Source of the DNA: Candidatus Bathyarchaeia archaeon
GTDB taxonomy: Archaea; Thermoproteota; CALKCG01; B24
Assembly (NCBI GenBank): GCA_038870975.1
Contig: JAVZJD010000002.1
Location: 672,001 to 736,000, forward strand
Length of the DNA stretch: 64,000 nucleotides
Direction of reading: 5' to 3'
Shown: positions 1 to 64,000 of the stretch, piece after piece
How the letters are laid out: each line of letters begins with the position of its first letter
Numbering within the stretch: the first letter of the stretch is position 1
The notes under the pieces: model-generated
What the model was told of the DNA's origin: nothing
Seen by the model: the letters and a program-made list of their open reading frames with translations, nothing else
Database searches by the model: none
Translations under genes and position numbers: made by a program

Positions 1-1006
1 CAGATATTCTGACGTCGCTACTCAATGCTCCTATTATAACGCCTAAAGAGGTGGCGAAAAATATTGCTATGAGAAGACTTACAAATAGCATTATATAGCT
101 TTCAAATGACGCTGTTGGAAACTCTAGTGAAACGGTTAAACCCTCCCCAGCCATTATGGGGAGGCTGAAGAGACTTTGAAAGTATACGGTTAACCCAATT
201 ATGAAGAGGATTGTCCCAAGCATAGCAACGACTGTAGACCCTATGAGTTTACCCATCAAAATGCTATACCTGCCGATGGGAAGCGTCAACAGAGTTTCAA
301 GGGTTTTCTCCTCGTTTTCAACAGCTGTAGCAGTAGCAGCTATCTGAGCAACTGTAATTGAAACCAACATTAAAACCAATGGAACGATTATTCCAGAACC
401 CATGAAAAACTGGTTAAATAGAATGCTTGGTGAAACTTTGATAATCCTATTCTTAACGACCGTATAGCTTATAGTAGTTAATGGTTTTAAAACATCATCA
501 GGATTGACTTCGGGGCTTGTAGAGGATATGAAGGATTCAACTAAAGCCCTAGAATAAGCATTTAACACATTCTCAATAATGGAGAAGATGCCAACAGAAC
601 TCAAACCCATGGTTTTAACGACGAAGTACACATTTACCTGAGCTTTTCTAAAGCTTGTAACGTTGGATTCAAAGCCATTTGGTACAACTATTAAAATTCT
701 GACATCGATATCTTTAAGCTTTTCAATGCCATCTTCCACATCTACTGAGGAAAACTCTGATACGTTTAAACCAAGACTACGCATGAAGTCTATAAATTCA
801 CGGCTAGTAGCTGTGCCATCTAAATCTATGACGGCGACTTTAACCCCCTCCCTTGAAATGGTTTCGATGGAGCTTTGCATTGCCGCCGAGATAGCTAAAC
901 CGATTATAGGCATTATTAGAATGGGTGCAAGTAGACCGATGTAGATCCTGGGATCTCTCAACAGATCTTTAACTTCTTTTTCAACTAGAGGGTAGAGGCT
1001 ACCCAA
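1..1006 (-). CDS. ABC-2 type transporter permease (NatB-like), 3' end runs off the window
   Basis: TTG start overlapping the ATPase stop; reads MGSLYPLVEKEVKDLLRDPRIYIG and later contains AVENEEKTLETLLTLP; hydrophobic. Confidence 0.85.
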   Translation of the reverse strand, partial: MGSLYPLVEKEVKDLLRDPRIYIGLLAPILIMPIIGLAISAAMQSSIETISREGVKVAVIDLDGTATSREFIDFMRSLGLNVSEFSSVDVEDGIEKLKDIDVRILIVVPNGFESNVTSFRKAQVNVYFVVKTMGLSSVGIFSIIENVLNAYSRALVESFISSTSPEVNPDDVLKPLTTISYTVVKNRIIKVSPSILFNQFFMGSGIIVPLVLMLVSITVAQIAATATAVENEEKTLETLLTLPIGRYSILMGKLIGSTVVAMLGTILFIIGLTVYFQSLFSLPIMAGEGLTVSLEFPTASFESYIMLFVSLLIAIFFATSLGVIIGALSSDVRIS

Positions 1007-1733
1007 CGTCTACCACCCTTGTGAAAACTTCTTCAAGGTTTGAAGCATTCCAAGATGCTTTAAGTTGATCTGGTGTACCTTCCGCCACTATTCTACCTCT
1101 GTTTATTAAGGCTACTCTACTGCAGACATATTCCACCTCGAGCATGTTATGGCTAGACATGATAATGGTTACACCGTATCTGTTTGCGTAGTCTTTTATA
1201 AGCTTCCTTATGTAGCTTGCATGTATGACGTCTAAACCCGCAGTAGGCTCATCAAGTATGGCTAGTTTAGGCTTCAACATGAAAACTCTCGCTATCTGAA
1301 GCCTCCTCTTCATACCTTTACTGTAGGTTTTAATCTTATCATGTATTTTATCGCCGAGCCCTGAGATGTTGATGGCTCGATCAACCGCTTCTAAAGCTTC
1401 ATCTTTAGAATGGAAGTATATCCTAGCCATTATTGAGAGATACTCTAATCCTGAAAGGTTTCTGTAGGCTCCAGCATCTTCAGCAAGATAGCTTATTATA
1501 CGTCTTACATCGGCGGCTTGAGAAACAACATCATATCCGAATATCTTTACAACGCCTTCTGTTGGAAGAAGGAGAGTGGCGAGAATTCTTAAAGCAGTCG
1601 TCTTACCAGCACCATTGGGTCCAATTAACCCGAAAACCTCCCCCTCCTTAACTTGGAAGGAGACGTCATCTAGGGCTTTAAACGACCCGAAGAATTTTGT
1701 AAGATTTCTAACACTAACAGCGACATTACTCAT
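999..1733 (-). CDS. ABC transporter ATP-binding protein
   Basis: Walker A GPNGAGKT, signature YSKGM, Walker B ILDEPT; start taken at MSNVAV. Confidence 0.95.
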   Translation of the reverse strand: MSNVAVSVRNLTKFFGSFKALDDVSFQVKEGEVFGLIGPNGAGKTTALRILATLLLPTEGVVKIFGYDVVSQAADVRRIISYLAEDAGAYRNLSGLEYLSIMARIYFHSKDEALEAVDRAINISGLGDKIHDKIKTYSKGMKRRLQIARVFMLKPKLAILDEPTAGLDVIHASYIRKLIKDYANRYGVTIIMSSHNMLEVEYVCSRVALINRGRIVAEGTPDQLKASWNASNLEEVFTRVVDVG

Positions 1734-1851
1734 TGAAATGTTCAAGTAGTCTGATAGCATTTAGAAATAAAAAGCTTATTACGGATGAGCATCCTAGGAA
1801 ATTTTCTAAAAGAAACAGATAAACTGTCAAGCACTTCTGACATTTAATTTA

Positions 1852-2109
1852 TCAACTCACGTATTTTCTCACGATCTTCAAGGCTTCTAGAAATTCTCCA
1901 CCCCTCTTGGTTAGTACATAAACCTTCATACCACCCATCGTATCTTCTCTCAAAAGACCGTGGGCTACGAGAAATTGTAGAGCTTTCTTCGCTCTATCAA
2001 CTGGAAGACCAGCACCATACGCTATTCTCGTTATGGGAGAGGGGCCTCTTCTTAAAACGGTTTCCAATACATCGGAGTATATTTCATATTTTGTTCGTCT
2101 TCCACACAT
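1852..2109 (-). CDS. Winged helix-turn-helix protein (archaeal HTH_45-like)
   Basis: RRTKYEIYSDVL...ITRIAYGAGL...YVLTKRG pattern. Confidence 0.8.
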   Translation of the reverse strand: MCGRRTKYEIYSDVLETVLRRGPSPITRIAYGAGLPVDRAKKALQFLVAHGLLREDTMGGMKVYVLTKRGGEFLEALKIVRKYVS

Positions 2110-2134
2110 GGCGTTCTCAACTTTTAAACTAATA

Positions 2135-3472
2135 TTATAATGGCGGGGGAGGTAGCTTTTCAACCTTTACCGGTGTTTGAGCGAACAATACCCCTTCTTC
2201 CTTCTCCAACAGTTCTGTATACTGAACTTCTCCCATTATCCTACAGCCAGACTCCACGTATATTCTTCTTGCGTAGATGTTTCTAGCCCTCGACTTCTCC
2301 TCCAACGTTAAAATATCAGCGTATACATCTTCAACCCTAGCCCTCTCCTGTATGAGAATTCTGCCACCTATTAAAGGCCCTCGAACCTCGCCCTTTATAC
2401 CGATCTCTATATAGGCGGCTTTCACACCTTCTAAGGTCTCTATCGACCCCCCAACTCTTACAGCGTCTAAAGCTTCAACCCTTAATGCTTTCAAAGAACC
2501 GCCAACATCAATAGATTTAGCTTTCACACGATCGCCTATTTCAACCGAACCGCCGACGTCTAGTTTACCTGATAAGCTTAAACTTTTCTCTATACTGAGT
2601 TTACCGCCAACATCAATGTTTTCACCTTGAGCCTCGCCAGTTATTTCAACAGTACCGCCAACATCGATGCTCGTAAACACAAGGCTACCGTCAACTATCA
2701 AAGAGCCACCAACATCGATGCTTCCGCCTTCACACCGATTGGAAAGCTTTACAGTACCGCCAACATCAATTCTATTGAACTTAAGGGAGCTGGTGGATTC
2801 AAACGTCCCCCCTACGCGAATGTTTCTCTTCACTTCACCGCCCTTGATTACAGCCGTACCGCCAACATCTATATCTTCAATCTTAACTTCAGCTTCGGTT
2901 TTAAACGTACCACCAACCGTCACCCTTCCAACTTCCACCAACCCCTTTCCTCTGAAAGACCCGCCTACGTCTATTCTAGAACCTTTTACAATCCCTCCAA
3001 TATCGACCGCTCCACCTACGCTAATTGTCTCCATTTCCACATTTCCATATCCCTTGTAGGATCCGCCTACGTCTATATCCAGGGCTTTTGTGTTACCTCC
3101 AACTTCAAGACTTCCACCGACTTTAACTTTTTCAACGTTAAGGTCCCTATCAACCGTGACTTTCCTATCTACATCTACTGTTTTTGCTGAAAGGTTTCCG
3201 ATTACATGAAGCCCACCTTCTCTGATTTTTACCCTAGTGCTAACCGATAGGTCTCCCTCAATTGTAACATCTCCCTCGCGTCCATCTAGTGATTCAGCTA
3301 CTAAACCACAGTTGAAGGTACAGTCCCCTTCACAGCGCACAATACCTGAAACTGTAACGCTTCGCAATCCTTCTTCAGCATTTATAGTGGATCCTCCGCC
3401 TATATGTAAGTCTCCATCAACAAGCCCTAGGGTTGCGGTTGAACCGGGTGGAATAGATACGACTTTACGCAT
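2135..3472 (-). CDS. Bactofilin-like (polymer-forming cytoskeletal) beta-helix repeat protein
   Basis: Many ~17-aa repeats centred on (I/V)xVGG(S/T). Confidence 0.7.
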   Translation of the reverse strand: MRKVVSIPPGSTATLGLVDGDLHIGGGSTINAEEGLRSVTVSGIVRCEGDCTFNCGLVAESLDGREGDVTIEGDLSVSTRVKIREGGLHVIGNLSAKTVDVDRKVTVDRDLNVEKVKVGGSLEVGGNTKALDIDVGGSYKGYGNVEMETISVGGAVDIGGIVKGSRIDVGGSFRGKGLVEVGRVTVGGTFKTEAEVKIEDIDVGGTAVIKGGEVKRNIRVGGTFESTSSLKFNRIDVGGTVKLSNRCEGGSIDVGGSLIVDGSLVFTSIDVGGTVEITGEAQGENIDVGGKLSIEKSLSLSGKLDVGGSVEIGDRVKAKSIDVGGSLKALRVEALDAVRVGGSIETLEGVKAAYIEIGIKGEVRGPLIGGRILIQERARVEDVYADILTLEEKSRARNIYARRIYVESGCRIMGEVQYTELLEKEEGVLFAQTPVKVEKLPPPPL

Positions 3473-3647
3473 GATTACACCGTTGAGGTAGTCTACTGGA
3501 AGAAGCTTTTAAAACTAAAGCACATGTAGAGAGTACTAAATATGACTACAATGAGTTATTATGCGTCTTCAAACCAACAGTCGAAGATACGATTTCCTAA
3601 AACATAATCCTTTTAATACTGATTGACTACCATTTAACTGGACGACT

Positions 3648-3938
3648 ATGCCTAAGAAGAGGAAGTCCAGAGGCCGTAGTAAGGGAACAAAGGGTAGAAC
3701 CGAGCTTGTGGAATGCGACAACTGTGGAGCACTCGTACCCAGAGATAAGATTAAGAGAGTTACAGTTAGAGTCTCACCCGTAGATCCACAACTTGCTAAA
3801 GAACTTAAATCAAAAGGAGCGTATATAAGCTCATACACCACCGTTAAAAACTACTGCGTATCTTGCGCGGTTCATTATGGTGTTGTAAAGGTCAGACCTA
3901 GGGAAGAGCGTAAGCTTATTAGGCCTCTAAGAAGGTAG
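3648..3938 (+). CDS. rps26e: 30S ribosomal protein S26e
   Basis: MPKKRKSRGR...CDNCGALVPRDK...YCVSCAVH. Confidence 0.97.
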   Translation: MPKKRKSRGRSKGTKGRTELVECDNCGALVPRDKIKRVTVRVSPVDPQLAKELKSKGAYISSYTTVKNYCVSCAVHYGVVKVRPREERKLIRPLRR

Positions 3939-3953
3939 TGTTAGTGGTAGGAC

Positions 3954-4310
3954 TTGGCATATAGACGCCTCACTAGAAAACTGACAGTTGAAAACATATG
4001 GATGTACATATTGAGAATACTACTTGAAAGACCATTATACGCATATGAGATTAAGAATATCCTAAAGAACAGATTTGGCTTCAACGTGGCAACGATAACC
4101 GTATACATGGTCTTATATAAGATGGAGAGGGAGGGCTTAATAGGAAAAACCACTAGAAAGGAAAAAGCCCGCAGACAGTACTATGAGATTACACCACTCG
4201 GCTTAAAAACATTAAAAGATGGACTTTCATTTCTTGAAAAAACCCTTAAGAATTTAAGTCTACCTGAGTCTTCTGTAGACATAAAGGATTCTTTGAACAA
4301 CCGTAACTAA
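3954..4310 (+). CDS. PadR family transcriptional regulator
   Basis: YAYEI...TVYMVLYKMEREGLI...RQYYEITPLG. Confidence 0.9.
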   Translation: MAYRRLTRKLTVENIWMYILRILLERPLYAYEIKNILKNRFGFNVATITVYMVLYKMEREGLIGKTTRKEKARRQYYEITPLGLKTLKDGLSFLEKTLKNLSLPESSVDIKDSLNNRN

Positions 4311-4829
4311 GGACAAAACTGCTAAAATCCATATGCCGATATCCATAGCTTTTAAAAACCCTGAGAGGGCTATTATTAAAATTCTCTCACCTCTCTCAAC
4401 AAGACCAACACCAGACATCTCTAATCCCAAAGATTCTGCTTTAGCTCTCACATAGCTCGTTAAAAGAGAGCCTATTAACGATATAAACCCAAGCTCTATG
4501 GGCACTCTTCCGCTTAGGATTAAACCACCTATTATTGCAGAGTCTGAAAACCTATCCATCGTGGAATCTAGGAAAGACCCTAAACGATCTGCGGTACCAG
4601 TTGCTCTTGCCACAGCACCATCAAGCATGTCGAAAAAACCTGAAAGTATCACTAAAACGGAGGCAATGTAAAGTCCTACTTCTCCTTTAATAGAATACGT
4701 TAAACCTGCCAATATGGCTGCAAGTAAACCTAGAAAGCTTAAGTATTCGGCTTTAAAGCCAACCTGGGCAAATAGTTTCGCTAGAACATCTGTAAATTTC
4801 TCGGCAGTAGCCCTTACCTTATTCAGCAT
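4260..4829 (-). CDS. CDP-alcohol phosphatidyltransferase (archaetidylinositol phosphate synthase-like)
   Basis: DMLDGAVARATG...GSFLDSTMDRFSD motif; SYVRAKAE. Confidence 0.92.
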   Translation of the reverse strand: MLNKVRATAEKFTDVLAKLFAQVGFKAEYLSFLGLLAAILAGLTYSIKGEVGLYIASVLVILSGFFDMLDGAVARATGTADRLGSFLDSTMDRFSDSAIIGGLILSGRVPIELGFISLIGSLLTSYVRAKAESLGLEMSGVGLVERGERILIIALSGFLKAMDIGIWILAVLSLVTVVQRILYVYRRLR

Positions 4830-4975
4830 CTCATAATTACAGTTGCCAAGTCGCTATTATAGTTTAATGTCGTTTCTGTAGGGGGCGTTTCAGCGGGTAT
4901 TTGCAGTTATATTGAAACTACTCTGAGCTTTCTTGGAGCAATCTTTATAAAATGATGAAGTTTTATTTAAACTTG

Positions 4976-5097
4976 CCCGGGGTAGCTCAGCCTGGTAGAG
5001 CTTCCGGCTGTAGACCTCGCCGTGATTGGCGTGGGTCACTCAGCTTACCAGGCGGACAGAAACCGGAGTGTCGTCGGTTCAAATCCGGCCCCCGGGA
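4976..5097 (+). tRNA. tRNA-Tyr(GTA) with a 48-nt intron at 37/38 (5014-5061)
   Basis: Acceptor CCCGGGG/CCCCGGG with C1:G72, anticodon GTA 5010-5012, T-arm GTCGGTTCAAATCCGGC; BHB helix CTGT/ACAG with bulges AGA and AAA; CCA not encoded. Confidence 0.95.
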
Positions 5098-5213
5098 CTT
5101 ACATTCTTCCCCTAAGAAGAATATCCTCTACTTCTTTTCCAATCCATTATATGGATTTATAACAGCTAAAGTCTTATAGTAGCCTTGAAGTTAGAATTAG
5201 ATCGGTGTAAACC

Positions 5214-6101
5214 GTGATAATAGACTGTCATGTCCATAGTTTGGGTGTTGAGAAGGTAGATGTTATTCTGAAGGGTATGGATAAGGCTGGGATAGATAGA
5301 GCGGTTATATTTTCGCCGTATCCGTCGCCCTACATGGGTTTGGAAGAGAGGATAATCCCTAGGACGGCTCCAGGTGTAACTAGGTATCTAGAGTTTAGCT
5401 ATCCGAACGTTACGTCTGAGAAGCAAATGGAGGCTGTGGAGTTCATAGCTAGACTTCAGAAGGAGGCACCAGACAGAATCATAGGATTTGTCTGGCTTGA
5501 GCCTAGGCTTAAAGACGCAGTTCAAATTTTAGAGAAGGCTATTACATCTAGAGAGCTGAAGGGGATTAAAATGATACCTGACCACTGGTATCCATACGAT
5601 GAATTCATGTACCCGGTATATAAGAAGGCTGAAGAACTGAATATTCCAATACTATTCCACTCAGGTATACTGTACGGGTTTAAAGATTCCTCAAGGTTCT
5701 GCAGACCCGTTAACTACGAAGTTTTACTGAGTTTTCCAAACCTTAGATTTGCACTGGCTCACGTAAGCTGGCCGTGGGTAGATGAATGTATAGCCGTATG
5801 GGGGAGGTTTAGAGCCTCTCTTGAAGAGATTGAAGGGGAGCGGAAAGAGGTTCAAATGTTTATAGATGCCACTCCAGGTACACCCCTGATATACCGTAAA
5901 GATGCCCTTCAAAAGATTATGGCCTTCGGTGCTGAAAACAACGTTTTATTCGGCACCGATTGTACGGCCGGAAGACTAGAGTATGGAAAATACCACATTG
6001 AGAGAGACGTGGCCATCTTACGCCAGGTGATAGGCGTATCGAAGGAAACCGTCGATAAGTTTCTCGGTGGAAACGCTTTAAGGTTTCTAGGTTTAAAATA
6101 G
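5214..6101 (+). CDS. Amidohydrolase family protein (Amidohydro_2)
   Basis: IIDCHVH, ILFHSG, LAH, LFGTD motifs. Confidence 0.9.
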   Translation: MIIDCHVHSLGVEKVDVILKGMDKAGIDRAVIFSPYPSPYMGLEERIIPRTAPGVTRYLEFSYPNVTSEKQMEAVEFIARLQKEAPDRIIGFVWLEPRLKDAVQILEKAITSRELKGIKMIPDHWYPYDEFMYPVYKKAEELNIPILFHSGILYGFKDSSRFCRPVNYEVLLSFPNLRFALAHVSWPWVDECIAVWGRFRASLEEIEGERKEVQMFIDATPGTPLIYRKDALQKIMAFGAENNVLFGTDCTAGRLEYGKYHIERDVAILRQVIGVSKETVDKFLGGNALRFLGLK

Positions 6102-6105
6102 ATGG

Positions 6106-6891
6106 GTGTTAAAGTTGAAGTGGGAAGAACTCACGGCCGACGACCTTGCAGAACTCTCTAAGAGAGATGACATGGTGGTGGTTATCCCGGTTGGCTCTTT
6201 AGAGAAGCATGGTCCTCATCTACCTCTTGGAACGGATGCGCTAACGGTCTATAAAGTAGCTTTGAAAGCCTCGGAAATAGAGCCGTGCATAGTGCTACCT
6301 CCACTATTCTACAGCTATGTGGCGGATATGCGTCAATTCCCCGGAGCTATAAACGTAAGAGAAGACCTGCTTTTAAACCTCTTAGAAAACATATGTGAAG
6401 AAGTCTACAGAAACGGGTTTAAGAAAATAGTCATATTGAACGGTCACGGTGGAAACGTAAGCCTTCTAAGGCTTTTCGCAGCAAGCAGACTCACTAGGAG
6501 AACAAACTATTCACTATACGTTCTCGCTGAGCCGTGGGCTTTTGAGCAGAAGGTCCTACAAGAGGTTAAAGAGACTGAAGAGATAGGGCATGCATGTGAA
6601 ATAGAGACCAGTTTCATGCTTTATCTTTACCCTGAGCTTTGTAAGATGGAGCGTGCTAAACCAGCTAAAACTAAGACTAGACCGTTAAGTGGTCTACCAG
6701 TAGTTACGCCAGTGGACTGGGTTGCATACTGTCCAGAGGGGTACGTGGGCGACCCCACTAAGGCAACCAGTGAAAAAGGCAGGAAGCTCGTGGAGGCGTT
6801 CGTAAACGGTCTTGTTGAAACCCTCAGAAGGATAAAAGAAGATAGGGTGGTAGACGAAACCGTAAAACTACTGGGCTTAGAAAGACTTTAA
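6106..6891 (+). CDS. Creatininase family protein
   Basis: GSLEKHGPHLPLGTD, NGHGGN, HACEIETS. Confidence 0.93.
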   Translation: MLKLKWEELTADDLAELSKRDDMVVVIPVGSLEKHGPHLPLGTDALTVYKVALKASEIEPCIVLPPLFYSYVADMRQFPGAINVREDLLLNLLENICEEVYRNGFKKIVILNGHGGNVSLLRLFAASRLTRRTNYSLYVLAEPWAFEQKVLQEVKETEEIGHACEIETSFMLYLYPELCKMERAKPAKTKTRPLSGLPVVTPVDWVAYCPEGYVGDPTKATSEKGRKLVEAFVNGLVETLRRIKEDRVVDETVKLLGLERL

Positions 6892-7715
6892 ATCTCATAC
6901 TTCTCCAAGAATTTTTTACCACGCTTTATGGATTCTACGACGTCGACACCCGTTTCATCTTCAATGGCAAACCAACCTCTGTAACCAATATCTCTCAAAG
7001 CGGCTATGTAATCATCCCATGGAACAAGACCTTCGCCCACAGTAGCCCTTCTAGTCTTGGGATTATGATCCTTAGCATGCGTGTGAACTATCCACTCCCC
7101 TAGCGTTTTAACCCCTTTCACAACTTCATCAACTCCAAAATGAAGCATATTAGCCGGGTCGTAGTTCACTTTTAGCGCAACACTTCCTACATCCTCCAAG
7201 AAGCTTCTTAATACGTCAGCAGGCTCCATACCGGTTTCTATACAGAAAAACGCACCTACCTCTTCACCGTACTTAGCTATTTCAGATACGCTTCTTCTTA
7301 TAGTAGTATAAATTGAGCTGCCCCTATCCTTAGGGATCCTACCTGGGTGCGTTGTAACGATTGGCGCATCCATATCTGCCGCCAGTTTTAAAGCTTTCTT
7401 TGTTTTTTCGATACGTTTGTCCAATCCATCTTCTTCATCCAATCCTCCAAATCTGGTCGGACCGGAAAGTTGAGCGCAGAAACCCGATATTTCAAGTCCA
7501 TAGGATTTAACGAGCTCTTTGATTTCATATCTTAGTTTGCTGTTGCATCTATCTGGGTCTAAGACACAGGGTGTTTTCAGGTCGTAGTCTACGCACCACA
7601 ATTGAACACCTTTGACGCCTATTTCAGCCGCTACCTTAAGCTGGTCTTCTAGAGTTTTAATGTCTGGAGAGACGCCCAGAGACCAGAGAGCTAAACCTAT
7701 CTTAAGCTTACCCAT
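6888..7715 (-). CDS. Sugar phosphate isomerase/epimerase (xylose isomerase-like TIM barrel)
   Basis: IETG, NYDPAN, HTHAKD, IEDE motifs; start at MGKLKIG. Confidence 0.88.
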   Translation of the reverse strand: MGKLKIGLALWSLGVSPDIKTLEDQLKVAAEIGVKGVQLWCVDYDLKTPCVLDPDRCNSKLRYEIKELVKSYGLEISGFCAQLSGPTRFGGLDEEDGLDKRIEKTKKALKLAADMDAPIVTTHPGRIPKDRGSSIYTTIRRSVSEIAKYGEEVGAFFCIETGMEPADVLRSFLEDVGSVALKVNYDPANMLHFGVDEVVKGVKTLGEWIVHTHAKDHNPKTRRATVGEGLVPWDDYIAALRDIGYRGWFAIEDETGVDVVESIKRGKKFLEKYEI

Positions 7716-7834
7716 ATATACCGGAAGTATATGCTCCGATGCGCAATATAAGCTTCTCTCAAGCTTAAATCTATGGAAAAAGGGCGTTGGGAGGAGTTTG
7801 TTAGCGATTTTAAGCGTCTGTATTCGCAATAAGG

Positions 7835-8341
7835 CTAAAACGCGAAGAAAGCCCGGCGTTCCTTCTCACCAATTCTAGAGAAGTGCTCATGTACTATTCG
7901 CCATACACCATCCCGTTTAATAAGCACCGTAGAGACTCTAGACCTTATATCGAAGTCTAGCCGTCTAATTCTACCTCTATAGGCTATGTAGAAGCTCGCT
8001 ACCGCTACATCGCCAAGTATATCTATACGCCAACCGCTGACCTCGTATTCATACCTTACGAGAACCTTCAAAGCTTTAGCCTCCTCGTTTAAGGCAAATT
8101 CACCCTCCAATCTCGTGAAGGGAGGCCAATCATCAAATTTGGTATAGAGTGCTTTATCGACCAGCTCTTCAATGGTTTTAGGGTCTCTGTTCCTTATGGC
8201 TTCTACCCTCTTTAAAACAACATCCATAACAGCCCTCTGCTCAGGGGTGAAAAGCTCAACCCCTTTAAGTTTAAAACCACATTTTGAGCAAAAATTGTCC
8301 TCTGCTGAAACTTGATTTCCACAATTTGGGCAGTAAGGCAT
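7835..8341 (-). CDS. Zinc-ribbon + SnoaL/NTF2-like domain protein
   Basis: CPNCG...FCSKCG N-terminus; C-terminal WRIVHEHFS. Confidence 0.8.
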   Translation of the reverse strand: MPYCPNCGNQVSAEDNFCSKCGFKLKGVELFTPEQRAVMDVVLKRVEAIRNRDPKTIEELVDKALYTKFDDWPPFTRLEGEFALNEEAKALKVLVRYEYEVSGWRIDILGDVAVASFYIAYRGRIRRLDFDIRSRVSTVLIKRDGVWRIVHEHFSRIGEKERRAFFAF

Positions 8342-8536
8342 TTTCCAAACACCTATAGTAGTATTATTGAAAACTATATATTAAATCGACCTATAGAGGG
8401 CTGAGGAAATTTTGCAACCATTGAGGAACCCATTATGCGTCATCAGACGCTATTCCATCGATTCTATGGAAACAATACACAGCGAGTTGAACCCAATCTT
8501 GTCAAGTCATGATATAGACCATTCTACCATGTTTGC

Positions 8537-8734
8537 TTATGCGCCTATGAATCCCTCGTCGTAGAATACCGGCTTGTAGCCTTTATTCGCCACCCATTTA
8601 ACCGCTTCAATTACTTTCTCCTCGTAATCTGGTTGGTATTCAGGTCTGCTACGGTAGAATTGCTGCTCATGTATCATCAACTCCATGATCTCAGATTGAT
8701 GTGGGTCTTCAGCTACCATGTTGAGATGTTGGGG
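8537..8734 (-). pseudogene. 3' fragment of a gene split by IS607 (5' part at 10578-11570)
   Basis: Same strand as 10578-11570 and in frame with it once the IS is removed at the shared GG. Confidence 0.75.
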
Positions 8735-8786
8735 TAACAGTTCCTGAATAATTAACTTTATATAACATTTCTTAACACTTATTTAC

Positions 8787-9413
8787 ATGATGATTGAGAA
8801 GTTGTTGACGCTCAGTGAAGCCTGTAAGAGGTTAGGCATTCATCCTAATACGCTTAGAAAATGGGATAAACAAGGTAAGGTTAGAGTTGTTAGAACTGTT
8901 GGTGGTAGGAGGAGGATACCTGAGAGTGAAGTTGAACGTTTGATGGGCATTGTTAAACCAGATATATCTAAAAAGGCTGTGATTTATGCTAGAGTTTCTT
9001 CTCATGACCAGAGAGGGGATCTAGAGAGACAGAAGCAAAGTTTACTGGATTACGCCAGGTCGAAAGGATATGAAGTTATCGCACTCTTAGAGGATGTGGC
9101 AAGCGGGCTTAACGAAAATAGAAAGTCCTTGAATAAAATTTTTGACATGGTTGAGAAAACGGAGGTAGGAACTGTCGTAATAGCTTTTAAGGATAGGCTT
9201 ACAAGGTTCGGCTTTAAATACTTGGAGCATTATTTCGCTTCTCATAACGTAAAAATTGAAGTTGTTAACGGTGAAGAGCCTAAAGATGCCTACCAAGAGC
9301 TTGTAGAGGATCTCATCGCTTTGGTTTCAAGCTTTGCGGGGAAGCTCTATGGTTTGAGAAGCCACAGGTATAAGAAGGTGGTTGAAGGTGTCAGGAAGCT
9401 TATTGCTGAGTGA
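8787..9413 (+). CDS. tnpA: IS607 transposase TnpA (MerR-like HTH + serine recombinase)
   Basis: LGIHPNTLRKWD, GGRRR, YARVSS, DRLTRFGF. Confidence 0.95.
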   Translation: MMIEKLLTLSEACKRLGIHPNTLRKWDKQGKVRVVRTVGGRRRIPESEVERLMGIVKPDISKKAVIYARVSSHDQRGDLERQKQSLLDYARSKGYEVIALLEDVASGLNENRKSLNKIFDMVEKTEVGTVVIAFKDRLTRFGFKYLEHYFASHNVKIEVVNGEEPKDAYQELVEDLIALVSSFAGKLYGLRSHRYKKVVEGVRKLIAE

Positions 9414-10563
9414 GACTTGCAAGTTTAAGCTCCAGCCCAACGATGAGCAAGCGATCGTTCTTGAGGATCTTTTTAAGACTTACTCAGAGATGGTTAAAGC
9501 GTGTTTGGATAGAGCTATACGTTTAAACGCAACCTCACGTAAGAAGCTCCATGAAGCAATTTATAAGGAGCTGAGGACGAAATATCCGAACCATCCATCT
9601 CATTACATCTATACGGCTATAACACAGGCTCTAAGCGTGTTCAAATCTTACAGGAGGCTCTCTAGGAGGAGGAAAGGAATTAATCCTCCAAGAATTGAAA
9701 AGCTGAACACGATCCTCTTGGACGATACCCACCTATTCTGGTTCAGCTGGGGAAGCATAAAGTTGGCTACGCATAAAGGACGCATCACAATTCCGTTCAA
9801 GGCTCATAAGCATTCAAGGAAGTTCATGCATTGGCAGGTTAAAGGCTCAAGGCTTGTAAGACTTGGTAATGAATACTATCTTCATGTCACTTTTAGAAAG
9901 ACGATTGAAGAGAAAGAGGCTGAAGGCGTACTGGGCATCGATGTTAACGAGAGAAGCATAGACCTGGCTGTCGTGAAGTCGAACAAGGTTAAGTTCATCA
10001 AGATAGATGTAAGCGAGGCGAAATACATCAGAGACAGGTACTTCAAGAAGAGGAGGAGCATTCAGAGCAAGGCTTCGGGGAAGACAAAAGCTAAGCTGCT
10101 AGCAAAGTATTCTGGAAGGGAAAAGCGGAGGGTAAACGACATACTCCATAGAGCAACGAAAATTATAGCCGGTATAATCGCCGAAGAAAACGTTAAACCT
10201 GTAATGGAGGGGCTCACTCACATCAGGGAAAGGATACGGTATGGCAGGAAGGTGAACAGAAGGCTCCACAGCATGCCGTTCAGAAAAATTCAGTTCTACA
10301 TCTCCTACAAGTCGATGGAGCTGGGCTTTAAGCCAGAAACCGTTAAAGCGGAGAACACCTCTAGGACGTGCCCGATGTGTGGCGAAATTAGTAAGCCGAA
10401 TGGGCATGTCTTCAAATGCAGAAAGTGCGGTTTCCAGGCAGATAGACACTTTGTCGCCGCATGGAATATAGCCGTGAAACTCCCAATGTGCCGTCCTTTA
10501 CCGTTGGCGGCGAAAGCCACCGATGAATTTAAAGAGGTGGAACGGATAGTTATAAAATGTTAA
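9382..10563 (+). CDS. tnpB: TnpB RNA-guided endonuclease family protein
   Basis: RuvC-I GIDVN, RuvC-II VMEGL, TSRTCPMCG...CRKCG zinc ribbon, RuvC-III ADRHFVAAWNI. Confidence 0.92.
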   Translation: MKVSGSLLLSETCKFKLQPNDEQAIVLEDLFKTYSEMVKACLDRAIRLNATSRKKLHEAIYKELRTKYPNHPSHYIYTAITQALSVFKSYRRLSRRRKGINPPRIEKLNTILLDDTHLFWFSWGSIKLATHKGRITIPFKAHKHSRKFMHWQVKGSRLVRLGNEYYLHVTFRKTIEEKEAEGVLGIDVNERSIDLAVVKSNKVKFIKIDVSEAKYIRDRYFKKRRSIQSKASGKTKAKLLAKYSGREKRRVNDILHRATKIIAGIIAEENVKPVMEGLTHIRERIRYGRKVNRRLHSMPFRKIQFYISYKSMELGFKPETVKAENTSRTCPMCGEISKPNGHVFKCRKCGFQADRHFVAAWNIAVKLPMCRPLPLAAKATDEFKEVERIVIKC

Positions 10564-10577
10564 CTATCCGACAACGG
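10486..10577 (+). ncRNA. Putative TnpB omega-RNA scaffold at the IS right end (5' limit uncertain)
   Basis: Stems GCCG/CGGC, CCACC/GGTGG, CGGATAGTTA/TAACTATCCG and CCGTTG/CAACGG, all conserved or covarying in the second copy. Confidence 0.65.
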
Positions 10578-11570
10578 TTATTTGATCCAATCAAGCGTGT
10601 TTATGACTATATCATGTCTTATGAAGGTTATCCCAGCCTTCAAATCCATCCAGTAGTCGCGTCTACTAAGGTATTTCACTACTTCATTATCTAAATAGTA
10701 TGATACACAGGGTTTGTCCGTTATAATCCTCTCGTAAGGCGAGGGACTGGTGTAATTCCAAGTGAAATATCCAACCAAACCCTTAATTCCGCAATTCCTC
10801 AAAGCTATGCATGCTTCTAGAGGCGCTTCACCCCAGTGAATCGTCGTAAAACTACTTAAAAGCTCTCTACCAGCAAACCTCTCTATCTCCTTAGTGACTA
10901 AGAGGTAGTCGTGCTTCATTTCACCGTATGTAGCGTTTTTATATGGAAGGTCTGGTTTTTCTTGAAGTGCGTGAAACGTCAGTCTTAACCAATCCCTATT
11001 TTCCAACCAATCGGACTTATACTTGCTCGGCATCTTAGATAAATCGAACCCCTCCGTTTGATAGAATATATTGAAGTGGATTTTTGCACCATATCTATCA
11101 TGCACATCCTTCCAGAAACTCAAAAACTCATTATCGAATATTGAACGGTATTTTTGAGCATTTAACGCTAGGTCTTTAAGAAAGATAATGTTATCGTCCA
11201 CTGAAACCCTATACCGTTTCACCGAGTTTTTATCCCATATAACCGTTACGGTATCGACACATTTGGGCTCACCATCCACTCCTCTAGCAAAAGCGACAAT
11301 CCTATTCTCTAAATTCTCCAATGTAACATGGCAAGTGAACGTATTACCATTAACCTCAGCCCTGTTCTCGTCCACCCAAACATTGCTATACCTCTCTGAG
11401 AGAACGCCTCTAACCGTTATTTCCAACCCTTCCGACGTCAATCTTCCATCATTCCTGTTCAGAATAGCTCCATCAATAGGCTCAACTATCCTAATCAACC
11501 ATAAACCACTAGGAATGCGGTTTGTCTTTCCTCGATATAAAACTTCGCAGTCAGTAGAACTTACGACCAT
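10578..11570 (-). pseudogene. 5' part of an IS-disrupted gene (Ig-like N-terminus + polysaccharide-deacetylase-like domain)
   Basis: RVSVDDNI, LTFHA, TTIHWGE motifs; ends exactly at the IS right end. Confidence 0.65.
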
Positions 11571-11729
11571 ACAGTCTTCTGAACTTCAACTTAACTTAAT
11601 CTTTCTCTGCAACTGTAAACTTATGACGCGTGAATACATGTAAGAGTACGTGGAATATGCAGACACGTCTACTGCTTCGAAGATTAAATTTAAGCTACTG
11701 TAGGTCGATAGTTAGTCGGAGGTGTTAGG

Positions 11730-11921
11730 TTGCCCGTTGTACACGTCTATATGTGGGCTGGAAGAAGCGAAGAAGTTAAGGAGAAGATTATAGAAGGCAT
11801 AACTAAAGTGTTTACAGACAACCTAGGCATACCGGCTGAAGCAGTTACAGTAGTGATACATGATATCCCCAGAGAAAACTGGGGGATGGCGGGTAAGCAG
11901 GCCTCGAAGACTAAGATTTAA
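11730..11921 (+). CDS. 4-oxalocrotonate tautomerase family protein
   Basis: Catalytic Pro after the start, GRSEEVK, ENWGMAG; 63 aa. Confidence 0.92.
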   Translation: MPVVHVYMWAGRSEEVKEKIIEGITKVFTDNLGIPAEAVTVVIHDIPRENWGMAGKQASKTKI

Positions 11922-11937
11922 CTATGAGTGATTATCC

Positions 11938-13356
11938 ATGAGTGGAGAGCATGCAACTATACCCGAAGGGCCTTTCCAACCGACTTGGGAATCGCTGAAA
12001 CAGTATAAGGTTCCAGAATGGTATCTCAATGCCAAATTTGGCATTTTCATACATTGGGGAGTTTACTCAGTACCAGCTTTTGAGAACGAGTGGTATCCTA
12101 GAAACATGTACATAAGGAATAGCTCAGCATATAAGTACCACTTGGAGAACTACGGGCCTCATGATAAATTCGGCTATAAAGACTTCATACCGTTGTTTAC
12201 AGCTGAGAGATGGGATCCGAAAGACTGGGCAAAGCTGTTTAAAGAGGCTGGGGCTAAGTACGTTGTAATCGTTGCAGAGCACCACGACGGATTCGCCATG
12301 TACGACTGTAGCTATACTAAGTGGTGTGCAACTAAAATGGGACCTAAGCGGGATGTAGTCGGTGAGCTTGCTGAAGCCGTAAGAGAGGAGGGGTTATTCT
12401 TTGGTGTCTCATATCACCGTGCAGAACACTGGTGGTTTTTCGAAGGGGGTATGGAGTTTGAGTCGGATGTTAGAGACCCGCGGTACTTCGACTTCTACGG
12501 ACCAGCACGTCCCCATAATACGCAACCAGATGAGGCGTTTTTAAACGACTGGTTTAAACGGGCCTGCGAACTCGTAGATAAGTATAGACCACAGGTGTTT
12601 TGGTTTGACTGGTGGATTGAACAACCAGCTTTTGAACCATACCTGCGTAAATTCGCCGCATACTATTACAATCGGGCGAGACAATGGGGTACTGACGTAG
12701 TGATAAACTATAAGCATAAGGCTTTCCCAGAGGGTGTTGCAGTGTTAGATGTTGAAAGGGGTAAACTTGACGATATACAGCCGTTGTTCTGGCAGACTGA
12801 TACATCAGTCTGTAGGAAGTCTTGGGGCTATATTAAAGACCATGAGTATAGAACTGTAAATTCCATTGTAGACGATTTAGTCGATATAGTGAGCAAAAAC
12901 GGGTGTCTACTTTTAAATATAGCTCCTAAACCCGACGGCACTATTCCAGAAGAGCAGAAGCAAATCTTAAAGAGTATTGGACAGTGGCTAAGTGTAAATG
13001 GAGAAGCAATATACGGCTCTAGACCTTGGAAAGTTTATGGAGAAGGACCTACTAGAGAAGTTGCCGGAGAATTTAAGGAGGAAGCATATTCACAATACAC
13101 TGGGAAAGATGTACGTTTTACAACTAAGGGTGATGTACTTTATGCTATTGCACTTGAATGGCCAGGCAATGAAGTTTTAATCCAGTCCCTTAGCACAAAC
13201 TTGAGGCTTTATAAATATAGAATTGAAAGCGTTCAGATGTTGGGACTCGGAGAGTCGTTGGAATGGATTCATGACGAACACGGCTTAAAAGTTAAAACAC
13301 CCAGTAGAAAACCCTGCGATTATGCTTTTACGTTTAAAATTCTAAAGAGGGTATAA
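11938..13356 (+). CDS. Alpha-L-fucosidase (GH29)
   Basis: AKFGIFIHWGVYSVP, AEHHDGF, WFDWW, VSKNGCLLLNI. Confidence 0.95.
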   Translation: MSGEHATIPEGPFQPTWESLKQYKVPEWYLNAKFGIFIHWGVYSVPAFENEWYPRNMYIRNSSAYKYHLENYGPHDKFGYKDFIPLFTAERWDPKDWAKLFKEAGAKYVVIVAEHHDGFAMYDCSYTKWCATKMGPKRDVVGELAEAVREEGLFFGVSYHRAEHWWFFEGGMEFESDVRDPRYFDFYGPARPHNTQPDEAFLNDWFKRACELVDKYRPQVFWFDWWIEQPAFEPYLRKFAAYYYNRARQWGTDVVINYKHKAFPEGVAVLDVERGKLDDIQPLFWQTDTSVCRKSWGYIKDHEYRTVNSIVDDLVDIVSKNGCLLLNIAPKPDGTIPEEQKQILKSIGQWLSVNGEAIYGSRPWKVYGEGPTREVAGEFKEEAYSQYTGKDVRFTTKGDVLYAIALEWPGNEVLIQSLSTNLRLYKYRIESVQMLGLGESLEWIHDEHGLKVKTPSRKPCDYAFTFKILKRV

Positions 13357-13387
13357 AGACATATATACTAATAGAGAAAAAAATTAT

Positions 13388-15409
13388 TTGGAGAAAATGT
13401 CAGGTGAACGTGTCGAAGAAGTTAAGATAACGGTACCAGTATTGGCTTTGGTTCTTTTATTGACAGCCCTTCTAACAATCATAGGGAACATATTCGTATA
13501 CTTCTTACCGTTTCCTTTCACATGCAATATGAATGCTGGAGACCTTATAGCAACCCCAGGTGTCGACATGTTAGGCATACCATTTATGACGACTCTAATA
13601 GTCGGAGCCCTAATGTACATACCTTCCGTGAGAAAATATCTGAGACCAGTAAATCTAATGCTTCTATACGTTGTGGCTTTAGCGTCATCGGCTTTTGCAA
13701 ACCAAGATTCTCCTTGGAGAGAGGCTTTTGAACCTGTTATTGCTAGGGTTGGTACCGACCCAGCTGTTATGGCTTATGTTCCTGAATTTGTATCTCCTCC
13801 TAGAGAGGCTGCTGAAGCTCTTATACGTGGAACTGGAAGCATAACCGCCATACCCTGGGGTCAACTCCTACCAGCAATAACATGGAGGTTTTTCACATTT
13901 GCATTCTTCGCAGGAATAAGCGTAGGATTGATCAGCATATTCAGAAGACAATGGATAGACGTTGAAAGACTAGCATATCCTCAGGTTGCAATAGCATACA
14001 GCGCTATAGTTGGAGTTGGAGAAGTTAGAAATCCAAAATGGGTTGGAAGAGCTGTATTTATCCTAGGCTTTATAATAGGGTTCGGCTTAGAACTGATAAG
14101 AGCCTTCATACTATTCTTCCCATGGTTCCCAGACATATACTCATGGCGCACTGGCACCTGCGGTCCAGGAGCCCACCAGTTATCGATTCCAGGTACTACG
14201 TGGCATTACGGAATAAGTAAACACACACCTCTTTACGCGCTTCTACTTTTAGCGCCACTACATTCCCTATTTAGTGTTGTATTCTGGGGTGTATTGTATG
14301 AAATTGCAAGTACGGCTGCTTGTACTCTAGGATTTTACACAGGATATATCGATATGGGCTACTGTGGTAAAAGCTGGTGTGGGCAAAATACTCCATATGC
14401 AGAACCCCCGCTAGCTTTTGGCTCTCTCATAGTCGGTGTTACACTTGGAGTTTTCGTCATGACTGTCTTCCACGAGAGGCATCACATTGTAATGACGTTA
14501 AAGGCGGCCTTCGGTGGGAGAGGTGGGGGAGGGCTTGAAGCTGAGGAGCCTATGTCCTATAGGACGGCTTGGCTGATATTTATAGGGTCGTTCATACTTG
14601 GAATCGTTGTCTACATGGTTGCTGGAATGAGCCTATGGGCTTCATTCATAGTTATACTTACTGGTGTTGTAACCTGGTTTACAACGAGTCAGCTCTGGGG
14701 TCGAATAGGTTTTTCAAACGAGCCGGGATACAATTTTGGTCCTGGATTTGCAAAAATCTTTCTATGGCCTACTGAATATGCATTACCTGTGACTCATACC
14801 GACCATGTTTTAGCCCATACGTATGTGTATGAGCTTGCATCCCACAGGCCTAGCGTGCCATGGTGTACGACTTTCTACACCGTCTTAGGGTCTTATAAAA
14901 TGGCTAATCTGATGAAGATCCATCCGAGAAACGTGATTAAAGTAGCCTCCATATCGTTAATAGTTGCAATGCTTGTAGCATGCATTATGAACGTGATTCT
15001 ACCAGGTGTATATGGAATGGGTAGGACAACGTGTTACACTACAACCAACCTCATGGGTAGGGTTAACCACATGTGGTCTGTGCCGTCGCCACGCCCAATG
15101 GTAGATATCGCTCCATGGGTAGCGGGTGGGTTTATATTCATGGTGATTATGAGCTTACTTCACGTCAGATTTCTATGGATGCCTGATCCAGTTATGAGTA
15201 TAATTGCCTGGGATTGGATTGGTGGACTTCATGGAACTTGGATGGTGGCACTTGTCTGTAGCATCATAAAGTGGCTTATACTAAGAATCGGGGGAAGCAA
15301 ACTATACGAAGAGAGGGCTGTACCATTTGTCGGAGGCTTTATACTCGGAGCTGCCCTAAATGCGTTGATAGCAGGAATAGGCGCATTTATAACTTATAGA
15401 CCAATATAA
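13388..15409 (+). CDS. Multi-pass membrane protein, DUF6785/OPT-like putative transporter
   Basis: FRRQWIDVERLAYP; C-terminal KWLILRIGGSKLYEERAVPFVGG; many hydrophobic segments. Confidence 0.7.
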   Translation: MEKMSGERVEEVKITVPVLALVLLLTALLTIIGNIFVYFLPFPFTCNMNAGDLIATPGVDMLGIPFMTTLIVGALMYIPSVRKYLRPVNLMLLYVVALASSAFANQDSPWREAFEPVIARVGTDPAVMAYVPEFVSPPREAAEALIRGTGSITAIPWGQLLPAITWRFFTFAFFAGISVGLISIFRRQWIDVERLAYPQVAIAYSAIVGVGEVRNPKWVGRAVFILGFIIGFGLELIRAFILFFPWFPDIYSWRTGTCGPGAHQLSIPGTTWHYGISKHTPLYALLLLAPLHSLFSVVFWGVLYEIASTAACTLGFYTGYIDMGYCGKSWCGQNTPYAEPPLAFGSLIVGVTLGVFVMTVFHERHHIVMTLKAAFGGRGGGGLEAEEPMSYRTAWLIFIGSFILGIVVYMVAGMSLWASFIVILTGVVTWFTTSQLWGRIGFSNEPGYNFGPGFAKIFLWPTEYALPVTHTDHVLAHTYVYELASHRPSVPWCTTFYTVLGSYKMANLMKIHPRNVIKVASISLIVAMLVACIMNVILPGVYGMGRTTCYTTTNLMGRVNHMWSVPSPRPMVDIAPWVAGGFIFMVIMSLLHVRFLWMPDPVMSIIAWDWIGGLHGTWMVALVCSIIKWLILRIGGSKLYEERAVPFVGGFILGAALNALIAGIGAFITYRPI

Positions 15410-15539
15410 AGAGGCTACCCATGTAAACCTCATAATCCCCCTTTATTTCCGTAAAACTGTATCGCTTAAACGTGAATCCATGGAGTTGTTAAGAGCGAAA
15501 TCAGCATCGTCATGGATGGCTTTGAATAGAAGTTGGAAA

Positions 15540-16589
15540 CTATGGGATTTTCACTAAGTCTAAGCTTTTGAATAGATGTTGCATATTGTATCTTTTAAGT
15601 GCCTGCCAAAGTATTGTACAGATAAGTTGGTCGTAAGTGAAGCCAGCGGCTCTCGCCGCTTCAGGTAGGCATGAGTGGGCTCTTGGATCCGGTATTAACC
15701 CCGGTAGTGGATTAACCTCCAACACGTGTGGTATACCATTTTCATCCAACCTCATATCTATCCTGCATACGTCGCGGCAATTGAGGACTTTGAAGGTCTT
15801 TACAGCAATATGTTTAATCTTCTCTTCAAGCCCTTTGGAAATGTTTGCAGGACACTGGAAGATATCTAGAGGTTTACTGGGTGTATCCCAAACCCATTTA
15901 GCTTCATATGAATATATTGGGTTGGCGCCGTTAGGTAACTTATCAACGAGTATCTCTACAATAGGTAGGACGACTGGATTCTCATTCCCTATTAAACCTA
16001 CTGTAAACTCTCTACCTGGTAGAAACTCTTCAACTAATGCTGGTTGTTTATACATTTCCATGATCCAGGAGACTTTCTTTCTTAAGGAGACTTCATCTTT
16101 GACTAGAGAATCGTTTCTAATGCCTTTGCTGGAACCTTCTGCTAACGGCTTCACTATTAGTGGAAACTTAAGATTCTTACGTAACTTGTCATTTGCTTTT
16201 TCAAAAACTTGAAAGTTTGTAGAGGGTATACCACTGGCCTTTAGAATACGATTGGTTAAAGCTTTATTCAACGCTATGGCTAAAGTCGACGGACCAGACC
16301 CAGTATAGGGTATGTTCAGCATCTCAAGCATGGTTGGAATGTGGGATTCGCGGCTTTCTCCACGTAAACCTTCGGCTATGTTGAACACTATGTCAGGTTT
16401 CAGAGTTTTTAGTTTGATGTAGGCTTCTTCATCCGCTTCAATCCTAGTAACATCACATCCACCTCTTTCTAAGGCTTCAGCTATGGCTGATACAGTAGTC
16501 TCCTCATCGAATTCAGCGTAAAAGTCTTCAGGCAGCCCTGGAGGAGCTTCTCTCCTTAGATTATACGTTAATCCTACTCTGAGCACCAT
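15540..16589 (-). CDS. ATP-grasp ligase, D-Ala-D-Ala ligase-like
   Basis: PYTGSGP, VKPLAEGSSKG, EEFLPGREFTVG, LEVNPLPG. Confidence 0.9.
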   Translation of the reverse strand: MVLRVGLTYNLRREAPPGLPEDFYAEFDEETTVSAIAEALERGGCDVTRIEADEEAYIKLKTLKPDIVFNIAEGLRGESRESHIPTMLEMLNIPYTGSGPSTLAIALNKALTNRILKASGIPSTNFQVFEKANDKLRKNLKFPLIVKPLAEGSSKGIRNDSLVKDEVSLRKKVSWIMEMYKQPALVEEFLPGREFTVGLIGNENPVVLPIVEILVDKLPNGANPIYSYEAKWVWDTPSKPLDIFQCPANISKGLEEKIKHIAVKTFKVLNCRDVCRIDMRLDENGIPHVLEVNPLPGLIPDPRAHSCLPEAARAAGFTYDQLICTILWQALKRYNMQHLFKSLDLVKIP

Positions 16590-17667
16590 AGAGGGGCAAT
16601 CCCCTCGTAGGAGGTTCAGTTTCACGTGGTTGAGGGTAAACGTAAACCTTACCCTCGTAGTTTCTAAGCACAACTTTCTCATCGTCCATAGCGATTACAT
16701 AGTTCGGCTGCAGCGGTACTTTTCCTCCGCCACCCGGAGCATCTATAACATAGCGTGGCACAGCTAAACCAGACGTATAGCCTACCAAAGCCTCAATTAT
16801 CTTAAGCCCAGTTTCTACTCTAGTTCTAAAGTGGTAGGTGCCTTTAACAAGATCCATTTGGAATAGGTAGTATGGTCTAACGCGTATTTTTAGGAGTTTT
16901 TGAACGAGCTTCTTCATAACCTCTGGGTCATCGTTAACTCCTCTCAGGAGGACAGACTGATTCCCTAGAGGGATCCCGGCATCTGCAAGAAGTCCGCAGG
17001 CTCTTTCACTCTCCTCTGTTATTTCATGTGGATGATTGAAGTGGACGTTTACGTAAACCGGGTGATACTTTTTAATTATGTTGCATAGCTTCGGCGTAAT
17101 TCTCTGTGGGAAGGTGCATGGAACTCTAGAGCCTATTCTCAGTATTTCGACGTGTGGAATAGCCCTGAGCTTCTTAAGTAGGAATTCTATTTTATCGTCA
17201 GGCAAAAGTAGCGGATCACCGCCTGAGAGTAAAACGTCTCTAATAGAGGGGTTGTTTCTGACGTATTCTATATGCTTCAAGTACAAGTCTGTAGAGGGGT
17301 TAAGTATAGACTTGCCGACCATTCTTTTCCTAGTGCAGAATCTACAGTAAGTTGCACACTGCTCAGAGATGCACATGAGGACCCGGTCGGGGTATCTATG
17401 TACGAGACCAGGTATTGGACTATCGACTTCTTCATTTAACGGGTCTTCAACACCATATTCGTCTTGAAGTTCCAGTGGGCTTGGAACACACTGCTTCCAT
17501 ATTGGATCGTCAACTTCTTCTATAAGATTGAAGTAGTGCTTCGATATTTTCATCGGGTATTTCGCTACAACCGCCTCCAAAGGCTCTATATCGATTTTAA
17601 ACCTGCTTAGAAGCTGTTTTGGATGAGTTATACATTCCGAAAGAAGCCGCTTCCACTCCTCCACCAT
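16561..17667 (-). CDS. kamA: KamA family radical SAM aminomutase (lysine 2,3-aminomutase-like)
   Basis: HRYPDRV, CATYCRFCTR, LLSGGDP, YVIDAPGGGGKVP (PLP lysine). Confidence 0.9.
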   Translation of the reverse strand: MVEEWKRLLSECITHPKQLLSRFKIDIEPLEAVVAKYPMKISKHYFNLIEEVDDPIWKQCVPSPLELQDEYGVEDPLNEEVDSPIPGLVHRYPDRVLMCISEQCATYCRFCTRKRMVGKSILNPSTDLYLKHIEYVRNNPSIRDVLLSGGDPLLLPDDKIEFLLKKLRAIPHVEILRIGSRVPCTFPQRITPKLCNIIKKYHPVYVNVHFNHPHEITEESERACGLLADAGIPLGNQSVLLRGVNDDPEVMKKLVQKLLKIRVRPYYLFQMDLVKGTYHFRTRVETGLKIIEALVGYTSGLAVPRYVIDAPGGGGKVPLQPNYVIAMDDEKVVLRNYEGKVYVYPQPRETEPPTRGLPLYGAQSRINV

Positions 17668-17882
17668 CTACTTATGCGCCTCTATGTTTCAGAGAAACAC
17701 GAAAACTAAAGCTATATTTAAGTCTTTTTACTAAGATGTTAGTAAAAAAGCTTAGAACATTTACTCTAAAAACGTAAACTTTGACCTACGGAATCTATCT
17801 TCTACTCAATATATGGTGGAGTTAAACAGCTGGAAAGAGTAGATTTATATTCAGATGTAGATATTTCTGTCTTGGTGTCGCT

Positions 17883-18530
17883 ATGAGCAAACAGGAGGTT
17901 TTGGCCAGACTTAGGGATGCTATTGTAAACCTGGATATTGATGGTATTAAGAAGGCTGCTAAAGAGGCTATTGAAGTGGGTTTGACGCCTTACGAGGCTA
18001 TTATGGAGGGTATGGCTAAGGGTATGGAGATTGTCGGTCAGAAGTATGAGGCTGGTGAATACTTCTTAGCCGAGCTTATTATGGCTGGTGAGACGATGAA
18101 AGAGGGCTTATCCGTCTTAGAGCCGTATATGAAGGCTGGAGAATTAAAGCACATAGGTAGAGTCGTCATAGGAACTGTGGAAGGCGACCTACACGATATA
18201 GGTAAAAACGTTGTGATAACGCTTTTAACGGCTTCAGGCTTTGAAGTCATAGATTTAGGCGTAGACGTACCAGCGGAGAAATTTGTAGAAGCAGTTAAAC
18301 AGTATAAGCCAGACATAGTGGCAATGTCTGCACTACTAACTACGACGATGGTGAACATGGAGAAGATCATAAAAGCCCTCAAAGACGCAGGACTGAGAGA
18401 TAAAGTTAAAGTGATAGTCGGAGGGGCACCGCTAACAGAAGAATACGCTAGGCAGATAGGTGCAGACGCATATGGAAGAGATGCGGTAGAAGGGGTAAAT
18501 ATCTGCAAAAAATGGGTGTCCAAGAAGTAG
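17883..18530 (+). CDS. Methyltransferase corrinoid (B12-binding) protein
   Basis: GTVEGDLHDIGKN, SALLTTTM, VGGAP. Confidence 0.95.
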   Translation: MSKQEVLARLRDAIVNLDIDGIKKAAKEAIEVGLTPYEAIMEGMAKGMEIVGQKYEAGEYFLAELIMAGETMKEGLSVLEPYMKAGELKHIGRVVIGTVEGDLHDIGKNVVITLLTASGFEVIDLGVDVPAEKFVEAVKQYKPDIVAMSALLTTTMVNMEKIIKALKDAGLRDKVKVIVGGAPLTEEYARQIGADAYGRDAVEGVNICKKWVSKK

Positions 18531-18573
18531 CAGTCAATACTTTTTATTTTTATGGAAAGATAAATGGATTTTT

Positions 18574-21258
18574 TTAGAAGCTAAACGTTACTAGGATTGG
18601 TTTCTCAGGGGTTATGACAATGGTTTCCCTGAAAATTATTTCGACAAGGTTGTTCTCCCCAGGCTTAAAATGAGCCTCAACGGTTTTTCCAGCTATTAAA
18701 ACCTCTAACTTGATAGCACCAGCTTCAAATTTCAACGGAGATTCTAAAACCATACTTTTAAGGCTCAATTTACCATAGTTTAATTTAACTACGTTTTGCT
18801 GAGAATTGCTAAACCTCTTTTGAACGAACGTTCCCCATGCTCCATTAGCTGCAAAAATAGCCTTAAATGAATCCTTCGAAACCTTAGGTGCGAATTTTAT
18901 CCGTTTTTCAACTGCGTTGTAACTAAACCCTTCTAAAGCCGTCAAGAGGGCCCATACGTCCATAGCTCGGTAGTAGTGTCCACCACACTCCAAGTGGTTC
19001 CACGTCAAACCAGCTTTAGCATACCTATCGTAGACGTTTTTGGCTATGGCTAAGCCTTCATTTATTAATCCCTCTTGAATAAGCAGACTGGCGAAAGCAT
19101 ACTCAGTACCAGTCCAAGGTGTATCAGGCTGACTACCTATAGCCCAGGGCATGCCAACTTCATTAGGATACGCCATATCACCGTTTAAAGCTGGTCTTTT
19201 ACCGACAGCAGGATATGAACCGTTTATCAGCCCTTCGTCGTATTTCACATTATACTTTAGAATGGCTTTTAAAGCTGAGAGAATTTTACTCCTCTCGCAT
19301 ATAGGTGAGAGTTCTGTTAAGTTGGCATACCACTGCCCGCAGAGTTGATCGGTCATACATCCTTCATCTTTTAAGCCGCTTAATGGATCGCTCCAGAGGT
19401 TGAAATACTCGCCATTCCAAAGCATATCTTCAAAGTTTTTCAAGGCTTCTTCATAAATAGCTTTAATTTCACTAGCGTAATTTTCATCTTCCAAAACAGT
19501 AGCTATTCTTTGAACGGCTTTGAGGGCTGAAAGCCATATTCCGCATACGTAAGTGGAATATCCTAAGAAGCTCCATACATCATACGTTTGAAAGCCCATA
19601 GGTATGCTTAAGACGCCTCTCATAAATTCGAAGCCTGAAGGCGCGTAATGATATGGAAGCTTCTTATTGGCGGGGTCCATAGTTCTCAAGACGTTATCTA
19701 AAGCCTCTTTAACACTCTCCCAAAGCTCCCTCAGATTATTCTCATCACCAGTCCACAAGTAGTCTCTATACACGAGAAGTGCGTATTTAGGCATTAGATC
19801 AACCATGTGGTAGGCATCGACATCTTTAAAGGTCCCAGGGAAAAGATGCGGTATTCGACCTTTAGGGTCTAACCCCGTTTCTCTAACGACTTCGAGAAGG
19901 GCTTTCCTAAGTGTACTTGGCTCTGATAGAATTCTCGGGTTTTCTAAAGCCTTTTTAGCGAAGAGCATTCTATTCTCTGGAAAGCCTAAGACATATTCTT
20001 CATACCTTGGATTCTCAGGGTTAAGTTGAAACTTTGCCGTCAGCTTTAATTGAACTTTCTCAAGCTCTGGGAAAATTAGAGCTATCGGTATGGACCCGTA
20101 GAAGGTCACGTCTAACGTTTCAAGACCGCAACATCCAGGTCCACCCTCCCAAATAGCAAACGTCCCATCTTTCGTGTAGAAACTGCTCTTAACCATCGTT
20201 GTGAGTTGAGCAGACACAGCATCAACAACCCAGTAGTCTAAGCTAGTATCGTATAGTGTTTTATGGAAGCATTCCGTCATCTCTTTGAGCGTTTTAAGAT
20301 TTTCTACGACGTAAGTATCGACTTCTAAAGCATCTTTAAACCAGTTCTCATACATGTGGCCGATGAGGTTGCCTCTAGTATCTATATGGTTTGGAAAGAA
20401 CCAGGATAATATGAACACTATATCCCTCGCCTCGCCGGGTTTAAGAACTGTTTTAGAGCATAGAAGCCCGTAAACATCTTCTAAACTAAACGCTTCTAGA
20501 GTTTTAGAGTCTAAATGACCGTCACTTCTAAAGTCAACCCACATTCTCTTGAAAGACTGAGCTTTAGCAAGTAGACATGGTTCAAAAGATGCTTCAGGGT
20601 CCAATACTGTTAAAACCATAGAACCTCTGTATGTTGGATCTTTCTCAGGTACTCCTTCAGCCGCCATGAAAATAGAGGTTCTATCGGCTCTCTTAATGAT
20701 TCTCTGAATGTATTTCCTATTCTTAACTGGTTTGCCTATAGGGTTTTTCAAACACGATAGAAGGCTGACTTCAACCGTCTTATCAGTGGTATTTTGAATT
20801 CTAAATGCGAATATAGCTGTTGGAATACTCGAATTCTTCACATCTCCCGGTATAAATGGAGAAAAGGCTTCCAGCTCAACGTTTACCATAAGAAGTGAAT
20901 CGATAAAGCGTAGTTTTGCAAGTGGATACTCACCTAAATACTCTATAGATTCTACACCCTTAACCCATGGAAGCGTGTATAAATCGTATCCAAGCTCCAC
21001 ATCTACATACCCAAATCTCAAAAGACGTATGAGAGGTTCACCGTCCTTCGGTTTCAATCTGACCGCGAAAAATAGACCATTAGGATCCATATAGTCTTCT
21101 TTACCATCCTCCCATGGTGCGCCGCCACAACGCCAGGGCTTATTGTTAAATATCTGCCACTCGTAGAATTTTCCATCGGCTCTTATTTCAAAACTACCAG
21201 TCCCTATGCCTCCTAGAGGTATGCCAGATTCAGGTATGGGACTGACAACGTATTTCAT
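18574..21258 (-). CDS. GH116 glycoside hydrolase
   Basis: SGIPLGGIGTG, LWNGEYF, DQLCGQWY, WTGTEY, HLECGGHYYRAM. Confidence 0.92.
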   Translation of the reverse strand: MKYVVSPIPESGIPLGGIGTGSFEIRADGKFYEWQIFNNKPWRCGGAPWEDGKEDYMDPNGLFFAVRLKPKDGEPLIRLLRFGYVDVELGYDLYTLPWVKGVESIEYLGEYPLAKLRFIDSLLMVNVELEAFSPFIPGDVKNSSIPTAIFAFRIQNTTDKTVEVSLLSCLKNPIGKPVKNRKYIQRIIKRADRTSIFMAAEGVPEKDPTYRGSMVLTVLDPEASFEPCLLAKAQSFKRMWVDFRSDGHLDSKTLEAFSLEDVYGLLCSKTVLKPGEARDIVFILSWFFPNHIDTRGNLIGHMYENWFKDALEVDTYVVENLKTLKEMTECFHKTLYDTSLDYWVVDAVSAQLTTMVKSSFYTKDGTFAIWEGGPGCCGLETLDVTFYGSIPIALIFPELEKVQLKLTAKFQLNPENPRYEEYVLGFPENRMLFAKKALENPRILSEPSTLRKALLEVVRETGLDPKGRIPHLFPGTFKDVDAYHMVDLMPKYALLVYRDYLWTGDENNLRELWESVKEALDNVLRTMDPANKKLPYHYAPSGFEFMRGVLSIPMGFQTYDVWSFLGYSTYVCGIWLSALKAVQRIATVLEDENYASEIKAIYEEALKNFEDMLWNGEYFNLWSDPLSGLKDEGCMTDQLCGQWYANLTELSPICERSKILSALKAILKYNVKYDEGLINGSYPAVGKRPALNGDMAYPNEVGMPWAIGSQPDTPWTGTEYAFASLLIQEGLINEGLAIAKNVYDRYAKAGLTWNHLECGGHYYRAMDVWALLTALEGFSYNAVEKRIKFAPKVSKDSFKAIFAANGAWGTFVQKRFSNSQQNVVKLNYGKLSLKSMVLESPLKFEAGAIKLEVLIAGKTVEAHFKPGENNLVEIIFRETIVITPEKPILVTFSF

Positions 21259-21305
21259 GGGTATACCGTTAAAATACTGAGTGAACGATTATGAAAAACT
21301 TTTTC

Positions 21306-22475
21306 CTATACTATATGGATTAGCTCGTACTGAAGGCTACCCAATCCGAGCTTTGAAGACGCTTCTAACACCACGTAGGGGACTGGTTCCCCGTCTTTCC
21401 GGGCGAAATTTAACGGCTCCCAGAGGTTTATCTGAGCCAGTTTATCTACTCCTATGCTCGTAATTTTCAATTCTTCAGCTGCAGAGCTAGGTATTCCAGG
21501 TGCTTCTCTTATAAGGTCTATAGAGGCTTTATCTATAGCCACAGGGTCTTTTGAGGCTAAAACACCGATATCTGGAACCATGGGAATATCGCTATATGTA
21601 AAACAGTCGCAATGTGGAGTTATATCGTAGGCTAGATTTATGAAGCCGACTTTTGGTGTGAAATGTTTAACCACTCCGTACGCTGCGTCCGCTACAGCAA
21701 GGCCAAATTCTACTTGGGTTCTATGTCTCTCTCGAAAGCTTGAAATAGCATTCTCAGGACATATGCTCCAGCATCCACACCCCAGTAGGCACTTATCAGA
21801 ATCGATATAAGCCTTTCCATTTTTAACTTCGATAGCGCCTACTGGGCAGAATTTAACGCATAGAGCACATCCATTGCACTTATCGCCTTTAACATATGGA
21901 GGACTCTTTAAGTGTATTAAAGCCTTAGTAGTCTTATTGACACAGCCTACCGCTATATTCTTTATAGCTCCACCTAAACCAGTTCTAGGATGCCCCTTAA
22001 CATGGGCTAACGATATCAGAGCATCTGCTTCCGCTAGGACAGATGGCAGGGATATTTCCTTTAAAACTAAACCGTCGATTTCCACCTTCACCCCTTCAAG
22101 TCCCTTTAAACCATCCGCTACAATTATAGGCGCTCCAACAGTCTCTCTCGTGAAACCGTTCAGAGCAGCTACTTCAATACATTTCAATGCATCCCCCCGA
22201 CTTGAAGTTAAATCTAAACCCGTTGTATCTGTTACAAAAGGAGAACCGCCGAGTTCTCTAACCAATTCAACAACTGTTCTCACATGTTTAGGCCTCACAT
22301 AGGTATGGCCATATCTTTCGCCTATGTGTATTTTAACAGCTACGATGTCGCCTTTACCGATGGCTGCATCCAACCCCGCTTCTTTGAAAACCCGCCTAAT
22401 CTTATGTACTAGAGACTCCTCCTCCCTCTTAGCTCTAGAGGAGCTAAAATAAACTTTAGATAACACAACTATCAA
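21306..22475 (-). CDS. DUF362 domain Fe-S protein
   Basis: VKIHIGE, HVKGH, ferredoxin-like Cys motifs, TPHCDC, DPVAIDKA. Confidence 0.88.
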   Translation of the reverse strand: MIVVLSKVYFSSSRAKREEESLVHKIRRVFKEAGLDAAIGKGDIVAVKIHIGERYGHTYVRPKHVRTVVELVRELGGSPFVTDTTGLDLTSSRGDALKCIEVAALNGFTRETVGAPIIVADGLKGLEGVKVEIDGLVLKEISLPSVLAEADALISLAHVKGHPRTGLGGAIKNIAVGCVNKTTKALIHLKSPPYVKGDKCNGCALCVKFCPVGAIEVKNGKAYIDSDKCLLGCGCWSICPENAISSFRERHRTQVEFGLAVADAAYGVVKHFTPKVGFINLAYDITPHCDCFTYSDIPMVPDIGVLASKDPVAIDKASIDLIREAPGIPSSAAEELKITSIGVDKLAQINLWEPLNFARKDGEPVPYVVLEASSKLGLGSLQYELIHIV

Positions 22476-22514
22476 AGTGATGCATGAGCCTATTTAAGGT
22501 TTAAAGCCTTCGGT

Positions 22515-22823
22515 TTAAGATATCCGGACTTCCACATATACGTCGTCCGGTATTCTAACCCTCATCAGCCTTCTTACAAACCTCTCATCGGCAGTTATGT
22601 AGAATAGCCGTTTATGGATTTTCATAACCCACTTATCGAATGTTTCACTACCCTCTCCACACGGAGACTTACGTGTAACCACCTTAAGCTTTTTAGTTGG
22701 AAGAAAAACGGGACCTGATACTTTAACGCCTGTTTTTTCAGCTATATCTTTAATCTCATTACAAACAGCATCCAGCTTTTTCAAATCTGTAGATGCGAGC
22801 TTTATTCTAGCCTTTTGAACCAT
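22515..22823 (-). CDS. rps10: 30S ribosomal protein S10
   Basis: KARIKLAS...GPVFLPTK...RKSPCGEG...IHKRL. Confidence 0.96.
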
Positions 22824-22870
22824 AGTGGCTCAGCACCTAGATTGAGAGGTACGACTAGTATTTAAAGTTT

Positions 22871-24013
22871 CTAAAAAGCCTCTACGAAAAACCTACGTAT
22901 ATCATCTTCTGACACAGACCTAGGGTTGTTTTCAAGATTTCGCCTGTACTGCATCGTTTCATATACGAAGATATCCACTTCATTCTCTTTAACACCGAGA
23001 CTTCTAAGACTTTTAGGAACCCCTAGCTCAGTTTGAAGCTTTACAATCATTTCAACCAGCTTATTGACGGCTTCATCGCTACTTTCATACTTAAAACCCA
23101 GGTAATCTAGGAGACGTATGACTTTATCGACCACTACTGGTGCGTTAAACATTAGCGCTAAAGGTAGAAATATTGAGTTGGCCAAGCCGTGGTGAACCCC
23201 ATGGTGAGTTGTAAGATAGTATCCCAGTCCATGGATAACGGTTGTTCCAGCACAGTTTATAGCCAATCCTCCTAGGAGGCTTGCGTAGTGTAGGCTGTCA
23301 CGGGCCTCCGGCTTACATGAGGCATTCTTTAAATCCCTTATTATAATCTTCATGCATTCTAAAGCGAAAAGGTCTGACAGTGGTTGAGAAGATTTAGACC
23401 AGTAGGCTTCAATAGCATGAGAGAAAGCGTCTAGAGCTGTGTATACAGTTAAACTTTTAGGTAAGTATTTGAGCACATCCGGGTCTATTATTGCAATCTT
23501 GGGGATAAGTGGATACCCGGCAACTACAACCTTCCTCTTAGCCTTTAAATCCAACAGAAGAGAATACCTCGTCACTTCACTGCCAGTACCACAGGTTGTA
23601 GGAATCGCAACTACTGGGAGGACTTCATCTTCAACGACATAGGGGTAAATGTAGTTTCTCACGTCTCCATTTTTAATGGATAGAAGAGCTATTGCTTTAG
23701 CAGCATCTATAACGCTTCCACCTCCAAAGCCTACGATAAAATCTACATTTAAACTCCTACATACAGAAGCACCCAATTCCACTGTTTCGAAAGATGGGTT
23801 TTGCTCAACTTTATCGAAAACTGAGACTTTAACACCTGAACTCTCCATATTGAAAGTAAGCTGTTCCAAATAGCCGTATCTCCTCGCAAACGTCTTACCG
23901 GTTACTAGTAAAGCTCTATCGCCTAGTCGATTTACACAAGCTCCAAGTTCTTGGAGTTTACCTCTACCGAATATTACTCTAGTTGGAGTGTAGAATGTGA
24001 ATGGGATACTCAT
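22871..24013 (-). CDS. Iron-containing alcohol dehydrogenase
   Basis: GGGSVIDAAK, IPTTCGTGSE, DAFSHAIE, HHGLAN. Confidence 0.93.
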   Translation of the reverse strand: MSIPFTFYTPTRVIFGRGKLQELGACVNRLGDRALLVTGKTFARRYGYLEQLTFNMESSGVKVSVFDKVEQNPSFETVELGASVCRSLNVDFIVGFGGGSVIDAAKAIALLSIKNGDVRNYIYPYVVEDEVLPVVAIPTTCGTGSEVTRYSLLLDLKAKRKVVVAGYPLIPKIAIIDPDVLKYLPKSLTVYTALDAFSHAIEAYWSKSSQPLSDLFALECMKIIIRDLKNASCKPEARDSLHYASLLGGLAINCAGTTVIHGLGYYLTTHHGVHHGLANSIFLPLALMFNAPVVVDKVIRLLDYLGFKYESSDEAVNKLVEMIVKLQTELGVPKSLRSLGVKENEVDIFVYETMQYRRNLENNPRSVSEDDIRRFFVEAF

Positions 24014-24039
24014 ACAGTAGGACTTAGCATAGTAGACGT

Positions 24040-24924
24040 TTAAAACTTTTCAAGTCTTCTAAAAGTATCAAGTATCTGTTTATCTAAAGGAGGATGCTTT
24101 CTAACCCTACGCTTTTTAGCCGGGTAAGGACCAACAACCGTTAATGCTTTTTCAGCCAACTGGTCAAGCTCTCCTTCTTTGAAAGACTTCCAAGCAGAAT
24201 AGTGTTTAAACGACGTAGGATCTATCCAGCTCGGCTCGAATTTTCTGAGGTCTGATGGGGCTATACATACGCACACTACATCGAGCACTCTATGAAGACT
24301 TAGTGGACATGTGAAGACCCTCTGAGGATCCATAAGGTTTTCGACTTTCAAATTCTGAGACCTATTTGTAAGCTCTAGCAGAGAGGGGGAGGTTTTTAAA
24401 ATTACGTATTCAACTACGGCGTATGCTGCGTCAAATGGGTTGAATTTAGAAAGCATTTCCCTTGATAGAGATTTCTCATGTATGTGGATATGACAGCCTT
24501 CACCGGACCATTTAACGTAAAGAGATTCTCTAACATTCATGTCTCTGAGGAAATCCAATATTATTTCAGCGGCTTTTACAGTTGTCCTCCATTCTGATAG
24601 CGTATTGTCAACATCCCACGATGGAGTACACGCTATAATATTCTCATCATCATACAAATCCTCTTTTATGCTGATCTTCCTGTAGACTTTAGCTGAAGCA
24701 TAAATAGTTCTTAGATGTTTTCCTTTAGAAACTCTAATCTTTTCTAAATCTTCAGAGCTTCTTAGCGTTAGAGGAGAACCGTAGGTAGTGTATCTGTGAA
24801 AAGACCCATCCGTGTAGTATACGGCGACCCATCTGTTTTTGGAGAATTCTAAAATCTCGCTTATAACCTCTGGTTTAGCGTAGTGTATGGAGGCTAAGTT
24901 TGAAAAGCTATAGCCTAATGTCAC
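24040..24924 (-). CDS. Archaeo-eukaryotic primase (AEP) superfamily protein
   Basis: WDVD (motif I), WSGEGCHIH (motif II), RVFTCPLSLH. Confidence 0.72.
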   Translation of the reverse strand: MTLGYSFSNLASIHYAKPEVISEILEFSKNRWVAVYYTDGSFHRYTTYGSPLTLRSSEDLEKIRVSKGKHLRTIYASAKVYRKISIKEDLYDDENIIACTPSWDVDNTLSEWRTTVKAAEIILDFLRDMNVRESLYVKWSGEGCHIHIHEKSLSREMLSKFNPFDAAYAVVEYVILKTSPSLLELTNRSQNLKVENLMDPQRVFTCPLSLHRVLDVVCVCIAPSDLRKFEPSWIDPTSFKHYSAWKSFKEGELDQLAEKALTVVGPYPAKKRRVRKHPPLDKQILDTFRRLEKF

Positions 24925-25196
24925 ATATGAAAGTTTTAGCTGTTTACATTATTCATTTTTATTGACAACTAGGCTTATAATTGCTGGTGTTTTTAAACCT
25001 GGTTTTCACAGTAGACTAATTATAAAAATGTGGCTCCAAAACCCCGCACAGAGTCTCATACCGCTATGGCAGTTAAGAATCGGCCATAAGAGATTTTAAA
25101 GCAGAGACAGGGGATTTTAACGCATCTAAAAAATCTACCGTTAGAGGAGAGGCTAGATAAGATGGATTTAGGATAAAAATAGTGGAGTGGAGGAGC

Positions 25197-25628
25197 CTAC
25201 TGTGGAATTTCAGAGACTATTCGCTCTATTATCTCTTTAGCTTTCTTAAGCTTATCTAAAACCATTGTTAGATAATCTAAGCCTTCTTCAGTTATCGTGT
25301 AAACCCTTTTAGCGGGTCCACTTTCTTTAATTTCCCAAGTTGAAGCTAAAAGGCCCTGGTGTTCCATAATTCTCAAAAGCCCATAGACTAGAGGCTTTGG
25401 AACATCCATATTAAATTTGTCTTTCAACGCCTGGTGGATTTCGCTTCCATGCGCTGGCTTAGACCTAACTATGCTTAAAATCGCCATGTGCAATAACCCT
25501 TTAAGAGGGACGCCTTTAAACTCAATAAATGGACCTGGATGTATGGGTGGCGGATGTCCACAGTGTATATGGTGATGATGCGGATGCCCTTTGGGAATAA
25601 TCACGTCACGATTCTCTTCTCCACACAA
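25197..25628 (-). CDS. PadR family regulator with His/Cys-rich N-terminus
   Basis: HGSEI, WEIKESGPAKRVYTITEEG; HPHHHHIHCGH. Confidence 0.88.
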   Translation of the reverse strand: MCGEENRDVIIPKGHPHHHHIHCGHPPPIHPGPFIEFKGVPLKGLLHMAILSIVRSKPAHGSEIHQALKDKFNMDVPKPLVYGLLRIMEHQGLLASTWEIKESGPAKRVYTITEEGLDYLTMVLDKLKKAKEIIERIVSEIPQ

Positions 25629-25699
25629 TAAGATCCCTATTTAGGTATAAAATATATCTAGATATAAAAACTTTTCTATAGTTTGTTAATATGAGGCTA

Positions 25700-26518
25700 C
25701 TATGGGATTTCTTCCTCTCTAGACTTCTTAGCTTTAAGGATTTTTTCAGCCACCTTCCTAGGGAGTACTGTGTCTTCTCTCCTCTCCACCACGGGACCTA
25801 ATATGACTAAGCCTCTACCGTCAACTATGCTTATTTCATGTAAGTTTAAGCTATGAGGTGTATGTCTCATCTTCTCGATTAGAATATACCGTCTTAAGAC
25901 GCCTCCTTTAACACTTCTTCTAAACCTTACTATTCCATCAGCTACGTGCTCAATACCCCAGCCGAAGCTCTCAGAAGTTGTAACGGCGTACTGTGAAGTT
26001 GCCAGAATCGTGAAATCCCACTTTGATAGGACCTTCTTAATGTAGTAGCTGTATCTCCTAGCCATAGCTGGTTTATCCAGCCAGAAGGCCGACATAGAAT
26101 CCAATACAAGTCTGGCTCTACCATAGCCCAGTTTTCGTTTAGCTTCAACAACTTTGTTTACAAGCTCTTCAACGTCTAAAGTTTTAAGAGACCAAGGGTC
26201 TTCACTGGACATTAGAGCGTCTACGATTATCAGCTTATCGGTTTCAATGGCTGTTTTAAAGTCTATACCGAATTGTGCTGCCTGTCTTACTATAGATTCT
26301 CTTGCCTCTTCCGTAGTAACATATATGCATTTATCTCCTACTTTAACACCCTGAGCTATGAAATGTATGCATAGGACTGTTTTACCAGTTCCAGGTTCAC
26401 CTGTAACAGCTACTAGAAAGCCCCTTGGAATCCCGCCAGCGAGTAATACATCTAAAGCCTCTATTCCAGTTGAAAGCCTCTCAACACGGCTTAGACTAGA
26501 TAGCCCTGGAGAAGCCAT
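25700..26518 (-). CDS. Single-domain KaiC-like ATPase
   Basis: RLSTGI, GEPGTGKT, TTEE, EHVADG, IEKMR. Confidence 0.92.
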   Translation of the reverse strand: MASPGLSSLSRVERLSTGIEALDVLLAGGIPRGFLVAVTGEPGTGKTVLCIHFIAQGVKVGDKCIYVTTEEARESIVRQAAQFGIDFKTAIETDKLIIVDALMSSEDPWSLKTLDVEELVNKVVEAKRKLGYGRARLVLDSMSAFWLDKPAMARRYSYYIKKVLSKWDFTILATSQYAVTTSESFGWGIEHVADGIVRFRRSVKGGVLRRYILIEKMRHTPHSLNLHEISIVDGRGLVILGPVVERREDTVLPRKVAEKILKAKKSREEEIP

Positions 26519-26703
26519 CTCTAATACTTTAAAATGTAGAATTGTTTAAGATAAATCTTAACAGTAGTACATCAGTAGAACCGTTTAAAAATTGTCGTTT
26601 AAAGATTACGTGTTAAAAAGTTAATGTCTTTACATTTAAATTGTTGATGAGCTACTTGCTAAAGTTTAAAAATTTGAAGCAATCTCTCCCCTCTTAGAGA
26701 AAC

Positions 26704-28494
26704 ATGTTGTTTAGAAGGCTTGTAGAAGTCTTCGAAAGCCTTGAATCGACTACTAAAAGGCTTGAAATGACGGATATTCTAGTGAAGCTTTTCAAGGAAA
26801 CACCTAGCAATGATATAGATAAAGTGGTTTTTTTAACACTGGGTGAAATTTATCCGCCTTTTATAGGCTTAGAGCTTGGATTGGCGGAGAAATTGGCTGT
26901 AAGAGCGTTATCGCTAGCAACTGGTGTTAAAGAGGAGAGTATAGTTGAAGATTTAAAGAAGACTGGCGACCTTGGTCAGACGGGTGAAAACATCCTGTCC
27001 AATCGTAAATCTAGAACTCTGTTTTTCAGAGAACCTTTAACAGTTGATAAGGTTTACAGTACTTTGGAGAAAATATGTAGAGCCACCGGTAAAGGCGCTC
27101 AAGACCTTAAAATTAAATACTTAGCTGGGCTTTTAACGAATTCAGAGCCTAAAGAGGCGAAGTATATCCTTAGGATAGCTCAAGGTAGGCTTAGACTCGG
27201 AATAGCTGACATGACCATTCTAGATGCTTTAGCGATTGCATTCTGCGGAGGCAAGGAGTTTAGAGAGGTAATAGAGAGAGCTTACAACCTGTCTAGTGAC
27301 ATAGGGCTTGTGGCTAAAACGCTGGCTGAAGGTGGTTTTGAAGCCATTAAAAACTTTAAGGTAACCATAGGTAGACCCATAAAGCCTCAATTGGCAGAGA
27401 GATTATCAACTATAGAGGAGATTTTAGAGAAGATAGGTGGAGAATGCTACGCAGAGTATAAGTATGACGGCTTGAGAATTCAAGCTCACATTTCCCCCAG
27501 TGAGATAATCTTGTTCTCAAGGAGACAGGAAAACCTCACGCAGCAGTTTCCAGATGTAGTTGAAGCCCTTAGAGATGCTGTTAAAGCTAAAGAAGCCATC
27601 TTAGACGGTGAATGCGTTCCAGTAGACCCCCACACTGGAGAGCTTCTACCATTCCAAGTAGTTGCACATAGGAGGGGCCGTAAATACGACGTTGAAAAGA
27701 TGGTTGAAGAAGTCCCAGTCGTATATTTTGTGTTTGACTTGCTTTATGTTGATGGGGAAGATTTAACCGTTAGACCTTACTCTGAACGTAGGGAGAAACT
27801 TAAAGATGTCGTTGGAGAAACTGCGAAGGTTAAGTTGGCAGAGTACATAGTTTCAAAAGACCCTTCTGAGATTGAGAGGTTTTTCCATAAGGCTGTTCAA
27901 GAAGGCAGTGAGGGGTTGCTATGTAAATCTCCCGGTAGTCTCTACGAGGCTGGTAAAAGAGGATGGGCTTGGATAAAGTGGAAGAGAAGCTACAGGTCTG
28001 AGATGACAGACACTGTGGATTTGACTGTTGTAGGGGCTTTTGCAGGTAAAGGTAAGAGAGCTGGAACCTATGGCGCTCTTCTCATGGCTGCATATAACCC
28101 GGATGAAGACGTGTTTGAAACCGTCTGTAAGCTTGGCAGTGGTTTCACAGACGAGGATCTAGCTAAGCTTCCTGAAATATTTAAATCCTACATGAGGAAA
28201 GACCCGCATCCTAGGGTTAAAACGATAATGAAGGCTGATTACTGGTTTACTCCAGCCATCGTATTAGAAGTGATAGGGGATGAAATTACCCTAAGCCCTA
28301 TGCACACCTGCGGCATGGATGCTATAAGACCCGGTTCAGGGCTAGCCATAAGATTTCCAAGACTCGTAAGATTTAGAGATGATAAGTCACCAGAAGACTC
28401 TACGACAGTATCTGAAATGATTGAGATGTATAAGCGTCAACTTAAAAAGATAGAGCAAACTCAAATTCCTTCCGAGGAGAAGGAGTGGAGTTAA
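26704..28494 (+). CDS. lig: ATP-dependent DNA ligase
   Basis: EYKYDGLR, LDGE, EGLLCK, WIKWK, IRFPR. Confidence 0.97.
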   Translation: MLFRRLVEVFESLESTTKRLEMTDILVKLFKETPSNDIDKVVFLTLGEIYPPFIGLELGLAEKLAVRALSLATGVKEESIVEDLKKTGDLGQTGENILSNRKSRTLFFREPLTVDKVYSTLEKICRATGKGAQDLKIKYLAGLLTNSEPKEAKYILRIAQGRLRLGIADMTILDALAIAFCGGKEFREVIERAYNLSSDIGLVAKTLAEGGFEAIKNFKVTIGRPIKPQLAERLSTIEEILEKIGGECYAEYKYDGLRIQAHISPSEIILFSRRQENLTQQFPDVVEALRDAVKAKEAILDGECVPVDPHTGELLPFQVVAHRRGRKYDVEKMVEEVPVVYFVFDLLYVDGEDLTVRPYSERREKLKDVVGETAKVKLAEYIVSKDPSEIERFFHKAVQEGSEGLLCKSPGSLYEAGKRGWAWIKWKRSYRSEMTDTVDLTVVGAFAGKGKRAGTYGALLMAAYNPDEDVFETVCKLGSGFTDEDLAKLPEIFKSYMRKDPHPRVKTIMKADYWFTPAIVLEVIGDEITLSPMHTCGMDAIRPGSGLAIRFPRLVRFRDDKSPEDSTTVSEMIEMYKRQLKKIEQTQIPSEEKEWS

Positions 28495-29315
28495 CATCCA
28501 TCGAATACGGATACGTCAAGTGTAAAACCGCCCTTTCAAAAAGCGCACTTCCAGGTCTAGACTACAGCTTAAATCCATACGTTGGTTGTGGCCACGGATG
28601 TATATATTGCTATGCTAAAGCCACGCTTAGAGACGAAGTTAAAGCTCTAAAATGGGGAAGGTTTGTCTTAATTAAGAGAGGCTTAGTTGAAGTACTTGCA
28701 AAAGAGGCTTTGAGAAAACCTAAAGGCATCGTGGGTTTAAGTACAGTTACAGACCCCTATCAACAGATTGAAGAAGTAACGAAGCTTAGTAGGAAGTGCT
28801 TAGAAGTTCTAGTCAAGAGAGGTTTTAAGGTTTCAATACAAACGAAGTCTAAATTGGTTCTTAGAGACTTAGATTTAATCACGCTCGGAGGCTTCGACGT
28901 GGGGTTGACGATTACGACCATGGATGATTACCTGGCGTCTCTTATGGAGCCTAGAGCTTCTAAACCCTCAGAGCGGGCTGAAGCACTGAAAAGACTTTCG
29001 GAAGAAGGGGTTGAAACTTGGCTTTTCCTAGGACCCATAATTCCGGAGCTGAACGACTCAGAGGAAAGTATACATGAAGTCGTAGAAGTTGCTTCTGAAA
29101 CTGGGAGTGAGCTTATAGTGGATAAACTAAATCTTAGAAGGTGGGTTTTAGACGGTATGAAGCCTTTTCTAGACGAATACAAGCCGAAACTTGCGGAAAA
29201 ACTCCCTATGATGCTTAAACCCAATTCACAGTACTTGAGAATGCTACACGATAGGGTTAAACGGATATGTAATGAACATGGTTTAAACTACAGTCTGTTC
29301 GATTTCACAAAATAG
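28485..29315 (+). CDS. Radical SAM protein, SplB/Rv2578c-like
   Basis: NPYVGCGHGCIYCYA, TVTDPYQ, IQTKS. Confidence 0.88.
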   Translation: MELTSIEYGYVKCKTALSKSALPGLDYSLNPYVGCGHGCIYCYAKATLRDEVKALKWGRFVLIKRGLVEVLAKEALRKPKGIVGLSTVTDPYQQIEEVTKLSRKCLEVLVKRGFKVSIQTKSKLVLRDLDLITLGGFDVGLTITTMDDYLASLMEPRASKPSERAEALKRLSEEGVETWLFLGPIIPELNDSEESIHEVVEVASETGSELIVDKLNLRRWVLDGMKPFLDEYKPKLAEKLPMMLKPNSQYLRMLHDRVKRICNEHGLNYSLFDFTK

Positions 29316-29344
29316 TTATATACGTTTAATGCTATGTTTACAAT

Positions 29345-29692
29345 GTGAATACTCAGCCAAAAAGTTCTACGAAGGTTTTAGACTTAGAAGGATTAAAAAT
29401 CTACATCTACGTAGAAAAGCTTGACAATGCCTTAATCATCCTCTTATCGAAGCATGGTTTTAGACTGGGAACGCTAATATTCTCCATGAAGGAATTGGAG
29501 GGGCCTTCCAGGAGTACAACTTTACTCGGTTGGAAGGGTGAAGTTCAGGGTAGGATATTTGCCGAGAGGGTATCTTCTGAAACGGGCTTAATGACTCTAC
29601 TCTCTATAAACCTAGAGGAGGAGTATACTCAGAAATACTTTCGAAGCATATTGGAGACTCTAAATCAATGCATTAGAGAAGTGGTTACTTAA
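29345..29692 (+). CDS. Conserved hypothetical protein, possibly proteasome assembly chaperone 4-like
   Basis: ~115 aa with RLGTL...TLLG...FAERVS...LLSINL pattern. Confidence 0.45.
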   Translation: MNTQPKSSTKVLDLEGLKIYIYVEKLDNALIILLSKHGFRLGTLIFSMKELEGPSRSTTLLGWKGEVQGRIFAERVSSETGLMTLLSINLEEEYTQKYFRSILETLNQCIREVVT

Positions 29693-29758
29693 CTTCTAAG
29701 ATTGTCTTCATCTCTAGTAGAGTTGAAAATTGGATTCAAAAGTAGCAGACCACATCAT

Positions 29759-30313
29759 TTATAGCCCTAGTTGAGGCGCAATTCCTTTTAAAGCTTCTAA
29801 GGCCTCTCGTAGGAAGCTTTCTAGAGTTAACCCTATTTCTTCACACAACATTATGCGGTTTCTGTTTACGCCTCTAGCAAAGTCTTTCGATTTAAACTTT
29901 CTAAGTACTGTTTGAATCTGAACCTCCTCTATCTTCTTAGAGGGCATCACCAGTGCACAGGCTATGAGAAGACCTGAAGCAGCATCGGATGCGATTAGGG
30001 CTTTATCGAGTTTAGATTCAGGTTTAAAACCAGTATTTTCATAATTATGGGACTTTATCGCTTTTAACACTTCTGGAGGAACTATTCCTCCTATAAGTTT
30101 TTCAGCTACTAATCCATGCTTATTAGGCTCTTTTTGAGTCAGCTCATAATCTACATCGTGTAGAATACCGGTTAAACCCCAAAGTTCTTCATCTTCACCC
30201 AATAATCTCGCTACTCTACGTAGAATCGCTTCAACAGCAATACAGTGTTTAACAAAATTTTCATTCTTAACGTATTTTCTAAGCATATTGAGGGCTTCTT
30301 CACGGCTGATCAT
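29759..30313 (-). CDS. HDIG domain metal-dependent phosphohydrolase
   Basis: KHCIAVE, GILHDVDYE, KSKDFARGVNR. Confidence 0.9.
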   Translation of the reverse strand: MISREEALNMLRKYVKNENFVKHCIAVEAILRRVARLLGEDEELWGLTGILHDVDYELTQKEPNKHGLVAEKLIGGIVPPEVLKAIKSHNYENTGFKPESKLDKALIASDAASGLLIACALVMPSKKIEEVQIQTVLRKFKSKDFARGVNRNRIMLCEEIGLTLESFLREALEALKGIAPQLGL

Positions 30314-30362
30314 TAGGATGCCTCCATTTTTAAGGGTTAAATATAATATAAACTTGACGAGA

Positions 30363-31637
30363 CTAGTATGAAACCATCTCAGAGATCGTTGGTTTACCGA
30401 ATATTCTCTCGGCGGCTTTAGCTACGGGTTTTCTATACTCCTCCCTAGAGTACACTCGGACCAGGTTCATAACGTTTCTCATCATATCTAAAAGCCTAGA
30501 TAGCACTGTAAGTCGTTGAGGAATTTTCCTACCGTTCTCATCCCTCTTAAAACACGGTATATCCATAACTTCCGAGCCAGAAGAGTAGCGGTATGATACT
30601 GAGGGAAGACTGGGTGAATCGATGAAAACATCGTCACGCGGCACTTTGGCTTCGGAGGCTATTTCCTCCTCAAGCTTAACTTTCACAGATTCATTCGTTA
30701 ATAAAGAGCTTACAAGAGAGGATTCCATGAAAAGTGTTTTCTCATATACGCATTTTAAGAGTTTACGCTCCATAATATCGGCTATTATCGGCTTTGCTTC
30801 TTCAGAACGGGTAAGGTCGGTCCATACGGTGTAATCATCCATAGCTAAATACTCCTCTGGAGTGTTGAAATCTAGAAGCCCGATGCTGTCTTTAGCAGCA
30901 TCCATAGCTTTAAGAAGCATTATTTGAACCGCCCTTGAAGCTTTATGGAAGTATATAGACCTGAAAGACTCTATTCTAGCTACTATAAACGTCTCAAGTG
31001 CTGAAATGGCTGTAGCATCTACGGCAAGTTCGTTATTTAAAACATCCATAGTGTACAGTATTCTGAAGACGTCTACAAACCCATAGCCAGCTCCAGTATG
31101 ATAGTTGTCTCTTACTATGAAGTCCATCTTGTCTATATCTACAGGCCCTCTGATGAGTTGGCTTAAATACGGTTTATCGCCTATGGGCTCTCCTACTGCT
31201 AGGGCAGCTATTTTCATGACGTCGTATGATAGGCTCTTTAAAACATCAGATAATGTTGAGCATTCTATTATCCACTTAGTCATATCTTCATGCGTCTTAC
31301 CCTTGTATTTCACAAGCAGCCCTTCATAAACATGTGAAAAAGGGCCGTGACCTATATCGTGAAGCAAAGCAGCTACACGTAGAAGCACACGGTCTTCTTC
31401 AGACAGCTCAACCATAGAGTTTTCTGCGAAAAAGCCTGCCAAATACATGACCCCTAGGCTGTGTTCAAACCTCGTGTGATTCGCCGCAGGATAGACAAAT
31501 TCCGACCCTGCAAGTTGCCTTATCCTCCTCAACCTCTGGAAGACTTTGGTGTCGATAATCGCTTTCTCGGATTCTGAGATCTTTATATAGCCATATATTG
31601 GGTCTTTAATGAAACCCCAGTATTCTCGAAGAGACAA
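30363..31637 (-). CDS. HD-domain phosphohydrolase, dNTP triphosphohydrolase-like
   Basis: FQRLRRIRQL, HTRFEHSLG, LLHDIGHGPFSH, DIDKMDF. Confidence 0.92.
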   Translation of the reverse strand: MSLREYWGFIKDPIYGYIKISESEKAIIDTKVFQRLRRIRQLAGSEFVYPAANHTRFEHSLGVMYLAGFFAENSMVELSEEDRVLLRVAALLHDIGHGPFSHVYEGLLVKYKGKTHEDMTKWIIECSTLSDVLKSLSYDVMKIAALAVGEPIGDKPYLSQLIRGPVDIDKMDFIVRDNYHTGAGYGFVDVFRILYTMDVLNNELAVDATAISALETFIVARIESFRSIYFHKASRAVQIMLLKAMDAAKDSIGLLDFNTPEEYLAMDDYTVWTDLTRSEEAKPIIADIMERKLLKCVYEKTLFMESSLVSSLLTNESVKVKLEEEIASEAKVPRDDVFIDSPSLPSVSYRYSSGSEVMDIPCFKRDENGRKIPQRLTVLSRLLDMMRNVMNLVRVYSREEYRKPVAKAAERIFGKPTISEMVSY

Positions 31638-31709
31638 ATCTCAAACCTAAAATATATCTTGAAAAATAGCCATATATATGTTAACCTGGTATTAGGTAGA
31701 GGAGCTGCT

Positions 31710-32537
31710 TTGATTTTCAACGCAACCTTAGTCAATGAAGCCCTGAGAAGAATTGAACGTATTGTAGACCTAAACGACTCTTTTAACGCGGAGGTTGAAA
31801 GGGAAGTTGAGCGTATGGAAGTCCCAACCGTTTTAAAAAAAGAGTTTTCCAAGGCTTTAAGGGGGCTTCTAGACCCTGTTAAAACTCCTAGGAGGGGTTT
31901 TTTCATCGTTGTAACAGGTATCGATAAATCAGGCAAAGAAACTCAGTGTTTTAACCCCAGGAGAACCCCAGGCGTCAAATCGTTGATGGACTTCTTACTC
32001 GAGCTTAAAGGTGAAGTATTTCCCATCTCTCTACCAAGCTATAGAACCCTCTTAGGATCGTTGGTTGGCTCATATCTAGGTGTTAAAGATGTTAACGTCA
32101 AACTTAGTGGAGAGATTTCAGAGGAGCACGCGTGGATTCTATGGAGTCTAGACCGAGCCCAATACAATAATGATGTCAAAAGTTGGCTAAACCAGAGAAA
32201 CCACTACGTACTCGCGAGAAGGTGGACTGAAAGTAATGTATGCTATCAGACAGTTAGAGGTATATCAGAAGATAGAATTCTAAGGTTTGAGAGGAATATT
32301 GAAAAGCCTGACCTGATCTTGGTTATCGATATCACCGCCGAGGAGGCCTTAACGAGGTCTAGAGAAAGGGATAGATATGAAAAACTGGATTTTCTGGAGA
32401 AGGTTAGAGAGAAACTTCTTGAAATATCTTTCAGAGGACTCATCGGCCGAACGGTGGTCGTTAACGGCTTTGGCTCTCCATCTGAGGTCAACAGTAGGTT
32501 GCTTAAAATCCTCAACTTCTACTTGAGAAGAAGCTAA
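31710..32537 (+). CDS. Thymidylate kinase-like protein with N-terminal extension
   Basis: TGIDKSGKETQ P-loop, SLDRAQ, ARRWTESN, PDLILVIDI; TTG start after GAGGAG. Confidence 0.72.
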   Translation: MIFNATLVNEALRRIERIVDLNDSFNAEVEREVERMEVPTVLKKEFSKALRGLLDPVKTPRRGFFIVVTGIDKSGKETQCFNPRRTPGVKSLMDFLLELKGEVFPISLPSYRTLLGSLVGSYLGVKDVNVKLSGEISEEHAWILWSLDRAQYNNDVKSWLNQRNHYVLARRWTESNVCYQTVRGISEDRILRFERNIEKPDLILVIDITAEEALTRSRERDRYEKLDFLEKVREKLLEISFRGLIGRTVVVNGFGSPSEVNSRLLKILNFYLRRS

Positions 32538-32581
32538 GCTTATATACTACTTATCCATCCATCTATTGGAGGCTGAGGACT

Positions 32582-32857
32582 TTGAAAGCTCCAAAAGTCA
32601 TTAACACCTACTGCCCTAAGTGTAATGCTAAGACACCACATACTGTGTCGATATACCGTAAGGGGAAGGAAAATTCTTTACGCCGCGGAGCTAGACACCA
32701 TGAATGGGAGCTTCATGGATATGGTGGTCAGAAATTCCCAGAGCAGAGGAGGAAGGCAAAGACGACTACAAAGCAACTTCTAAAGTTGAAATGTAGACAG
32801 TGTGGATATACCCTGGATAGGCTTGGGGTTAGACTTAGAAAGCTTGAACTTGCGTAA
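32582..32857 (+). CDS. rpl44e: 50S ribosomal protein L44e
   Basis: TYCPKC...GYGGQ...KAKTT...LKCRQCG. Confidence 0.96.
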   Translation: MKAPKVINTYCPKCNAKTPHTVSIYRKGKENSLRRGARHHEWELHGYGGQKFPEQRRKAKTTTKQLLKLKCRQCGYTLDRLGVRLRKLELA

Positions 32858-32928
32858 AATCCCTATAGTTTGAGGAAAATTCTTTTTAGCGTCTTCAACG
32901 CTTATATTTAATTCGGTGAGAGAGTTTT

Positions 32929-33181
32929 ATGCCTCAGGCGTTTGTACTTATAAATTCCGAAATAGGTGCGGAGGAGGAGGTTTTAAACGCTCTTAAAAAT
33001 ATGGAGAATGTCAAGGAGGCATACATAGTCTATGGAGTCTACGACATAATCGCCCGGGTGGAAAGGGTTATTGCAACCCCCACATGCTGACACTATGGAG
33101 AAGCTTAGAGAGATAGTGACTGTAAGAATACGTAGGATAAATAAGGTTAGAAGCACTTTAACCATGATAGTTGCTAAGTAG
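32929..33181 (+). CDS. Stand-alone Lrp/AsnC ligand-binding domain protein (76 aa after removing intron 33064-33085)
   Basis: Exon 1 MPQAFVLINSEIGAEEEV...VYGVYDIIARVE; exon 2 ADTMEKLREIVTVRIRRINKVRSTLTMIVAK*; missed by the ORF track because the unspliced frame stops at 33088-33090. Confidence 0.9.
33064..33085 (+). other. Putative 22-nt bulge-helix-bulge mRNA intron
   Basis: Helix GTGG/CCAC, bulges AA^A and AT^G, inner stem GGGTT/AACCC, outer CGG/CTG; removal restores frame. Confidence 0.85.
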
Positions 33182-33238
33182 ATTTCAATTCCCCACTTTC
33201 ATTTTTAGACGTCGAACGACGTAAATACTTATATCACC

Positions 33239-34897
33239 ATGCTTGAGAATACTTATCTCGTGGAAAGAGTATACGTAGTTCCAGAACCTAAGAGGCTGGA
33301 GTTTACAGGTAAATGGTTTAAATTCGACGGTTTCGAAAACTTCCCGAAATTCATAGGTGAAGAGTTTAAAGTACCTGTGGGCGGGTGGAGAATAGTCAAA
33401 GTCGACCGTGATGGGACTGGTGTTAAAGTCAAAGAGGGGTTTGTCGAAGTTTGGGGTGACGAAAAAGTATTCTATGCTACGCTCATACAGCTTATACTGC
33501 AGGGTGATGGACATATTCCAGAGGTTACTATTGAAGAGGGTTTCTTCTTTAAATTTAGAGGATTCCATTTAGACATAGCTAGAGGAGGAGTCCCAAAAGT
33601 TGAGACATTTAAGTCGATCATTAGATGGCTCTACCTGCTCAAATACAACTACTTTGCAGTTTACGTTGAAGACCTATTCCCGTGGAAGAGCTATCCCCAG
33701 ATCGGTATATTGAGGGGTAGGCTAACGGAAGGAGAGTGGAATACCATAGTAGACTACGGTGAAAAGCTCGGTATTGAAGTCTTCCCATCTCTAGAGTTGT
33801 GCGGACACATGGAGCATATACTTTCAATACCTGAGTTTAGACGGTTCAGCGAGTGGCATAGACCTATGGAGGGTTGTTTAGATGTAAGTAATGAGGAGGC
33901 GAGAGAATTTGCATACAGACTTTTAAATGAGGCTTTAGAACTTACACGGTCAAAGTATGTGCATATAGGTGGAGATGAGACTTGGGCACTTGGAAGAGGA
34001 GTGAGTCTGAATAAGACGTGGAAGTTTGAAGGCCCAAGTCTCTACGAGAGACACCATAAGAGACTTGTTGAGATAGCTAGAAGCCATGAGAAAATCCCGC
34101 TGCTGTGGGGAGATATGATATCTGGAATGTATTTAGCTGGGGATAGGGAGAAGTGGGCTGAAGTGCTTCAAAGCGACATATGGAGAGATAGTATAATTGC
34201 CAACTGGGATTACAGCCCAGAGTCTATAGACCACTTTAGGAGGAAGATAGATATTTTTAAGAGTAGAGGGCTTGAACAAGTGGCTTGCCCAGGGCTTTCA
34301 AACTGGGACAGATTCTACCCAAATATCGAAGTAGCTATTGCAAACCTTAGAAACTTCCTTATAGCTGCTAGAGAGAAGGGCATCCTAGGCTTCATGGTGA
34401 CGGCTTGGGGAGACGATGGAGAAGAATGTCTATTTTCATTTCTGAATCCACTGATACTCGCATCCATGGAGATCGCTGAGGGCATTGGAGAATGGGAGGA
34501 GAAGTGGATGGCGCTAACTGGAGAATCTAAAGACGTGTTGAAAGCGAGGCTCTTATTCGGACGTGGAGAAGTCTCGGATATTCTCAAACATGCGTTATAT
34601 TCTACGCCTCTTCTGAGGAGGATTGGACGTGAAAGGCTAGAGCAGATTGTTAAAAACTGGGGAGGACTTCTAGAAGATTTGAAAGACGTTGCTCTACCTA
34701 AAGACCTCGAATTCATAAGGAGGAGTATTGAGGTTGGCTTAAATAAGCTCAGAGGGAAAGCGACAGTTTCAGACTACATTGCATTAGCCCGTTTATACTC
34801 TGAACTGTGGCTTTCAGAGAGAAAGCCAGAAGGATTAGAATTGATCGTTACAAGGCTTTGGGGGGCTGCTGGAAGAACTGACTTAAACCTGCAGTGA
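33239..34897 (+). CDS. GH20 beta-N-acetylhexosaminidase
   Basis: FRGFHLDIARG, HIGGDE, LLWGDM, TAWGDDG. Confidence 0.9.
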   Translation: MLENTYLVERVYVVPEPKRLEFTGKWFKFDGFENFPKFIGEEFKVPVGGWRIVKVDRDGTGVKVKEGFVEVWGDEKVFYATLIQLILQGDGHIPEVTIEEGFFFKFRGFHLDIARGGVPKVETFKSIIRWLYLLKYNYFAVYVEDLFPWKSYPQIGILRGRLTEGEWNTIVDYGEKLGIEVFPSLELCGHMEHILSIPEFRRFSEWHRPMEGCLDVSNEEAREFAYRLLNEALELTRSKYVHIGGDETWALGRGVSLNKTWKFEGPSLYERHHKRLVEIARSHEKIPLLWGDMISGMYLAGDREKWAEVLQSDIWRDSIIANWDYSPESIDHFRRKIDIFKSRGLEQVACPGLSNWDRFYPNIEVAIANLRNFLIAAREKGILGFMVTAWGDDGEECLFSFLNPLILASMEIAEGIGEWEEKWMALTGESKDVLKARLLFGRGEVSDILKHALYSTPLLRRIGRERLEQIVKNWGGLLEDLKDVALPKDLEFIRRSIEVGLNKLRGKATVSDYIALARLYSELWLSERKPEGLELIVTRLWGAAGRTDLNLQ

Positions 34898-34924
34898 TAC
34901 TTTCATGGTTTAGGTTTAACCCTT

Positions 34925-35986
34925 TCAACATTTTTCTACTATTTTCAATACTCTCTGTGCTTCTTCCTCACTGTGGCACCAGGTTTGGAGGAATAGGCCT
35001 TCGTGTTTAAGCTTGGATAGTAGGAATTCCACTTCCCATGGTTCGCATGATATTTGAAGGCATTTGCCAGCTTCCAACACTCTACGGCATACATTCACCC
35101 ATTTAGACATCGGTAGTGCACTGGCACCTGGAACCCATTGAATACCATCTATAGATTCTACTTTAAGCAGTATGTCTAGGTTGTTTAAAGCCATAGGTCC
35201 GTCTAAGTGGAATATCGAATTGTCTAAGTGTTCCGAGAGAATTATCTGCTCCTCTAGGAAGAATTCTCTGAACATTTTAGGAGATACAAGCCCTGAAAAA
35301 TCGTCCTGTAACGGGAAAAACCTACCTCTGGAGTAGGCTGGTATCCAGCTTATAGAACCCTCCTGGACTTTAGATATTTTACTGTAGTACGCTTCAAACA
35401 CCTGTATGCATATTTCCGTTATCCTCCCAATAAGCCTCTTAACTTCATTAGGCTGAGTGTACAATGCCCTCACAAGCTTCTGCGTTCCAATCATAGCGGC
35501 TAAAGCATCTCCACCGTAGTGTAGGTCTGGAATACCGACTAGGAAATTCCCCTTTGCAACTCTACAGACTGCATCTAAGATACTGTTCATAGTTCTCCAC
35601 CACTTGTTAGACTCATTGAGAACAGGCTCATAGTTCTTCAAGTCATCTACGAAAGGCTTCACCCACGAGGTCTCCTCATCGAGAAACGTCAATTCACCTC
35701 CCAGGAAAGCAGTTAGAGAATTGGGGCCTAAGTTTGGCCAATACTGTGGAAGAGCACCGCCTAGGAAGACGGTGTTTTCAAAGTAGTGTTCAAGCCGTTT
35801 GAGAATATAGTCTATATTTATCCATTTATCTTCAAGCGTCTTAACAGTTGGAATCTCCACGTACACTCGACGTTTCCTAGGAGCGGTTATGTGGATTAAA
35901 GGCCTATCTAAAACCTCACGCTTCCAAAAGGCATCGAAACGCTGTTTAATTGCATCAAAATCTACCTCAACTAAGTACGACCTCAT
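34925..35986 (-). CDS. Uroporphyrinogen decarboxylase-fold (cobalamin methyltransferase-like) protein
   Basis: PNLGP, LQDDFSGLVSP, FHLDGP, IQWVPGA. Confidence 0.7.
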   Translation of the reverse strand: MRSYLVEVDFDAIKQRFDAFWKREVLDRPLIHITAPRKRRVYVEIPTVKTLEDKWINIDYILKRLEHYFENTVFLGGALPQYWPNLGPNSLTAFLGGELTFLDEETSWVKPFVDDLKNYEPVLNESNKWWRTMNSILDAVCRVAKGNFLVGIPDLHYGGDALAAMIGTQKLVRALYTQPNEVKRLIGRITEICIQVFEAYYSKISKVQEGSISWIPAYSRGRFFPLQDDFSGLVSPKMFREFFLEEQIILSEHLDNSIFHLDGPMALNNLDILLKVESIDGIQWVPGASALPMSKWVNVCRRVLEAGKCLQISCEPWEVEFLLSKLKHEGLFLQTWCHSEEEAQRVLKIVEKC

Positions 35987-36029
35987 ACACGAACACCCTT
36001 TCAGCGGCGGTATATAGATATAGTTGAGT

Positions 36030-37976
36030 CTAAAAGCAGATCTTCACGGCAGAGTGTATTTTAAGTTCTTCAAGCTCAGCTTCTAGGATATTGCTCACAT
36101 ACCTCCATTTAATAGAGGATTCCGGGGGAATTAGTCTCAATTCTACGGGTTTCTTTTTAAGCTTAAGTTTGAACTTTAGCCCTTTTATTGGAGGTATGTC
36201 CTCTACGTAGAAGGAATTCCCCGAAAGGTCCTTGTAAACGGATAGATTGCAGAAGTGAAGTAGCAATGAATCCGACTTTCTCCTCAGAACAACTTCCACT
36301 GTCGGAGGAGCCTCCAACTCGAGCGATTTAGCGACAACATGGTCTAGGATAAACCCTATGATCTCCCTTATTTTTGGATACTGCTCAAACCAGTATGCTC
36401 CGAAGATGTCTGAAGCTATGTATACTGCTCTTCCAGAGCCGTATTTGTTCATCGAGGCTGCGGTAGTTTCACTGTCTAAAGCCTCTTTTTCCGATGTTGA
36501 GAGGGGGAGTATTTGAACTGCTTCATTAAGTAGAGGCCTATGCCAAGGTTTATTTATCAGTATCTTCTCCCCTCTGAATGGAATCCATCCTCTGGGTATG
36601 GCATTAAACTCTAAATGTTTTAAACCGAATAACTCTAGGGCTTTATCTACGTTGTTGACGAGAGATTTCCCAGTGGCTATTAGAACGCCTCCTCCCCTTG
36701 TAAACTCCATTAGGGCTTCTACTGTTGTTTCATCTATGAAGGATTGTTCAGTTAGAATTACAGCCTTATAGTTGTTTAATCTAGCGAGTAGGGTTTTCTC
36801 GTCGACTATGTCGAATAGGTAATGTAGTTCCTGCAGTGCTTTATGGGCACCCCTGAGGGGGTCTAAAACTCTCCCATAATCGTAAAGTCCGTTACCTGTC
36901 TCGTAGAAGTTTAAAGCTGAATGTAGTAGGGCGACCTCGTGATAAGGCTCAGATTCCTCAAAGGCTTCAGCTCTTGTATACGCGAAATCTGCGCATTTAG
37001 CTACTGTGCGCATATGTGAAGGCTGAAGAGAGTCGTCTTCGAGCGGGTTAACCCATATGAACCACTTTCCTCCATTAGCCATGATTACGGCGCCTTCTTG
37101 GAAGAGGTGTATTGGATACTTTGGGTAGGGTGTAGTATTGCCCCAGGTGAAAGCCTGTAAAGCCGTCATTAGATCAAACGGTTTACCTCTGGTTGACAAG
37201 AACCTTGCCTCGAAGCTTGCCTGTAGAGGACCATGCGTTGGAGATACGTCTGCAGACACCCAGTCTATGAACTCTAGAGGTTCATCGGGCATTCTCATTG
37301 TGAAAGACCAGTTGCTTGTAAATAGACAGTTAGGGTTAAGCTTATGGATGAACTCTGCACACTTTCTCAGGTAGTTTATAAAACTCTTTCTGTGGAATGC
37401 CATCCACGCTTTCCACAGTGGGTCTTGTGGATTTTTAGGCGGTTCTACGCCGTGAATACTCATAAACATTTTTCTACATGAGTCGCAGTAGCATGGAGCA
37501 ACACTCCAACAGTCTCCGTCGAACCAGAAGCCGTCGGGGTTGTATTTTTCAATTATCTCTTTAAGCTGTGGTAAAACCCTTGATTCAACGTAACCGCTGT
37601 TAGGACATAAAACATCTTCCCCTATGAAACCCCCCTCCACATTACGTCTACGCCATTCTGGGTGTTCTCTAGCAGCATACTCATCTTTCAACCCACTGTA
37701 GTAGACCGTGAATTTCACACCGAGTTTTTCAGAGGCCTTCTTATACGTTGCTAAAGCATCTTTCACGAGGCTTGGAGGAGTCCCTCCCAAACTTGTTGGA
37801 TAATTCGTCCATCCTGGGTGTCCTTTAGAATGGTACTGTATAAAGCCTGGTTTTACGGGAGCTATTAAAGAGGCGATCTCATCTGGATCTGCTCCACCCC
37901 CTACAGGGGTACTGGGTCCAACATGATGGTCGAAATGTATGTTTAAGAGTGTCTTCTTATACCATTCAACTCTCAT
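36030..37976 (-). CDS. Glycoside hydrolase, GH151/alpha-L-fucosidase-like with GATase-like trimerisation domain
   Basis: HFDHH, SKGHPGWTNYPT, YNPDGFWFDG, CYCDSC, VALLHS. Confidence 0.7.
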   Translation of the reverse strand: MRVEWYKKTLLNIHFDHHVGPSTPVGGGADPDEIASLIAPVKPGFIQYHSKGHPGWTNYPTSLGGTPPSLVKDALATYKKASEKLGVKFTVYYSGLKDEYAAREHPEWRRRNVEGGFIGEDVLCPNSGYVESRVLPQLKEIIEKYNPDGFWFDGDCWSVAPCYCDSCRKMFMSIHGVEPPKNPQDPLWKAWMAFHRKSFINYLRKCAEFIHKLNPNCLFTSNWSFTMRMPDEPLEFIDWVSADVSPTHGPLQASFEARFLSTRGKPFDLMTALQAFTWGNTTPYPKYPIHLFQEGAVIMANGGKWFIWVNPLEDDSLQPSHMRTVAKCADFAYTRAEAFEESEPYHEVALLHSALNFYETGNGLYDYGRVLDPLRGAHKALQELHYLFDIVDEKTLLARLNNYKAVILTEQSFIDETTVEALMEFTRGGGVLIATGKSLVNNVDKALELFGLKHLEFNAIPRGWIPFRGEKILINKPWHRPLLNEAVQILPLSTSEKEALDSETTAASMNKYGSGRAVYIASDIFGAYWFEQYPKIREIIGFILDHVVAKSLELEAPPTVEVVLRRKSDSLLLHFCNLSVYKDLSGNSFYVEDIPPIKGLKFKLKLKKKPVELRLIPPESSIKWRYVSNILEAELEELKIHSAVKICF

Positions 37977-38261
37977 ATCAGTACCTGAGTAGTTTTCCAC
38001 TTCTTATAGATTTAAATCATACATATGCTTTCCGTAAGATCCTAATTAAATACGGGTTGACTTAACCTAGTTTTACCTTTGGATATACTCTGACTATGTA
38101 ATTTTGAAGTTTTCGATTTAAATTTGAACCGCGTAGCAGGAGTAAGTAGACAGAGGAAAAGGATGCTTGGGAAAAGGTCTTAAAAATTGCCATAGCGTAG
38201 AGTTGCGACGATTTCAACAAAATCCTTAAATCAATGTTGACAATAATGAGGACTGAGACCC

Positions 38262-38618
38262 TTGGGATTCATTAAGGTTAAATTTGGTGTTTTTAATCCA
38301 CTCTCCCCCATAAAGATTGCTGAGATAGAGGGTATAGTGGATACAGGAGCCATATACAGTGTTATACCTAGAAGGAGACTTGAAGAGTTGGATATTAAGC
38401 CGATTGAGAGGAGGAGGTTTAGGGCATTTGGTGGATACGTTGAAAGGGATATAAGTGAAGTTGGAGTGGAAATTCTGGGAAGAAGGAGGACCGTAACTGT
38501 AATTATGGGAGAAGACAAAGACCAAGTCATATTGGGTGTAACAGCCTTAGAATCTTTCGGTTTAGAAGTCGACCCAGTAAGAGGGACGTTGAAAGAGGCA
38601 GAACTCCTACTCCTATAA
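38262..38618 (+). CDS. Clan AA aspartyl protease
   Basis: IVDTGA, ILGVTALE..GLEVDP. Confidence 0.88.
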   Translation: MGFIKVKFGVFNPLSPIKIAEIEGIVDTGAIYSVIPRRRLEELDIKPIERRRFRAFGGYVERDISEVGVEILGRRRTVTVIMGEDKDQVILGVTALESFGLEVDPVRGTLKEAELLLL

Positions 38619-38634
38619 ACTGGACAAGACGTGC

Positions 38635-39351
38635 CTATTTAATGTTTGAGACAATGCTGTTTCTAAGCATTAAACACAATGGTATACCTATAACCGTAGA
38701 CATTAGTGTGAATATTATTCTCTCAAACGCAGCAATAGGAATTAGCATTATGAAGAGTGAAGGAAGATTTGACACGTTTATAAGGAGGAGGTCAGCTACT
38801 GATATGAATACTAAACAACCATACATGTGACTGGTTACAGTCGCCGAATAACTACACAGCAATATTGAAAGCGACAGTTTCTTTTTTACATTGCTGTGGA
38901 AGAATTCAGCAAGCTTTGAACGTAAGACCAAGATTATTATAAGACCAAACCAATGCAACATTGCGAATATTGGTACGGCTTGGCCTACATAGGTTAAATA
39001 CCAAGCAATTATCAGAGCTGTTAAGACTACTGCTGAAATCTTCCAACCCGCTACACCGTTTAAGCGGCTTCTTGAAAGTGCACCAGCGGTGAAAGCCGAA
39101 AGAGGCATGGATGGTAGGGTAAGCCACTCAAATAAACTAGCTCCTGTTAAAATACGGTTGATGAAGGCTCCGAGAAGCGTAGTCAGTGTGCCGAGCGTTG
39201 GACCTAGGATGAAGCCGTAAATTGGCGCTATTCCTGAAATCATTCCGATTTTAGCACCGCTTATCCCTATTACGGGAAAGCCGGGTAGGTAGCTTAATAC
39301 CACGTACACAGCAGTCATTGTTGAAATCAAAGCCACATGCTTCGCATTCAT
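38635..39351 (-). CDS. ECF transporter S-component-like membrane protein
   Basis: APIYGFILGP, several TM segments, FERII. Confidence 0.65.
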   Translation of the reverse strand: MNAKHVALISTMTAVYVVLSYLPGFPVIGISGAKIGMISGIAPIYGFILGPTLGTLTTLLGAFINRILTGASLFEWLTLPSMPLSAFTAGALSRSRLNGVAGWKISAVVLTALIIAWYLTYVGQAVPIFAMLHWFGLIIILVLRSKLAEFFHSNVKKKLSLSILLCSYSATVTSHMYGCLVFISVADLLLINVSNLPSLFIMLIPIAAFERIIFTLMSTVIGIPLCLMLRNSIVSNIK

Positions 39352-39381
39352 ATGGACCCCTCGTTTGTCGGTATGGTGGTT

Positions 39382-40395
39382 TTAGAAGCGTAGACCGTTT
39401 AGAATAGCCAACATTAGAGAGGATGCTGTGAGGTCTGCTGTCGTACCTGGATTTAGCTTTTTCATCTTCAATTCTACGTCGAATTTAAAGAGTTCTCTCC
39501 GTCCCTCTGGGGTCTTGAGCCCGCCGAGTTGAAGTATCTTACCAGCTTTCTCTGATATCTCTTCAGCGGTTTTCATGCCTATCTTCACGGCTTCAGCTAC
39601 GTTTGACGTATATTTCAATCCAACTTTTCTAGCTATAAAACTATCTGGGTATAGAGATAGCAGTTTTAAATAGGTGTGAACCGTTGCAACATTTATATCT
39701 TTAGACTCTGAGTATAGCGTTTGAAGAATTGGAAAGCCCACGGTACAAGTTATAGGTAGAGAACTGACAAGCTCTCTAGCTATAGTATCCCATTCAGCTG
39801 CAACCTCCATAACATCGTACAGCGTTAAATTCCCCTCTAGAAGAAGTCTTTCCGCCTCGCTATTCTGTAAATCCGGTGCTTTTCCGCCTAAGACCTGACC
39901 CATCCCCCCTGGACCTGCTTGAGAGATTGCATCATACACTTCAGTAGCGTCTTCGCATGTTGTAGACTCCATAATTCTGGCGAAGTTTTCACGGAAGTCG
40001 GGGATGTTGATGTTACTACTCGCTGCAAGCGTCATCCCGACTGCGGCGGCCATAGGTATGAATAGGAGTATGACGCCTAAATGTGTGTTTCCACCCCTGT
40101 GCCAAGCCTTTACGTTTAGCACTGCTCGTTTAATCAAACTTCCAATCTTCACTTCAGATGTTTCACCGAGCTTTAGAGAGACTGCTTTAAACGCAGTCTC
40201 CCATAATACTGGGCCGAGGGATATTGAACCAGCTATAAAGTGTTCAAACCTAGTATCTGGAAAATCTGAAGTTCTATGGACGTTTCCAGGCTTAGGCCAG
40301 CCGCAGACTTCAAGTGTAGCCGCCAACTGTCCCGCCACCATAATCTGGTCGGCTATTTCAATTTTACGCTTCCAAGTTGTAGACATAGCGGTCAA
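39382..40395 (-). CDS. citG: Triphosphoribosyl-dephospho-CoA synthase (CitG family)
   Basis: LEVCGWPKPGNVHR, NTHLG, LNPGTTADL. Confidence 0.9.
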   Translation of the reverse strand: MTAMSTTWKRKIEIADQIMVAGQLAATLEVCGWPKPGNVHRTSDFPDTRFEHFIAGSISLGPVLWETAFKAVSLKLGETSEVKIGSLIKRAVLNVKAWHRGGNTHLGVILLFIPMAAAVGMTLAASSNINIPDFRENFARIMESTTCEDATEVYDAISQAGPGGMGQVLGGKAPDLQNSEAERLLLEGNLTLYDVMEVAAEWDTIARELVSSLPITCTVGFPILQTLYSESKDINVATVHTYLKLLSLYPDSFIARKVGLKYTSNVAEAVKIGMKTAEEISEKAGKILQLGGLKTPEGRRELFKFDVELKMKKLNPGTTADLTASSLMLAILNGLRF

Positions 40396-40533
40396 TCCTC
40401 AAACTTCTATTCCAGCGTCGTGAAACCTAATACGTTCGACTCGAAATTAAAGAATTACTTTAAAGTCAAGCATCTAGAGATGTGTCTGCACAAACCTGAA
40501 ATACTTATCTATCCACATGATACTTCAATACAG

Positions 40534-41064
40534 GTGGTTGATGTGGATTTTTACGAAGTGGTTAGAACACGTAGAAGTATTAGGTCTTATAAACCCGACC
40601 CAATACCAGACGATGTCTTAATGAGAATCTTAGAGGCTGCTAGAATAGCCCCCTCGGGTTCAAACCGCCAACCTTGGAAGTTCATACTCGTTAAAAACGA
40701 AGAGTTGAAGAAGAAGTTGGCAGTTGCATGCCACGACCAGACGTTCATCGCGGAAGCGCCTATCATCATAGTAGCCTGTGGATACAACATACATTGGAAT
40801 AGAGGAGAGTACATGGGAGATTTAAGCATGTTAGTCGACGTATCCATAGCATTCACACACTTGATTCTAGCAGCCAGAGCAGAGGGTTTAGGGACATGTT
40901 GGATAGGCTCCTTCAGCAACGACAAAGTTAAGAAGCTTCTCGGAATACCTGAGGACGTCAACGTTGTCGCAATAACACCACTCGGATATCCTAAAGATCA
41001 AGGTTTTGAAGAACCTGGGCCGAGGAAGCCTCTATCGGAGATCATATCTATAGATAGATTCTGA
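40534..41064 (+). CDS. Nitroreductase family protein
   Basis: RRSIRSY, APSGSNRQPW, GLGTCWIG. Confidence 0.93.
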   Translation: MVDVDFYEVVRTRRSIRSYKPDPIPDDVLMRILEAARIAPSGSNRQPWKFILVKNEELKKKLAVACHDQTFIAEAPIIIVACGYNIHWNRGEYMGDLSMLVDVSIAFTHLILAARAEGLGTCWIGSFSNDKVKKLLGIPEDVNVVAITPLGYPKDQGFEEPGPRKPLSEIISIDRF

Positions 41065-41161
41065 AAACGTAGACCTATACCTAGTCTTTAGATGGGGAGA
41101 AGCCCCTCAAATAGAGTAATGCTTTTAAAAACGGAGGAAGTATTTAGGTAGTGGACTGCAA

Positions 41162-41235
41162 GGGCCGGTCGTCTAGTCTGGTAGGATACCACCCTTACGA
41201 GGTGGTGGTCGTCGGTTCAAGTCCGACCCGGCCCA
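41162..41235 (+). tRNA. tRNA-Val(TAC), no intron
   Basis: Acceptor GGGCCGG/CCGGCCC, anticodon arm CCACC-CTTACGA-GGTGG, T-arm GTCGGTTCAAGTCCGAC. Confidence 0.95.
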
Positions 41236-41259
41236 CTATACCATTGGGTTCAATAAAAC

Positions 41260-42030
41260 TTATAAGCCACTCGAGGGTTGGTGGTCTACTGCCTTACAAG
41301 AGCTTGGATACTTCTCCATTCTTATCATCTTTCCGTTGTCGGATAGTTAACTTTTTGTAACTATCCGTTCCACCTTTGCTAAAGCTTCATAGGTGGCTTT
41401 CGGGGTCAACGGAAAATCCCCCACATCCTGGGTCCGCATCATCCTGAATCTGCGCTCCGATCCCACCCCAATGGCGGAGCCAAACCCATCAGCTACCCGT
41501 AGGGAAACACCGTGAAACATCTATAAAAGTTAATTATTCAGAAACTGCTGTTAAACCCTCTGGCTGAATGAGCCGTGCCATCCAGCAAAGCTCTATAGGC
41601 TTATATTCGCAAGTCAAAGCAACTTCTTCAGCTTTCCTTATAAATTTCATATCATCTTAACAGGCTTTAATCCTGCTTTAACTAAAATCTCATTTATCAC
41701 ACTTTTAACCATCTTATCAGGCATTACAGTATCTATACCACCCATCATTCTCAAGTATTGGAAAGTGATTAAGCCTACGCCTTTGAGTTTACCGATTGGA
41801 TCTTCCCTCCAATTTTCAAGTTTGGCATTTCTCGCCCAAGTCCTCAACGCCAACTTATCATCTTGGCTTAGGGTTGATAGATAAGATGCTATGTTCTTAG
41901 CAATAATCCATGATCTCTTATTTCTCCACACTTTTCTCGACTCATCAATATCTACTTCGGTAAGGTCTTTAAGGCTCTTGATTTTCTCATTCTCAATAAA
42001 CTTCTTATTGAATTCTTCAACTATGCTCAT
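41260..42030 (-). pseudogene. Helix-hairpin-helix protein remnant, frameshifted and interrupted by the MITE
   Basis: LKGVGLITFQYLRM...MPD HhH-like motif; frameshift near 41650; 3' limit approximate. Confidence 0.55.
41333..41557 (-). mobile_element. Non-autonomous IS607-derived element (MITE-like, 225 bp)
   Basis: Both ends match the IS at 8733-10577; GG at both ends; removal rejoins an open frame (IQPEG|KMIRMEKY). Confidence 0.85.
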
Positions 42031-42141
42031 GAATGAAAGAGGCTAAGATTAAACTATTGATTTGATGGATGCAAAACATTGCCGTAAATTCCATTGTTAA
42101 AATTTAAAATTCTCAAAATAAAACTTAGAATTAGTTTTAAA

Positions 42142-42400
42142 GTGTCTGATGCTCAATCCGCTCGGGTCATCAATTACTATAGGAAAGTTGCTGAAGACTA
42201 TGATAAAGAGTATGATGCCCCCTATTTTAAAATGCTCTATGATAAAATCACCCGGCGTTACATCGAACTTTATCTACTGAGGGGGGCTCGTTTTAGACGC
42301 GGAAGGAGGAACGAGTAAGTGGTCCATACCCATAGCTGAGAGGACTTAAAGTGATCCTTTATGATATTTCACCCGATATGCTTAAGGTAGCTCAGGATTT
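42142..42400 (+). pseudogene. Class I SAM-dependent methyltransferase remnant
   Basis: YYRKVAEDYD, then frame-broken VLDA.GGT.KWS and YDISPDMLKVA. Confidence 0.6.
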
Positions 42401-42514
42401 TCGTGAAAGTCTCTCTTTTTACTATACACGTTTAGTAGATTATCCGATAGTTTTCTGTATCGATTTTCTTAATTTTTAGCTCTTTCCTGATTCTGACGCC
42501 ATAGTTTTTTAATC

Positions 42515-43123
42515 TCACATGGTTAATTTTTCTATTTTATCATAGATAGGTTTCCTGAAAAGTTTTTCACGATTCCAATAGCCTTCTAGCATTATTATCT
42601 TATTATGCTTTCGTCTTAATCCGCAGACAGCTCTCGGTAGAGTACCTAAGTAAATGGCCCATATTTCAGTATTTTCGGGAACAGCGTCTCTAATTTCAAA
42701 TTTTATATTTTCACCACCATTCTTTTGATATAGAGAATCTACAAAATTGCGGAAATCCTCTACGTACACCAAAAATATTATTCTTCCTTGGTAAACTCTT
42801 CTAATCTTATTTGCTTTATCGCTAAAACTTGAAAGTTGAGGAGACTGCTCGCATTCTAACCAGACTTCCACCTCTTTTCTTTTAACCGTTTTCTTAGCAT
42901 AAATATCAGCTCTACAAGTGGTTCTACCACGCTTAAACTGCTTCTCAATTTCTATATCTTTGCTTTCAAAACCATGACGAAGCATTTCCACAACACCAGC
43001 CACCTTAAGAAACCAATGCCCTATCGTTTCACTCTTGCTTCGTTGTACAACAACATTATCTTTCCCTTTCTTCACCACCAACGTACCTTGGATCTCAATA
43101 CCTTTACACCCCATCATCCTCAA
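42515..43123 (-). CDS. Hypothetical protein, PD-(D/E)xK nuclease-like
   Basis: IEIEK...RADIYA...WLECE pattern. Confidence 0.45.
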   Translation of the reverse strand: MRMMGCKGIEIQGTLVVKKGKDNVVVQRSKSETIGHWFLKVAGVVEMLRHGFESKDIEIEKQFKRGRTTCRADIYAKKTVKRKEVEVWLECEQSPQLSSFSDKANKIRRVYQGRIIFLVYVEDFRNFVDSLYQKNGGENIKFEIRDAVPENTEIWAIYLGTLPRAVCGLRRKHNKIIMLEGYWNREKLFRKPIYDKIEKLTM

Positions 43124-43739
43124 TTTTTAGTGTCTACATCATATATATTTTACACGGAATGCTAGGCTTTTGTGCTCAGATTCAGATATAAATGCCTCAG
43201 AGAACTGTTTTAGGAGATTGTCAAGAGGTATAAGTCCAAATTATTAAAACCTTTCTATTCCGTTAGTTAAGCCATAATAATTTCATCATGTGAAAAATTA
43301 ACCTGGTTGCATACAAAAACTAGGAATAAACTGTAGAGAGCTAATTCTCTTCACTGTTACAAATTTAAAGTCCCTCTTAATAATACCTTATCGTTTACCC
43401 ACCTTCAAGCCTCTCTTAAATAGAAGTAGAAGACTGCCAAGCATGAAACTTGGGTGTGTCCAGGAACATTAATTATCTTCCCATTCTGTGCAAGTAGCTG
43501 ATAGAGGAAACTAGTCATAATGAAGAGGGAAGAACGCTAAAACACTGATAAGAATGTGTGTTTTAGCGGTGTAAGAAGGTGGGTAAACGATAAGGGAAGA
43601 AGAGCATATCTCTTGACAGCTTTCGCAATGCTCCTTTAAGCCTGAAACCTTTTGCATGTAGCTGTCAATAATTTTCTTGAGCAAAGACATTTGACCGTCT
43701 CTTTTGGGATGAAGTAAGAGTTTATGAAGGAAAAACAAA

Positions 43740-44096
43740 TTATGAAGCTTCTATCGGCTTCTTCATCTTCTCTGCTTCTTGTTCTGCTATTTGTAGAGAA
43801 AGCTGTGTTTCATATTCTCTGAGCATCTTTACCAACGGATTCTCTGGGTTGATCTTGTAAAGCGTAGCTTTAGCTATTCTTCTGGATGGTATCACAATTC
43901 CGTATCGCTCTATGTCAACAAAGTATTTGTAAAAGGTTTGCTTGCTCATTCCCAAAGCCTCTATCACTTCCTTCTTGGTGAAGTCGAAGAGCGGGTTATC
44001 TAGGAAAAAGTCTATTATCCTCAGCTTTGGAGAATCCCCAAGCGTCTTCAGTAAGAGCGACTGGTATTCTTTCTTCGTATACAGTTCTTCCGGCAT
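43740..44096 (-). CDS. Winged helix-turn-helix protein
   Basis: LGDSPKLRIIDFFL...FTKKEVIEALGMSKQT...ATLYKIN. Confidence 0.8.
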   Translation of the reverse strand: MPEELYTKKEYQSLLLKTLGDSPKLRIIDFFLDNPLFDFTKKEVIEALGMSKQTFYKYFVDIERYGIVIPSRRIAKATLYKINPENPLVKMLREYETQLSLQIAEQEAEKMKKPIEAS

Positions 44097-44165
44097 ATTT
44101 ATCTAAAGTTTAATAGATGAACGAGTGTATATGCTTTAACTTCTAAAGGTATTGTAAGTGAACTT

Positions 44166-44443
44166 ATGCCTAAGAGGGGGATAAGCGATGCTGAAATCAA
44201 AGCTGACATAATGAATAGACTTCTTAGAAAACATTGTTGGGGTGATAAATATCTTCCTGTGATGCACTCGTCAACTGGCTTAGTAAGCAAATAAGAAATG
44301 ATGGTAAAAGGGTCAGGAATTGCATAGAAGAGTTGGTTAGAGAAGGGTACATCTTGTTGCATAAAAAAGGTCAAACTGTTTCTTTAAATCCAGCAAGAGG
44401 TAGAGATATTGTAGAGTATATCAAATCAATTCTAAAGTCATAG
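44166..44443 (+). pseudogene. Small hypothetical gene with a 1-nt frameshift
   Basis: MPKRGISDAEIKADIMNRLLRKHCWGDKYLP then, in another frame, DALVNWLSKQ...LVREGYILLHKKGQTVSLNP. Confidence 0.55.
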
Positions 44444-45035
44444 GAAACTCATCCATCTTACTTTGATACCAGATTTCGTAGTTTTATGCCCAACAAAAAA
44501 GGCTCAGGATACCATAAGGAGAAAAAATAGAGCTAGTTGCTCTCGGTAATCTTATTATTAACTTTGAACTCGGATACAAAGTTACTTTCTTAAGCTTTCA
44601 AATTTATTTCTTTTCACTCATCTTGTCTTCTAGTAGCCTCTTCAGGATTTTCTAGCCCCTCTTTCTTTAAGGAATTAATGGCGTCTCGTGTAGGAATAAT
44701 TCCTCCGAAGAGCTTGCTCAAGCTTCTTAAAATGCTTAAACATGCATCTTGCTGGAATACGTAATCCTCTTCCTCCTCATGCTTGTAAGAGCTTTCCTTA
44801 GCCTCCTCAGATATTGTGCAATCGTGCATTTTGGGTAAGGGGTTGTAGATGCTGCCTTTAACTTCCTCATAGCTTAAAATTCCTATTGGATTTTACGATA
44901 TGCATTACTTCTGGTATAAAATTCTCGCATATCTCTCTTAATGCTTCAGGTTCAAATTTTAAGAGTTCCATTTTGAACTACTTAATCTAATAAAATGAAA
45001 AGTATTTAAAATTTTAAATATTCTTTTATGTTAGT

Positions 45036-47102
45036 ATGGTATGCTCAAGGGTTAAAAAGGCTTTCATCGAAGTCTCTAGGGAATTGTGGGAATCTGGAAA
45101 TTATAGGGAAGATGATGCTTTAAATATAGCTGCCTTCAAGCTAACGACTGGTGAGAGAAAAACTGAAGAAGAGATAGAGAGAATTTTTGAAGATCCAGCT
45201 GATTCTAATGATGAGTTGTACGAAGAGTATTGTGAGAATTTTGAGCTCGTGGTTAAAGTAAAAGATGAGCTTAAACTGATGGGGAGTTTGCCTTACTTTC
45301 ACCCTAGAGTAGAGCTTTCAAAAGATGACCATGGGGAGGGAAAATCAAGTAGAAGGAGGGAGTATGGTTTAGCTTTATTGGGCATATTGGCAGCGGCAAT
45401 TACCTTAGGAATTTATATCCCCATGGAAAAGAAGAATCAAAGAATTTCTCAGCTCAAGAGTCTTGGTCTAACAGAAGAGCAAGCTCATTCTTTTGATTCA
45501 ATTTTCAGCAGATATGCGGATGATAGCTTTTTCAATTCGAATTATAATCAAACAGCATTAGACTTTGCAAGATATTATGGTTTAAATCCTGTTCAAGCAC
45601 AAAAGGCTTTCGATGTATACAAAAGCTTTATGAAAGCAAATGAATTTCTTTCCTTTACAAATACCAATGGATATGATGGATTGAGATTTTTGCAAGAATG
45701 TCCTGAATTTGCTGAAGATTATCAAATAGTTTTGCCGATTTACTCTATTAACTCCACTTTTCCTAGAATAGTCTACAACTGCTTCTTGCTTGACCCTCAA
45801 ATAACCATGGATAGAAAAGCTTTAGCTTTAGATGCTTTAAAGTTCTATCTCAATTTAGGCTTAGTTAATAAGAAATTGCATCTACCTACGATTCATGGCT
45901 TGAACAATCTCACAATTGCAGAAAAACAGCTTGGACTTCCTGGATTTGATAGAGATACTTACTGGATTTTCACCAATTCTACTCAAAGACCAGAAGGCAA
46001 GTATCTGCTTGACTTTTCTCCAATAGTGTTTAAAAGTGTTAATTCAAGCGATGTTTATCTTATTCCTAAACCAGCTAGAGAAACTTGGATTACCGTTGAA
46101 CTTCTTAAAATGATAAAGGAGAGTGGATTTGACATAGAAAATCATCCTGAGATGTTTTTGGGATTGAATGGAAAGATTATAACAAATGCTTGGTGTATCT
46201 TCGACAATCCTTATGGGATAAGTTATTATGAAAAGATGTTAAATAACCGAACTATTTCTTTGACTGATCAAGATGTTTTAGATTTGATGATGCTTCAATG
46301 GAATTTGTATTCTCAATTTGCGCCTCAACTTAATGGAAGTCATTTTCTTTATAATAGAGATTTTCCATGGTATAACTCAACTGAACTAATTGCTTTGTAT
46401 CCTGATATAAATGAGTTGAGATGTGCGTTGTTCAAACTGTTTTATTTGCCTTCTGAAACTTTTAGTATAAAGGATGGAGTCAGAAAATATGGAATAGAAG
46501 GAGCAACTAAAAGCTTAACAGATGCTTTAGATGAATATAAAACTATAGCGGGATTGTATCCAAATGGAACTGTTATTGGCCATTATGACAAACAACCACA
46601 TGATGTTAGATTTTACTATGAAGACTGGCTTCTGGATAGATCACATAATGGCTTATCAAATACCGTTGCCCAGTATAGAACTTTTGATCAATTTTTAACT
46701 GAACATTGGAAATACTGGGATTTGGTTAAATTTATAGTTGGGTATGAGAGACAGAATAGAAAAACGGGAGGTGAATGGGAAGGAATACAGTTTGTCATAC
46801 CGGGGGTGCTGCGTATGTTTGGCTTTCCAAATAGCTTAGTTTTAATCAATCCGGAACCATTGGGAAGTGGGGGAAGAGAATGGTCAGTTTCACTCCCTCT
46901 CTACATTATAAAATCAATGCGTGAACAATTTCCAAATACAAACATTTTATTTGGTCCTGGTTATACTTTTGGTTTATATTCCTGTGGAGATGGTTTAATC
47001 AAAGAAAGAGGGATTGACGTTTATCATCAACCCATTACAGATGGTATAAAGGAAGTATACGATTTTATACTTTACGAACCAGTTTATCTTATGAAAAAAT
47101 AG
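45036..47102 (+). CDS. Hypothetical membrane-anchored, probably extracellular protein
   Basis: 688-aa ORF; one TM segment (LALLGILAAAITLGIYI); many N-x-S/T sequons; AT-rich. Confidence 0.7.
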   Translation: MVCSRVKKAFIEVSRELWESGNYREDDALNIAAFKLTTGERKTEEEIERIFEDPADSNDELYEEYCENFELVVKVKDELKLMGSLPYFHPRVELSKDDHGEGKSSRRREYGLALLGILAAAITLGIYIPMEKKNQRISQLKSLGLTEEQAHSFDSIFSRYADDSFFNSNYNQTALDFARYYGLNPVQAQKAFDVYKSFMKANEFLSFTNTNGYDGLRFLQECPEFAEDYQIVLPIYSINSTFPRIVYNCFLLDPQITMDRKALALDALKFYLNLGLVNKKLHLPTIHGLNNLTIAEKQLGLPGFDRDTYWIFTNSTQRPEGKYLLDFSPIVFKSVNSSDVYLIPKPARETWITVELLKMIKESGFDIENHPEMFLGLNGKIITNAWCIFDNPYGISYYEKMLNNRTISLTDQDVLDLMMLQWNLYSQFAPQLNGSHFLYNRDFPWYNSTELIALYPDINELRCALFKLFYLPSETFSIKDGVRKYGIEGATKSLTDALDEYKTIAGLYPNGTVIGHYDKQPHDVRFYYEDWLLDRSHNGLSNTVAQYRTFDQFLTEHWKYWDLVKFIVGYERQNRKTGGEWEGIQFVIPGVLRMFGFPNSLVLINPEPLGSGGREWSVSLPLYIIKSMREQFPNTNILFGPGYTFGLYSCGDGLIKERGIDVYHQPITDGIKEVYDFILYEPVYLMKK

Positions 47103-47132
47103 AAGAAATTCAGAATCAAATCAAACAAACTA

Positions 47133-47468
47133 TTACTGTGAGTTTTTTTTACTGGTTCCTACAGTTACCCATTCTGGGGGATCACAAAGATATTTTGGAT
47201 TATCAGAATAAATTCCTTTGCTTACGCAAGCACCACTGTAACCTATTTCTTTATCGCAGCAATAATTAGTATCACATTCACTATTAAAATTACAAGTGCC
47301 TTTGGGTTTACAAGTATAACTACTACCTGTTAAAGTACAACCAGAAGGACATTCACAAACCATTTTAGTATGAGTATTTGGATCGTAGCCAGTGCAATCT
47401 GCATCTTTTAAACATTCAAAATACTTACAGTTAGAATCACAATACCCACCATTTGTTCTATAAGCCAT
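47133..47468 (-). CDS. Cys-rich small protein or gene fragment
   Basis: Very Cys-rich 111-aa ORF (CDSNC, CECPSGC, YCCD); AT-rich. Confidence 0.5.
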   Translation of the reverse strand: MAYRTNGGYCDSNCKYFECLKDADCTGYDPNTHTKMVCECPSGCTLTGSSYTCKPKGTCNFNSECDTNYCCDKEIGYSGACVSKGIYSDNPKYLCDPPEWVTVGTSKKNSQ

Positions 47469-47598
47469 GGAGAGAGATTGGTAATAATGAGAAAGAGTTC
47501 TATTGAAAGAGAAAAATTGCCGTTATTCTTTTTGCCAAAAAGCTTTAAAAGGTGATATTTAAATATAAGTTTGCCAAATAATAAATAAAGGTGAACAT

Positions 47599-48309
47599 AT
47601 GGTAGACTACTTAAAACGCTTCAATGAAAGGTTAAGGGAAAAGTATGCTGGTTGCTTGGTTAAAGTTAAGGATATAGAAGAGATTGAGCCAAATGCCAAG
47701 GAGTACTTGAATAAATTAGCTAGAGCTGGATTGGTAGAGAGGGTTAGGTGGGGTTGGTATTGGGTCCCAGACGATATTAAAGACGCTTGGGACTTCTTTG
47801 AAAAGGATAAAGGGTTTAAGATAATTTCATGTCAAACAGCTGCCTCCTTATGGAACAATGACTTCATTCATAGAGATGCTTACTCGTTAAAAGTTTCAGA
47901 TAGGTCTTATGGAAAAGCATTGAAAGAGTTCGCAAGGAAGAAGGGATGGAGGGTTCAGGTAGAGTACTCAGCTAAGCCAACAAGCTACAAGAAAGTTGGT
48001 AAGTTGTTTGTCGAGGACATGGATGAAACAATAATTGAGTGTATGCAAAGGTGGGCTTTCATGGATGCTTTTGCAACATTATACTCAAATAGGGATAGAA
48101 TAAGGTTGGAAGATTTATTTAAACGAAGTTACTGGAAGAGAATTCGTGGAACAAAAATTAGAGTTAGACAAGCTTTGGAGTACGGGTGTCATTTAATCAA
48201 TAAGTTGGTCGGAGAAGGAATGTTTAATGTGAGAGAGCCTAATTTAAGAGACGAGTATGTTAAGCGTGAGATAGAAGAGGCTGTGGAGAAAGTGGTTGAG
48301 CTTGGCTAG
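47599..48309 (+). CDS. AbiEi-like (type IV TA) antitoxin
   Basis: LNKLARAGLVERVRWGWY wHTH, ISCQTAASLW; overlaps the downstream nucleotidyltransferase. Confidence 0.65.
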   Translation: MVDYLKRFNERLREKYAGCLVKVKDIEEIEPNAKEYLNKLARAGLVERVRWGWYWVPDDIKDAWDFFEKDKGFKIISCQTAASLWNNDFIHRDAYSLKVSDRSYGKALKEFARKKGWRVQVEYSAKPTSYKKVGKLFVEDMDETIIECMQRWAFMDAFATLYSNRDRIRLEDLFKRSYWKRIRGTKIRVRQALEYGCHLINKLVGEGMFNVREPNLRDEYVKREIEEAVEKVVELG

Positions 48310-49042
48310 ATATGTTGAAATGGTAAGAGCAAGGGAAGAAGAGATTGCTAAGTTAATGGAATTTTTATCTAAGAAATCGAACAACTTTGAAAATCCAAGG
48401 ATCATTTTAATAGGAGGATATGGGCTAAGGGCTTTCATCCCCTTTTCAAGGTCAACCAGGGATTGCGATCTTGCATTAAGGAAAGTAAATTGGTATTTAG
48501 ATGAGATAAGGAAATGGCTTGCTGAAGAGGTTTCAATCGAAACGTTTGAAAAGAAAGACAATTCTGGATACATGAGATGTGTTAAGCTTATAAAAATTGG
48601 GAGAAAGCAGATAAGAGTTTCTCTGGATTTTATGGAAGGAGAAATAACTGGAAGGGCTGAAAAAGATGTAGTGAGAATAGATGAAAAGTTTGTTTTAAAC
48701 TCATGGAGAACAAAAATTAAGATAGCTGACAGAGAAGTTGAAGTAAGGGTTCCAAGTTATGCAGATTACTTCATACTTAAAGTTGTTTCAGGTAGAGCAA
48801 GCGATGCTAGAGATATAGCAACTTTAGTATGGAAGAATGGGTTACCTGAAGGATTAGAAGAGAGAGTTAAAGAAGTGATGCCATATCCAGAAGTATTTAG
48901 AGAAAAACTCAGGAAGTCTATATTGCCGATAATTATGGATAAAAGATTTTTGCACTCGTGGAAAGGAACCTTCATGACAACAGAATTTAACGAAGAAATT
49001 AAAGGGCAGGTTATACAAAAGCTAGCTAAACTAAATCTTTGA
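48296..49042 (+). CDS. AbiEii-like nucleotidyltransferase (type IV TA toxin)
   Basis: LIGGYG...RSTRDCDL, LKVVSGRASDARD. Confidence 0.7.
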   Translation: MSLARYVEMVRAREEEIAKLMEFLSKKSNNFENPRIILIGGYGLRAFIPFSRSTRDCDLALRKVNWYLDEIRKWLAEEVSIETFEKKDNSGYMRCVKLIKIGRKQIRVSLDFMEGEITGRAEKDVVRIDEKFVLNSWRTKIKIADREVEVRVPSYADYFILKVVSGRASDARDIATLVWKNGLPEGLEERVKEVMPYPEVFREKLRKSILPIIMDKRFLHSWKGTFMTTEFNEEIKGQVIQKLAKLNL

Positions 49043-49241
49043 AAGTATCTTAAATATTTCTCCGTCCTCATAATTTTTCCCTCAGGCTGTATAAGCCATA
49101 GAGAAGAGGAGCTAAAATTAAAGGATAGAGTTAATCAATGCACATCTCTTCCGTAAATTTACTACAGCGTATTTAAATAAAGATATCTTTTACATGCATA
49201 AAGATTTATATTCGGTGAGAGAACAATTTAAGTGGATTCTC

Positions 49242-49478
49242 ATGGCTGAAATAGAAGCAGAGCGCTTGACCCAGAAAAGGGTTGAGGATTTAATAGCCAT
49301 AAGCTTATACCAGGCAAGGGCTAACAGGGTTAAGGAGTATGTAAGAGAGCTTTACAAGAGCTATGAACAATACTTAAAACCATTAGAGGATATCAGAAAG
49401 ATTTTAGCTAGCGAATTAACTGAAGAGAAGACGTTAAGCCAAGAAATTGTTGAGCTTAGGAAAAGGGAGACCCATTGA
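49242..49478 (+). CDS. Putative VapB-type antitoxin
   Basis: Small ORF abutting the PIN toxin; ends LSQEIVELR. Confidence 0.6.
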   Translation: MAEIEAERLTQKRVEDLIAISLYQARANRVKEYVRELYKSYEQYLKPLEDIRKILASELTEEKTLSQEIVELRKRETH

Positions 49479-49979
49479 ATGGTCACATTCTACTTAGACA
49501 CTTCAGCCATAGTTAAAAGATACCGTAAGGAAATCGGCTCTGAGGTTTTAGACAGGATATTTGAGCTTAAGGGGCACGTCTTCACCACCTCTTTCTTGAG
49601 CATACTTGAGTTTATAGTCGCTTTCTCGACTCGAATGAGAAGGAAAGCTTTGTCGAGGGAAGCCTTTAACGCCGTTGTTTCGCATTTCCTTAAGGATGTT
49701 CTCGACAGATTTGCCATAATGAGCGTGAATGATGAGCTTGTAGCTTCAGCAGCTCCATTAGCAGTTAAGCACGCTCTACCATCATCGGACTGCCTACAAC
49801 TAGCCAGCGTCGTAAGCTTGAAAAAAGCCTTAGAGCCTGCAAAGGAAAAACTCATCCTGGTATGCTCAGATAAAGACCTATGTAGAGCGGCTGAAGAGGA
49901 GGGAATAGAGCTCATAGACCCGGAAGAGAAAGATGCTCTGAAAAAATTGGATAGGATTATCTCTCAGACTTCATGTTAA
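49479..49979 (+). CDS. vapC: VapC/PIN domain toxin
   Basis: YLDTSAIVKRY, DCLQLAS, VCSDKDL..AA. Confidence 0.9.
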   Translation: MVTFYLDTSAIVKRYRKEIGSEVLDRIFELKGHVFTTSFLSILEFIVAFSTRMRRKALSREAFNAVVSHFLKDVLDRFAIMSVNDELVASAAPLAVKHALPSSDCLQLASVVSLKKALEPAKEKLILVCSDKDLCRAAEEEGIELIDPEEKDALKKLDRIISQTSC

Positions 49980-50051
49980 AGAGCCGTGAAACACATATAA
50001 GTCATCGCCAGTTTCTAGGATAAACGCTAACGCAGAAATCGCGCATCCTTC

Positions 50052-50195
50052 TTAAGTAAAGGTTTCCATCAATCCATACCTTCCTAACCTTGACGCAATT
50101 TTGCAAACTATCTTCAAGCATTCATCGCAGATTCTAAAGCAAGCTACACAAGTCTTCTTGTTACAAACCCTACAATTACCTCTAACCTCATCCAT
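50052..50195 (-). other. Small multi-CxxC zinc-finger ORF or remnant
   Basis: CRVC...CVAC...CDEC...C in 47 aa. Confidence 0.35.
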
Positions 50196-50338
50196 TCTGA
50201 TTACCCTTCGAAAACTTCAAAGCCAGCCATCTGACACAACTTATAGTATCTGCTTCAAGAGGAATCGTTAGTCCTTTTCTCCGAATACCCTTAACTACGA
50301 CAACCATGAATTCATTTAGCTTTGAGATTCTGAAACGG

Positions 50339-51229
50339 TCAAAATAATTTAGAAAGGAGTTTAAACTTGATGTTTTCCCATGCTAACATTCTGAGGGCTT
50401 CTCTAAATGCTTTCATTGGATATGTTACATTTGCTACTCCCTTTTCGCTTCTCTCGTATTTCAACCCTCTTATGATTACCACTGGTATTGCCTCATCTGT
50501 TTGACCAAAAAGTAAGTTCGCAGATGCAGAAACTAGGTCTGTCAAATCGTCAACTCCGCCGAATTTAGGCTTACCATAAAGGTCTTTAGCACCAAAGTTT
50601 CTTGAAACAGGCTGGATTCCCGAAGAGCCTATTGCTATATCAACCGTGCCGAATTTATCAAGCTTCCATTCTGTATCCGTAATAACGACAGCCGTTTCCT
50701 TACCCGTTAACTCCCTTATTTTCTCCCTTATTCTCCTGGCCGATTCATCTGGATCTTCTGGTATCAGCGTACAATAGCCCGGAGGGGAGTTTGAAAAATC
50801 GATACCACCCCAAGTTAGTAATCGATTTCTCACATCGATGAGAAAAATGTAAGGGTGTTCTCTGATGACCTTTTGAGCGTCTTCCTTGTTCCTCGTATAC
50901 TCCTCGAATAGATGCCCATACTTTTTCGCAAGCTTCTCTATCGGAATTACAGCTTTTATCTCGCCTTCTCTAAGATACAACTCCATAACTTCTGGCGGTG
51001 TTTTATAGAATCTTGAAAGAAAGTAAGCTCTGCGAGAAGGCTTTACATCGCTAAGCTTGTGGGTTCTACCTTCAACCTTCGAGACGATTTTCGATGTTAT
51101 AACGATTACGTCCCCTTCCTTTATCCCATAAGCCTGTCTTTCAGCTTCCTCAACTATCAACTTTGGAAGATCGGTCTCGGAGTTGATATCTTCACTCATC
51201 TTTAAACCATAGATCTCAACCTTCCTCAC
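50339..51229 (-). CDS. Coenzyme F420:L-glutamate ligase (CofE) family protein
   Basis: GDVIVITSKIVSKVEG, GGIDFSN, PEDPDESAR, AVVITDT, IPVVIIRG; GTG start. Confidence 0.85.
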   Translation of the reverse strand: MRKVEIYGLKMSEDINSETDLPKLIVEEAERQAYGIKEGDVIVITSKIVSKVEGRTHKLSDVKPSRRAYFLSRFYKTPPEVMELYLREGEIKAVIPIEKLAKKYGHLFEEYTRNKEDAQKVIREHPYIFLIDVRNRLLTWGGIDFSNSPPGYCTLIPEDPDESARRIREKIRELTGKETAVVITDTEWKLDKFGTVDIAIGSSGIQPVSRNFGAKDLYGKPKFGGVDDLTDLVSASANLLFGQTDEAIPVVIIRGLKYERSEKGVANVTYPMKAFREALRMLAWENIKFKLLSKLF

Positions 51230-52041
51230 AGTAACCACCACGATAAAATTCGCACCAAAAATAAACAAGGAGTTTATCACTCCTTCTTCATAATATATTG
51301 GAAATGTACATACTGGTTTTGATCCCATTTTGATTGCGTTGAAGCAGGTCTTTTTATCTGTAAACGGGTCTGCCCTAAACTTGCTTAGCATGACCCTGGC
51401 CCACTCTTCCACCATAGAGCCTCCATCAATCTGAAGGTTTGAATCCCCAGCTCCTCCTTTAAAACATAAACTGGTCCAACTCCCTCAACAGAGAACTAGA
51501 CTTCTCCTTGAGTAGTTAGGATGGTTGAAGCCGAAAGCGTAGAGGAGCTTATAGTGTTACGGCTTCAATGAGCCTTCTGAAGACTTCAAAAGTGTTTAGT
51601 CTCTTCAGACCCGTTGGAGCTTAAGGATAGACTTAAATTCCATTAACGGCATCAACGCAGAGACCATCAGAGTAAGCGATGAACACTCTAAATCTGTACA
51701 TCTTCAACACGTAGAATACTACCACGAGCAATTTAAAATGGGAAAACTATAGAGGGGAGGGGTCTAAACATCCATAAAAAACACCCATAAACCACCCCAT
51801 AAAATATCCATAATATTGGTTTAAATTGAAGTGGCGAATGGTATGGTTAGAAGACCCTCCAGAATGGGGAAAGATGATAAAAACGGGGTTTTCAACCCCT
51901 CGCTTCCACTCAGCTACACACTTTCAAACAACCACCCCAACTAGAACGTTTGAAAGCCGTCTCCCATCTCTATAAAGACGAACGACGCTATCTACATCCC
52001 ACTCTAATAGGATACTACCCCCTATACACATTCGATTCCAA

Positions 52042-52830
52042 TCAGCCCAGTAGAAGCGAGTAGACTTCAAGCATAGTCATACCCTTAGCTGAAACAGTCC
52101 TCCCATTCAATCTGACAACCCCCTTTCTACGTGAAAGACGCTCAGCAGTCTCACTATCGTGAAACTCCACCTTAAGCTCAATCGGCTTTTCAGGCTTAAA
52201 CGGAGCAAACTCTTCAGCCCTTTTAACCGCAGCTACAGCCGCTTCTCTTATAAGCTTCCGAGAGACCTTCGGATGGAGACATTTCGCCGCAAACCTACTG
52301 GTAGCCTTCTTAACAGCTACAGTACACACCTTCTTTAGGAGGTTTTCAGCCTCACGTACGGCTGCGAAATCTCCAGTTACTAAACCTACTGGGACATTAT
52401 AGTCTCCAGCTAAAGCAGCCCAAAGCCCTATCTCCCCAACTCGAACACCGTTCAACCAAACACCATCTATAGCCGTAGATAAAGTGTGTGTTAAAAGCCC
52501 GTCTGAAGTCCCAGCCATAGAGTGAGCACCTACAGCAAACATCAGATTGAAACTCCCATCTAAACCCTCAAGCTCTAGAACCCTCCGACCCCTTATCAAC
52601 TGAGCCCTAGGGTCAAGCTCCTCCATTAGTATAGTTAGCGCAGCCCCATGACCATCTAAAACAACCACTTCATCAACACCAGCTTCAAAAGCACCCTCAA
52701 TAGCCGCATTAACATCACCCGTTAGAAACCTTCTAGCGGCTTCATAGTCTTTACCGCCAAAGTCTATATCAGACCAATGACCAGCTACTCCAGACGCCCC
52801 CTCTAAATCAGTCATGATGAACACTTTCAT
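52042..52830 (-). CDS. dppA: M55 family D-aminopeptidase
   Basis: TDLEGASG, VNAAIEGA, DGHG, LTHT, VTGD. Confidence 0.9.
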   Translation of the reverse strand: MKVFIMTDLEGASGVAGHWSDIDFGGKDYEAARRFLTGDVNAAIEGAFEAGVDEVVVLDGHGAALTILMEELDPRAQLIRGRRVLELEGLDGSFNLMFAVGAHSMAGTSDGLLTHTLSTAIDGVWLNGVRVGEIGLWAALAGDYNVPVGLVTGDFAAVREAENLLKKVCTVAVKKATSRFAAKCLHPKVSRKLIREAAVAAVKRAEEFAPFKPEKPIELKVEFHDSETAERLSRRKGVVRLNGRTVSAKGMTMLEVYSLLLG

Positions 52831-52964
52831 ACCAAACCACAGATAGCTTATCTAGCTAAACAGATACTTAAAATGTTTTCAACACCTCAAACACAAAGGA
52901 TAATACTTTATCTCCTCCAACTGTGTAATATACCATCGGAGGACTATGTTCAACCGGTGGTTGA

Positions 52965-53984
52965 ATGGTCGGTAAGATTCCACCCAAGATCATGGAGAAA
53001 CTCGTGTACACAAAGACCGGCTCTAAAGACCCAAGTGTCCTAGTAGGCCCTGCAACTGGAGAAGACGCAGCTATAGTAGACCTTGGAGATGGGAAAGCTC
53101 TAGTTGTACATAATGACGCAATCACCAGCGCATGTAAATCCTTAGGATGGCTTGCAGTACACATAGTCGCCAACGACATAGCTGTCAGAGGCGCAAGACC
53201 AAGGTGGTTTTTAATGTCACTATTCCTCCCTGAGAATGCTCCAGAGAAAACCCTCAGTGAAGTCATGGATCAAGTCGATAGAGCAGCAAAAGACCTGGGA
53301 ATAATGGTCATCGGAGGTCACACAGAGAGTACACCTGGACTCGATAGACCTATAGTCGGTACAACCGCCATTGGAATCGCCGATTTAGAGAAAATCGTGA
53401 CAACTTCAGGTGCAAAGACCAACGACTATATAATCATGACTAAAACAGCGGCTATTGAAGGAACTGCTATACTCTGCACAGACTTTGCCGAGATTTTGAA
53501 AAACCGGGGACTCGACTATTCAACCGTTGAAGAGGGCTCTAAGTTCTTAGCTAGAATAAGCGTTGTAAAAGAGGCACTTGCCCTGGCTGATAATAGACTT
53601 ACCACAGCTATGCACGATCCGACCGAGGGAGGAATATTGGGTGGTGTTGCAGAGCTCGCATACGCTTCACGGAAGACTATTAAACTATACGCTGATAAAA
53701 TACCGATTGCTAAAGAGACAAAACTCGCAACCGAAGCCCTTGGTGTTGATGCATTAAAATTGATAAGCTCCGGAGCCCTCGTGGCGGCGATACCACCTGA
53801 GAAGTTGAACAGGTCTTTAGAAGTTTTACAGAAGATTGGTGTGGAGGCTAGTGTAATTGGAAGAGTCGGGGATTTTACAGGACACTTAGTAGAGGTTATT
53901 AAAAACTCTTCAATAGAATACGTAGATGAAGTGTATATAACAGACGAACTATACCGTCTATGGGAAAAGACGACGATTAGATAG
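52965..53984 (+). CDS. AIR synthase-related (HypE/PurM-like) protein
   Basis: GEDAA, NDIAVRGA, GGHTE, MHDPTEGG. Confidence 0.88.
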   Translation: MVGKIPPKIMEKLVYTKTGSKDPSVLVGPATGEDAAIVDLGDGKALVVHNDAITSACKSLGWLAVHIVANDIAVRGARPRWFLMSLFLPENAPEKTLSEVMDQVDRAAKDLGIMVIGGHTESTPGLDRPIVGTTAIGIADLEKIVTTSGAKTNDYIIMTKTAAIEGTAILCTDFAEILKNRGLDYSTVEEGSKFLARISVVKEALALADNRLTTAMHDPTEGGILGGVAELAYASRKTIKLYADKIPIAKETKLATEALGVDALKLISSGALVAAIPPEKLNRSLEVLQKIGVEASVIGRVGDFTGHLVEVIKNSSIEYVDEVYITDELYRLWEKTTIR

Positions 53985-54038
53985 CTGATGGCTCGATTGT
54001 TACAGTCAATTTCACTGGAAAACATACAGCATCGGTTT

Positions 54039-54353
54039 TCACTTTTTCACTCCTCTAACTAATTTAACGCCTACGTCGCACAGCTTTCCTCCCGCGGAAA
54101 CAATGAAAAACATGAAAATTGTCCATAGTAACATATTCGCAAACTTACTAAGTTGGCTTCCTTGAATAACCGTAGTTTCTATTGGAGCCCCTCCAGTTGG
54201 CGGAGAGATTAAGAATTTAACGTCTTTGAATGAAAGTATGTGAGGAGGCTCAAAATGATTGGTGAATACGGCATACATTAGACAGATTGATGAAAGTATC
54301 ATTCCAAGCCCAATTGAAATTAGACAGTAGCCTAACACTCTATCCACATCCAC
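54039..54353 (-). CDS. Hypothetical two-TM membrane protein
   Basis: Two hydrophobic segments; occupies the gap between neighbouring genes. Confidence 0.6.
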   Translation of the reverse strand: MDVDRVLGYCLISIGLGMILSSICLMYAVFTNHFEPPHILSFKDVKFLISPPTGGAPIETTVIQGSQLSKFANMLLWTIFMFFIVSAGGKLCDVGVKLVRGVKK

Positions 54354-54452
54354 GTTATAAAGCCTCCGATTGGTATATTCAAAAGTAAAACTTAATTAGT
54401 ATTCACACACGTCTGAAGCCGGATCCTACGGTAGACTCGCACTTCATGATTG

Positions 54453-54815
54453 CTATTCTTCCAACTGTATACCTTTAAGTTTCTCTTGCAGTTTCTCTCT
54501 GGCTTCTTTAAGTTGAGTTCTAGCTCTAGTCTCCTGTTTATTCAAAATCGTTAATCGGGCGTTTAATAGTTCTTTTTGATCTTTAAGCTCTTCTATGAGC
54601 TTTTGACGGTCTGCTTTAATGAGCAGACTTCCGACAGACTTATATACTACCGTGCTATCATCCGCCTTCTCGAGTTCCTCCAAAGCTTTTTCAACGCTCA
54701 TAAGCTCCATTTCAACCTGCTGCCTCTGGGCTACTACTGCCTGTAAAGTCTGCTGAATCTGCTGGAATCTGACGAGTTGTTCCTGAACCGCCGGAGGGAT
54801 TTCAGCATCGCTCAA
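54453..54815 (-). CDS. pfdB: Prefoldin subunit beta
   Basis: Gln-rich coiled coils flanking VYKSVGSLLIK. Confidence 0.95.
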   Translation of the reverse strand: MSDAEIPPAVQEQLVRFQQIQQTLQAVVAQRQQVEMELMSVEKALEELEKADDSTVVYKSVGSLLIKADRQKLIEELKDQKELLNARLTILNKQETRARTQLKEAREKLQEKLKGIQLEE

Positions 54816-54865
54816 ACTTAAACCACCTGAATTTCTACAGTCACTCTTCCCAATAAATCTTCCTA

Positions 54866-55414
54866 CTAAAGGTACAGTTTTAAACCCCAGCCTACCAAAA
54901 GCTTTCTCAAAGCCTCACGTTTAAATAGCGTTAGAATAGCGTAGCCTAAGACGGCTACAGATATTAAACTGCTCAAGCTTACGCTAATTATCACGTACAA
55001 CCATGCTGGCAACCCAGGCGTTAGTTCAGGCGGTGGGAATATCAACCATAGATAGCTTCCGACGATTACACCGATTTCCAAAGCCGCTAGAAAGGCGGCT
55101 ACTCTAACTCTTCTCCTAAGCTTGAACAGCGTTAGAGAAGCTACCAAATTTGCCAATGGTCCAAGCGTCGCATCGAATACTAAACCCAGCGACATAATAA
55201 AAGCCCCACCTGAGACGTAGAAGAGCAGATTTCCAATGAAGCAGCCCAGTGTGACGCCGATCACAATAGGTGGACCTAGTAGCGCCGATAGAGTTATCAA
55301 ACAGTCAGATATCCTAAGTTGGATTGGACCGAAGGATATAGGTGCTAAGGCTAAGGTTAAAACGGCGTATAGACTTGCTACAGTGACTGTTAAAGCTGAT
55401 TCTTGAGTTCGCAT
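54866..55414 (-). CDS. QueT family transporter
   Basis: LYAVLTLALAPISFGPIQLRISD. Confidence 0.88.
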   Translation of the reverse strand: MRTQESALTVTVASLYAVLTLALAPISFGPIQLRISDCLITLSALLGPPIVIGVTLGCFIGNLLFYVSGGAFIMSLGLVFDATLGPLANLVASLTLFKLRRRVRVAAFLAALEIGVIVGSYLWLIFPPPELTPGLPAWLYVIISVSLSSLISVAVLGYAILTLFKREALRKLLVGWGLKLYL

Positions 55415-55528
55415 GCCGATTGAAGTAATACAGTAGAGTAAGATAATAACGTTGCCTTTTTACGCCGACTAGGCATGTAAAAACCGGGCTATTGCTTTAT
55501 TAACGAGAAATTCAATAGATTTTAAAGC

Positions 55529-56110
55529 TTGAAGATCAAGCGTTTAATCGTTGGACTTTTAAAGACAAACTGTTATATAGTTGAAAATAACGGTGAAGCT
55601 TTAATAATAGATCCTGGTGGTTCTCCGGATAGAATAATCGATTGCGCGTTGCAGAATAGATTGTACGTGGATTTGCTCATAGTAACTCATGGGCATCCTG
55701 ACCATTACTCAGCCTATCTAGACGTTAAGGATGCATTAAGATGTAAAGTTGCAATTCATAAATCCGACGTAGAAACGGCTAGACTTATGGGTATGCCTAT
55801 TGAACCAGACATCTACGTCGATGAAGGCACAATAGTTGGAGTCGGAAAATTGAAGTTTAAAGTGCTACACACACCTGGACATTCGCCTGGAAGCATATCC
55901 ATACTTGGACACGGCTTAATTTTCACCGGCGACTTAATGTTTAAAATGGGCTTTGGCAGAACGGACCTACATGGAGGGTCTTACCCGATTCTGATGAGAA
56001 GCCTCAAGAGGGTTTTAAGCCTTAAGGATGACTTGAAAGTGTATCCAGGTCATGGTCCACCAACTACTATTCAGAGTGAGAGAGGCTTCTATAAACGACT
56101 AAGTCTGTAA
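55529..56110 (+). CDS. MBL-fold metallo-hydrolase
   Basis: THGHPDH, HTPGHSPG, FTGD, PGHG. Confidence 0.93.
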   Translation: MKIKRLIVGLLKTNCYIVENNGEALIIDPGGSPDRIIDCALQNRLYVDLLIVTHGHPDHYSAYLDVKDALRCKVAIHKSDVETARLMGMPIEPDIYVDEGTIVGVGKLKFKVLHTPGHSPGSISILGHGLIFTGDLMFKMGFGRTDLHGGSYPILMRSLKRVLSLKDDLKVYPGHGPPTTIQSERGFYKRLSL

Positions 56111-56190
56111 CAAGAGATAAGGCGTATGAGTTTTTAAAGAGGCTCTATGAGTTTTTAGAAAATTTAAAAGCCTGGAAGTATGTTTAAATT

Positions 56191-57333
56191 ATGTCCAAAT
56201 TGATGGAGACGCCTAGAAAAGCTCTGATAGGCATGGTTAAGAAGAACCCACACGATCATAATCTATACTTACTTAAGCTTACAGAATTTAAGTCTCTTGT
56301 TGAAGCCGCCGGCTACGAGGTCTGTGGAACTGTTATTCAAGTTAGGCCTAAAGAGAGTGTAGATTACGTATTCGGCAAAGGAAAAGTTGAAGAGATTAAA
56401 AAACTTGTGGATAAGGAAGGGGCAGATATTTTCGCGGTTTACAACATTCTATCTAGTAAGCAGAAGTATAACTTGGAAAATTACCTGGGAGTCAGTGTTT
56501 TAGATAGGTATGAAGTTACTCTGCAGATTTTTGATAATGCAAGCTCAGATGAGCTTAGCAAGCTTCAAGTAGAACTTGCTAGACTCATTAAAAGTTATCC
56601 ATACGAGAAGCTTAAGGCAAGTTTTAAGTATAGAGTTGGAAGGGAACATCCATGGAAGAGGTCTAGTGGAGAGTACATATATCACTCTGTTGTAAATACG
56701 CTGAGGAGGAGGATAGCCAGAGTTTATGATGAGCTTGAGAAAAGAAAGAAGACTCGTATAGAGCAGATATTCAAGAGGCGTAGGATAGGTTCACCAATAG
56801 TATGCATAGCTGGATACTATAGTAGTGGTAAGACGTCTCTCTTCAACGCTTTAACTGGTTTAAATAAACCTGTTAGTCCTAAGCCGTTTACAACCCTTTC
56901 AAGCAAATACTATCTCACCAATAACTATGGCGAAGTATTCCTTGTAGACACCATAGGTTTTGTACACGACCTAGACCCTAGAATGCTTAAATCATTCGAA
57001 CTGACTTTAAACGACATAAAGTTTGCAGACATTATCATTCTCGTTGTAGACTGCTCAGACCCCCAACCTATAATGTTCTTCCGACTATCTACCTGTTTAG
57101 ATATTTTGAAAAGCCTTGAAGTAGATTCTAACAGGATTGTTGTAGCTTTAAACAAAGTAGACCTTTTAAGTAGAGAGGAGGTCTCCAACCGTTTAAAGAT
57201 TGTATCCGAGTATGTAAACCCAATACCAGTCGTACAAGTATCTGCTAAGGAAAAGCTGAACCTGGAAAAGCTGATGTCTACAGTATTCTTAAAGCTTAAC
57301 CAGCTGAAGGCTCAGAGTTCAAACTTCATATAA
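56191..57333 (+). CDS. hflX: GTPase HflX
   Basis: FGKGKVEEI, LQVELA, G1 GYYSSGKT, FTTL, DTIGF, NKVD. Confidence 0.9.
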   Translation: MSKLMETPRKALIGMVKKNPHDHNLYLLKLTEFKSLVEAAGYEVCGTVIQVRPKESVDYVFGKGKVEEIKKLVDKEGADIFAVYNILSSKQKYNLENYLGVSVLDRYEVTLQIFDNASSDELSKLQVELARLIKSYPYEKLKASFKYRVGREHPWKRSSGEYIYHSVVNTLRRRIARVYDELEKRKKTRIEQIFKRRRIGSPIVCIAGYYSSGKTSLFNALTGLNKPVSPKPFTTLSSKYYLTNNYGEVFLVDTIGFVHDLDPRMLKSFELTLNDIKFADIIILVVDCSDPQPIMFFRLSTCLDILKSLEVDSNRIVVALNKVDLLSREEVSNRLKIVSEYVNPIPVVQVSAKEKLNLEKLMSTVFLKLNQLKAQSSNFI

Positions 57334-57437
57334 AACTTAGAGGCTATTTTCGCGTAAAAGTGTGAACCCATAGAATATGCGTATCTAGCAAGCCTTTATA
57401 CAGTAAATCCTTATAGCGTAGAGCTAGATTTTGAGTT

Positions 57438-58524
57438 TTGATGAATGGTGAAAGTTTTTTCACACTCAGGACTATAAAGTGGGAGAATGGAGTCATAGTA
57501 GCAATAGATCAGAAACAGCTGCCTAAGAGGCTTAGGTATGTTAAAATACGTAGTGTGGAACAGCTTTCCGAAGCCATTAAAAACCTCACCATAAGAGGGG
57601 CACCCGCCATAGGCGTTGCAGCTGCGCTTGGATTAGCATTAGTCGCATACAAATCTAGAGCGAAAAGCCTGAGCGATTTCAAAAGGGAAATTGCAGAGGC
57701 ATATGAAAAGCTTAAGTCTACAAGGCCTACCGCTGTAAACTTATTTTGGGCTTTGGATAGAGTTTTTAAAAAAGTTTCTGAAGCTAAAGATCTTAAAGAG
57801 GCTAAGAAGAGTGTAGTAGAAGAGGCTAAAGCAATATGGATGAGAGACTATGAGATAAATAGACAGATAGGAGAATATGGTGCAACACTGCTTAAAGACG
57901 GAGACATAGTGCTCACGCACTGTAAATGGCTTAAGCCAGCAGAATGCGGGAGCACTAGCCACTACTGGATATGGAACAGCACTGGCAGTAATAAGGTCGG
58001 CTATAGCCAGAGGTTTACACATCGAAGTCTATGCAACTGAAACTAGGCCTGTGCTTCAAGGTGCTAGATTGACGGCCTTCGAACTTCTCATGGATAGAAT
58101 ACCTTTTAAACTCATAACCGACAATGCAGTTGGATTTATAATGCGTAAGAAGCTTGTAGATAAGGTCATAGTCGGTGCCGATAGAGTAGCTTTAAACGGC
58201 GATGTTATCAATAAGATAGGGACGTATATGTTGGCTGTTCTCGCAAATCGACATGGGATACCGTTTTACGTAGCCGCTCCGATGTCTACAGTAGACCTTA
58301 AACTGGAACGTGGCGACGACGCGCCTATAGAATTCAGAAGTAGAGAAGAGGTCGTTACAATTTGCGGCTGTAGAATAGCTCCAGAGGGCGTTGATGTACT
58401 AAACCCTGCTTTCGACGTAACTCCTTCAGAGCTTGTGACGGCCATTATAACTGAAAGAGGGGTGTTTAAAGTACCGGACGACTTAGATAGGCTGAGAACC
58501 GCTAGGCTTGGGGAAAGTGTTTAA
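57438..58524 (+). CDS. mtnA: S-methyl-5-thioribose-1-phosphate isomerase / eIF-2B alpha family (355 aa after removing intron 57926-57944)
   Basis: [17 protein letters not shown], restored [48 protein letters not shown]. Confidence 0.92.
57926..57944 (+). other. Putative 19-nt bulge-helix-bulge/loop mRNA intron
   Basis: Helix CTGT/GCAG, AA^A and AA^T, inner hairpin TGGC-TTAA-GCCA, outer CGC/GCG; removal gives CAC TGT AAT GCG GGA (HCNAG). Confidence 0.85.
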
Positions 58525-58541
58525 TTTATCTTAAGCTATAT

Positions 58542-59327
58542 TTGAGGCTTAGAATTATGGACTTGTTCAGCTTCAGGCTACTATTGTCCTTCGGAATTCT
58601 GACACCGTCTACTGTCTTAGACGTAAAGTTTAGAGAAGTTCAAGATGAGTTTTGGATCATTGGGTCTATCATAGGAACCGCTATAAATATTATAGATGTT
58701 TTAACGGGTCAACTTGAACTTTTAAGACTGTTGATATCTTTAACCGTAGGTTGTATAATGGGTTTCCTACTCTTCTATATTGGTTTTTTCGGAGGAGCTG
58801 ACTCAAAGGCTTTGATTTTCCTCAGTTTAACCCTCCCTGAAAGCCCAACTTGGATTCAACAGTTTGGAGTCTCTCTTAACATACCAGTAGTTACAGTGTT
58901 TAATAATGCCATCGCACTTTCCTTATGCTACCCATTGGCTATAGCCGTTTTAAACACGAAAGAGCTGATTATGGGAAGAGACCCATTACGAGGCATATAT
59001 GTCAAAGGCAGGCTACGCAGGACATTATTGTTTTTAACAGTCAAACGTGTATCCTTCGAAGAGCTTAAGAAGAAAGTGGGGTATTATCCTGCTGAGCAAC
59101 CGCTTGAAGAAGACGGAAGAATTCTCAGACAGCCAGTATATTTTATGAAGGCTGAAACCGATAAGGAGGAGTTGCTTCAAAAGCTTGAGCCCTATGCTAG
59201 TAAAGGACTATACCGAGATGGAATCTTAGTTTCACCTACAATACCATTTATAACATTTATAACGTTAGGTTTAGCCTCCCTTCCAGTGGGAGATTTTATT
59301 CTAACTTTCGCTTCACTCATTAGGTGA
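58542..59327 (+). CDS. Prepilin/preflagellin peptidase (A24 family)
   Basis: LDVKFREV, FGGADSKAL, VSPTIPFI. Confidence 0.88.
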   Translation: MRLRIMDLFSFRLLLSFGILTPSTVLDVKFREVQDEFWIIGSIIGTAINIIDVLTGQLELLRLLISLTVGCIMGFLLFYIGFFGGADSKALIFLSLTLPESPTWIQQFGVSLNIPVVTVFNNAIALSLCYPLAIAVLNTKELIMGRDPLRGIYVKGRLRRTLLFLTVKRVSFEELKKKVGYYPAEQPLEEDGRILRQPVYFMKAETDKEELLQKLEPYASKGLYRDGILVSPTIPFITFITLGLASLPVGDFILTFASLIR

Positions 59328-59365
59328 GAATGTTTAAATTCGGCGATATTGTACGTAGTATTTCC

Positions 59366-59581
59366 GTGGGCAAGGTTGCCAAAGGTAAGCTGTGCGACGT
59401 TAAAGGCTGCGATAAACCCGCCGTAAGATCCCTAGAGAGAGCTACCGCCGCTGGCTCTGGTCTCGACTTGACCAGTCAAGATAGAGTGTACCTCTGTAAG
59501 GAGCATTATAAGGTTGTGAAGAAAAGCCTCAAGAAGGAACGCCTCGTTAAGAAGTGGCGCTACATGACCAGCAACTTCTAA
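59366..59581 (+). CDS. Small conserved zinc-binding hypothetical protein
   Basis: CDVKGC...YLCKEHYK. Confidence 0.7.
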   Translation: MGKVAKGKLCDVKGCDKPAVRSLERATAAGSGLDLTSQDRVYLCKEHYKVVKKSLKKERLVKKWRYMTSNF

Positions 59582-59623
59582 ACCAATACTGTACACAAGA
59601 TCTGGAGGCTTTAAACTATTTTT

Positions 59624-60694
59624 CTATAGCCGCTTAAACCCTATCCCCCTGCATTCCAATTCGCTTGGCTTACCCAAGCCTCCGTCAATTTTAAACTCAG
59701 CATTTAGAATGATCTTGCTAAGCTCTATACATGTTAGAGCGTGCAATGTAAGCTCTACAGTCTTGAATCTGCTTACCCCATCTGCTAAGCTAGCCCATAC
59801 TATGAGCTGGTCGCATAGGTGTTTATCTACAGGATAGCCACCTTTAAGTAAATTGATTAATTCTTCAGCTGCTTCCAAACCTATAAGCTCAGCCCGTTTG
59901 CCTATAGCACCCAGTCTATCTACACCAAAATAGCCGTAGGTGTGTTTAACAGTCAAGATTAATCCACAGCCTGGGTCTAGACTACACTTCGGGTTTGAAG
60001 GCTGAAGAGCTTCCTTCTCGAAGATCGGTTTTAAACCTGCAGTATTGAGTTTCTCCGTGGCACTTGAAGCCATCCTATTGACAATATGCTCCGGTAGTCT
60101 ACAGCTGTATGCCAACCCTCTGACTTCCGAAATCTCACCGAATTTATCAAGCATTATAGGTTTAAGCTTCCCAACAGGCTCTGTTGAAAATTCAACTTCT
60201 CCTCCACCTTTAGGGTAGAAGCCTCTTCTATTTAGTTTTAGATTCGCTTTAACTCCTATTGCTCTAAGGTTTGGTAGTAGAACTCTCTCAATGTAGTCTA
60301 CAGGAGGAGCCAGAGGGTTGTTTGTACCGCCTATAAGTGTAAGCTTCGTGTAGCCTGGTGCGAATGCCATAACAGGCATGGCTGCTTGAAGGATTAAAGT
60401 TACACTTCCAGCAGTACCGACGTCGAATTTATAGAAGCCTGCTTTAAGCTTTCCAGGGTTGAAAACAACTTCTGTTGAGCCTAAATTTAAACCTTCAACG
60501 TAACCATCGCATAAGGCAGATAAGACTTTCAAGGCTGTCATATGTTGCCTCGCTAAACCAGGCGGTTTACGTTTACCCCTGACATTCACTATCCTAATGG
60601 GTTCACCCAGTAGAGCTGATAAAGCAGCAGACATTCTAAGTATTTGCCCACCACCTTCAAGCATATCTCCCTGTATGGTCATCATAATGCTCAA
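59624..60694 (-). CDS. rtcA: RNA 3'-terminal phosphate cyclase
   Basis: EGGGQILR, PGLARQH, GFYPKGGG, DKHLCDQL, TLHALT. Confidence 0.95.
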   Translation of the reverse strand: MSIMMTIQGDMLEGGGQILRMSAALSALLGEPIRIVNVRGKRKPPGLARQHMTALKVLSALCDGYVEGLNLGSTEVVFNPGKLKAGFYKFDVGTAGSVTLILQAAMPVMAFAPGYTKLTLIGGTNNPLAPPVDYIERVLLPNLRAIGVKANLKLNRRGFYPKGGGEVEFSTEPVGKLKPIMLDKFGEISEVRGLAYSCRLPEHIVNRMASSATEKLNTAGLKPIFEKEALQPSNPKCSLDPGCGLILTVKHTYGYFGVDRLGAIGKRAELIGLEAAEELINLLKGGYPVDKHLCDQLIVWASLADGVSRFKTVELTLHALTCIELSKIILNAEFKIDGGLGKPSELECRGIGFKRL

Positions 60695-61020
60695 ACTATA
60701 ATTAGAAGACGGGCGTTTTAAATATCTTTAAAAGAAAAATCTACTAGTAATGTAATGCTTTTTAAGAAACAGTAGGGTAAAGATTCAAACGATGATGACC
60801 CAACCCCCGTATCTTTATACTGAAAATGTAAGAGGCGTACTTCAATCTACAGAACATGGCTTAAAAACATGCTCTATTAAATTCTCTTAAGGGGGTACTG
60901 TATGACTCAGAAATAAGGCAGGGAAGCATAACAACGTTGGATAAGCAACCTTCGAAGAAGGAATAGCAGTCTTGAAATCTTTAAATATAGAGAAGATAGG
61001 GGATTTTGCGGGGATCTTAT

Positions 61021-61893
61021 ATGTTTCTGTCCATAAGAGATTTTACTGTTAAGTGGGTGGGCTATGATACTGTATTTGATGGTTTGAAGGACTTAGGTAT
61101 ACCGAGCTTTGAGCTCTTCGTCAGTAGAGAGTTGAAGGTTGAATCATACCTAGATATGGGATATGTGACTGAGCTTGGTTTTGACGTATCTTCTAAAGAG
61201 TCTAGAGAAAGCTTAAAAAGAAAGCTTAGAGAGGCGGAGCTGAGCGTATGCGCGATCCTTGTAGAAAATGATTTCTCTTCAAAAGATCTAGATAGGGAAG
61301 TCGATTACGTGCTTTCAGCTGTAAAAGTCGCTTCAGAGCTTGAGGTCGATGTTGTTAGAATAAATGCGGTAATGCGTCCAATACCAGGTTACGATTTGGA
61401 GAAGCACGTTAAAAGGGTGGCGGATGCCGTTGGAAGGTGTATAGGTTCCTGCCGTGACCTTGGAGTCAGTCTAGCTGTTGAGAATCACGGTGTTATTGCA
61501 AATAAGAGGGAGTTTTTAAGGTCGCTTTTCCAAATGGTTAACGATGAACACCTAGGGCTAACGTTGGATACTGGAAACTTCTACTGGTTCGGCTACCCGT
61601 TGAAAGAAGTATATGAGATTATTGAAGAGTTTGCCTCTAAAGTAAAGCATACACACGTTAAAAACGCTGTAGTCGAGCCTAATAGGCGAGAGGTATTTAG
61701 AGAACCAGGCGACGTTAGAATGGCACCACTCTACCAAGGAGATATAGACCTTGGAAGGGTTGTAAAAATGTTAAAGAATGCTGGATACGACTACGATTTA
61801 ACAATAGAAGATGAATCTTTAGGCATGTTTAAAGACAAAGAAAGGCTGACCGTTCTAAAGAAAGACGTAGCGTTCGTTGGAAAACTCCTATAA
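61021..61893 (+). CDS. Sugar phosphate isomerase/epimerase
   Basis: AVENHG, LDTGNF, HTHVKN, TIEDE. Confidence 0.88.
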   Translation: MFLSIRDFTVKWVGYDTVFDGLKDLGIPSFELFVSRELKVESYLDMGYVTELGFDVSSKESRESLKRKLREAELSVCAILVENDFSSKDLDREVDYVLSAVKVASELEVDVVRINAVMRPIPGYDLEKHVKRVADAVGRCIGSCRDLGVSLAVENHGVIANKREFLRSLFQMVNDEHLGLTLDTGNFYWFGYPLKEVYEIIEEFASKVKHTHVKNAVVEPNRREVFREPGDVRMAPLYQGDIDLGRVVKMLKNAGYDYDLTIEDESLGMFKDKERLTVLKKDVAFVGKLL

Positions 61894-61919
61894 GGAAATC
61901 CGTGTCTAAATTCCCTATT

Positions 61920-62651
61920 CTATTTAAGCCTCTCCAGAGGCTTTACATTTCCAAACGTAGGTTTTGGACCCTTTCTAGGCGCAGCCCAGCGTACAGCATT
62001 ATATATCACTTTTAGCACGTTAGGATTATGGTAAATCGGTAGAGTTTCATGTCCAGGTCTAAAGTAGAAGATTTTTCCAAGACCCCTGTAGAAGCAGCAA
62101 CCACTTCTGAATACTTCACCCCCCTCAAACCAGCTTATAAAGACGAGTTCATCCGGTGGAGGAATATCGAAGAATTCACCGTACATTTCCGTGTGCTCAA
62201 GCTCAAAATATTCGCCTAGCCCTTCGGCTATTGGATGGTTTGGCATTACAACCCATATCCGCTCTTTTTCACCAGCTTCTCTCCACTTCAAATTGCAAGA
62301 CGTACCCATAAGCCTTCTGAAGATTTTTGAGAAGTGTGCAGAGTGTAAGACTATAAGACCCATACCCTCCAGTACTATGCGTCTTTGCAGTTTATCGACA
62401 ACTTGATCGCTAACTTTATCGTGAGCCATGTGTCCCCACCATATGAGAACATCCGTACTGTTAATTACGTCATCAGTTAATCCATGTTCAGGCTCTTCTA
62501 ACGTGGCCGTTCTAACTTCTAACTCTGGCTGTTTTCTAAGGTAATCTGCGATAGCGTTATGTATACCTCTCGGATAGATCTCCGCAACTCTGGAGTCTAT
62601 TTTCTCATGAAGGAATTCATTCCAAACTGTTACCCTTATTATGTCACACAA
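61920..62651 (-). CDS. thuA: ThuA (trehalose utilisation) domain protein
   Basis: [32 protein letters not shown]. Confidence 0.92.
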
Positions 62652-62751
62652 AGCAAACCACCCCCATTATCTAGAAGAATATCGTACTTATATGCTCTTT
62701 CATTACTTAGAGGAAATGGATTAACGTTGATTTTCCAGTGGTTTTTAAAGT

Positions 62752-63537
62752 CTACTTTACAAGCTCCTCCCACAGGGCTTTATAGTATCTCATTATCCTC
62801 TCGGGATCTGGACTTTCATCTATCTCTGCTAGACAATATCTATTGTAATTTATGTTTTTCAGAAGTTGAAATAGCTCCCTATATGGATAGCTTTTATCGT
62901 ATAGTTCGTGTATGTGGACGGATTTTATCCACCTCTTAAGCATGTTGAAGCTCTCCCTCACAGAACCATTGATTAAATCTGTTTCATTAGAATTCCAACA
63001 GACACCTACATGAGGATGGCTTGAAAGCTCCATAACTTCCCGTATACACTTTGGATCGCTTGTTCCATATCCGTGTACTTCAAGCCATACTTCAACGTCA
63101 TACTGCTCCGCATAGTCTCCACATTTTCTAAGGGCCTCAGCTATCTGTTTAATCGTCTTCTCCCGTGGAATACCGTAATCCTCCATAAGCCTATTCGGTC
63201 TAACCTTTACGCCTAAGGCTCCGACGTCGTACGCAAGTCTGATGAAGGCTTTCGTAGTCTCTATATTTTTATCCACTTCAGTTCTATCGGGCGAATGATA
63301 TTCACAGGTGGTTCCCAAGCTTAGAAGCTTAACAGGAGATTTCTCGAAGGCTTCTCTGACTCTACGTCTCTCTTCAACGCCTATATTTGGTTCTACACCA
63401 TGCGCATGCGTTGTTCTAAGCTCAACAGCTTCAAAACCAGTCCTACTGCATACTTCAATTATCCTCTCAATACTCCAAGTCCTAGCCAGATTATACGTTA
63501 CAAGTCCAAGCCTCAAAACCCACTCACGATTTTTCAC
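62752..63537 (-). CDS. Sugar phosphate isomerase/epimerase
   Basis: VELRTTHAHG, WLEVHG, VCWNSN, VHIHEL. Confidence 0.85.
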   Translation of the reverse strand: MKNREWVLRLGLVTYNLARTWSIERIIEVCSRTGFEAVELRTTHAHGVEPNIGVEERRRVREAFEKSPVKLLSLGTTCEYHSPDRTEVDKNIETTKAFIRLAYDVGALGVKVRPNRLMEDYGIPREKTIKQIAEALRKCGDYAEQYDVEVWLEVHGYGTSDPKCIREVMELSSHPHVGVCWNSNETDLINGSVRESFNMLKRWIKSVHIHELYDKSYPYRELFQLLKNINYNRYCLAEIDESPDPERIMRYYKALWEELVK

Positions 63538-63842
63538 CTCATTGGATAGACATATAAGCTTTATCTACATGTATTGAGGTCGATTATGGCATTGTTTGAA
63601 TGATTGATTAAATCTTGGAAGCTACTTATAAAAGACTCCACAAAGTATTCATTGCAACCTATGTACGTAGTTTAGTGGAATAATCCGATAAACGAGAGCT
63701 TCTACGATAAGTTTGAGAGCTATCCTTTTATAAGCGGTTTAAGAGACGGGAGGATTCAGATGCATAGTATGCATTAATGACGCTACGAGGCTTAGATAGT
63801 TAAAGTTAAGTTTAAAATAGATAGATATCTGATTGGTCTATC

Positions 63843-64000
63843 ATGAGTGAAATTCCATATTTGAATCCATATATTTCAGTGGAAAAGCGTGTTGAAGATC
63901 TCCTTAAAAGAATGACCTTAAGAGAGAAGATTGCTCAGCTCTGCTCGATACCTGCTAGTCTTCTATTTGAAGATGGACGTTTTTCTGTTGAGAAAGCCCA
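63843..64000 (+). CDS. GH3 glycoside hydrolase, 5' end (runs off the window)
   Basis: PYLNP...VEKRVEDLLKRMTLREKIAQL. Confidence 0.85.
   Translation, partial: MSEIPYLNPYISVEKRVEDLLKRMTLREKIAQLCSIPASLLFEDGRFSVEKA

Follow-up and report, generated by a model that had tools for sequence, protein, structure and literature searches.

The question raised by positions 32929–33181 of the window (the whole 64,000-nt stretch of DNA that was analysed) is whether an Lrp/AsnC ligand-binding (RAM) domain that is split between two reading frames represents a broken gene, or an intact gene whose two halves are joined at the RNA level. The window belongs to an archaeal genome of 1.85 Mb in two contigs (label G000). 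The sequence-only reading of this locus had proposed that the frame starting at ATG 32929 encodes the first part of the domain and ends at TGA 33088, that the remainder of the domain lies in the +1 frame, and that the two are separated by a 22-nt bulge-helix-bulge (BHB) intron. Its removal was expected to join GTG GAA to GCT GAC and to give a clean 76-aa protein from a functional, spliced gene that gene callers miss.

The division of the domain between two frames is visible in the sequence and in the Pfam matches. The upstream frame reads through ...YDIIARVE, continues into the insert and stops at TGA 33088–33090 after 53 aa, as given by the ORF list and its translation. The downstream piece, ADTMEKLREIV...TLTMIVAK, is translated from the +1 frame and ends at TAG 33179–33181. 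A Pfam search places exon 1 on positions 2–40 of the PF01037 profile and exon 2 on positions 43–71 of 73, and since these matches are consecutive, the two exons are colinear halves of one domain. Their coding sequence without the stop codon comprises 32929–33063 and 33086–33178. Deleting the 22 nt at 33064–33085 gives a 76-aa translation that contains a single PF01037 domain and no helix-turn-helix domain. An uninterrupted paralogue is encoded elsewhere in the same genome (C2:334672–334893, 63% identical) and is colinear with the spliced product across the VE^AD junction. The order of the genes at this locus, thymidylate-kinase-like, L44e and RAM, is conserved across the class-level group described below (loci L001–L015 and the intron-less locus L025 of genome G008).

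The helices, bulges and stem that had been assigned to the 22-nt insert are all present in the sequence, and their positions are listed in Table 1. Read 5′ to 3′ in the RNA, the elements are CGG, GUGG, AAA, GGGUU, AUUGC, AACCC, CCAC, AUG and CUG. The two 3-nt bulges are located on opposite strands with the 4-bp helix between them. The 4-bp helix, the AAA bulge and the inner stem all appear in the minimum-free-energy fold. The stability of the local fold is not unusual when compared with shuffled sequence (z = 0.07), a value that is uninformative here because the motif is so small. The tRNA-Tyr intron found within the same window served as the reference for BHB geometry and handedness. The RAM-gene and tRNA-Tyr introns exhibit the same geometry, each bulge being located 3′ of its 4-bp helix strand. 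The archaeal splicing endonuclease is described as cutting after the second base of each bulge (PMC2738675), and this rule gives the correct anticodon loop for tRNA-Tyr and the junction GTGGAA^GCTGAC for the RAM gene.

Table 1. Features of the RAM gene, its intron and the reference intron in the window, together with the further interrupted genes of the genome.
Feature	Position	Strand	Description	Basis
tRNA-Tyr (GTA)	4976..5098	+	48-nt intron at 37/38, TCCGG-CTGT-AG^A...ACAG-AA^A-CCGGA (^ marks the cuts)	Rfam, sequence, ARAGORN i(37,48)
Ribosomal protein L44e gene	32582..32857	+	directly upstream of the RAM gene	Pfam PF00935
RAM gene, exon 1	32929..33063	+	codons 1–45 (MPQAF...YDIIARVE)	ORF list, translation, Pfam, pN/pS
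Outer (exon-exon) helix h, 5′ strand	33055..33057	+	CGG, pairs with 33087–33089	pair counts
Central 4-bp helix H, 5′ strand	33058..33061	+	GTGG, exon side	sequence, pair counts
Bulge 1	33062..33064	+	AAA, cut after second base (33063/33064)	RNA-contig junction; cleavage rule
BHB intron	33064..33085	+	AGGGTTATTGCAACCCCCACAT, 22 nt, phase 0 between codons 45 and 46	sequence, RNA contig, relatives
Inner hairpin h′	33065..33079	+	stem GGGTT (33065–69)/AACCC (33075–79), loop ATTGC (33070–74)	pair counts
Central helix H, 3′ strand	33080..33083	+	CCAC, intron side	sequence, pair counts
Bulge 2	33084..33086	+	ATG, cut after second base (33085/33086)	RNA-contig junction
RAM gene, exon 2	33086..33181	+	codons 46–76 (ADTMEKLREIV...TLTMIVAK) and stop TAG 33179–33181	translation, Pfam, pN/pS
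Outer helix h, 3′ strand	33087..33089	+	CTG	pair counts
Intron in cbf5			17 nt, splits the catalytic Asp codon after its first base (classic cbf5 site); removal restores GHGGTL-D-PP	
Intron in EF-2			31 nt; removal restores NIGIIAHVDHGKT	
Intron in radical-SAM gene			30 nt; removal restores PIEKKPLYHF	
Intron in mat			33 nt; removal restores ERK^GLGHPD	
Intron in endoQ			19 nt; removal restores AYGK^YHWSGHR	
Intron in pcm			29 nt; removal restores QTISAP^HM	

The class-level group to which this genome belongs comprises 17 species in four families, represented by hot-spring MAGs that are labelled Bathyarchaeia by NCBI. An insert is found at the identical codon boundary in 15 of these 17 genomes (this genome and 14 others). 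This conservation is a line of evidence that the sequence-only reading had not foreseen. The inserts are 21 nt long in five genomes, 22 nt in four, 23 nt in three, and 30, 31 and 32 nt in one each. Since every class modulo 3 is represented among these lengths, the inserts cannot be traversed in any one reading frame. The 21- and 30-nt forms would keep the frame, and read-through is stopped there by an in-frame TAA. Both of the flanking coding pieces are conserved in the class despite the variable inserts.

The paired elements of the insert also covary among the relatives. In the alignment of the 15 sequences, 94.4% of the cells form standard pairs, compared with 39–51% when the partners are slid by 1–3 columns. 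The covariation score of 0.316 compares with 0.148 in shuffles (0/500 as high) and 0.007–0.120 for the slid structures, and four pairs vary on both sides. For the central helix H, 96.7% of cells are paired and a G-C pair is replaced on both sides by A-U in four sequences; the GTGG/CCAC of this genome appears in relatives as GTAG/CTAC, GTAG/CTGC or GTAG/CTAT, and the two longest introns each carry one mismatch in this helix. All 15 sequences have an inner stem h′, of 4–10 bp; 96% of its cells are paired, and three of its five pairs are changed on both sides. Its GGGTT/AACCC becomes GGGCT/AGCCC or GGGGTT/AACCCC in relatives, and the long forms of the insert feature hairpins of 9–10 bp. The outer helix h is short, at 2–3 bp: GG/CY is paired in 15/15 sequences and the third pair, C-G, in 10/15, with 2 bp in one family.

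Among the 15 orthologues, exon 1 exhibits a pN/pS of 0.14 and exon 2 a pN/pS of 0.20, synonymous sites being almost saturated at the level of the class. Between G000 and its congener G002, exon 2 differs by nine synonymous and no non-synonymous changes. The remaining two frames of exon 2 contain 1–7 stops. Both exons are under purifying selection, and exon 2 is thus maintained as coding sequence, though it lies behind a stop or frameshift and lacks a start codon of its own.

Outside of the class, approximately 64 orthologues were identified in other Bathyarchaeia, Nitrososphaeria and related MAGs. All are uninterrupted and run straight through VE-AD, so that they and the paralogue show the exact colinearity across the proposed splice site that the sequence-only reading had put forward as a check. 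Within the class, the intron is precisely absent from two lineages, genome G008 and a 42-kb contig of an uncultured relative (L137). The intron-less gene of G008 is syntenic and groups with the intron-bearing genes of G011, G012 and G014 (SH-aLRT 100); this placement is the only one used from the 94-protein RAM tree, since its 76 columns are too few to recover a single clade of intron-bearing genes. The intron-less CDS on the 42-kb contig is 90% nucleotide-identical to the spliced G011 sequence. This distribution is the same gain-and-loss pattern as that described for the cbf5 intron.

The locus was found, whole or in part, in 16 public runs, which come from ten studies and are for the most part hot-spring metagenomes; four of these runs (X2, X6, X10 and X15) were compared with the genome over 32582–33400. 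The DNA runs X2, X6 and X10, which belong to three studies, each contain a single contig of 11–21 kb that covers this stretch with the 22 nt present and with only two substitutions elsewhere in it. Run X15 is a metatranscriptomic RNA-Seq library, and here a 239-nt contig with a depth of approximately 10 covers 32875–33135 with no mismatches and lacks exactly 33064–33085. Its junction, GTGGAA^GCTGAC, is that predicted by the BHB rule and that which the sequence-only reading had named as the one to look for in RNA; it is unambiguous because a one-base shift of either boundary would alter the joined sequence. The contig includes 54 nt of spacer upstream of the gene. Neither of the flanking genes, L44e and the GH20-like gene, has RNA cover in X15. 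The RNA support comes from a single run and consists of a single assembled contig, which shows neither strand, abundance nor the ratio of spliced to unspliced molecules. An intron-less strain of this species in the X15 sample is conceivable as the source of the contig, since precisely intron-less DNA alleles occur in related species, but it is an unlikely one. Spliced mRNA is far more likely, because the contig is 100% identical to the genome, upstream spacer included, and the neighbouring genes are not covered. Another RNA contig in X15, from a different species, contains a contiguous VE-AD junction that is compatible with either a spliced or an intron-less gene, and it was not used here.

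We consider it very probable that 32929–33181 is an intact, expressed gene encoding a 76-aa stand-alone Lrp/AsnC ligand-binding (RAM) domain protein, with a 22-nt BHB intron between codons 45 and 46 that is cut by EndA and joined by RtcB. The proposal of a functional, spliced gene is thus borne out by the RNA contig, the conservation in 15 genomes, the covariation and the purifying selection on exon 2, and that of a clean 76-aa product by the translation, the colinear paralogue and the same contig.

The genome encodes candidates for both of the required enzymes. Two ORFs of the EndA family, of 186 and 185 aa, are found near C1:251.5 kb and C1:270.2 kb and are 31% identical to each other. One has the catalytic Tyr, His and Lys and can be aligned to the catalytic repeat of fused enzymes; the other is without the catalytic His and weakly matches beta-subunit models. 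A gene for RtcB is present, and ARAGORN predicts introns in 13 of the 44 tRNA genes. The splicing endonuclease is accordingly predicted to be heteromeric, a type that PMC5829648 and PMC2738675 describe as tolerating relaxed motifs and as going together with cbf5 splicing. In the proposed mechanism, exon GUGG of the transcript would pair with intron CCAC to form a 4-bp helix, flanked by the two opposite-strand 3-nt bulges, the 5-bp intron hairpin and the 2–3 bp exon-exon helix. EndA, apparently composed of one catalytic and one non-catalytic unit, would cut each bulge on the 3′ side of its second base, and an RtcB-type ligase would then join GUGGAA to GCUGAC and restore the frame. To judge from the BHB geometry and the cut sites, EndA is the probable nuclease, and RtcB is the probable ligase. 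Removal of the intron would be required for the 76-aa protein to be made, and the spliced mRNA is presumably translated.

Several other explanations of the locus were considered. Only the end product, the one spliced contig, was observed, and the same 22 nt could in principle be removed from the RNA at the same sites by an activity other than EndA and RtcB, either another endonuclease and ligase or a self-catalysed reaction. No ribozyme class is known that would fit into an insert of 21–32 nt, which counts against self-catalysed removal. The cuts fall after the second base of each 3-nt bulge in a co-varying BHB, as in the published EndA rule (PMC2738675), and the tRNA-Tyr intron of the window has the same geometry, so that a different activity is very unlikely. 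A reading with no RNA splicing at all is slightly less probable again. The locus would then encode two polypeptides that assemble, the 53-aa product and a piece starting from the Met of ADTMEK, or the ribosome would bypass or frameshift across the insert, and the RNA contig would come from an intron-less strain. Such alleles do occur in related species, and a Met codon is located three codons into exon 2. This Met is equally conserved in the uninterrupted orthologues, however, and is therefore not a dedicated start. Frameshifting is difficult to reconcile with insert lengths of 21, 22, 23, 30, 31 and 32 nt, which no single rule fits, and bypassing with the fact that the inserts offer, at their 3′ end, no landing codon to match GAA as the take-off codon. 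All of these versions leave the covariation of the BHB helices unexplained, and the complete identity of the RNA contig over 239 nt, including the 54 nt of spacer, argues against the intron-less strain.

A pseudogene broken by a 22-nt insertion would account for the frame as it is annotated, and the gene would then be redundant with the uninterrupted paralogue at C2:334672–334893. The break is located at one site across four families, though, and exon 2 retains its pN/pS of 0.20 where synonymous change is saturated, with stops confined to its other frames; the insert structure also co-varies and a precisely joined form exists in RNA. Decay of the gene is thus highly improbable. The least probable explanation, and one for which no supporting point was found, is that the 22 nt arose as an error of sequencing or assembly. 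The sequence-only reading had suggested that an assembly artefact be excluded by a check, and the explanation is refuted by the occurrence of the same 22 nt in the long contigs of independent DNA assemblies from three studies. The truncated ORF that results from the insert is also called on 13 contigs from NCBI, JGI, ENA and Logan, and inserts occupy the same site in the fourteen other genomes.

Translation of the unspliced RNA would give only a truncated product, of 53 aa here and of 48–54 aa in the relatives. Truncation in the relatives is mostly through an in-frame TAA within the intron loop, and because this codon is found in the loop in 12 of the 15 orthologues, translation of their unspliced RNA ends at once. 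The role of this TAA may be no more than to keep faulty products to a minimum. In public collections the gene is represented by truncated exon-1 ORFs alone, of 48, 53 and 54 aa on dozens of contigs; the exon-2 ORF and the spliced product are both absent from them, in agreement with the suggestion that gene callers miss this gene. An exact look-up of the spliced 76-aa product returned no match in the collection, an outcome that is uninformative because the RNA contig spans only part of the gene. Gene callers record genes of this kind as truncated proteins or pseudogenes, which leaves the inventories of metabolism and regulation for these uncultured archaea systematically incomplete.

The uninterrupted orthologues are listed with PF01037 alone and are annotated as "Lrp/AsnC ligand binding domain-containing protein". 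Members of the stand-alone RAM family are amino-acid binders that oligomerise, in some cases together with full-length Lrp regulators. Comparison of one uninterrupted orthologue (L019) with solved structures identified 2zbc (E = 6e-24), followed by 2e1a and 2cvi (E ~1e-15). These "demi-FFRP" proteins (2zbc, 2e1a/2z4p and 2cvi; 75–83 aa, AsnC-type) match the orthologue over the full length and likewise consist of one PF01037 domain, with no domain for DNA binding. They differ in that their genes are not reported to be interrupted.

The kind of intron is already known, and what is new is the gene family and the lineage, with support at the transcript level. A BHB intron in the pre-mRNA of cbf5, which encodes a pseudouridine synthase, was described from Crenarchaeota (Watanabe 2002; Yoshinari 2006; Yokobori 2009, PMC2738675). 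In 2009, archaeal pre-mRNA splicing had been confirmed for no gene except cbf5, though other introns had been predicted (PMC2738675), and in 2020 cbf5 was still the sole BHB intron reported in archaeal mRNA apart from the 5′-UTR case of that paper itself (PMC7714728). The literature searched contained no description of a BHB intron in Bathyarchaeia or in any Lrp/AsnC gene, and within it the RAM gene would be the second gene family, after cbf5, with a spliced BHB intron in archaeal coding sequence. Like the RAM intron, the cbf5 intron is short (16–44 nt) and located within coding sequence, and its boundaries lie in a BHB-type motif whose bulges are each cut after the second base. The two also share hosts with heteromeric EndA (a prediction for this genome), patchy gain and precise loss, and mis-annotation by gene callers. 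The cbf5 intron differs in its hosts, Desulfurococcales and Sulfolobales, whereas the Lrp/AsnC RAM gene is found in hot-spring MAGs labelled Bathyarchaeia. Most cbf5 introns also have relaxed motifs, while the RAM intron exhibits the full hBHBh′ with both bulges.

The intron in the 5′ UTR of Haloferax volcanii HVO_1309 (PMC7714728) likewise contains a BHB motif in an mRNA that is a substrate of the archaeal splicing endonuclease. It is 46 nt long and located in an untranslated leader, where it interrupts no frame. The evidence for it came from circRNA-seq and from an assay in vitro, that for the RAM intron from geometry, relatives and the RNA contig. Archaeal tRNA introns at 37/38, such as that of the tRNA-Tyr at 4976–5098, have identical BHB geometry and the same cut rule. 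Once spliced, the RAM exon junction resembles them further in forming a short stem that closes a 7-nt loop, with the join between loop positions 6 and 7, like that of an anticodon loop. The host in those cases is a tRNA and a fold is restored, whereas in the RAM gene the host is a messenger and a reading frame is restored.

The RAM gene is not the only protein-coding gene of this genome with such an insert. Removing BHB-shaped inserts restores conserved motifs in six further genes, each of which was read individually (Table 1). The design N4-AA^A...N4′-AN^N is common to the RAM intron and to five of the six others, and pcm features the same layout with ACA as the first bulge. With these additional interrupted genes, the tRNA-splicing enzymes are suggested to double as an mRNA-splicing system in this group. 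The RAM locus offers a comparative set, with 15 intron-bearing and two precisely intron-less relatives.

By analogy with eukaryotic mRNAs, splicing of the RAM gene could act as a regulated switch, as opposed to a constitutive repair, in which the frame-breaking intron with its conserved in-frame stop keeps an amino-acid-sensing regulator off, or truncated to half a domain, until the tRNA-splicing machinery acts, a role that we regard as unlikely. If true, it would be an archaeal counterpart of the splicing of XBP1 and HAC1 by IRE1 and RtcB, placed within a lineage with general, evolutionarily dynamic EndA/RtcB splicing of mRNA in at least seven genes, including EF-2 and cbf5. The introns of XBP1 (26 nt) and HAC1 are similarly very short, shift the frame and are located in the mRNA of a regulatory protein. 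They are removed without a spliceosome by a protein endonuclease that cuts at stem-loop sites, and joined in metazoa by an RtcB-type ligase. IRE1 and its motif are unrelated to EndA and the BHB, and XBP1 splicing is a regulated stress switch, whereas regulation of the RAM intron is a possibility suggested by the analogy.

Scans for the BHB shape by itself were also carried out over the genome. BHB-like sites beside open frames number 676, compared with 620 in a mirror-geometry control; a further genome-wide scan gave 154 matches compared with 135 for the mirror control, and a strict-design scan gave 32 compared with 26. Because the matches barely exceed the mirror control, shape scans cannot count introns without evidence from homology. 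A BHB-like shape beside an open frame is thus common, and the case for the RAM gene rests on homology, conservation, covariation and the RNA evidence. The structural scans do recover the introns of the RAM, EF-2, radical-SAM, endoQ and pcm genes.

In the source genome (G000), five further protein genes carry BHB-shaped micro-introns (see table), and in all five (EF-2, the radical-SAM gene, endoQ, pcm and mat) a conserved motif is regained when the insert is excised. The layout N4-AA^A...N4'-AN^N is common to the intron of the RAM gene, which encodes the stand-alone Lrp/AsnC ligand-binding domain protein, and to four of the five (EF-2, the radical-SAM gene, endoQ and mat). The pcm micro-intron follows the same layout, but its first bulge is ACA. 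The catalytic Asp codon of G000 cbf5 is also interrupted, here by a 17-nt insert (GHGGTL-G/AT-PPATGVLPIALNEATK) with a 4-bp helix CTCT/GGAG, the bulges AGA and ATA, and an outer helix of 5 bp. The position of this insert is the classic cbf5 intron site, at which PMC2738675 reports introns only in Desulfurococcales and Sulfolobales.

Introns are predicted in 13 of the 44 tRNA genes of the whole G000 genome by ARAGORN -i. One of these predictions, a 'tRNA-Stop(tta)' at C1 629995-630103, is implausible and is probably a mis-read intron position. The tRNA-Tyr (GTA) gene of the window is detected by both Rfam and ARAGORN -i, and is not found when ARAGORN is run without its intron mode. The gene for the RNA ligase RtcB is a single open frame, in which the Pfam match falls into two parts (profile 1-50 and 49-426) with approximately 1.4 kb of in-frame extra sequence between them; this extra segment would most simply be an intein.

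Coordinates of introns, RNA-processing genes and RAM-gene features (G, genome; C, contig; L, locus)
Feature	Location	Strand	Details
tRNA-Tyr (GTA) gene	window 4976-5098	+	canonical BHB intron, 48 nt, at 37/38
292-aa protein, thymidylate-kinase domain (PF02223)	window 31659-32537	+	upstream of L44e
552-aa GH20-family glycosidase-like protein	window 33239-34897	+	downstream neighbour of RAM gene
cbf5 insert	L023:1797-1813 = G000 C2:281640-281656, outside window	-	17 nt, AACCTTTCCTTGGAGAT
EF-2 micro-intron	G000 C1:642258-642288, outside window	+	31 nt
Radical-SAM gene micro-intron	G000 C1:783508-783537, outside window	+	30 nt
endoQ micro-intron	G000 C1:609048-609066, outside window	+	19 nt
pcm micro-intron	G000 C2:34531-34559, outside window	-	29 nt
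SAM synthetase mat micro-intron	G000 C1 ~18.96 kb, outside window	-	33 nt
RtcB gene	G000 C1:62226-65000, L135/L136	-	986 aa
Intron-less syntenic RAM gene	L025 = G008 C12:27822-28043		junction cgtgttgaa/gctgac
Intron-less syntenic RAM gene	L137:672-908, JGI contig of 42 kb		junction cgggtagaa/gccgac

Within the intron-bearing clade, the RAM genes of two relatives (L025 and L137) lack the intron to the base, which suggests that it was precisely lost more than once. The L137 gene shares 90% nucleotide identity with the spliced gene of relative G011. A 199-nt contig from another, more GC-rich species (record 7 of metatranscriptomic run X15, the RNA library that also contains the spliced RAM-gene contig) aligns at window 33028-33059. 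The junction of its RAM orthologue is uninterrupted (...GGGT TAGAG GCAGACACCATGGACAAG); the contig may derive either from spliced RNA or from a gene that lacks the intron.

The RAM-gene intron is 22 nt long in G000 versus 21 nt in five congeners (L002-L006) because the loop ATTGC(A) (window 33070-33074) replaces their ATTT(A) or ATGT(A). An in-frame TAA is carried by 12 of the 15 RAM-gene introns and is gone from that of G000 through this loop change; the first stop of the unspliced G000 frame is TGA 33088, within exon 2. The GH20 neighbour of the RAM gene is found only in same-genus loci, and class-wide the conserved arrangement is thymidylate-kinase-like gene, then L44e, then RAM gene.

Follow-up and report, generated by a model that had tools for sequence, protein, structure and literature searches.

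Probable BHB introns within protein-coding sequences of a Candidatus Bathyarchaeia archaeon

Two protein-coding genes in a 64,000-nt stretch of the genome of a Candidatus Bathyarchaeia archaeon (assembly GCA_038870975.1, contig JAVZJD010000002.1, positions 672,001 to 736,000 of the forward strand; "the window" below) are interrupted by tiny inserts, one of 22 nt in a gene for an Lrp/AsnC-domain protein and one of 19 nt in mtnA. We consider it highly likely that both inserts are archaeal BHB introns lying inside coding sequence, of the same kind as the intron in the crenarchaeal cbf5 pre-mRNA. Both genes are very probably RNA-spliced and not dead, and as their reading frames stand their expression must presumably depend on removal of the insert. 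The case is built from RNA structure, exact restoration of the reading frame, conservation with covariation, presence or absence of the inserts among relatives, and the genes for the splicing enzymes. The original prediction, that two genes carry small inserts of the same architecture and that the predicted pairs of cuts restore both proteins exactly, is borne out in the sequence; the insert coordinates are corrected to 33064-33085 and 57926-57944 (all positions are on the forward (+) strand of the window), and in each case the exons are contiguous on the family profiles. The genes that neighbor the two loci (L44e, a GH20 hydrolase, thymidylate kinase, an HflX-type GTPase, an A24 peptidase and RtcA) include no endonuclease family, so there is no adjoining homing-endonuclease cassette among the flanking genes of either locus.

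Exon 1 of the Lrp gene (32929..33063), which is in the list of open reading frames, has 45 codons and matches positions 2-40 of the 73 in the Pfam AsnC_trans_reg profile, while exon 2 (33086..33181) supplies 31 codons and the stop and matches positions 43-71. The intron between them (33064..33085) would be released by cuts after 33063 and 33085, giving a 76-aa protein with the junction ..ARVE|ADTMEK..; joining at these cuts gives the best-scoring alignment to a distant homologue, and orthologous introns lie at the same site. This gene had been described beforehand as a regulator; its product is a ligand-binding (RAM) domain that stands alone without a DNA-binding part. The motif around the insert (33055..33089), recognized by reading of the sequence, by folding and by comparison of 12 genomes, is a canonical BHB, with two 3-nt bulges, AA^A (33062-64) and AU^G (33084-86), on opposite strands and a 4-bp central helix between them (GUGG/CCAC, 33058-61 with 33080-83). 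It is completed by an inner hairpin of 5 bp (33065-33079) and an exon-exon helix of 3 bp (CGG/CUG).

Eleven related genomes, spread over the order, retain the Lrp intron (12 genomes with this one); they represent several families, and both exons are under coding constraint in all of these relatives. At the identical site the orthologous introns are 21, 22, 23 or 30 nt long; a length of 3n+1, which had been pointed out for both inserts, is therefore true of the two in this genome but is not a rule. The introns of length 3n contain an in-frame TAA stop. In the alignment of the 12 BHB motifs 96.5% of the cells are paired, with the central helix 100% paired, and four pairs show compensatory double changes; the covariation includes one G-C to A-U double change and three covarying pairs in helix B. 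None of 500 shuffled controls scored as high, and slid controls reached at most 51% pairing.

The second gene, mtnA, encodes S-methyl-5-thioribose-1-phosphate isomerase. Its exon 1 (57438..57925) starts at TTG 57438 or at the ATG codon right after it, ends in phase 2 (..UGU AA) and matches TIGR00512 positions 1-158 of 335 and IF-2B positions 2-114 of 280; the first base of exon 2 (57945..58524) completes an Asn codon, and that exon matches TIGR00512 positions 160-334 and IF-2B positions 117-279. Cuts after 57925 and 57944 would remove the 19-nt intron (57926..57944) and produce the junction ..LTHC-N-AGALA.., so that the insert lies inside the conserved THCNAG segment. The surrounding motif (57907..57957) has a 4-bp central helix (CUGU/GCAG, 57920-23 with 57939-42), a 5' bulge AA^A (57924-26), a 4-bp hairpin (57927-57938) and a 12-bp exon-exon helix in two parts of 8 and 4 bp (57907-14 and 57916-19 with 57945-48 and 57950-57). 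Its 3' bulge, AA^U (57943-45), has 2 nt in the minimum-energy fold and would have 3 nt with one A-U pair open, and for this reason we call the motif a relaxed BHB rather than a canonical one. The fold is unusually stable (z = -4.5), and none of 200 shuffled sequences was equally stable. The intron is 19 nt long in its own genus (5 genomes) and 22 nt in the sister genus (2 genomes), where the stem is retained and the loop has changed from 4 to 7 nt. It is exactly absent from mtnA in another family (genomes G010 and G013), in which ..TGTAA|TGC.. reads straight through the predicted junction. The mtnA intron is nearly identical within the genus, with few informative changes and little covariation; both exons are under coding constraint in all relatives.

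Instead, the ribosome might restore the interrupted frames, through programmed frameshifting or through bypassing (hopping) of the insert, and it is true that both inserts give a +1 shift in this genome and that stable hairpins occupy the gap. We regard this as highly unlikely, since the lengths of the Lrp inserts include every remainder modulo 3, so that the shift needed would vary by species, and since the in-frame TAA of the 3n versions could not be solved by a frameshift. Neither a slippery site nor a matching pair of take-off and landing codons is seen on reading the sequence, and the covariation maintains just that helix-and-bulge geometry which EndA requires. That these are decaying pseudogenes or assembly errors, as the interruption of each frame in the assembly might suggest, is hardly credible: the same inserts occur in genomes assembled independently in different studies, the flanking codons vary synonymously, compensatory change conserves the structure of the insert, and inserts of the same kind are present in the essential genes for EF-2, MAT and cbf5 (below). 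Conservation thus largely refutes the pseudogene or assembly-error reading. It is also conceivable that EndA cuts these transcripts and the exons are never, or only sometimes, rejoined, in which case the element would be a switch that inactivates or regulates the mRNA, or expression of the gene would yield two pieces. In favor of this reading, ligation is a prediction here, and in a Haloferax mRNA a BHB element of the 5' UTR influences expression (PMC7714728). Against this, which we judge improbable, separate pieces are unlikely to be functional, since Lrp exon 2 has only 31 codons that begin in the middle of a domain of 73 positions and mtnA is cut within THCNAG; in addition, both exons of both genes are under coding constraint in all relatives, and RtcB is indeed encoded in the genome.

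Splicing of the two transcripts as BHB introns would call for an endonuclease and a ligase, and we infer that cutting and ligation occur and are carried out by EndA and RtcB. The genome encodes two EndA paralogues, of 186 and 185 aa (C1:251532-252089 and C1:270197-270751), both with the N-terminal and catalytic-domain folds. The first (alpha) has its best PDB matches in the crenarchaeal catalytic chains of S. tokodaii, A. pernix and P. aerophilum, with E = 1e-45 to 1e-36, and the second, by reading of its sequence, is without the catalytic His; the predicted enzyme is of the crenarchaeal alpha/beta type, with one catalytic (Tyr/His/Lys) and one structural subunit. Crenarchaeal EndA has a specific loop with a conserved Lys (PMC3241643). 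Over a segment rich in Lys (..GISKPK.., residues ~36-45), EndA alpha and the S. tokodaii chain align without gaps, and this segment may correspond to the Crenarchaea-specific loop. RtcB is encoded in a single open frame of 986 aa that matches PF01139 twice, with 494 bits (positions 49-426) and 63 bits (positions 1-50), and an in-frame insert of ~1.4 kb, the size of an intein, lies between the two matches; the gene for RtcA is within the window. The tRNAs of this genome also contain introns. In the mechanism that we propose, four exon-1 bases ahead of the 5' cut would pair in the transcript with a four-base stretch close to the intron's 3' end, and the resulting central helix would be flanked by two A-led bulges, with the inner hairpin on one side and the exon-exon helix on the other. 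The alpha/beta EndA would cleave after the second base of each bulge, and RtcB would then ligate the exons into a single reading frame.

The chance of finding a 4-bp central helix together with the three A positions at a random junction is 6.6e-4. Structure-only scans of the genome for a 4-bp helix, an inner hairpin and an exon helix gave counts equal to those of a parallel-pairing decoy and of frame-shifted controls; filtering for open frames and coding potential did not change this, and demanding an exon helix or a 2-bp hairpin loses real introns (those of MAT, pcm and cbf5). BHB shape alone cannot find these introns genome-wide, and because of this lack of specificity it is structure, exact frame restoration and conservation in combination that carry our case. 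Junction peptides that extend a BLAST match 8-20 residues beyond the joint were equally frequent for the decoy, and a search for the same lax motif in both genomes was swamped by conserved coding DNA, with MAT the only locus left by a coding filter. Several candidates were rejected: at window positions 3764-3795 the S26e frame continues through, the collinear matches at C2:36144 and C2:269523 come from low-complexity translations of the antisense strand, and at C1:502033-502432 and C2:549891-550600 the frame seems simply to be shifted against homologues, by 1 and 5 extra bases, with no BHB.

At least eight BHB-type introns were verified in this 1.85-Mb genome, in the genes for Lrp, mtnA, EF-2, MAT, EndoQ, pcm, a radical-SAM protein and cbf5; the other six have the same insert design, and their junctions are confirmed by intron-less homologues. 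The cbf5 intron is 17 nt long and splits the catalytic Asp codon after its first letter, which is the published position (PMC2738675). A relative's genome has further such introns in aIF5A and aIF5B. Two scans blind to RNA shape, against one distant and one related genome (G010, of which 0.97 of about 1.4 Mb was compared), recovered these loci and no others. At a density of about 1 intron per 230 kb, the two in the window are a local excess. The original prediction of a genome-wide system thus holds in that eight introns were verified here and others in a relative, and its proposal of mRNA maturation by EndA and an RtcB-type ligase agrees with the presence of the enzyme genes and with the eight genes affected. 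Its extrapolation to tens of introns per genome is not supported; our results suggest roughly 8-15.

In the papers searched, which run up to 2025, cbf5 alone is reported to have a BHB intron in archaeal coding sequence (PMC7714728, PMC12397907, PMC2738675), and here one genome apparently needs BHB splicing for at least eight genes, including EF-2, SAM synthetase and cbf5. EndA and RtcB would become essential for mRNA expression, besides tRNA and rRNA maturation. Annotation pipelines will label such genes as frameshifted or truncated, which skews metabolic reconstructions of uncultured archaea. The intron set differs between sister genera and between families and is, by this comparison of sequences, gained and lost between related genera; with their presence and absence among close relatives, the introns provide a natural system in which to follow how protein-spliced introns are gained and lost in coding genes. 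The sites lie within highly conserved motifs (the cbf5 catalytic Asp, the aIF5A hypusine motif, the edge of the EF-2 P-loop and mtnA THCNAG), the introns share a design in which the intron begins with A and the bulges are A-led, and similar GGCUU..AAGCC hairpins occur in the EF-2 and mtnA introns. It is possible, though we offer it only tentatively, that the mini-introns are one propagating family and that an active process, such as reverse splicing and then reverse transcription, inserts them into mRNA-coding DNA of Bathyarchaeia; the shared design, the sites in the most conserved motifs of core genes and the differences between sister genera and families fit this idea. If it is true, the insertion process works without an adjoining homing endonuclease, and EndA/RtcB splicing capacity is a common bottleneck for translation factors and metabolism.

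The intron in the crenarchaeal cbf5 pre-mRNA was reportedly described by Watanabe in 2002 and by Yoshinari in 2006. Like the introns described here it is a short BHB or relaxed-BHB intron in coding sequence, is cut between bulge bases 2 and 3, is tied to a hetero-oligomeric EndA, and has been gained and lost between related lineages. Our findings differ in the lineage (Bathyarchaeia), in the number per genome (at least eight instead of one) and in the new hosts, namely the Lrp/AsnC-domain protein, mtnA, EF-2, MAT, EndoQ, pcm and the radical-SAM gene; splicing of crenarchaeal cbf5 has been demonstrated by cDNA and by cleavage in vitro, whereas the present introns are known from sequence. The crenarchaeal cbf5 intron is also treated by Yokobori 2009 (PMC2738675). 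In Haloferax volcanii the HVO_1309 mRNA has a BHB intron in its 5' UTR that was confirmed in vivo and in vitro (PMC7714728); it too is an mRNA substrate of the splicing endonuclease, as predicted here, but it lies in an untranslated leader, whereas the introns described here break the reading frame, so that the protein depends on exact ligation. HAC1/XBP1 splicing by IRE1 and tRNA ligase or RtcB likewise removes a short, frame-changing, non-spliceosomal coding intron with joining of the tRNA-ligase type (predicted in our case), but it uses another nuclease and recognition motif and is a stress-regulated switch of eukaryotes. The geometry is identical to that of archaeal tRNA introns at 37/38 (BHB, EndA and RtcB), the enzymes are presumably the same, and here too splicing would leave an exon helix that closes a loop of 7 bases, the exons meeting between its bases 6 and 7; the substrate, however, is an mRNA without a tRNA body, and the exon bases of the helix also encode protein.

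The genome under study (G000) comprises 1.85 Mb in two contigs, C1 and C2, with the window at C2:672001-736000, and the named genomes nearest to it are metagenome bins of Bathyarchaeia. Two genes in the window are interrupted by very short inserts. From position 32929 an open frame reads as a typical Lrp/AsnC ligand-binding domain until a stop is met, the remainder of the domain lying in the +1 frame with 22 extra nt at 33064-33085; the protein is of the Lrp type but consists of the ligand-binding domain only, without a DNA-binding part. Similarly, the frame that begins at 57438 is mtnA-like up to ..LTHC, and the remaining MtnA protein is found in another frame, with 19 extra nt at 57926-57944.

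Every element of the architecture that the original prediction ascribed to both inserts is present. A central helix (GUGG/CCAC in the Lrp gene, CUGU/GCAG in mtnA) joins the last four exon bases 5' of the first predicted cut to four bases close to the insert's 3' end; it leads into the bulge AA^A on the 5' strand (^, predicted cut) and into AU^G or AA^U on the 3' strand, and the interior of each insert is a short hairpin. Outside the bulges an exon-exon helix of 3 bp (Lrp) or 4+8 bp (mtnA) is formed. Both inserts thus have the bulge-helix-bulge (BHB) geometry of archaeal tRNA introns, and the predicted cuts follow base 2 of each bulge. For mtnA the fold (86 nt) has a z of -4.5; its 3' bulge is only 2 nt in the minimum-energy fold, and the mtnA motif is therefore a relaxed form.

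Removal of the inserts at the predicted cuts restores both proteins, as had been proposed. The Lrp exons match AsnC_trans_reg collinearly (positions 2-40 and 43-71 of 73), and the mtnA exons do the same with IF-2B (2-114 and 117-279 of 280) and TIGR00512 (mtnA; 1-158 and 160-334 of 335), where the only position not covered is the Asn codon divided by the insert. When all deletions with a 4-bp helix are compared, the best alignment to a homologue in a distant genome comes from the predicted deletion.

Such inserts might instead be assembly errors or signs of gene decay, but their conservation across relatives excludes this. Eleven further genomes, from the same genus, family and order, carry an insert at this site of the Lrp gene; its length is 21, 22, 23 or 30 nt, and the versions of 3n length contain an in-frame TAA. 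In the alignment of 12 sequences 96.5% of cells are paired (100% in the central helix), against no more than 51% in slid controls, and the observed score was matched by 0 of 500 shuffles. A G-C to A-U double change is seen in the central helix, and in the hairpin three pairs covary. Within the genus, five genomes carry the mtnA insert at 19 nt; in the sister genus it measures 22 nt, the UGGC/GCCA stem is retained and the loop is longer, and two genomes of another family have an uninterrupted mtnA reading ..TGTAA|TGC.., exactly the predicted junction. Ribosomal frameshifting or bypassing could in principle also restore the frame; it is strongly disfavored because orthologues would then need different shifts, and we retain splicing as our reading.

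The expected splicing enzymes, EndA and RtcB, are both encoded. Two paralogues of the splicing endonuclease EndA (186 and 185 aa) each have both endonuclease domains; one matches the catalytic subunits of crenarchaeal heterotetramers (E = 1e-45 to 1e-36), and the other is divergent and, by reading of its sequence, has no catalytic His. By sequence the pair is of the alpha/beta type, which cuts relaxed motifs (PMC3241643, PMC5829648). The RNA ligase RtcB is encoded at C1:62226-65000 (-) as one 986-aa open frame, in which the family match is divided by about 1.4 kb of in-frame, intein-sized extra sequence. We also observed a gene for RtcA, the RNA 3'-terminal phosphate cyclase (window 59624-60694 (-); Pfam RTC, E = 1e-80), 1.1 kb downstream of mtnA with its intron. 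This cyclase produces 2',3'-cyclic phosphate ends, which RtcB ligates, and the closeness may be coincidental. Between an A24 peptidase gene and RtcA lies an 85-aa open frame (59324-59581 (+)) with Cys/His pairs (..CDVKGCDKP.., ..CKEHYK..) and no match in Pfam.

A genome-wide motif search did not separate signal from control, since BHB-like shapes and a decoy motif were equally frequent, also when open-frame and coding filters had been applied. We therefore performed two scans that ignore RNA structure, seeking adjacent open frames collinear with one reference protein and separated by 10-130 extra bases. Against G017, a distant genome of the same phylum (1.6 Mb), five loci were strong (mtnA, cbf5, a radical-SAM gene, the Lrp gene and EF-2); against G010, a genome of the same order, the 0.97 Mb compared gave three strong loci, mtnA, EndoQ and pcm, and no other convincing ones. 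An insert in MAT was confirmed in the G000 sequence, and MAT of G010 carries a corresponding 35-nt insert whose hairpin differs. These scans and the sequence check add six loci to the original two. Exactly at the junction defined by homology, all eight have a 4-bp central helix, an A-initial intron and A-led bulges, a combination whose chance is 6.6e-4 per junction. In the reverse direction, the scan gave two introns specific to G010, one of 24 nt in aIF5B and one of 35 nt that interrupts the KPGKHG hypusine motif of aIF5A, both with canonical 4-bp helices and A-rich bulges (G010 C7 and C12, loci L179/L200-L212, L184). Together, the G000 and G010-only introns argue from sequence that these mini-introns are real and lineage-wide, and that they are gained and lost between close relatives. 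The density is about 8 verified introns per 1.85 Mb, a lower bound, and we estimate 8-15 per genome, allowing for genes covered by neither reference; the predicted genome-wide system is thus partly borne out, at a smaller scale than the tens per genome first supposed.

Apparent frameshifts relative to homologues at C1:502033-502432 (+) and C2:549891-550600 (+), with about 1 and 5 extra bases, had no BHB motif when one was sought, and may reflect genuine frameshifts, errors in sequencing or another cause. Only ARAGORN with intron search detected a tRNA-Tyr(GTA) gene (window 4976-5098 (+), C2:676976-677098), whose predicted intron is 48 nt long and which a default tRNA scan had missed in the window.

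No homing endonuclease gene is present among the genes flanking either window intron, and any regulatory meaning of the introns is speculation. In the literature searched, cbf5 is the only archaeal gene reported to have a BHB intron in its coding sequence (PMC2738675, PMC7714728, PMC12397907). The cbf5 intron of G000 (C2:281640-281656 (-), outside the window) is 17 nt long and of the bulge-helix-loop form; its exon helix is 8 bp, it lacks an inner hairpin, and it occupies the classical crenarchaeal site at the catalytic Asp codon; its G010 counterpart is about 34 nt, and the distant G017 has none. A Haloferax BHB case lies in a 5'-UTR (PMC7714728), and Yokobori et al. (PMC2738675) mention earlier predictions, unconfirmed, of introns in other protein genes.

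Follow-up and report, generated by a model that had tools for sequence, protein, structure and literature searches.

A BHB intron in the pre-mRNA of cbf5, the gene of archaeal dyskerin (a pseudouridine synthase), was reportedly described by Watanabe in 2002 and by Yoshinari in 2006. In the literature that was searched, endonuclease-dependent splicing inside archaeal coding sequences has been documented for cbf5 only (Yokobori 2009, PMC2738675; PMC7714728; PMC10485636). The cbf5 introns have a length of 16–44 bp, are located at the codon of the catalytic Asp and occur in Desulfurococcales and Sulfolobales (PMC2738675). One further mRNA case is known, in the 5′ UTR of HVO_1309 (PMC7714728). Predictions for other genes exist and more such introns are expected (PMC7714728; PMC10485636).

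Here, a 19-nt insert in the mtnA gene of a Bathyarchaeia genome (G000) is described. In all likelihood, the insert is a real and conserved archaeal BHB (tRNA-type) intron in the coding sequence. It is very probable that the tRNA-splicing enzymes cut the mtnA mRNA and rejoin its parts, since such inserts occupy the same codon in at least five related families. mtnA would be a further gene, metabolically unrelated to cbf5, that carries this known type of intron; a literature search on mtnA or Bathyarchaeota in combination with BHB introns found nothing relevant, and no paper reporting the mtnA intron was found.

The Insert and the Predicted Spliced Product

The window, i.e., the whole stretch of 64,000 nucleotides that was analyzed, corresponds to positions 672001–736000 of contig C2 of G000, a metagenome-type assembly of 1.85 Mb in two contigs that is 93% complete. 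In this window, mtnA is present in two pieces with a +1 offset. The first ORF runs from 57438 or 57441 to 58040, and the downstream frame stays open between 57910 and 58524. The 19 nt at 57926–57944, which read ATGGCTTAAGCCAGCAGAA, split the gene between CACTGTAA and TGCGGG, with CAC TGT AA on the upstream side and T GCG GGA on the downstream side. When they are deleted, a 355-aa ORF (57441..58524) is obtained that contains the motif THCNAGALAT and no other lesions. The predicted spliced junction is CACTGTAA^TGCGGGAGCA, where ^ marks the joint. A sequence-only reading of this DNA had claimed both the two offset ORFs with the 19-nt insert and the restoration of AAT (Asn) in a 355-aa protein without other lesions; the former can be read directly in the sequence and the latter is reproduced by the deletion. 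The gene is composed as follows:

57441..57925 (+): mtnA exon 1, starting at ATG 57441 (TTG 57438 is possible) and ending in CAC TGT plus the AA of the Asn codon
57926..57944 (+): predicted BHB intron of 19 nt, consisting of A + UGGC-UUAA-GCCA + GCAG + AA
57945..58524 (+): mtnA exon 2, starting with the T that completes AAT (Asn), followed by GCG GGA GCA; stop codon at 58522–58524

In a profile search, exon 1 matches positions 1–158 of TIGR00512 and exon 2 positions 160–334, which means that the exons abut exactly, with one residue missing between them. The scores for TIGR00512 / NF004326 are 144 bits for exon 1 and 275.9 bits for exon 2, to be read next to a cut-off of 279 that is set for the whole protein. 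Exon 1 ends in a Cys that aligns to the last residue of THC in PDB entries 6a34, 1t5o and 2yvk, and which we take to be the catalytic Cys (Cys160 in B. subtilis MtnA). The predicted spliced product fits MtnA, the S-methyl-5-thioribose-1-phosphate isomerase, with its THCNAG active-site motif. The gene is single-copy in G000, where its sole paralogue is 48% identical. Paralogous copies of the intron were sought across G000 and none were found, so the insert is not a dispersed repeat. As to its surroundings, mtnA is preceded by a gene for an HflX-type GTPase (56191–57333, +) and followed by one for an A24-type prepilin peptidase (58542–59327, +), and the order of mtnA and the peptidase gene is conserved in relatives.

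RNA Fold and Predicted Cut Sites

The region 57905–57965 folds with a minimum free energy of -26.7 kcal/mol, compared to a mean of -14.3 for shuffled sequences (z = -4.58), and none of 200 shuffles equaled this value. The following elements were distinguished, with predicted cuts marked by ^:

57907..57918 (+): 5′ strand of the outer exon-exon helix, consisting of UAGUGCUC (57907–57914), unpaired A 57915 and CGC (57916–57918)
57920..57923 (+): 5′ strand of the central helix, CUGU, i.e., the final nucleotide of the His codon followed by the Cys codon
57924..57926 (+): 5′ bulge AA^A, with the predicted 5′ cut between 57925 and 57926
57927..57938 (+): inner intron hairpin UGGC-UUAA-GCCA, from the fold and the comparison of pairs
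57939..57942 (+): 3′ strand of the central helix, GCAG, intronic, from the fold and the comparison of pairs
57943..57945 (+): 3′ bulge AA^U, with the predicted 3′ cut between 57944 and 57945; the variants AG^U and AU^U retain the exonic U
57946..57957 (+): 3′ strand of the outer helix, consisting of GCG (57946–57948), unpaired G 57949 and GAGCACUA (57950–57957)

The outer helix is formed by UAGUGCUC/GAGCACUA (8 bp), a 1x1 loop and CGC/GCG (3 bp). As in a BHB motif, the 4-bp central helix CUGU/GCAG lies between two 3-nt bulges on opposite strands and is accompanied by an outer (h) helix of 3+8 bp and an inner (h′) helix of 4 bp. A 57919 faces the 3′ bulge, which gives a 1x3 loop, or a 2-nt bulge if an A-U pair forms; due to this extra A, the 3′ site deviates from a pure 3-nt bulge. 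The sequence-only reading had proposed the same helices and bulges (CTGT/GCAG, AAA, TGGC-TTAA-GCCA, and AAT facing one A), all of which the fold reproduces. Its anatomy can be kept, and its label, a relaxed bulge-helix-loop, needs a small correction for G000. The 8-bp exon-exon helix 57907–57914/57950–57957 had gone unmentioned. Because the outer helix has 3+8 bp, the motif appears near-canonical, closer to hBHBh′ than to a bulge-helix-loop.

A cut after the second nucleotide of each bulge would yield AAU (Asn) and the 355-aa ORF. In the variants with AG^U and AU^U as 3′ bulge, it is solely this cut that restores the Asn. The rule of cutting after the second nucleotide of each 3-nt bulge was calibrated on the tRNA introns of G000 itself, and the same cut position is found in its tRNA-Tyr, tRNA-Leu(GAG) and tRNA-Cys introns. 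The tRNA-Tyr(GUA) gene is located in the window (4976–5098, +) and has a 48-nt canonical intron, ccgg CUGU ag^A ... ACAG AA^a ccgg. This intron is missed by default ARAGORN and found with the intron search on.

The G000 genome was also scanned with a loose BHB definition of our own. About 1.7e-4 of the position/length pairs genome-wide fit this definition (57,683 matches), and so does the single position/length pair that restores the mtnA codon. A census of G000 combining BHB motifs with ORF repair recovered mtnA among 930, then 3051 candidates, which were mostly gene-boundary false positives, and it missed the introns of cbf5 and pcm. These were confirmed by direct reading: cbf5 has a 17-nt intron at GGTL^D (C2 ~281,600–281,680, -) and pcm a 29-nt intron at SAPH^M (C2 ~34,480–34,580, -), both with a BHB-like fold. 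Together with mtnA, they indicate that G000 carries several mRNA introns.

Splicing Enzymes

G000 encodes two EndA subunits (186 and 185 aa) as well as RtcB; the two endA genes are located on contig C1, one at 251.5 kb and one at 270.2 kb. The best matches of the 186-aa EndA are 2cv8 (S. tokodaii) and 3p1z_B (A. pernix), which are catalytic subunits of heterotetrameric enzymes. Its Tyr, His and Lys, presumably the catalytic residues, align with the S. tokodaii catalytic subunit 2cv8, and its loop YGKPVGISKPK is aligned to the Crenarchaea-specific loop. The 185-aa EndA has a Pro where the 186-aa subunit aligns its His, and it matches the A. pernix structural subunit too. From these alignments, we infer that the 186-aa protein is the catalytic subunit and the 185-aa protein its non-catalytic partner. 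Such an endonuclease architecture has been linked to the cleavage of relaxed and of non-tRNA motifs (PMC2738675; PMC5829648; PMC12397907). The broad-specificity type of EndA invoked by the sequence-only reading agrees with a genome that encodes a catalytic subunit with the Crenarchaea-specific loop and a His-less partner.

In the proposed mechanism, the exon sequences on both sides of the intron would pair in the pre-mRNA to give the outer helix, the region of the Cys codon would pair with the 3′ end of the intron to give the 4-bp central helix, and the intron's own hairpin would serve as the inner helix. A heterotetrameric (alpha-beta)2 endonuclease would cut after the second nucleotide of each bulge (57925/57926 and 57944/57945). 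RtcB would then ligate the exons, resulting in the Asn codon AA+U, the motif THC-N-AGALAT and a 355-aa methylthioribose-1-phosphate isomerase. Unspliced mtnA mRNA would give rise to a truncated 200-aa product only.

Two further observations concern the genes of these enzymes. The RtcB match is located at C1:62226–65000 (-) of G000 (L033, L034), where profile positions 1–50 and 49–426 are matched ~1.4 kb apart, both inside one 986-aa open frame, which suggests that the RtcB gene carries an intein. Secondly, a His-less, beta-like endA orthologue, encoded on the opposite strand, is the immediate upstream neighbor of mtnA in genus g2 and in many intron-less families, at the following loci:

L006:359-889, L039:360-890, L195:3-515, L008-L012, L015-L019, L021, L022, L024, L030: endA-beta beside mtnA

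In G000 and its genus, this pair is broken, with HflX upstream of mtnA and endA-beta on contig C1. The adjacency may be chance synteny or reflect a functional link.

Conservation of the Insert Within the Family

The insert is located at the identical codon in 7/7 genomes of family f1 (G000–G003 and G005–G007), a count that covers the genomes of the same GTDB family where mtnA was found, and has a length of 19–22 nt. A related ENA contig, L197, has a 23-nt insert at the same codon, and further JGI, ENA and Logan contigs carry the same insert. In the sampled genomes from other families of the order, THCNAG is uninterrupted. In genus g1, the insert measures 19 nt; in three genomes, a G-to-A change disrupts the pair that closes the inner stem. 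The insert of genus g2 has 22 nt, with UAUAGAU or UUUAAAC as loop. In L197, the central helix is CUGC/GCGG and the inner stem CGGC(U)/(A)GCCG, representing a double change from U-A to C-G. Overall, helices and bulges are invariant within the family and the hairpin loop is free to vary (4, 7 or 8 nt).

Among 12 distinct sequences, 98.7% of the cells are paired, compared to at most 49% when the 3′ partner is slid. The same set contains two compensatory pairs and five one-sided changes that still pair, and its pairing score was reached by 1 of 500 shuffles. The outer helix has 100% of its cells paired and includes one compensatory change, from U-A to G-C. As most pairs never vary, the evidence for pairing in f1 is mainly conservation, not covariation.

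Distribution and History Beyond the Family

A phylum-wide search covered 401 genomes; the best 150 of 380 matches were listed, and 18 of these were fetched, mostly matches with a short open frame and two that were near-full-length or longer. Fifteen of the 18 are split at the same codon and belong to families f13 (five genomes), f22 (two), f42 (one) and f35 (seven). Among the fetched matches, G178 and G314 are intact at this codon. In G349 of family f12 (L207), the sequence reads CACTGCAATGCTGGGG-TCTAGCA, with one base lost just after the NAG codons and no insert; this reflects a genuine frameshift or an error in sequencing and does not represent an intron. The intron is thus present at the mtnA codon in at least five families of the phylum, i.e., f1 and four others. 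The presence and covariation of the insert in orthologues had been put forward as a check on the sequence-only reading, and the same codon is indeed occupied across the family and beyond, with compensatory pairs.

Taken over 23 genomes and contigs, the introns have lengths of 19, 22, 23, 25, 27, 29, 30, 31, 32, 33 and 34 nt. These eleven lengths span every residue modulo 3, and the in-frame ones carry stops. The central helix (CUGY with GYRG) is paired at 4/4 positions in each of the 23 sequences with an intron. AA at the end of exon 1 and U at the start of exon 2 are likewise found in 23/23, and the last two intron bases are AA, AG or AU. The inner stems comprise 3–10 bp and are family-specific, e.g., UGGC, UGGCCC, UGACCCA, UGAGG, UAACCCU, CAGCUCU and CAGCUGGGC. 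The outer helix of f22 and f35 has 1–2 bp only, making these truly relaxed forms. What is conserved is structure and not sequence, as seen from the compensatory pairs, the differing inner stems and the length range of 19–34 nt. In three intron-bearing genes of f13 (L218, L219 and L222, from G116, G284 and G308), the His of THC is replaced by Leu (ACG CTC TGY). This Leu is unusual, the motif being TH/YC in all other relatives read.

In a quick maximum-likelihood tree of MtnA, intron-bearing genes are found in at least four well-supported clades, and the strongly supported branches require no fewer than three gains or losses. The intron-bearing G212 of f13 nests among intron-less genes with 99% support in this tree. 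The history may consist of a single ancient gain with precise losses, or of several gains at the same site. A single gain in the ancestor of f1 was considered as well and dropped when the phylum-wide search found split mtnA genes in other families.

No full-length protein with more than 70% identity to the spliced MtnA was found among 5.8 billion proteins, which implies that every close relative is split. Likewise, a search among proteins longer than the query found no assembled spliced transcript or intron-less close relative above 70% identity. P0124 and P0127, two odd matches in the protein search, are chimeric duplicated assemblies.

Selection and Alternative Explanations

Pairwise dN/dS values are 0.05–0.2 for both exons, with 0.06–0.14 for exon 2 within the genus; dS is 0.25–1.0 within the genus and saturated between genera. 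In this comparison, which had also been proposed as a check, exon 2 is as constrained as exon 1, so that production of the full-length protein is required. In the alignment of the spliced coding sequences, the longest invariant run spans the junction and has 23 nt, the next one having 8 nt. Codons -5 to +1 are single-codon in 11/11 sequences, compared to 20% of the invariant degenerate-amino-acid columns elsewhere, and synonymous sites near the junction vary freely in intron-less relatives. Because the junction codons are fixed and those of intron-less relatives are free, the exon bases of the helix are constrained as RNA, which indicates that a constraint at the RNA level overlies the coding constraint at the junction. 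The claim of a spliced gene, not a pseudogene, is therefore in line with selection on both exons, an insert that is conserved together with its structure, and a genome that encodes the enzymes.

A more far-reaching reading is conceivable, albeit unlikely: the intron may be old or repeatedly re-gained across much of Thermoproteota and kept to tie MtnA output to the activity of the endonuclease, whose beta-like subunit gene is the conserved divergent neighbor of mtnA in many lineages. Taken with the introns of cbf5 and pcm, some Bathyarchaeia would then splice protein genes routinely, possibly in a regulatory way. It is very improbable that cleavage by EndA works mainly as a control point, where inefficient or conditional ligation tunes or destroys the mRNA. 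For the yeast tRNA endonuclease, cleavage of mRNAs leading to decay has been described (PMC10485636), and the beta-like endA gene that is the divergent neighbor of mtnA in many relatives would suit a regulatory link. However, the equal constraint on exon 2 means that the full-length protein is needed, and the endA-beta/mtnA neighborhood is independent of the intron, as it also occurs in intron-less families and is absent in G000.

Programmed frameshifting or ribosome hopping past the insert, without splicing of the RNA, is highly improbable. Several features would fit it: the 19 nt of G000 are stop-free in either frame, a +1 shift would be required for the 19-nt as well as the 22-nt form, the insert site has a stable hairpin, and early cbf5 cases were mistaken for frameshifting in the literature (PMC2738675). 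A fixed offset is nevertheless not what is found across relatives, where the insert lengths cover all three frame offsets. A frame-0 TAG or TAA is present inside the insert in G006 and G007, and stops occur in the 27-, 30- and 33-nt inserts. Moreover, read-through would add 6–11 unconserved residues within the invariant THCNAG, the AGU variants would change the invariant Asn to Ser, and a ribosome hopping from UGU to the downstream UGC would end up out of frame.

Very little also speaks for mtnA being a pseudogene, or for the insert having arisen as an artefact in assembly or sequencing. Gene callers do give two ORFs with inconsistent starts (157–215 aa), and the sequence comes from a metagenome-type assembly that is 93% complete, but both exons are under strong purifying selection (dN/dS 0.05–0.2), there is no further lesion in 23/23 sequences, and the constraint at the nucleotide level is centered on the junction. 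The same insert is present in independent NCBI, JGI, ENA and Logan assemblies and is thus not an assembly artefact. Finally, a truly split gene, whose two ORFs (~200 and 157 aa) would be translated separately into polypeptides that assemble into an active enzyme, is hardly credible, given that the gene is interrupted within a single codon of the catalytic motif, that the called starts differ among relatives, and that the exon-2 frame has no ATG, GTG or TTG from the upstream stop to codon 35 (GTG 58051), so that an independent second ORF would lose a conserved 13-residue segment.

Significance

With an intron as the preferred explanation of the split, mtnA offers a natural series that is much richer than that of cbf5, which extends over at least five families and includes eleven lengths and every frame class. 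From this series of lengths and bulges, the splice-site rule can be read from sequence alone. In these lineages, mtnA is wrongly annotated as two fragments or as a pseudogene, and the picture of methionine salvage obtained from metabolic reconstructions of Bathyarchaeia is distorted accordingly. The 60-nt motif lends itself directly as a substrate for probing the endonuclease specificity of an uncultured lineage. Besides, the pattern of gain and loss at one codon is a tractable case of how such introns arise and vanish.

Comparison with Known Introns

The leader intron of HVO_1309 in Haloferax volcanii (Schwarz 2020, PMC7714728) resembles the mtnA intron in that an mRNA is the substrate of the splicing endonuclease. 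It differs in being located in an untranslated leader, in the alpha2-type of the enzyme and in the lack of frame repair. A closer likeness is found in the pre-tRNA introns at position 37/38, as illustrated by tRNA-Tyr of G000, CUGU ag^A ... ACAG AA^a, next to mtnA, CUGU aa^A ... GCAG AA^u. The canonical hBHBh′ geometry is shared and the enzymes presumably are as well. In mtnA, however, the outer helix consists of coding sequence and not of an anticodon stem, an additional A lies opposite the 3′ bulge, and the product is an mRNA.

The mtnA and cbf5 introns are both short and non-protein-coding, with a BHB or relaxed BHB at their borders. Both split the codon of an active-site residue in hosts with a heterotetrameric endonuclease, and both have a patchy distribution that involves gain and loss, and annotation routinely overlooks them. 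The host gene is different, mtnA instead of cbf5 with its catalytic Asp codon, and so are the host organisms, which for mtnA are Bathyarchaeia plus at least four further families of the phylum. For cbf5, RT-PCR and in vitro cleavage have demonstrated splicing; for mtnA, we infer cleavage and ligation from the observed anatomy, conservation with covariation, purifying selection and enzyme genes. Altogether, the mtnA intron appears to work like the cbf5 intron, outside that family.
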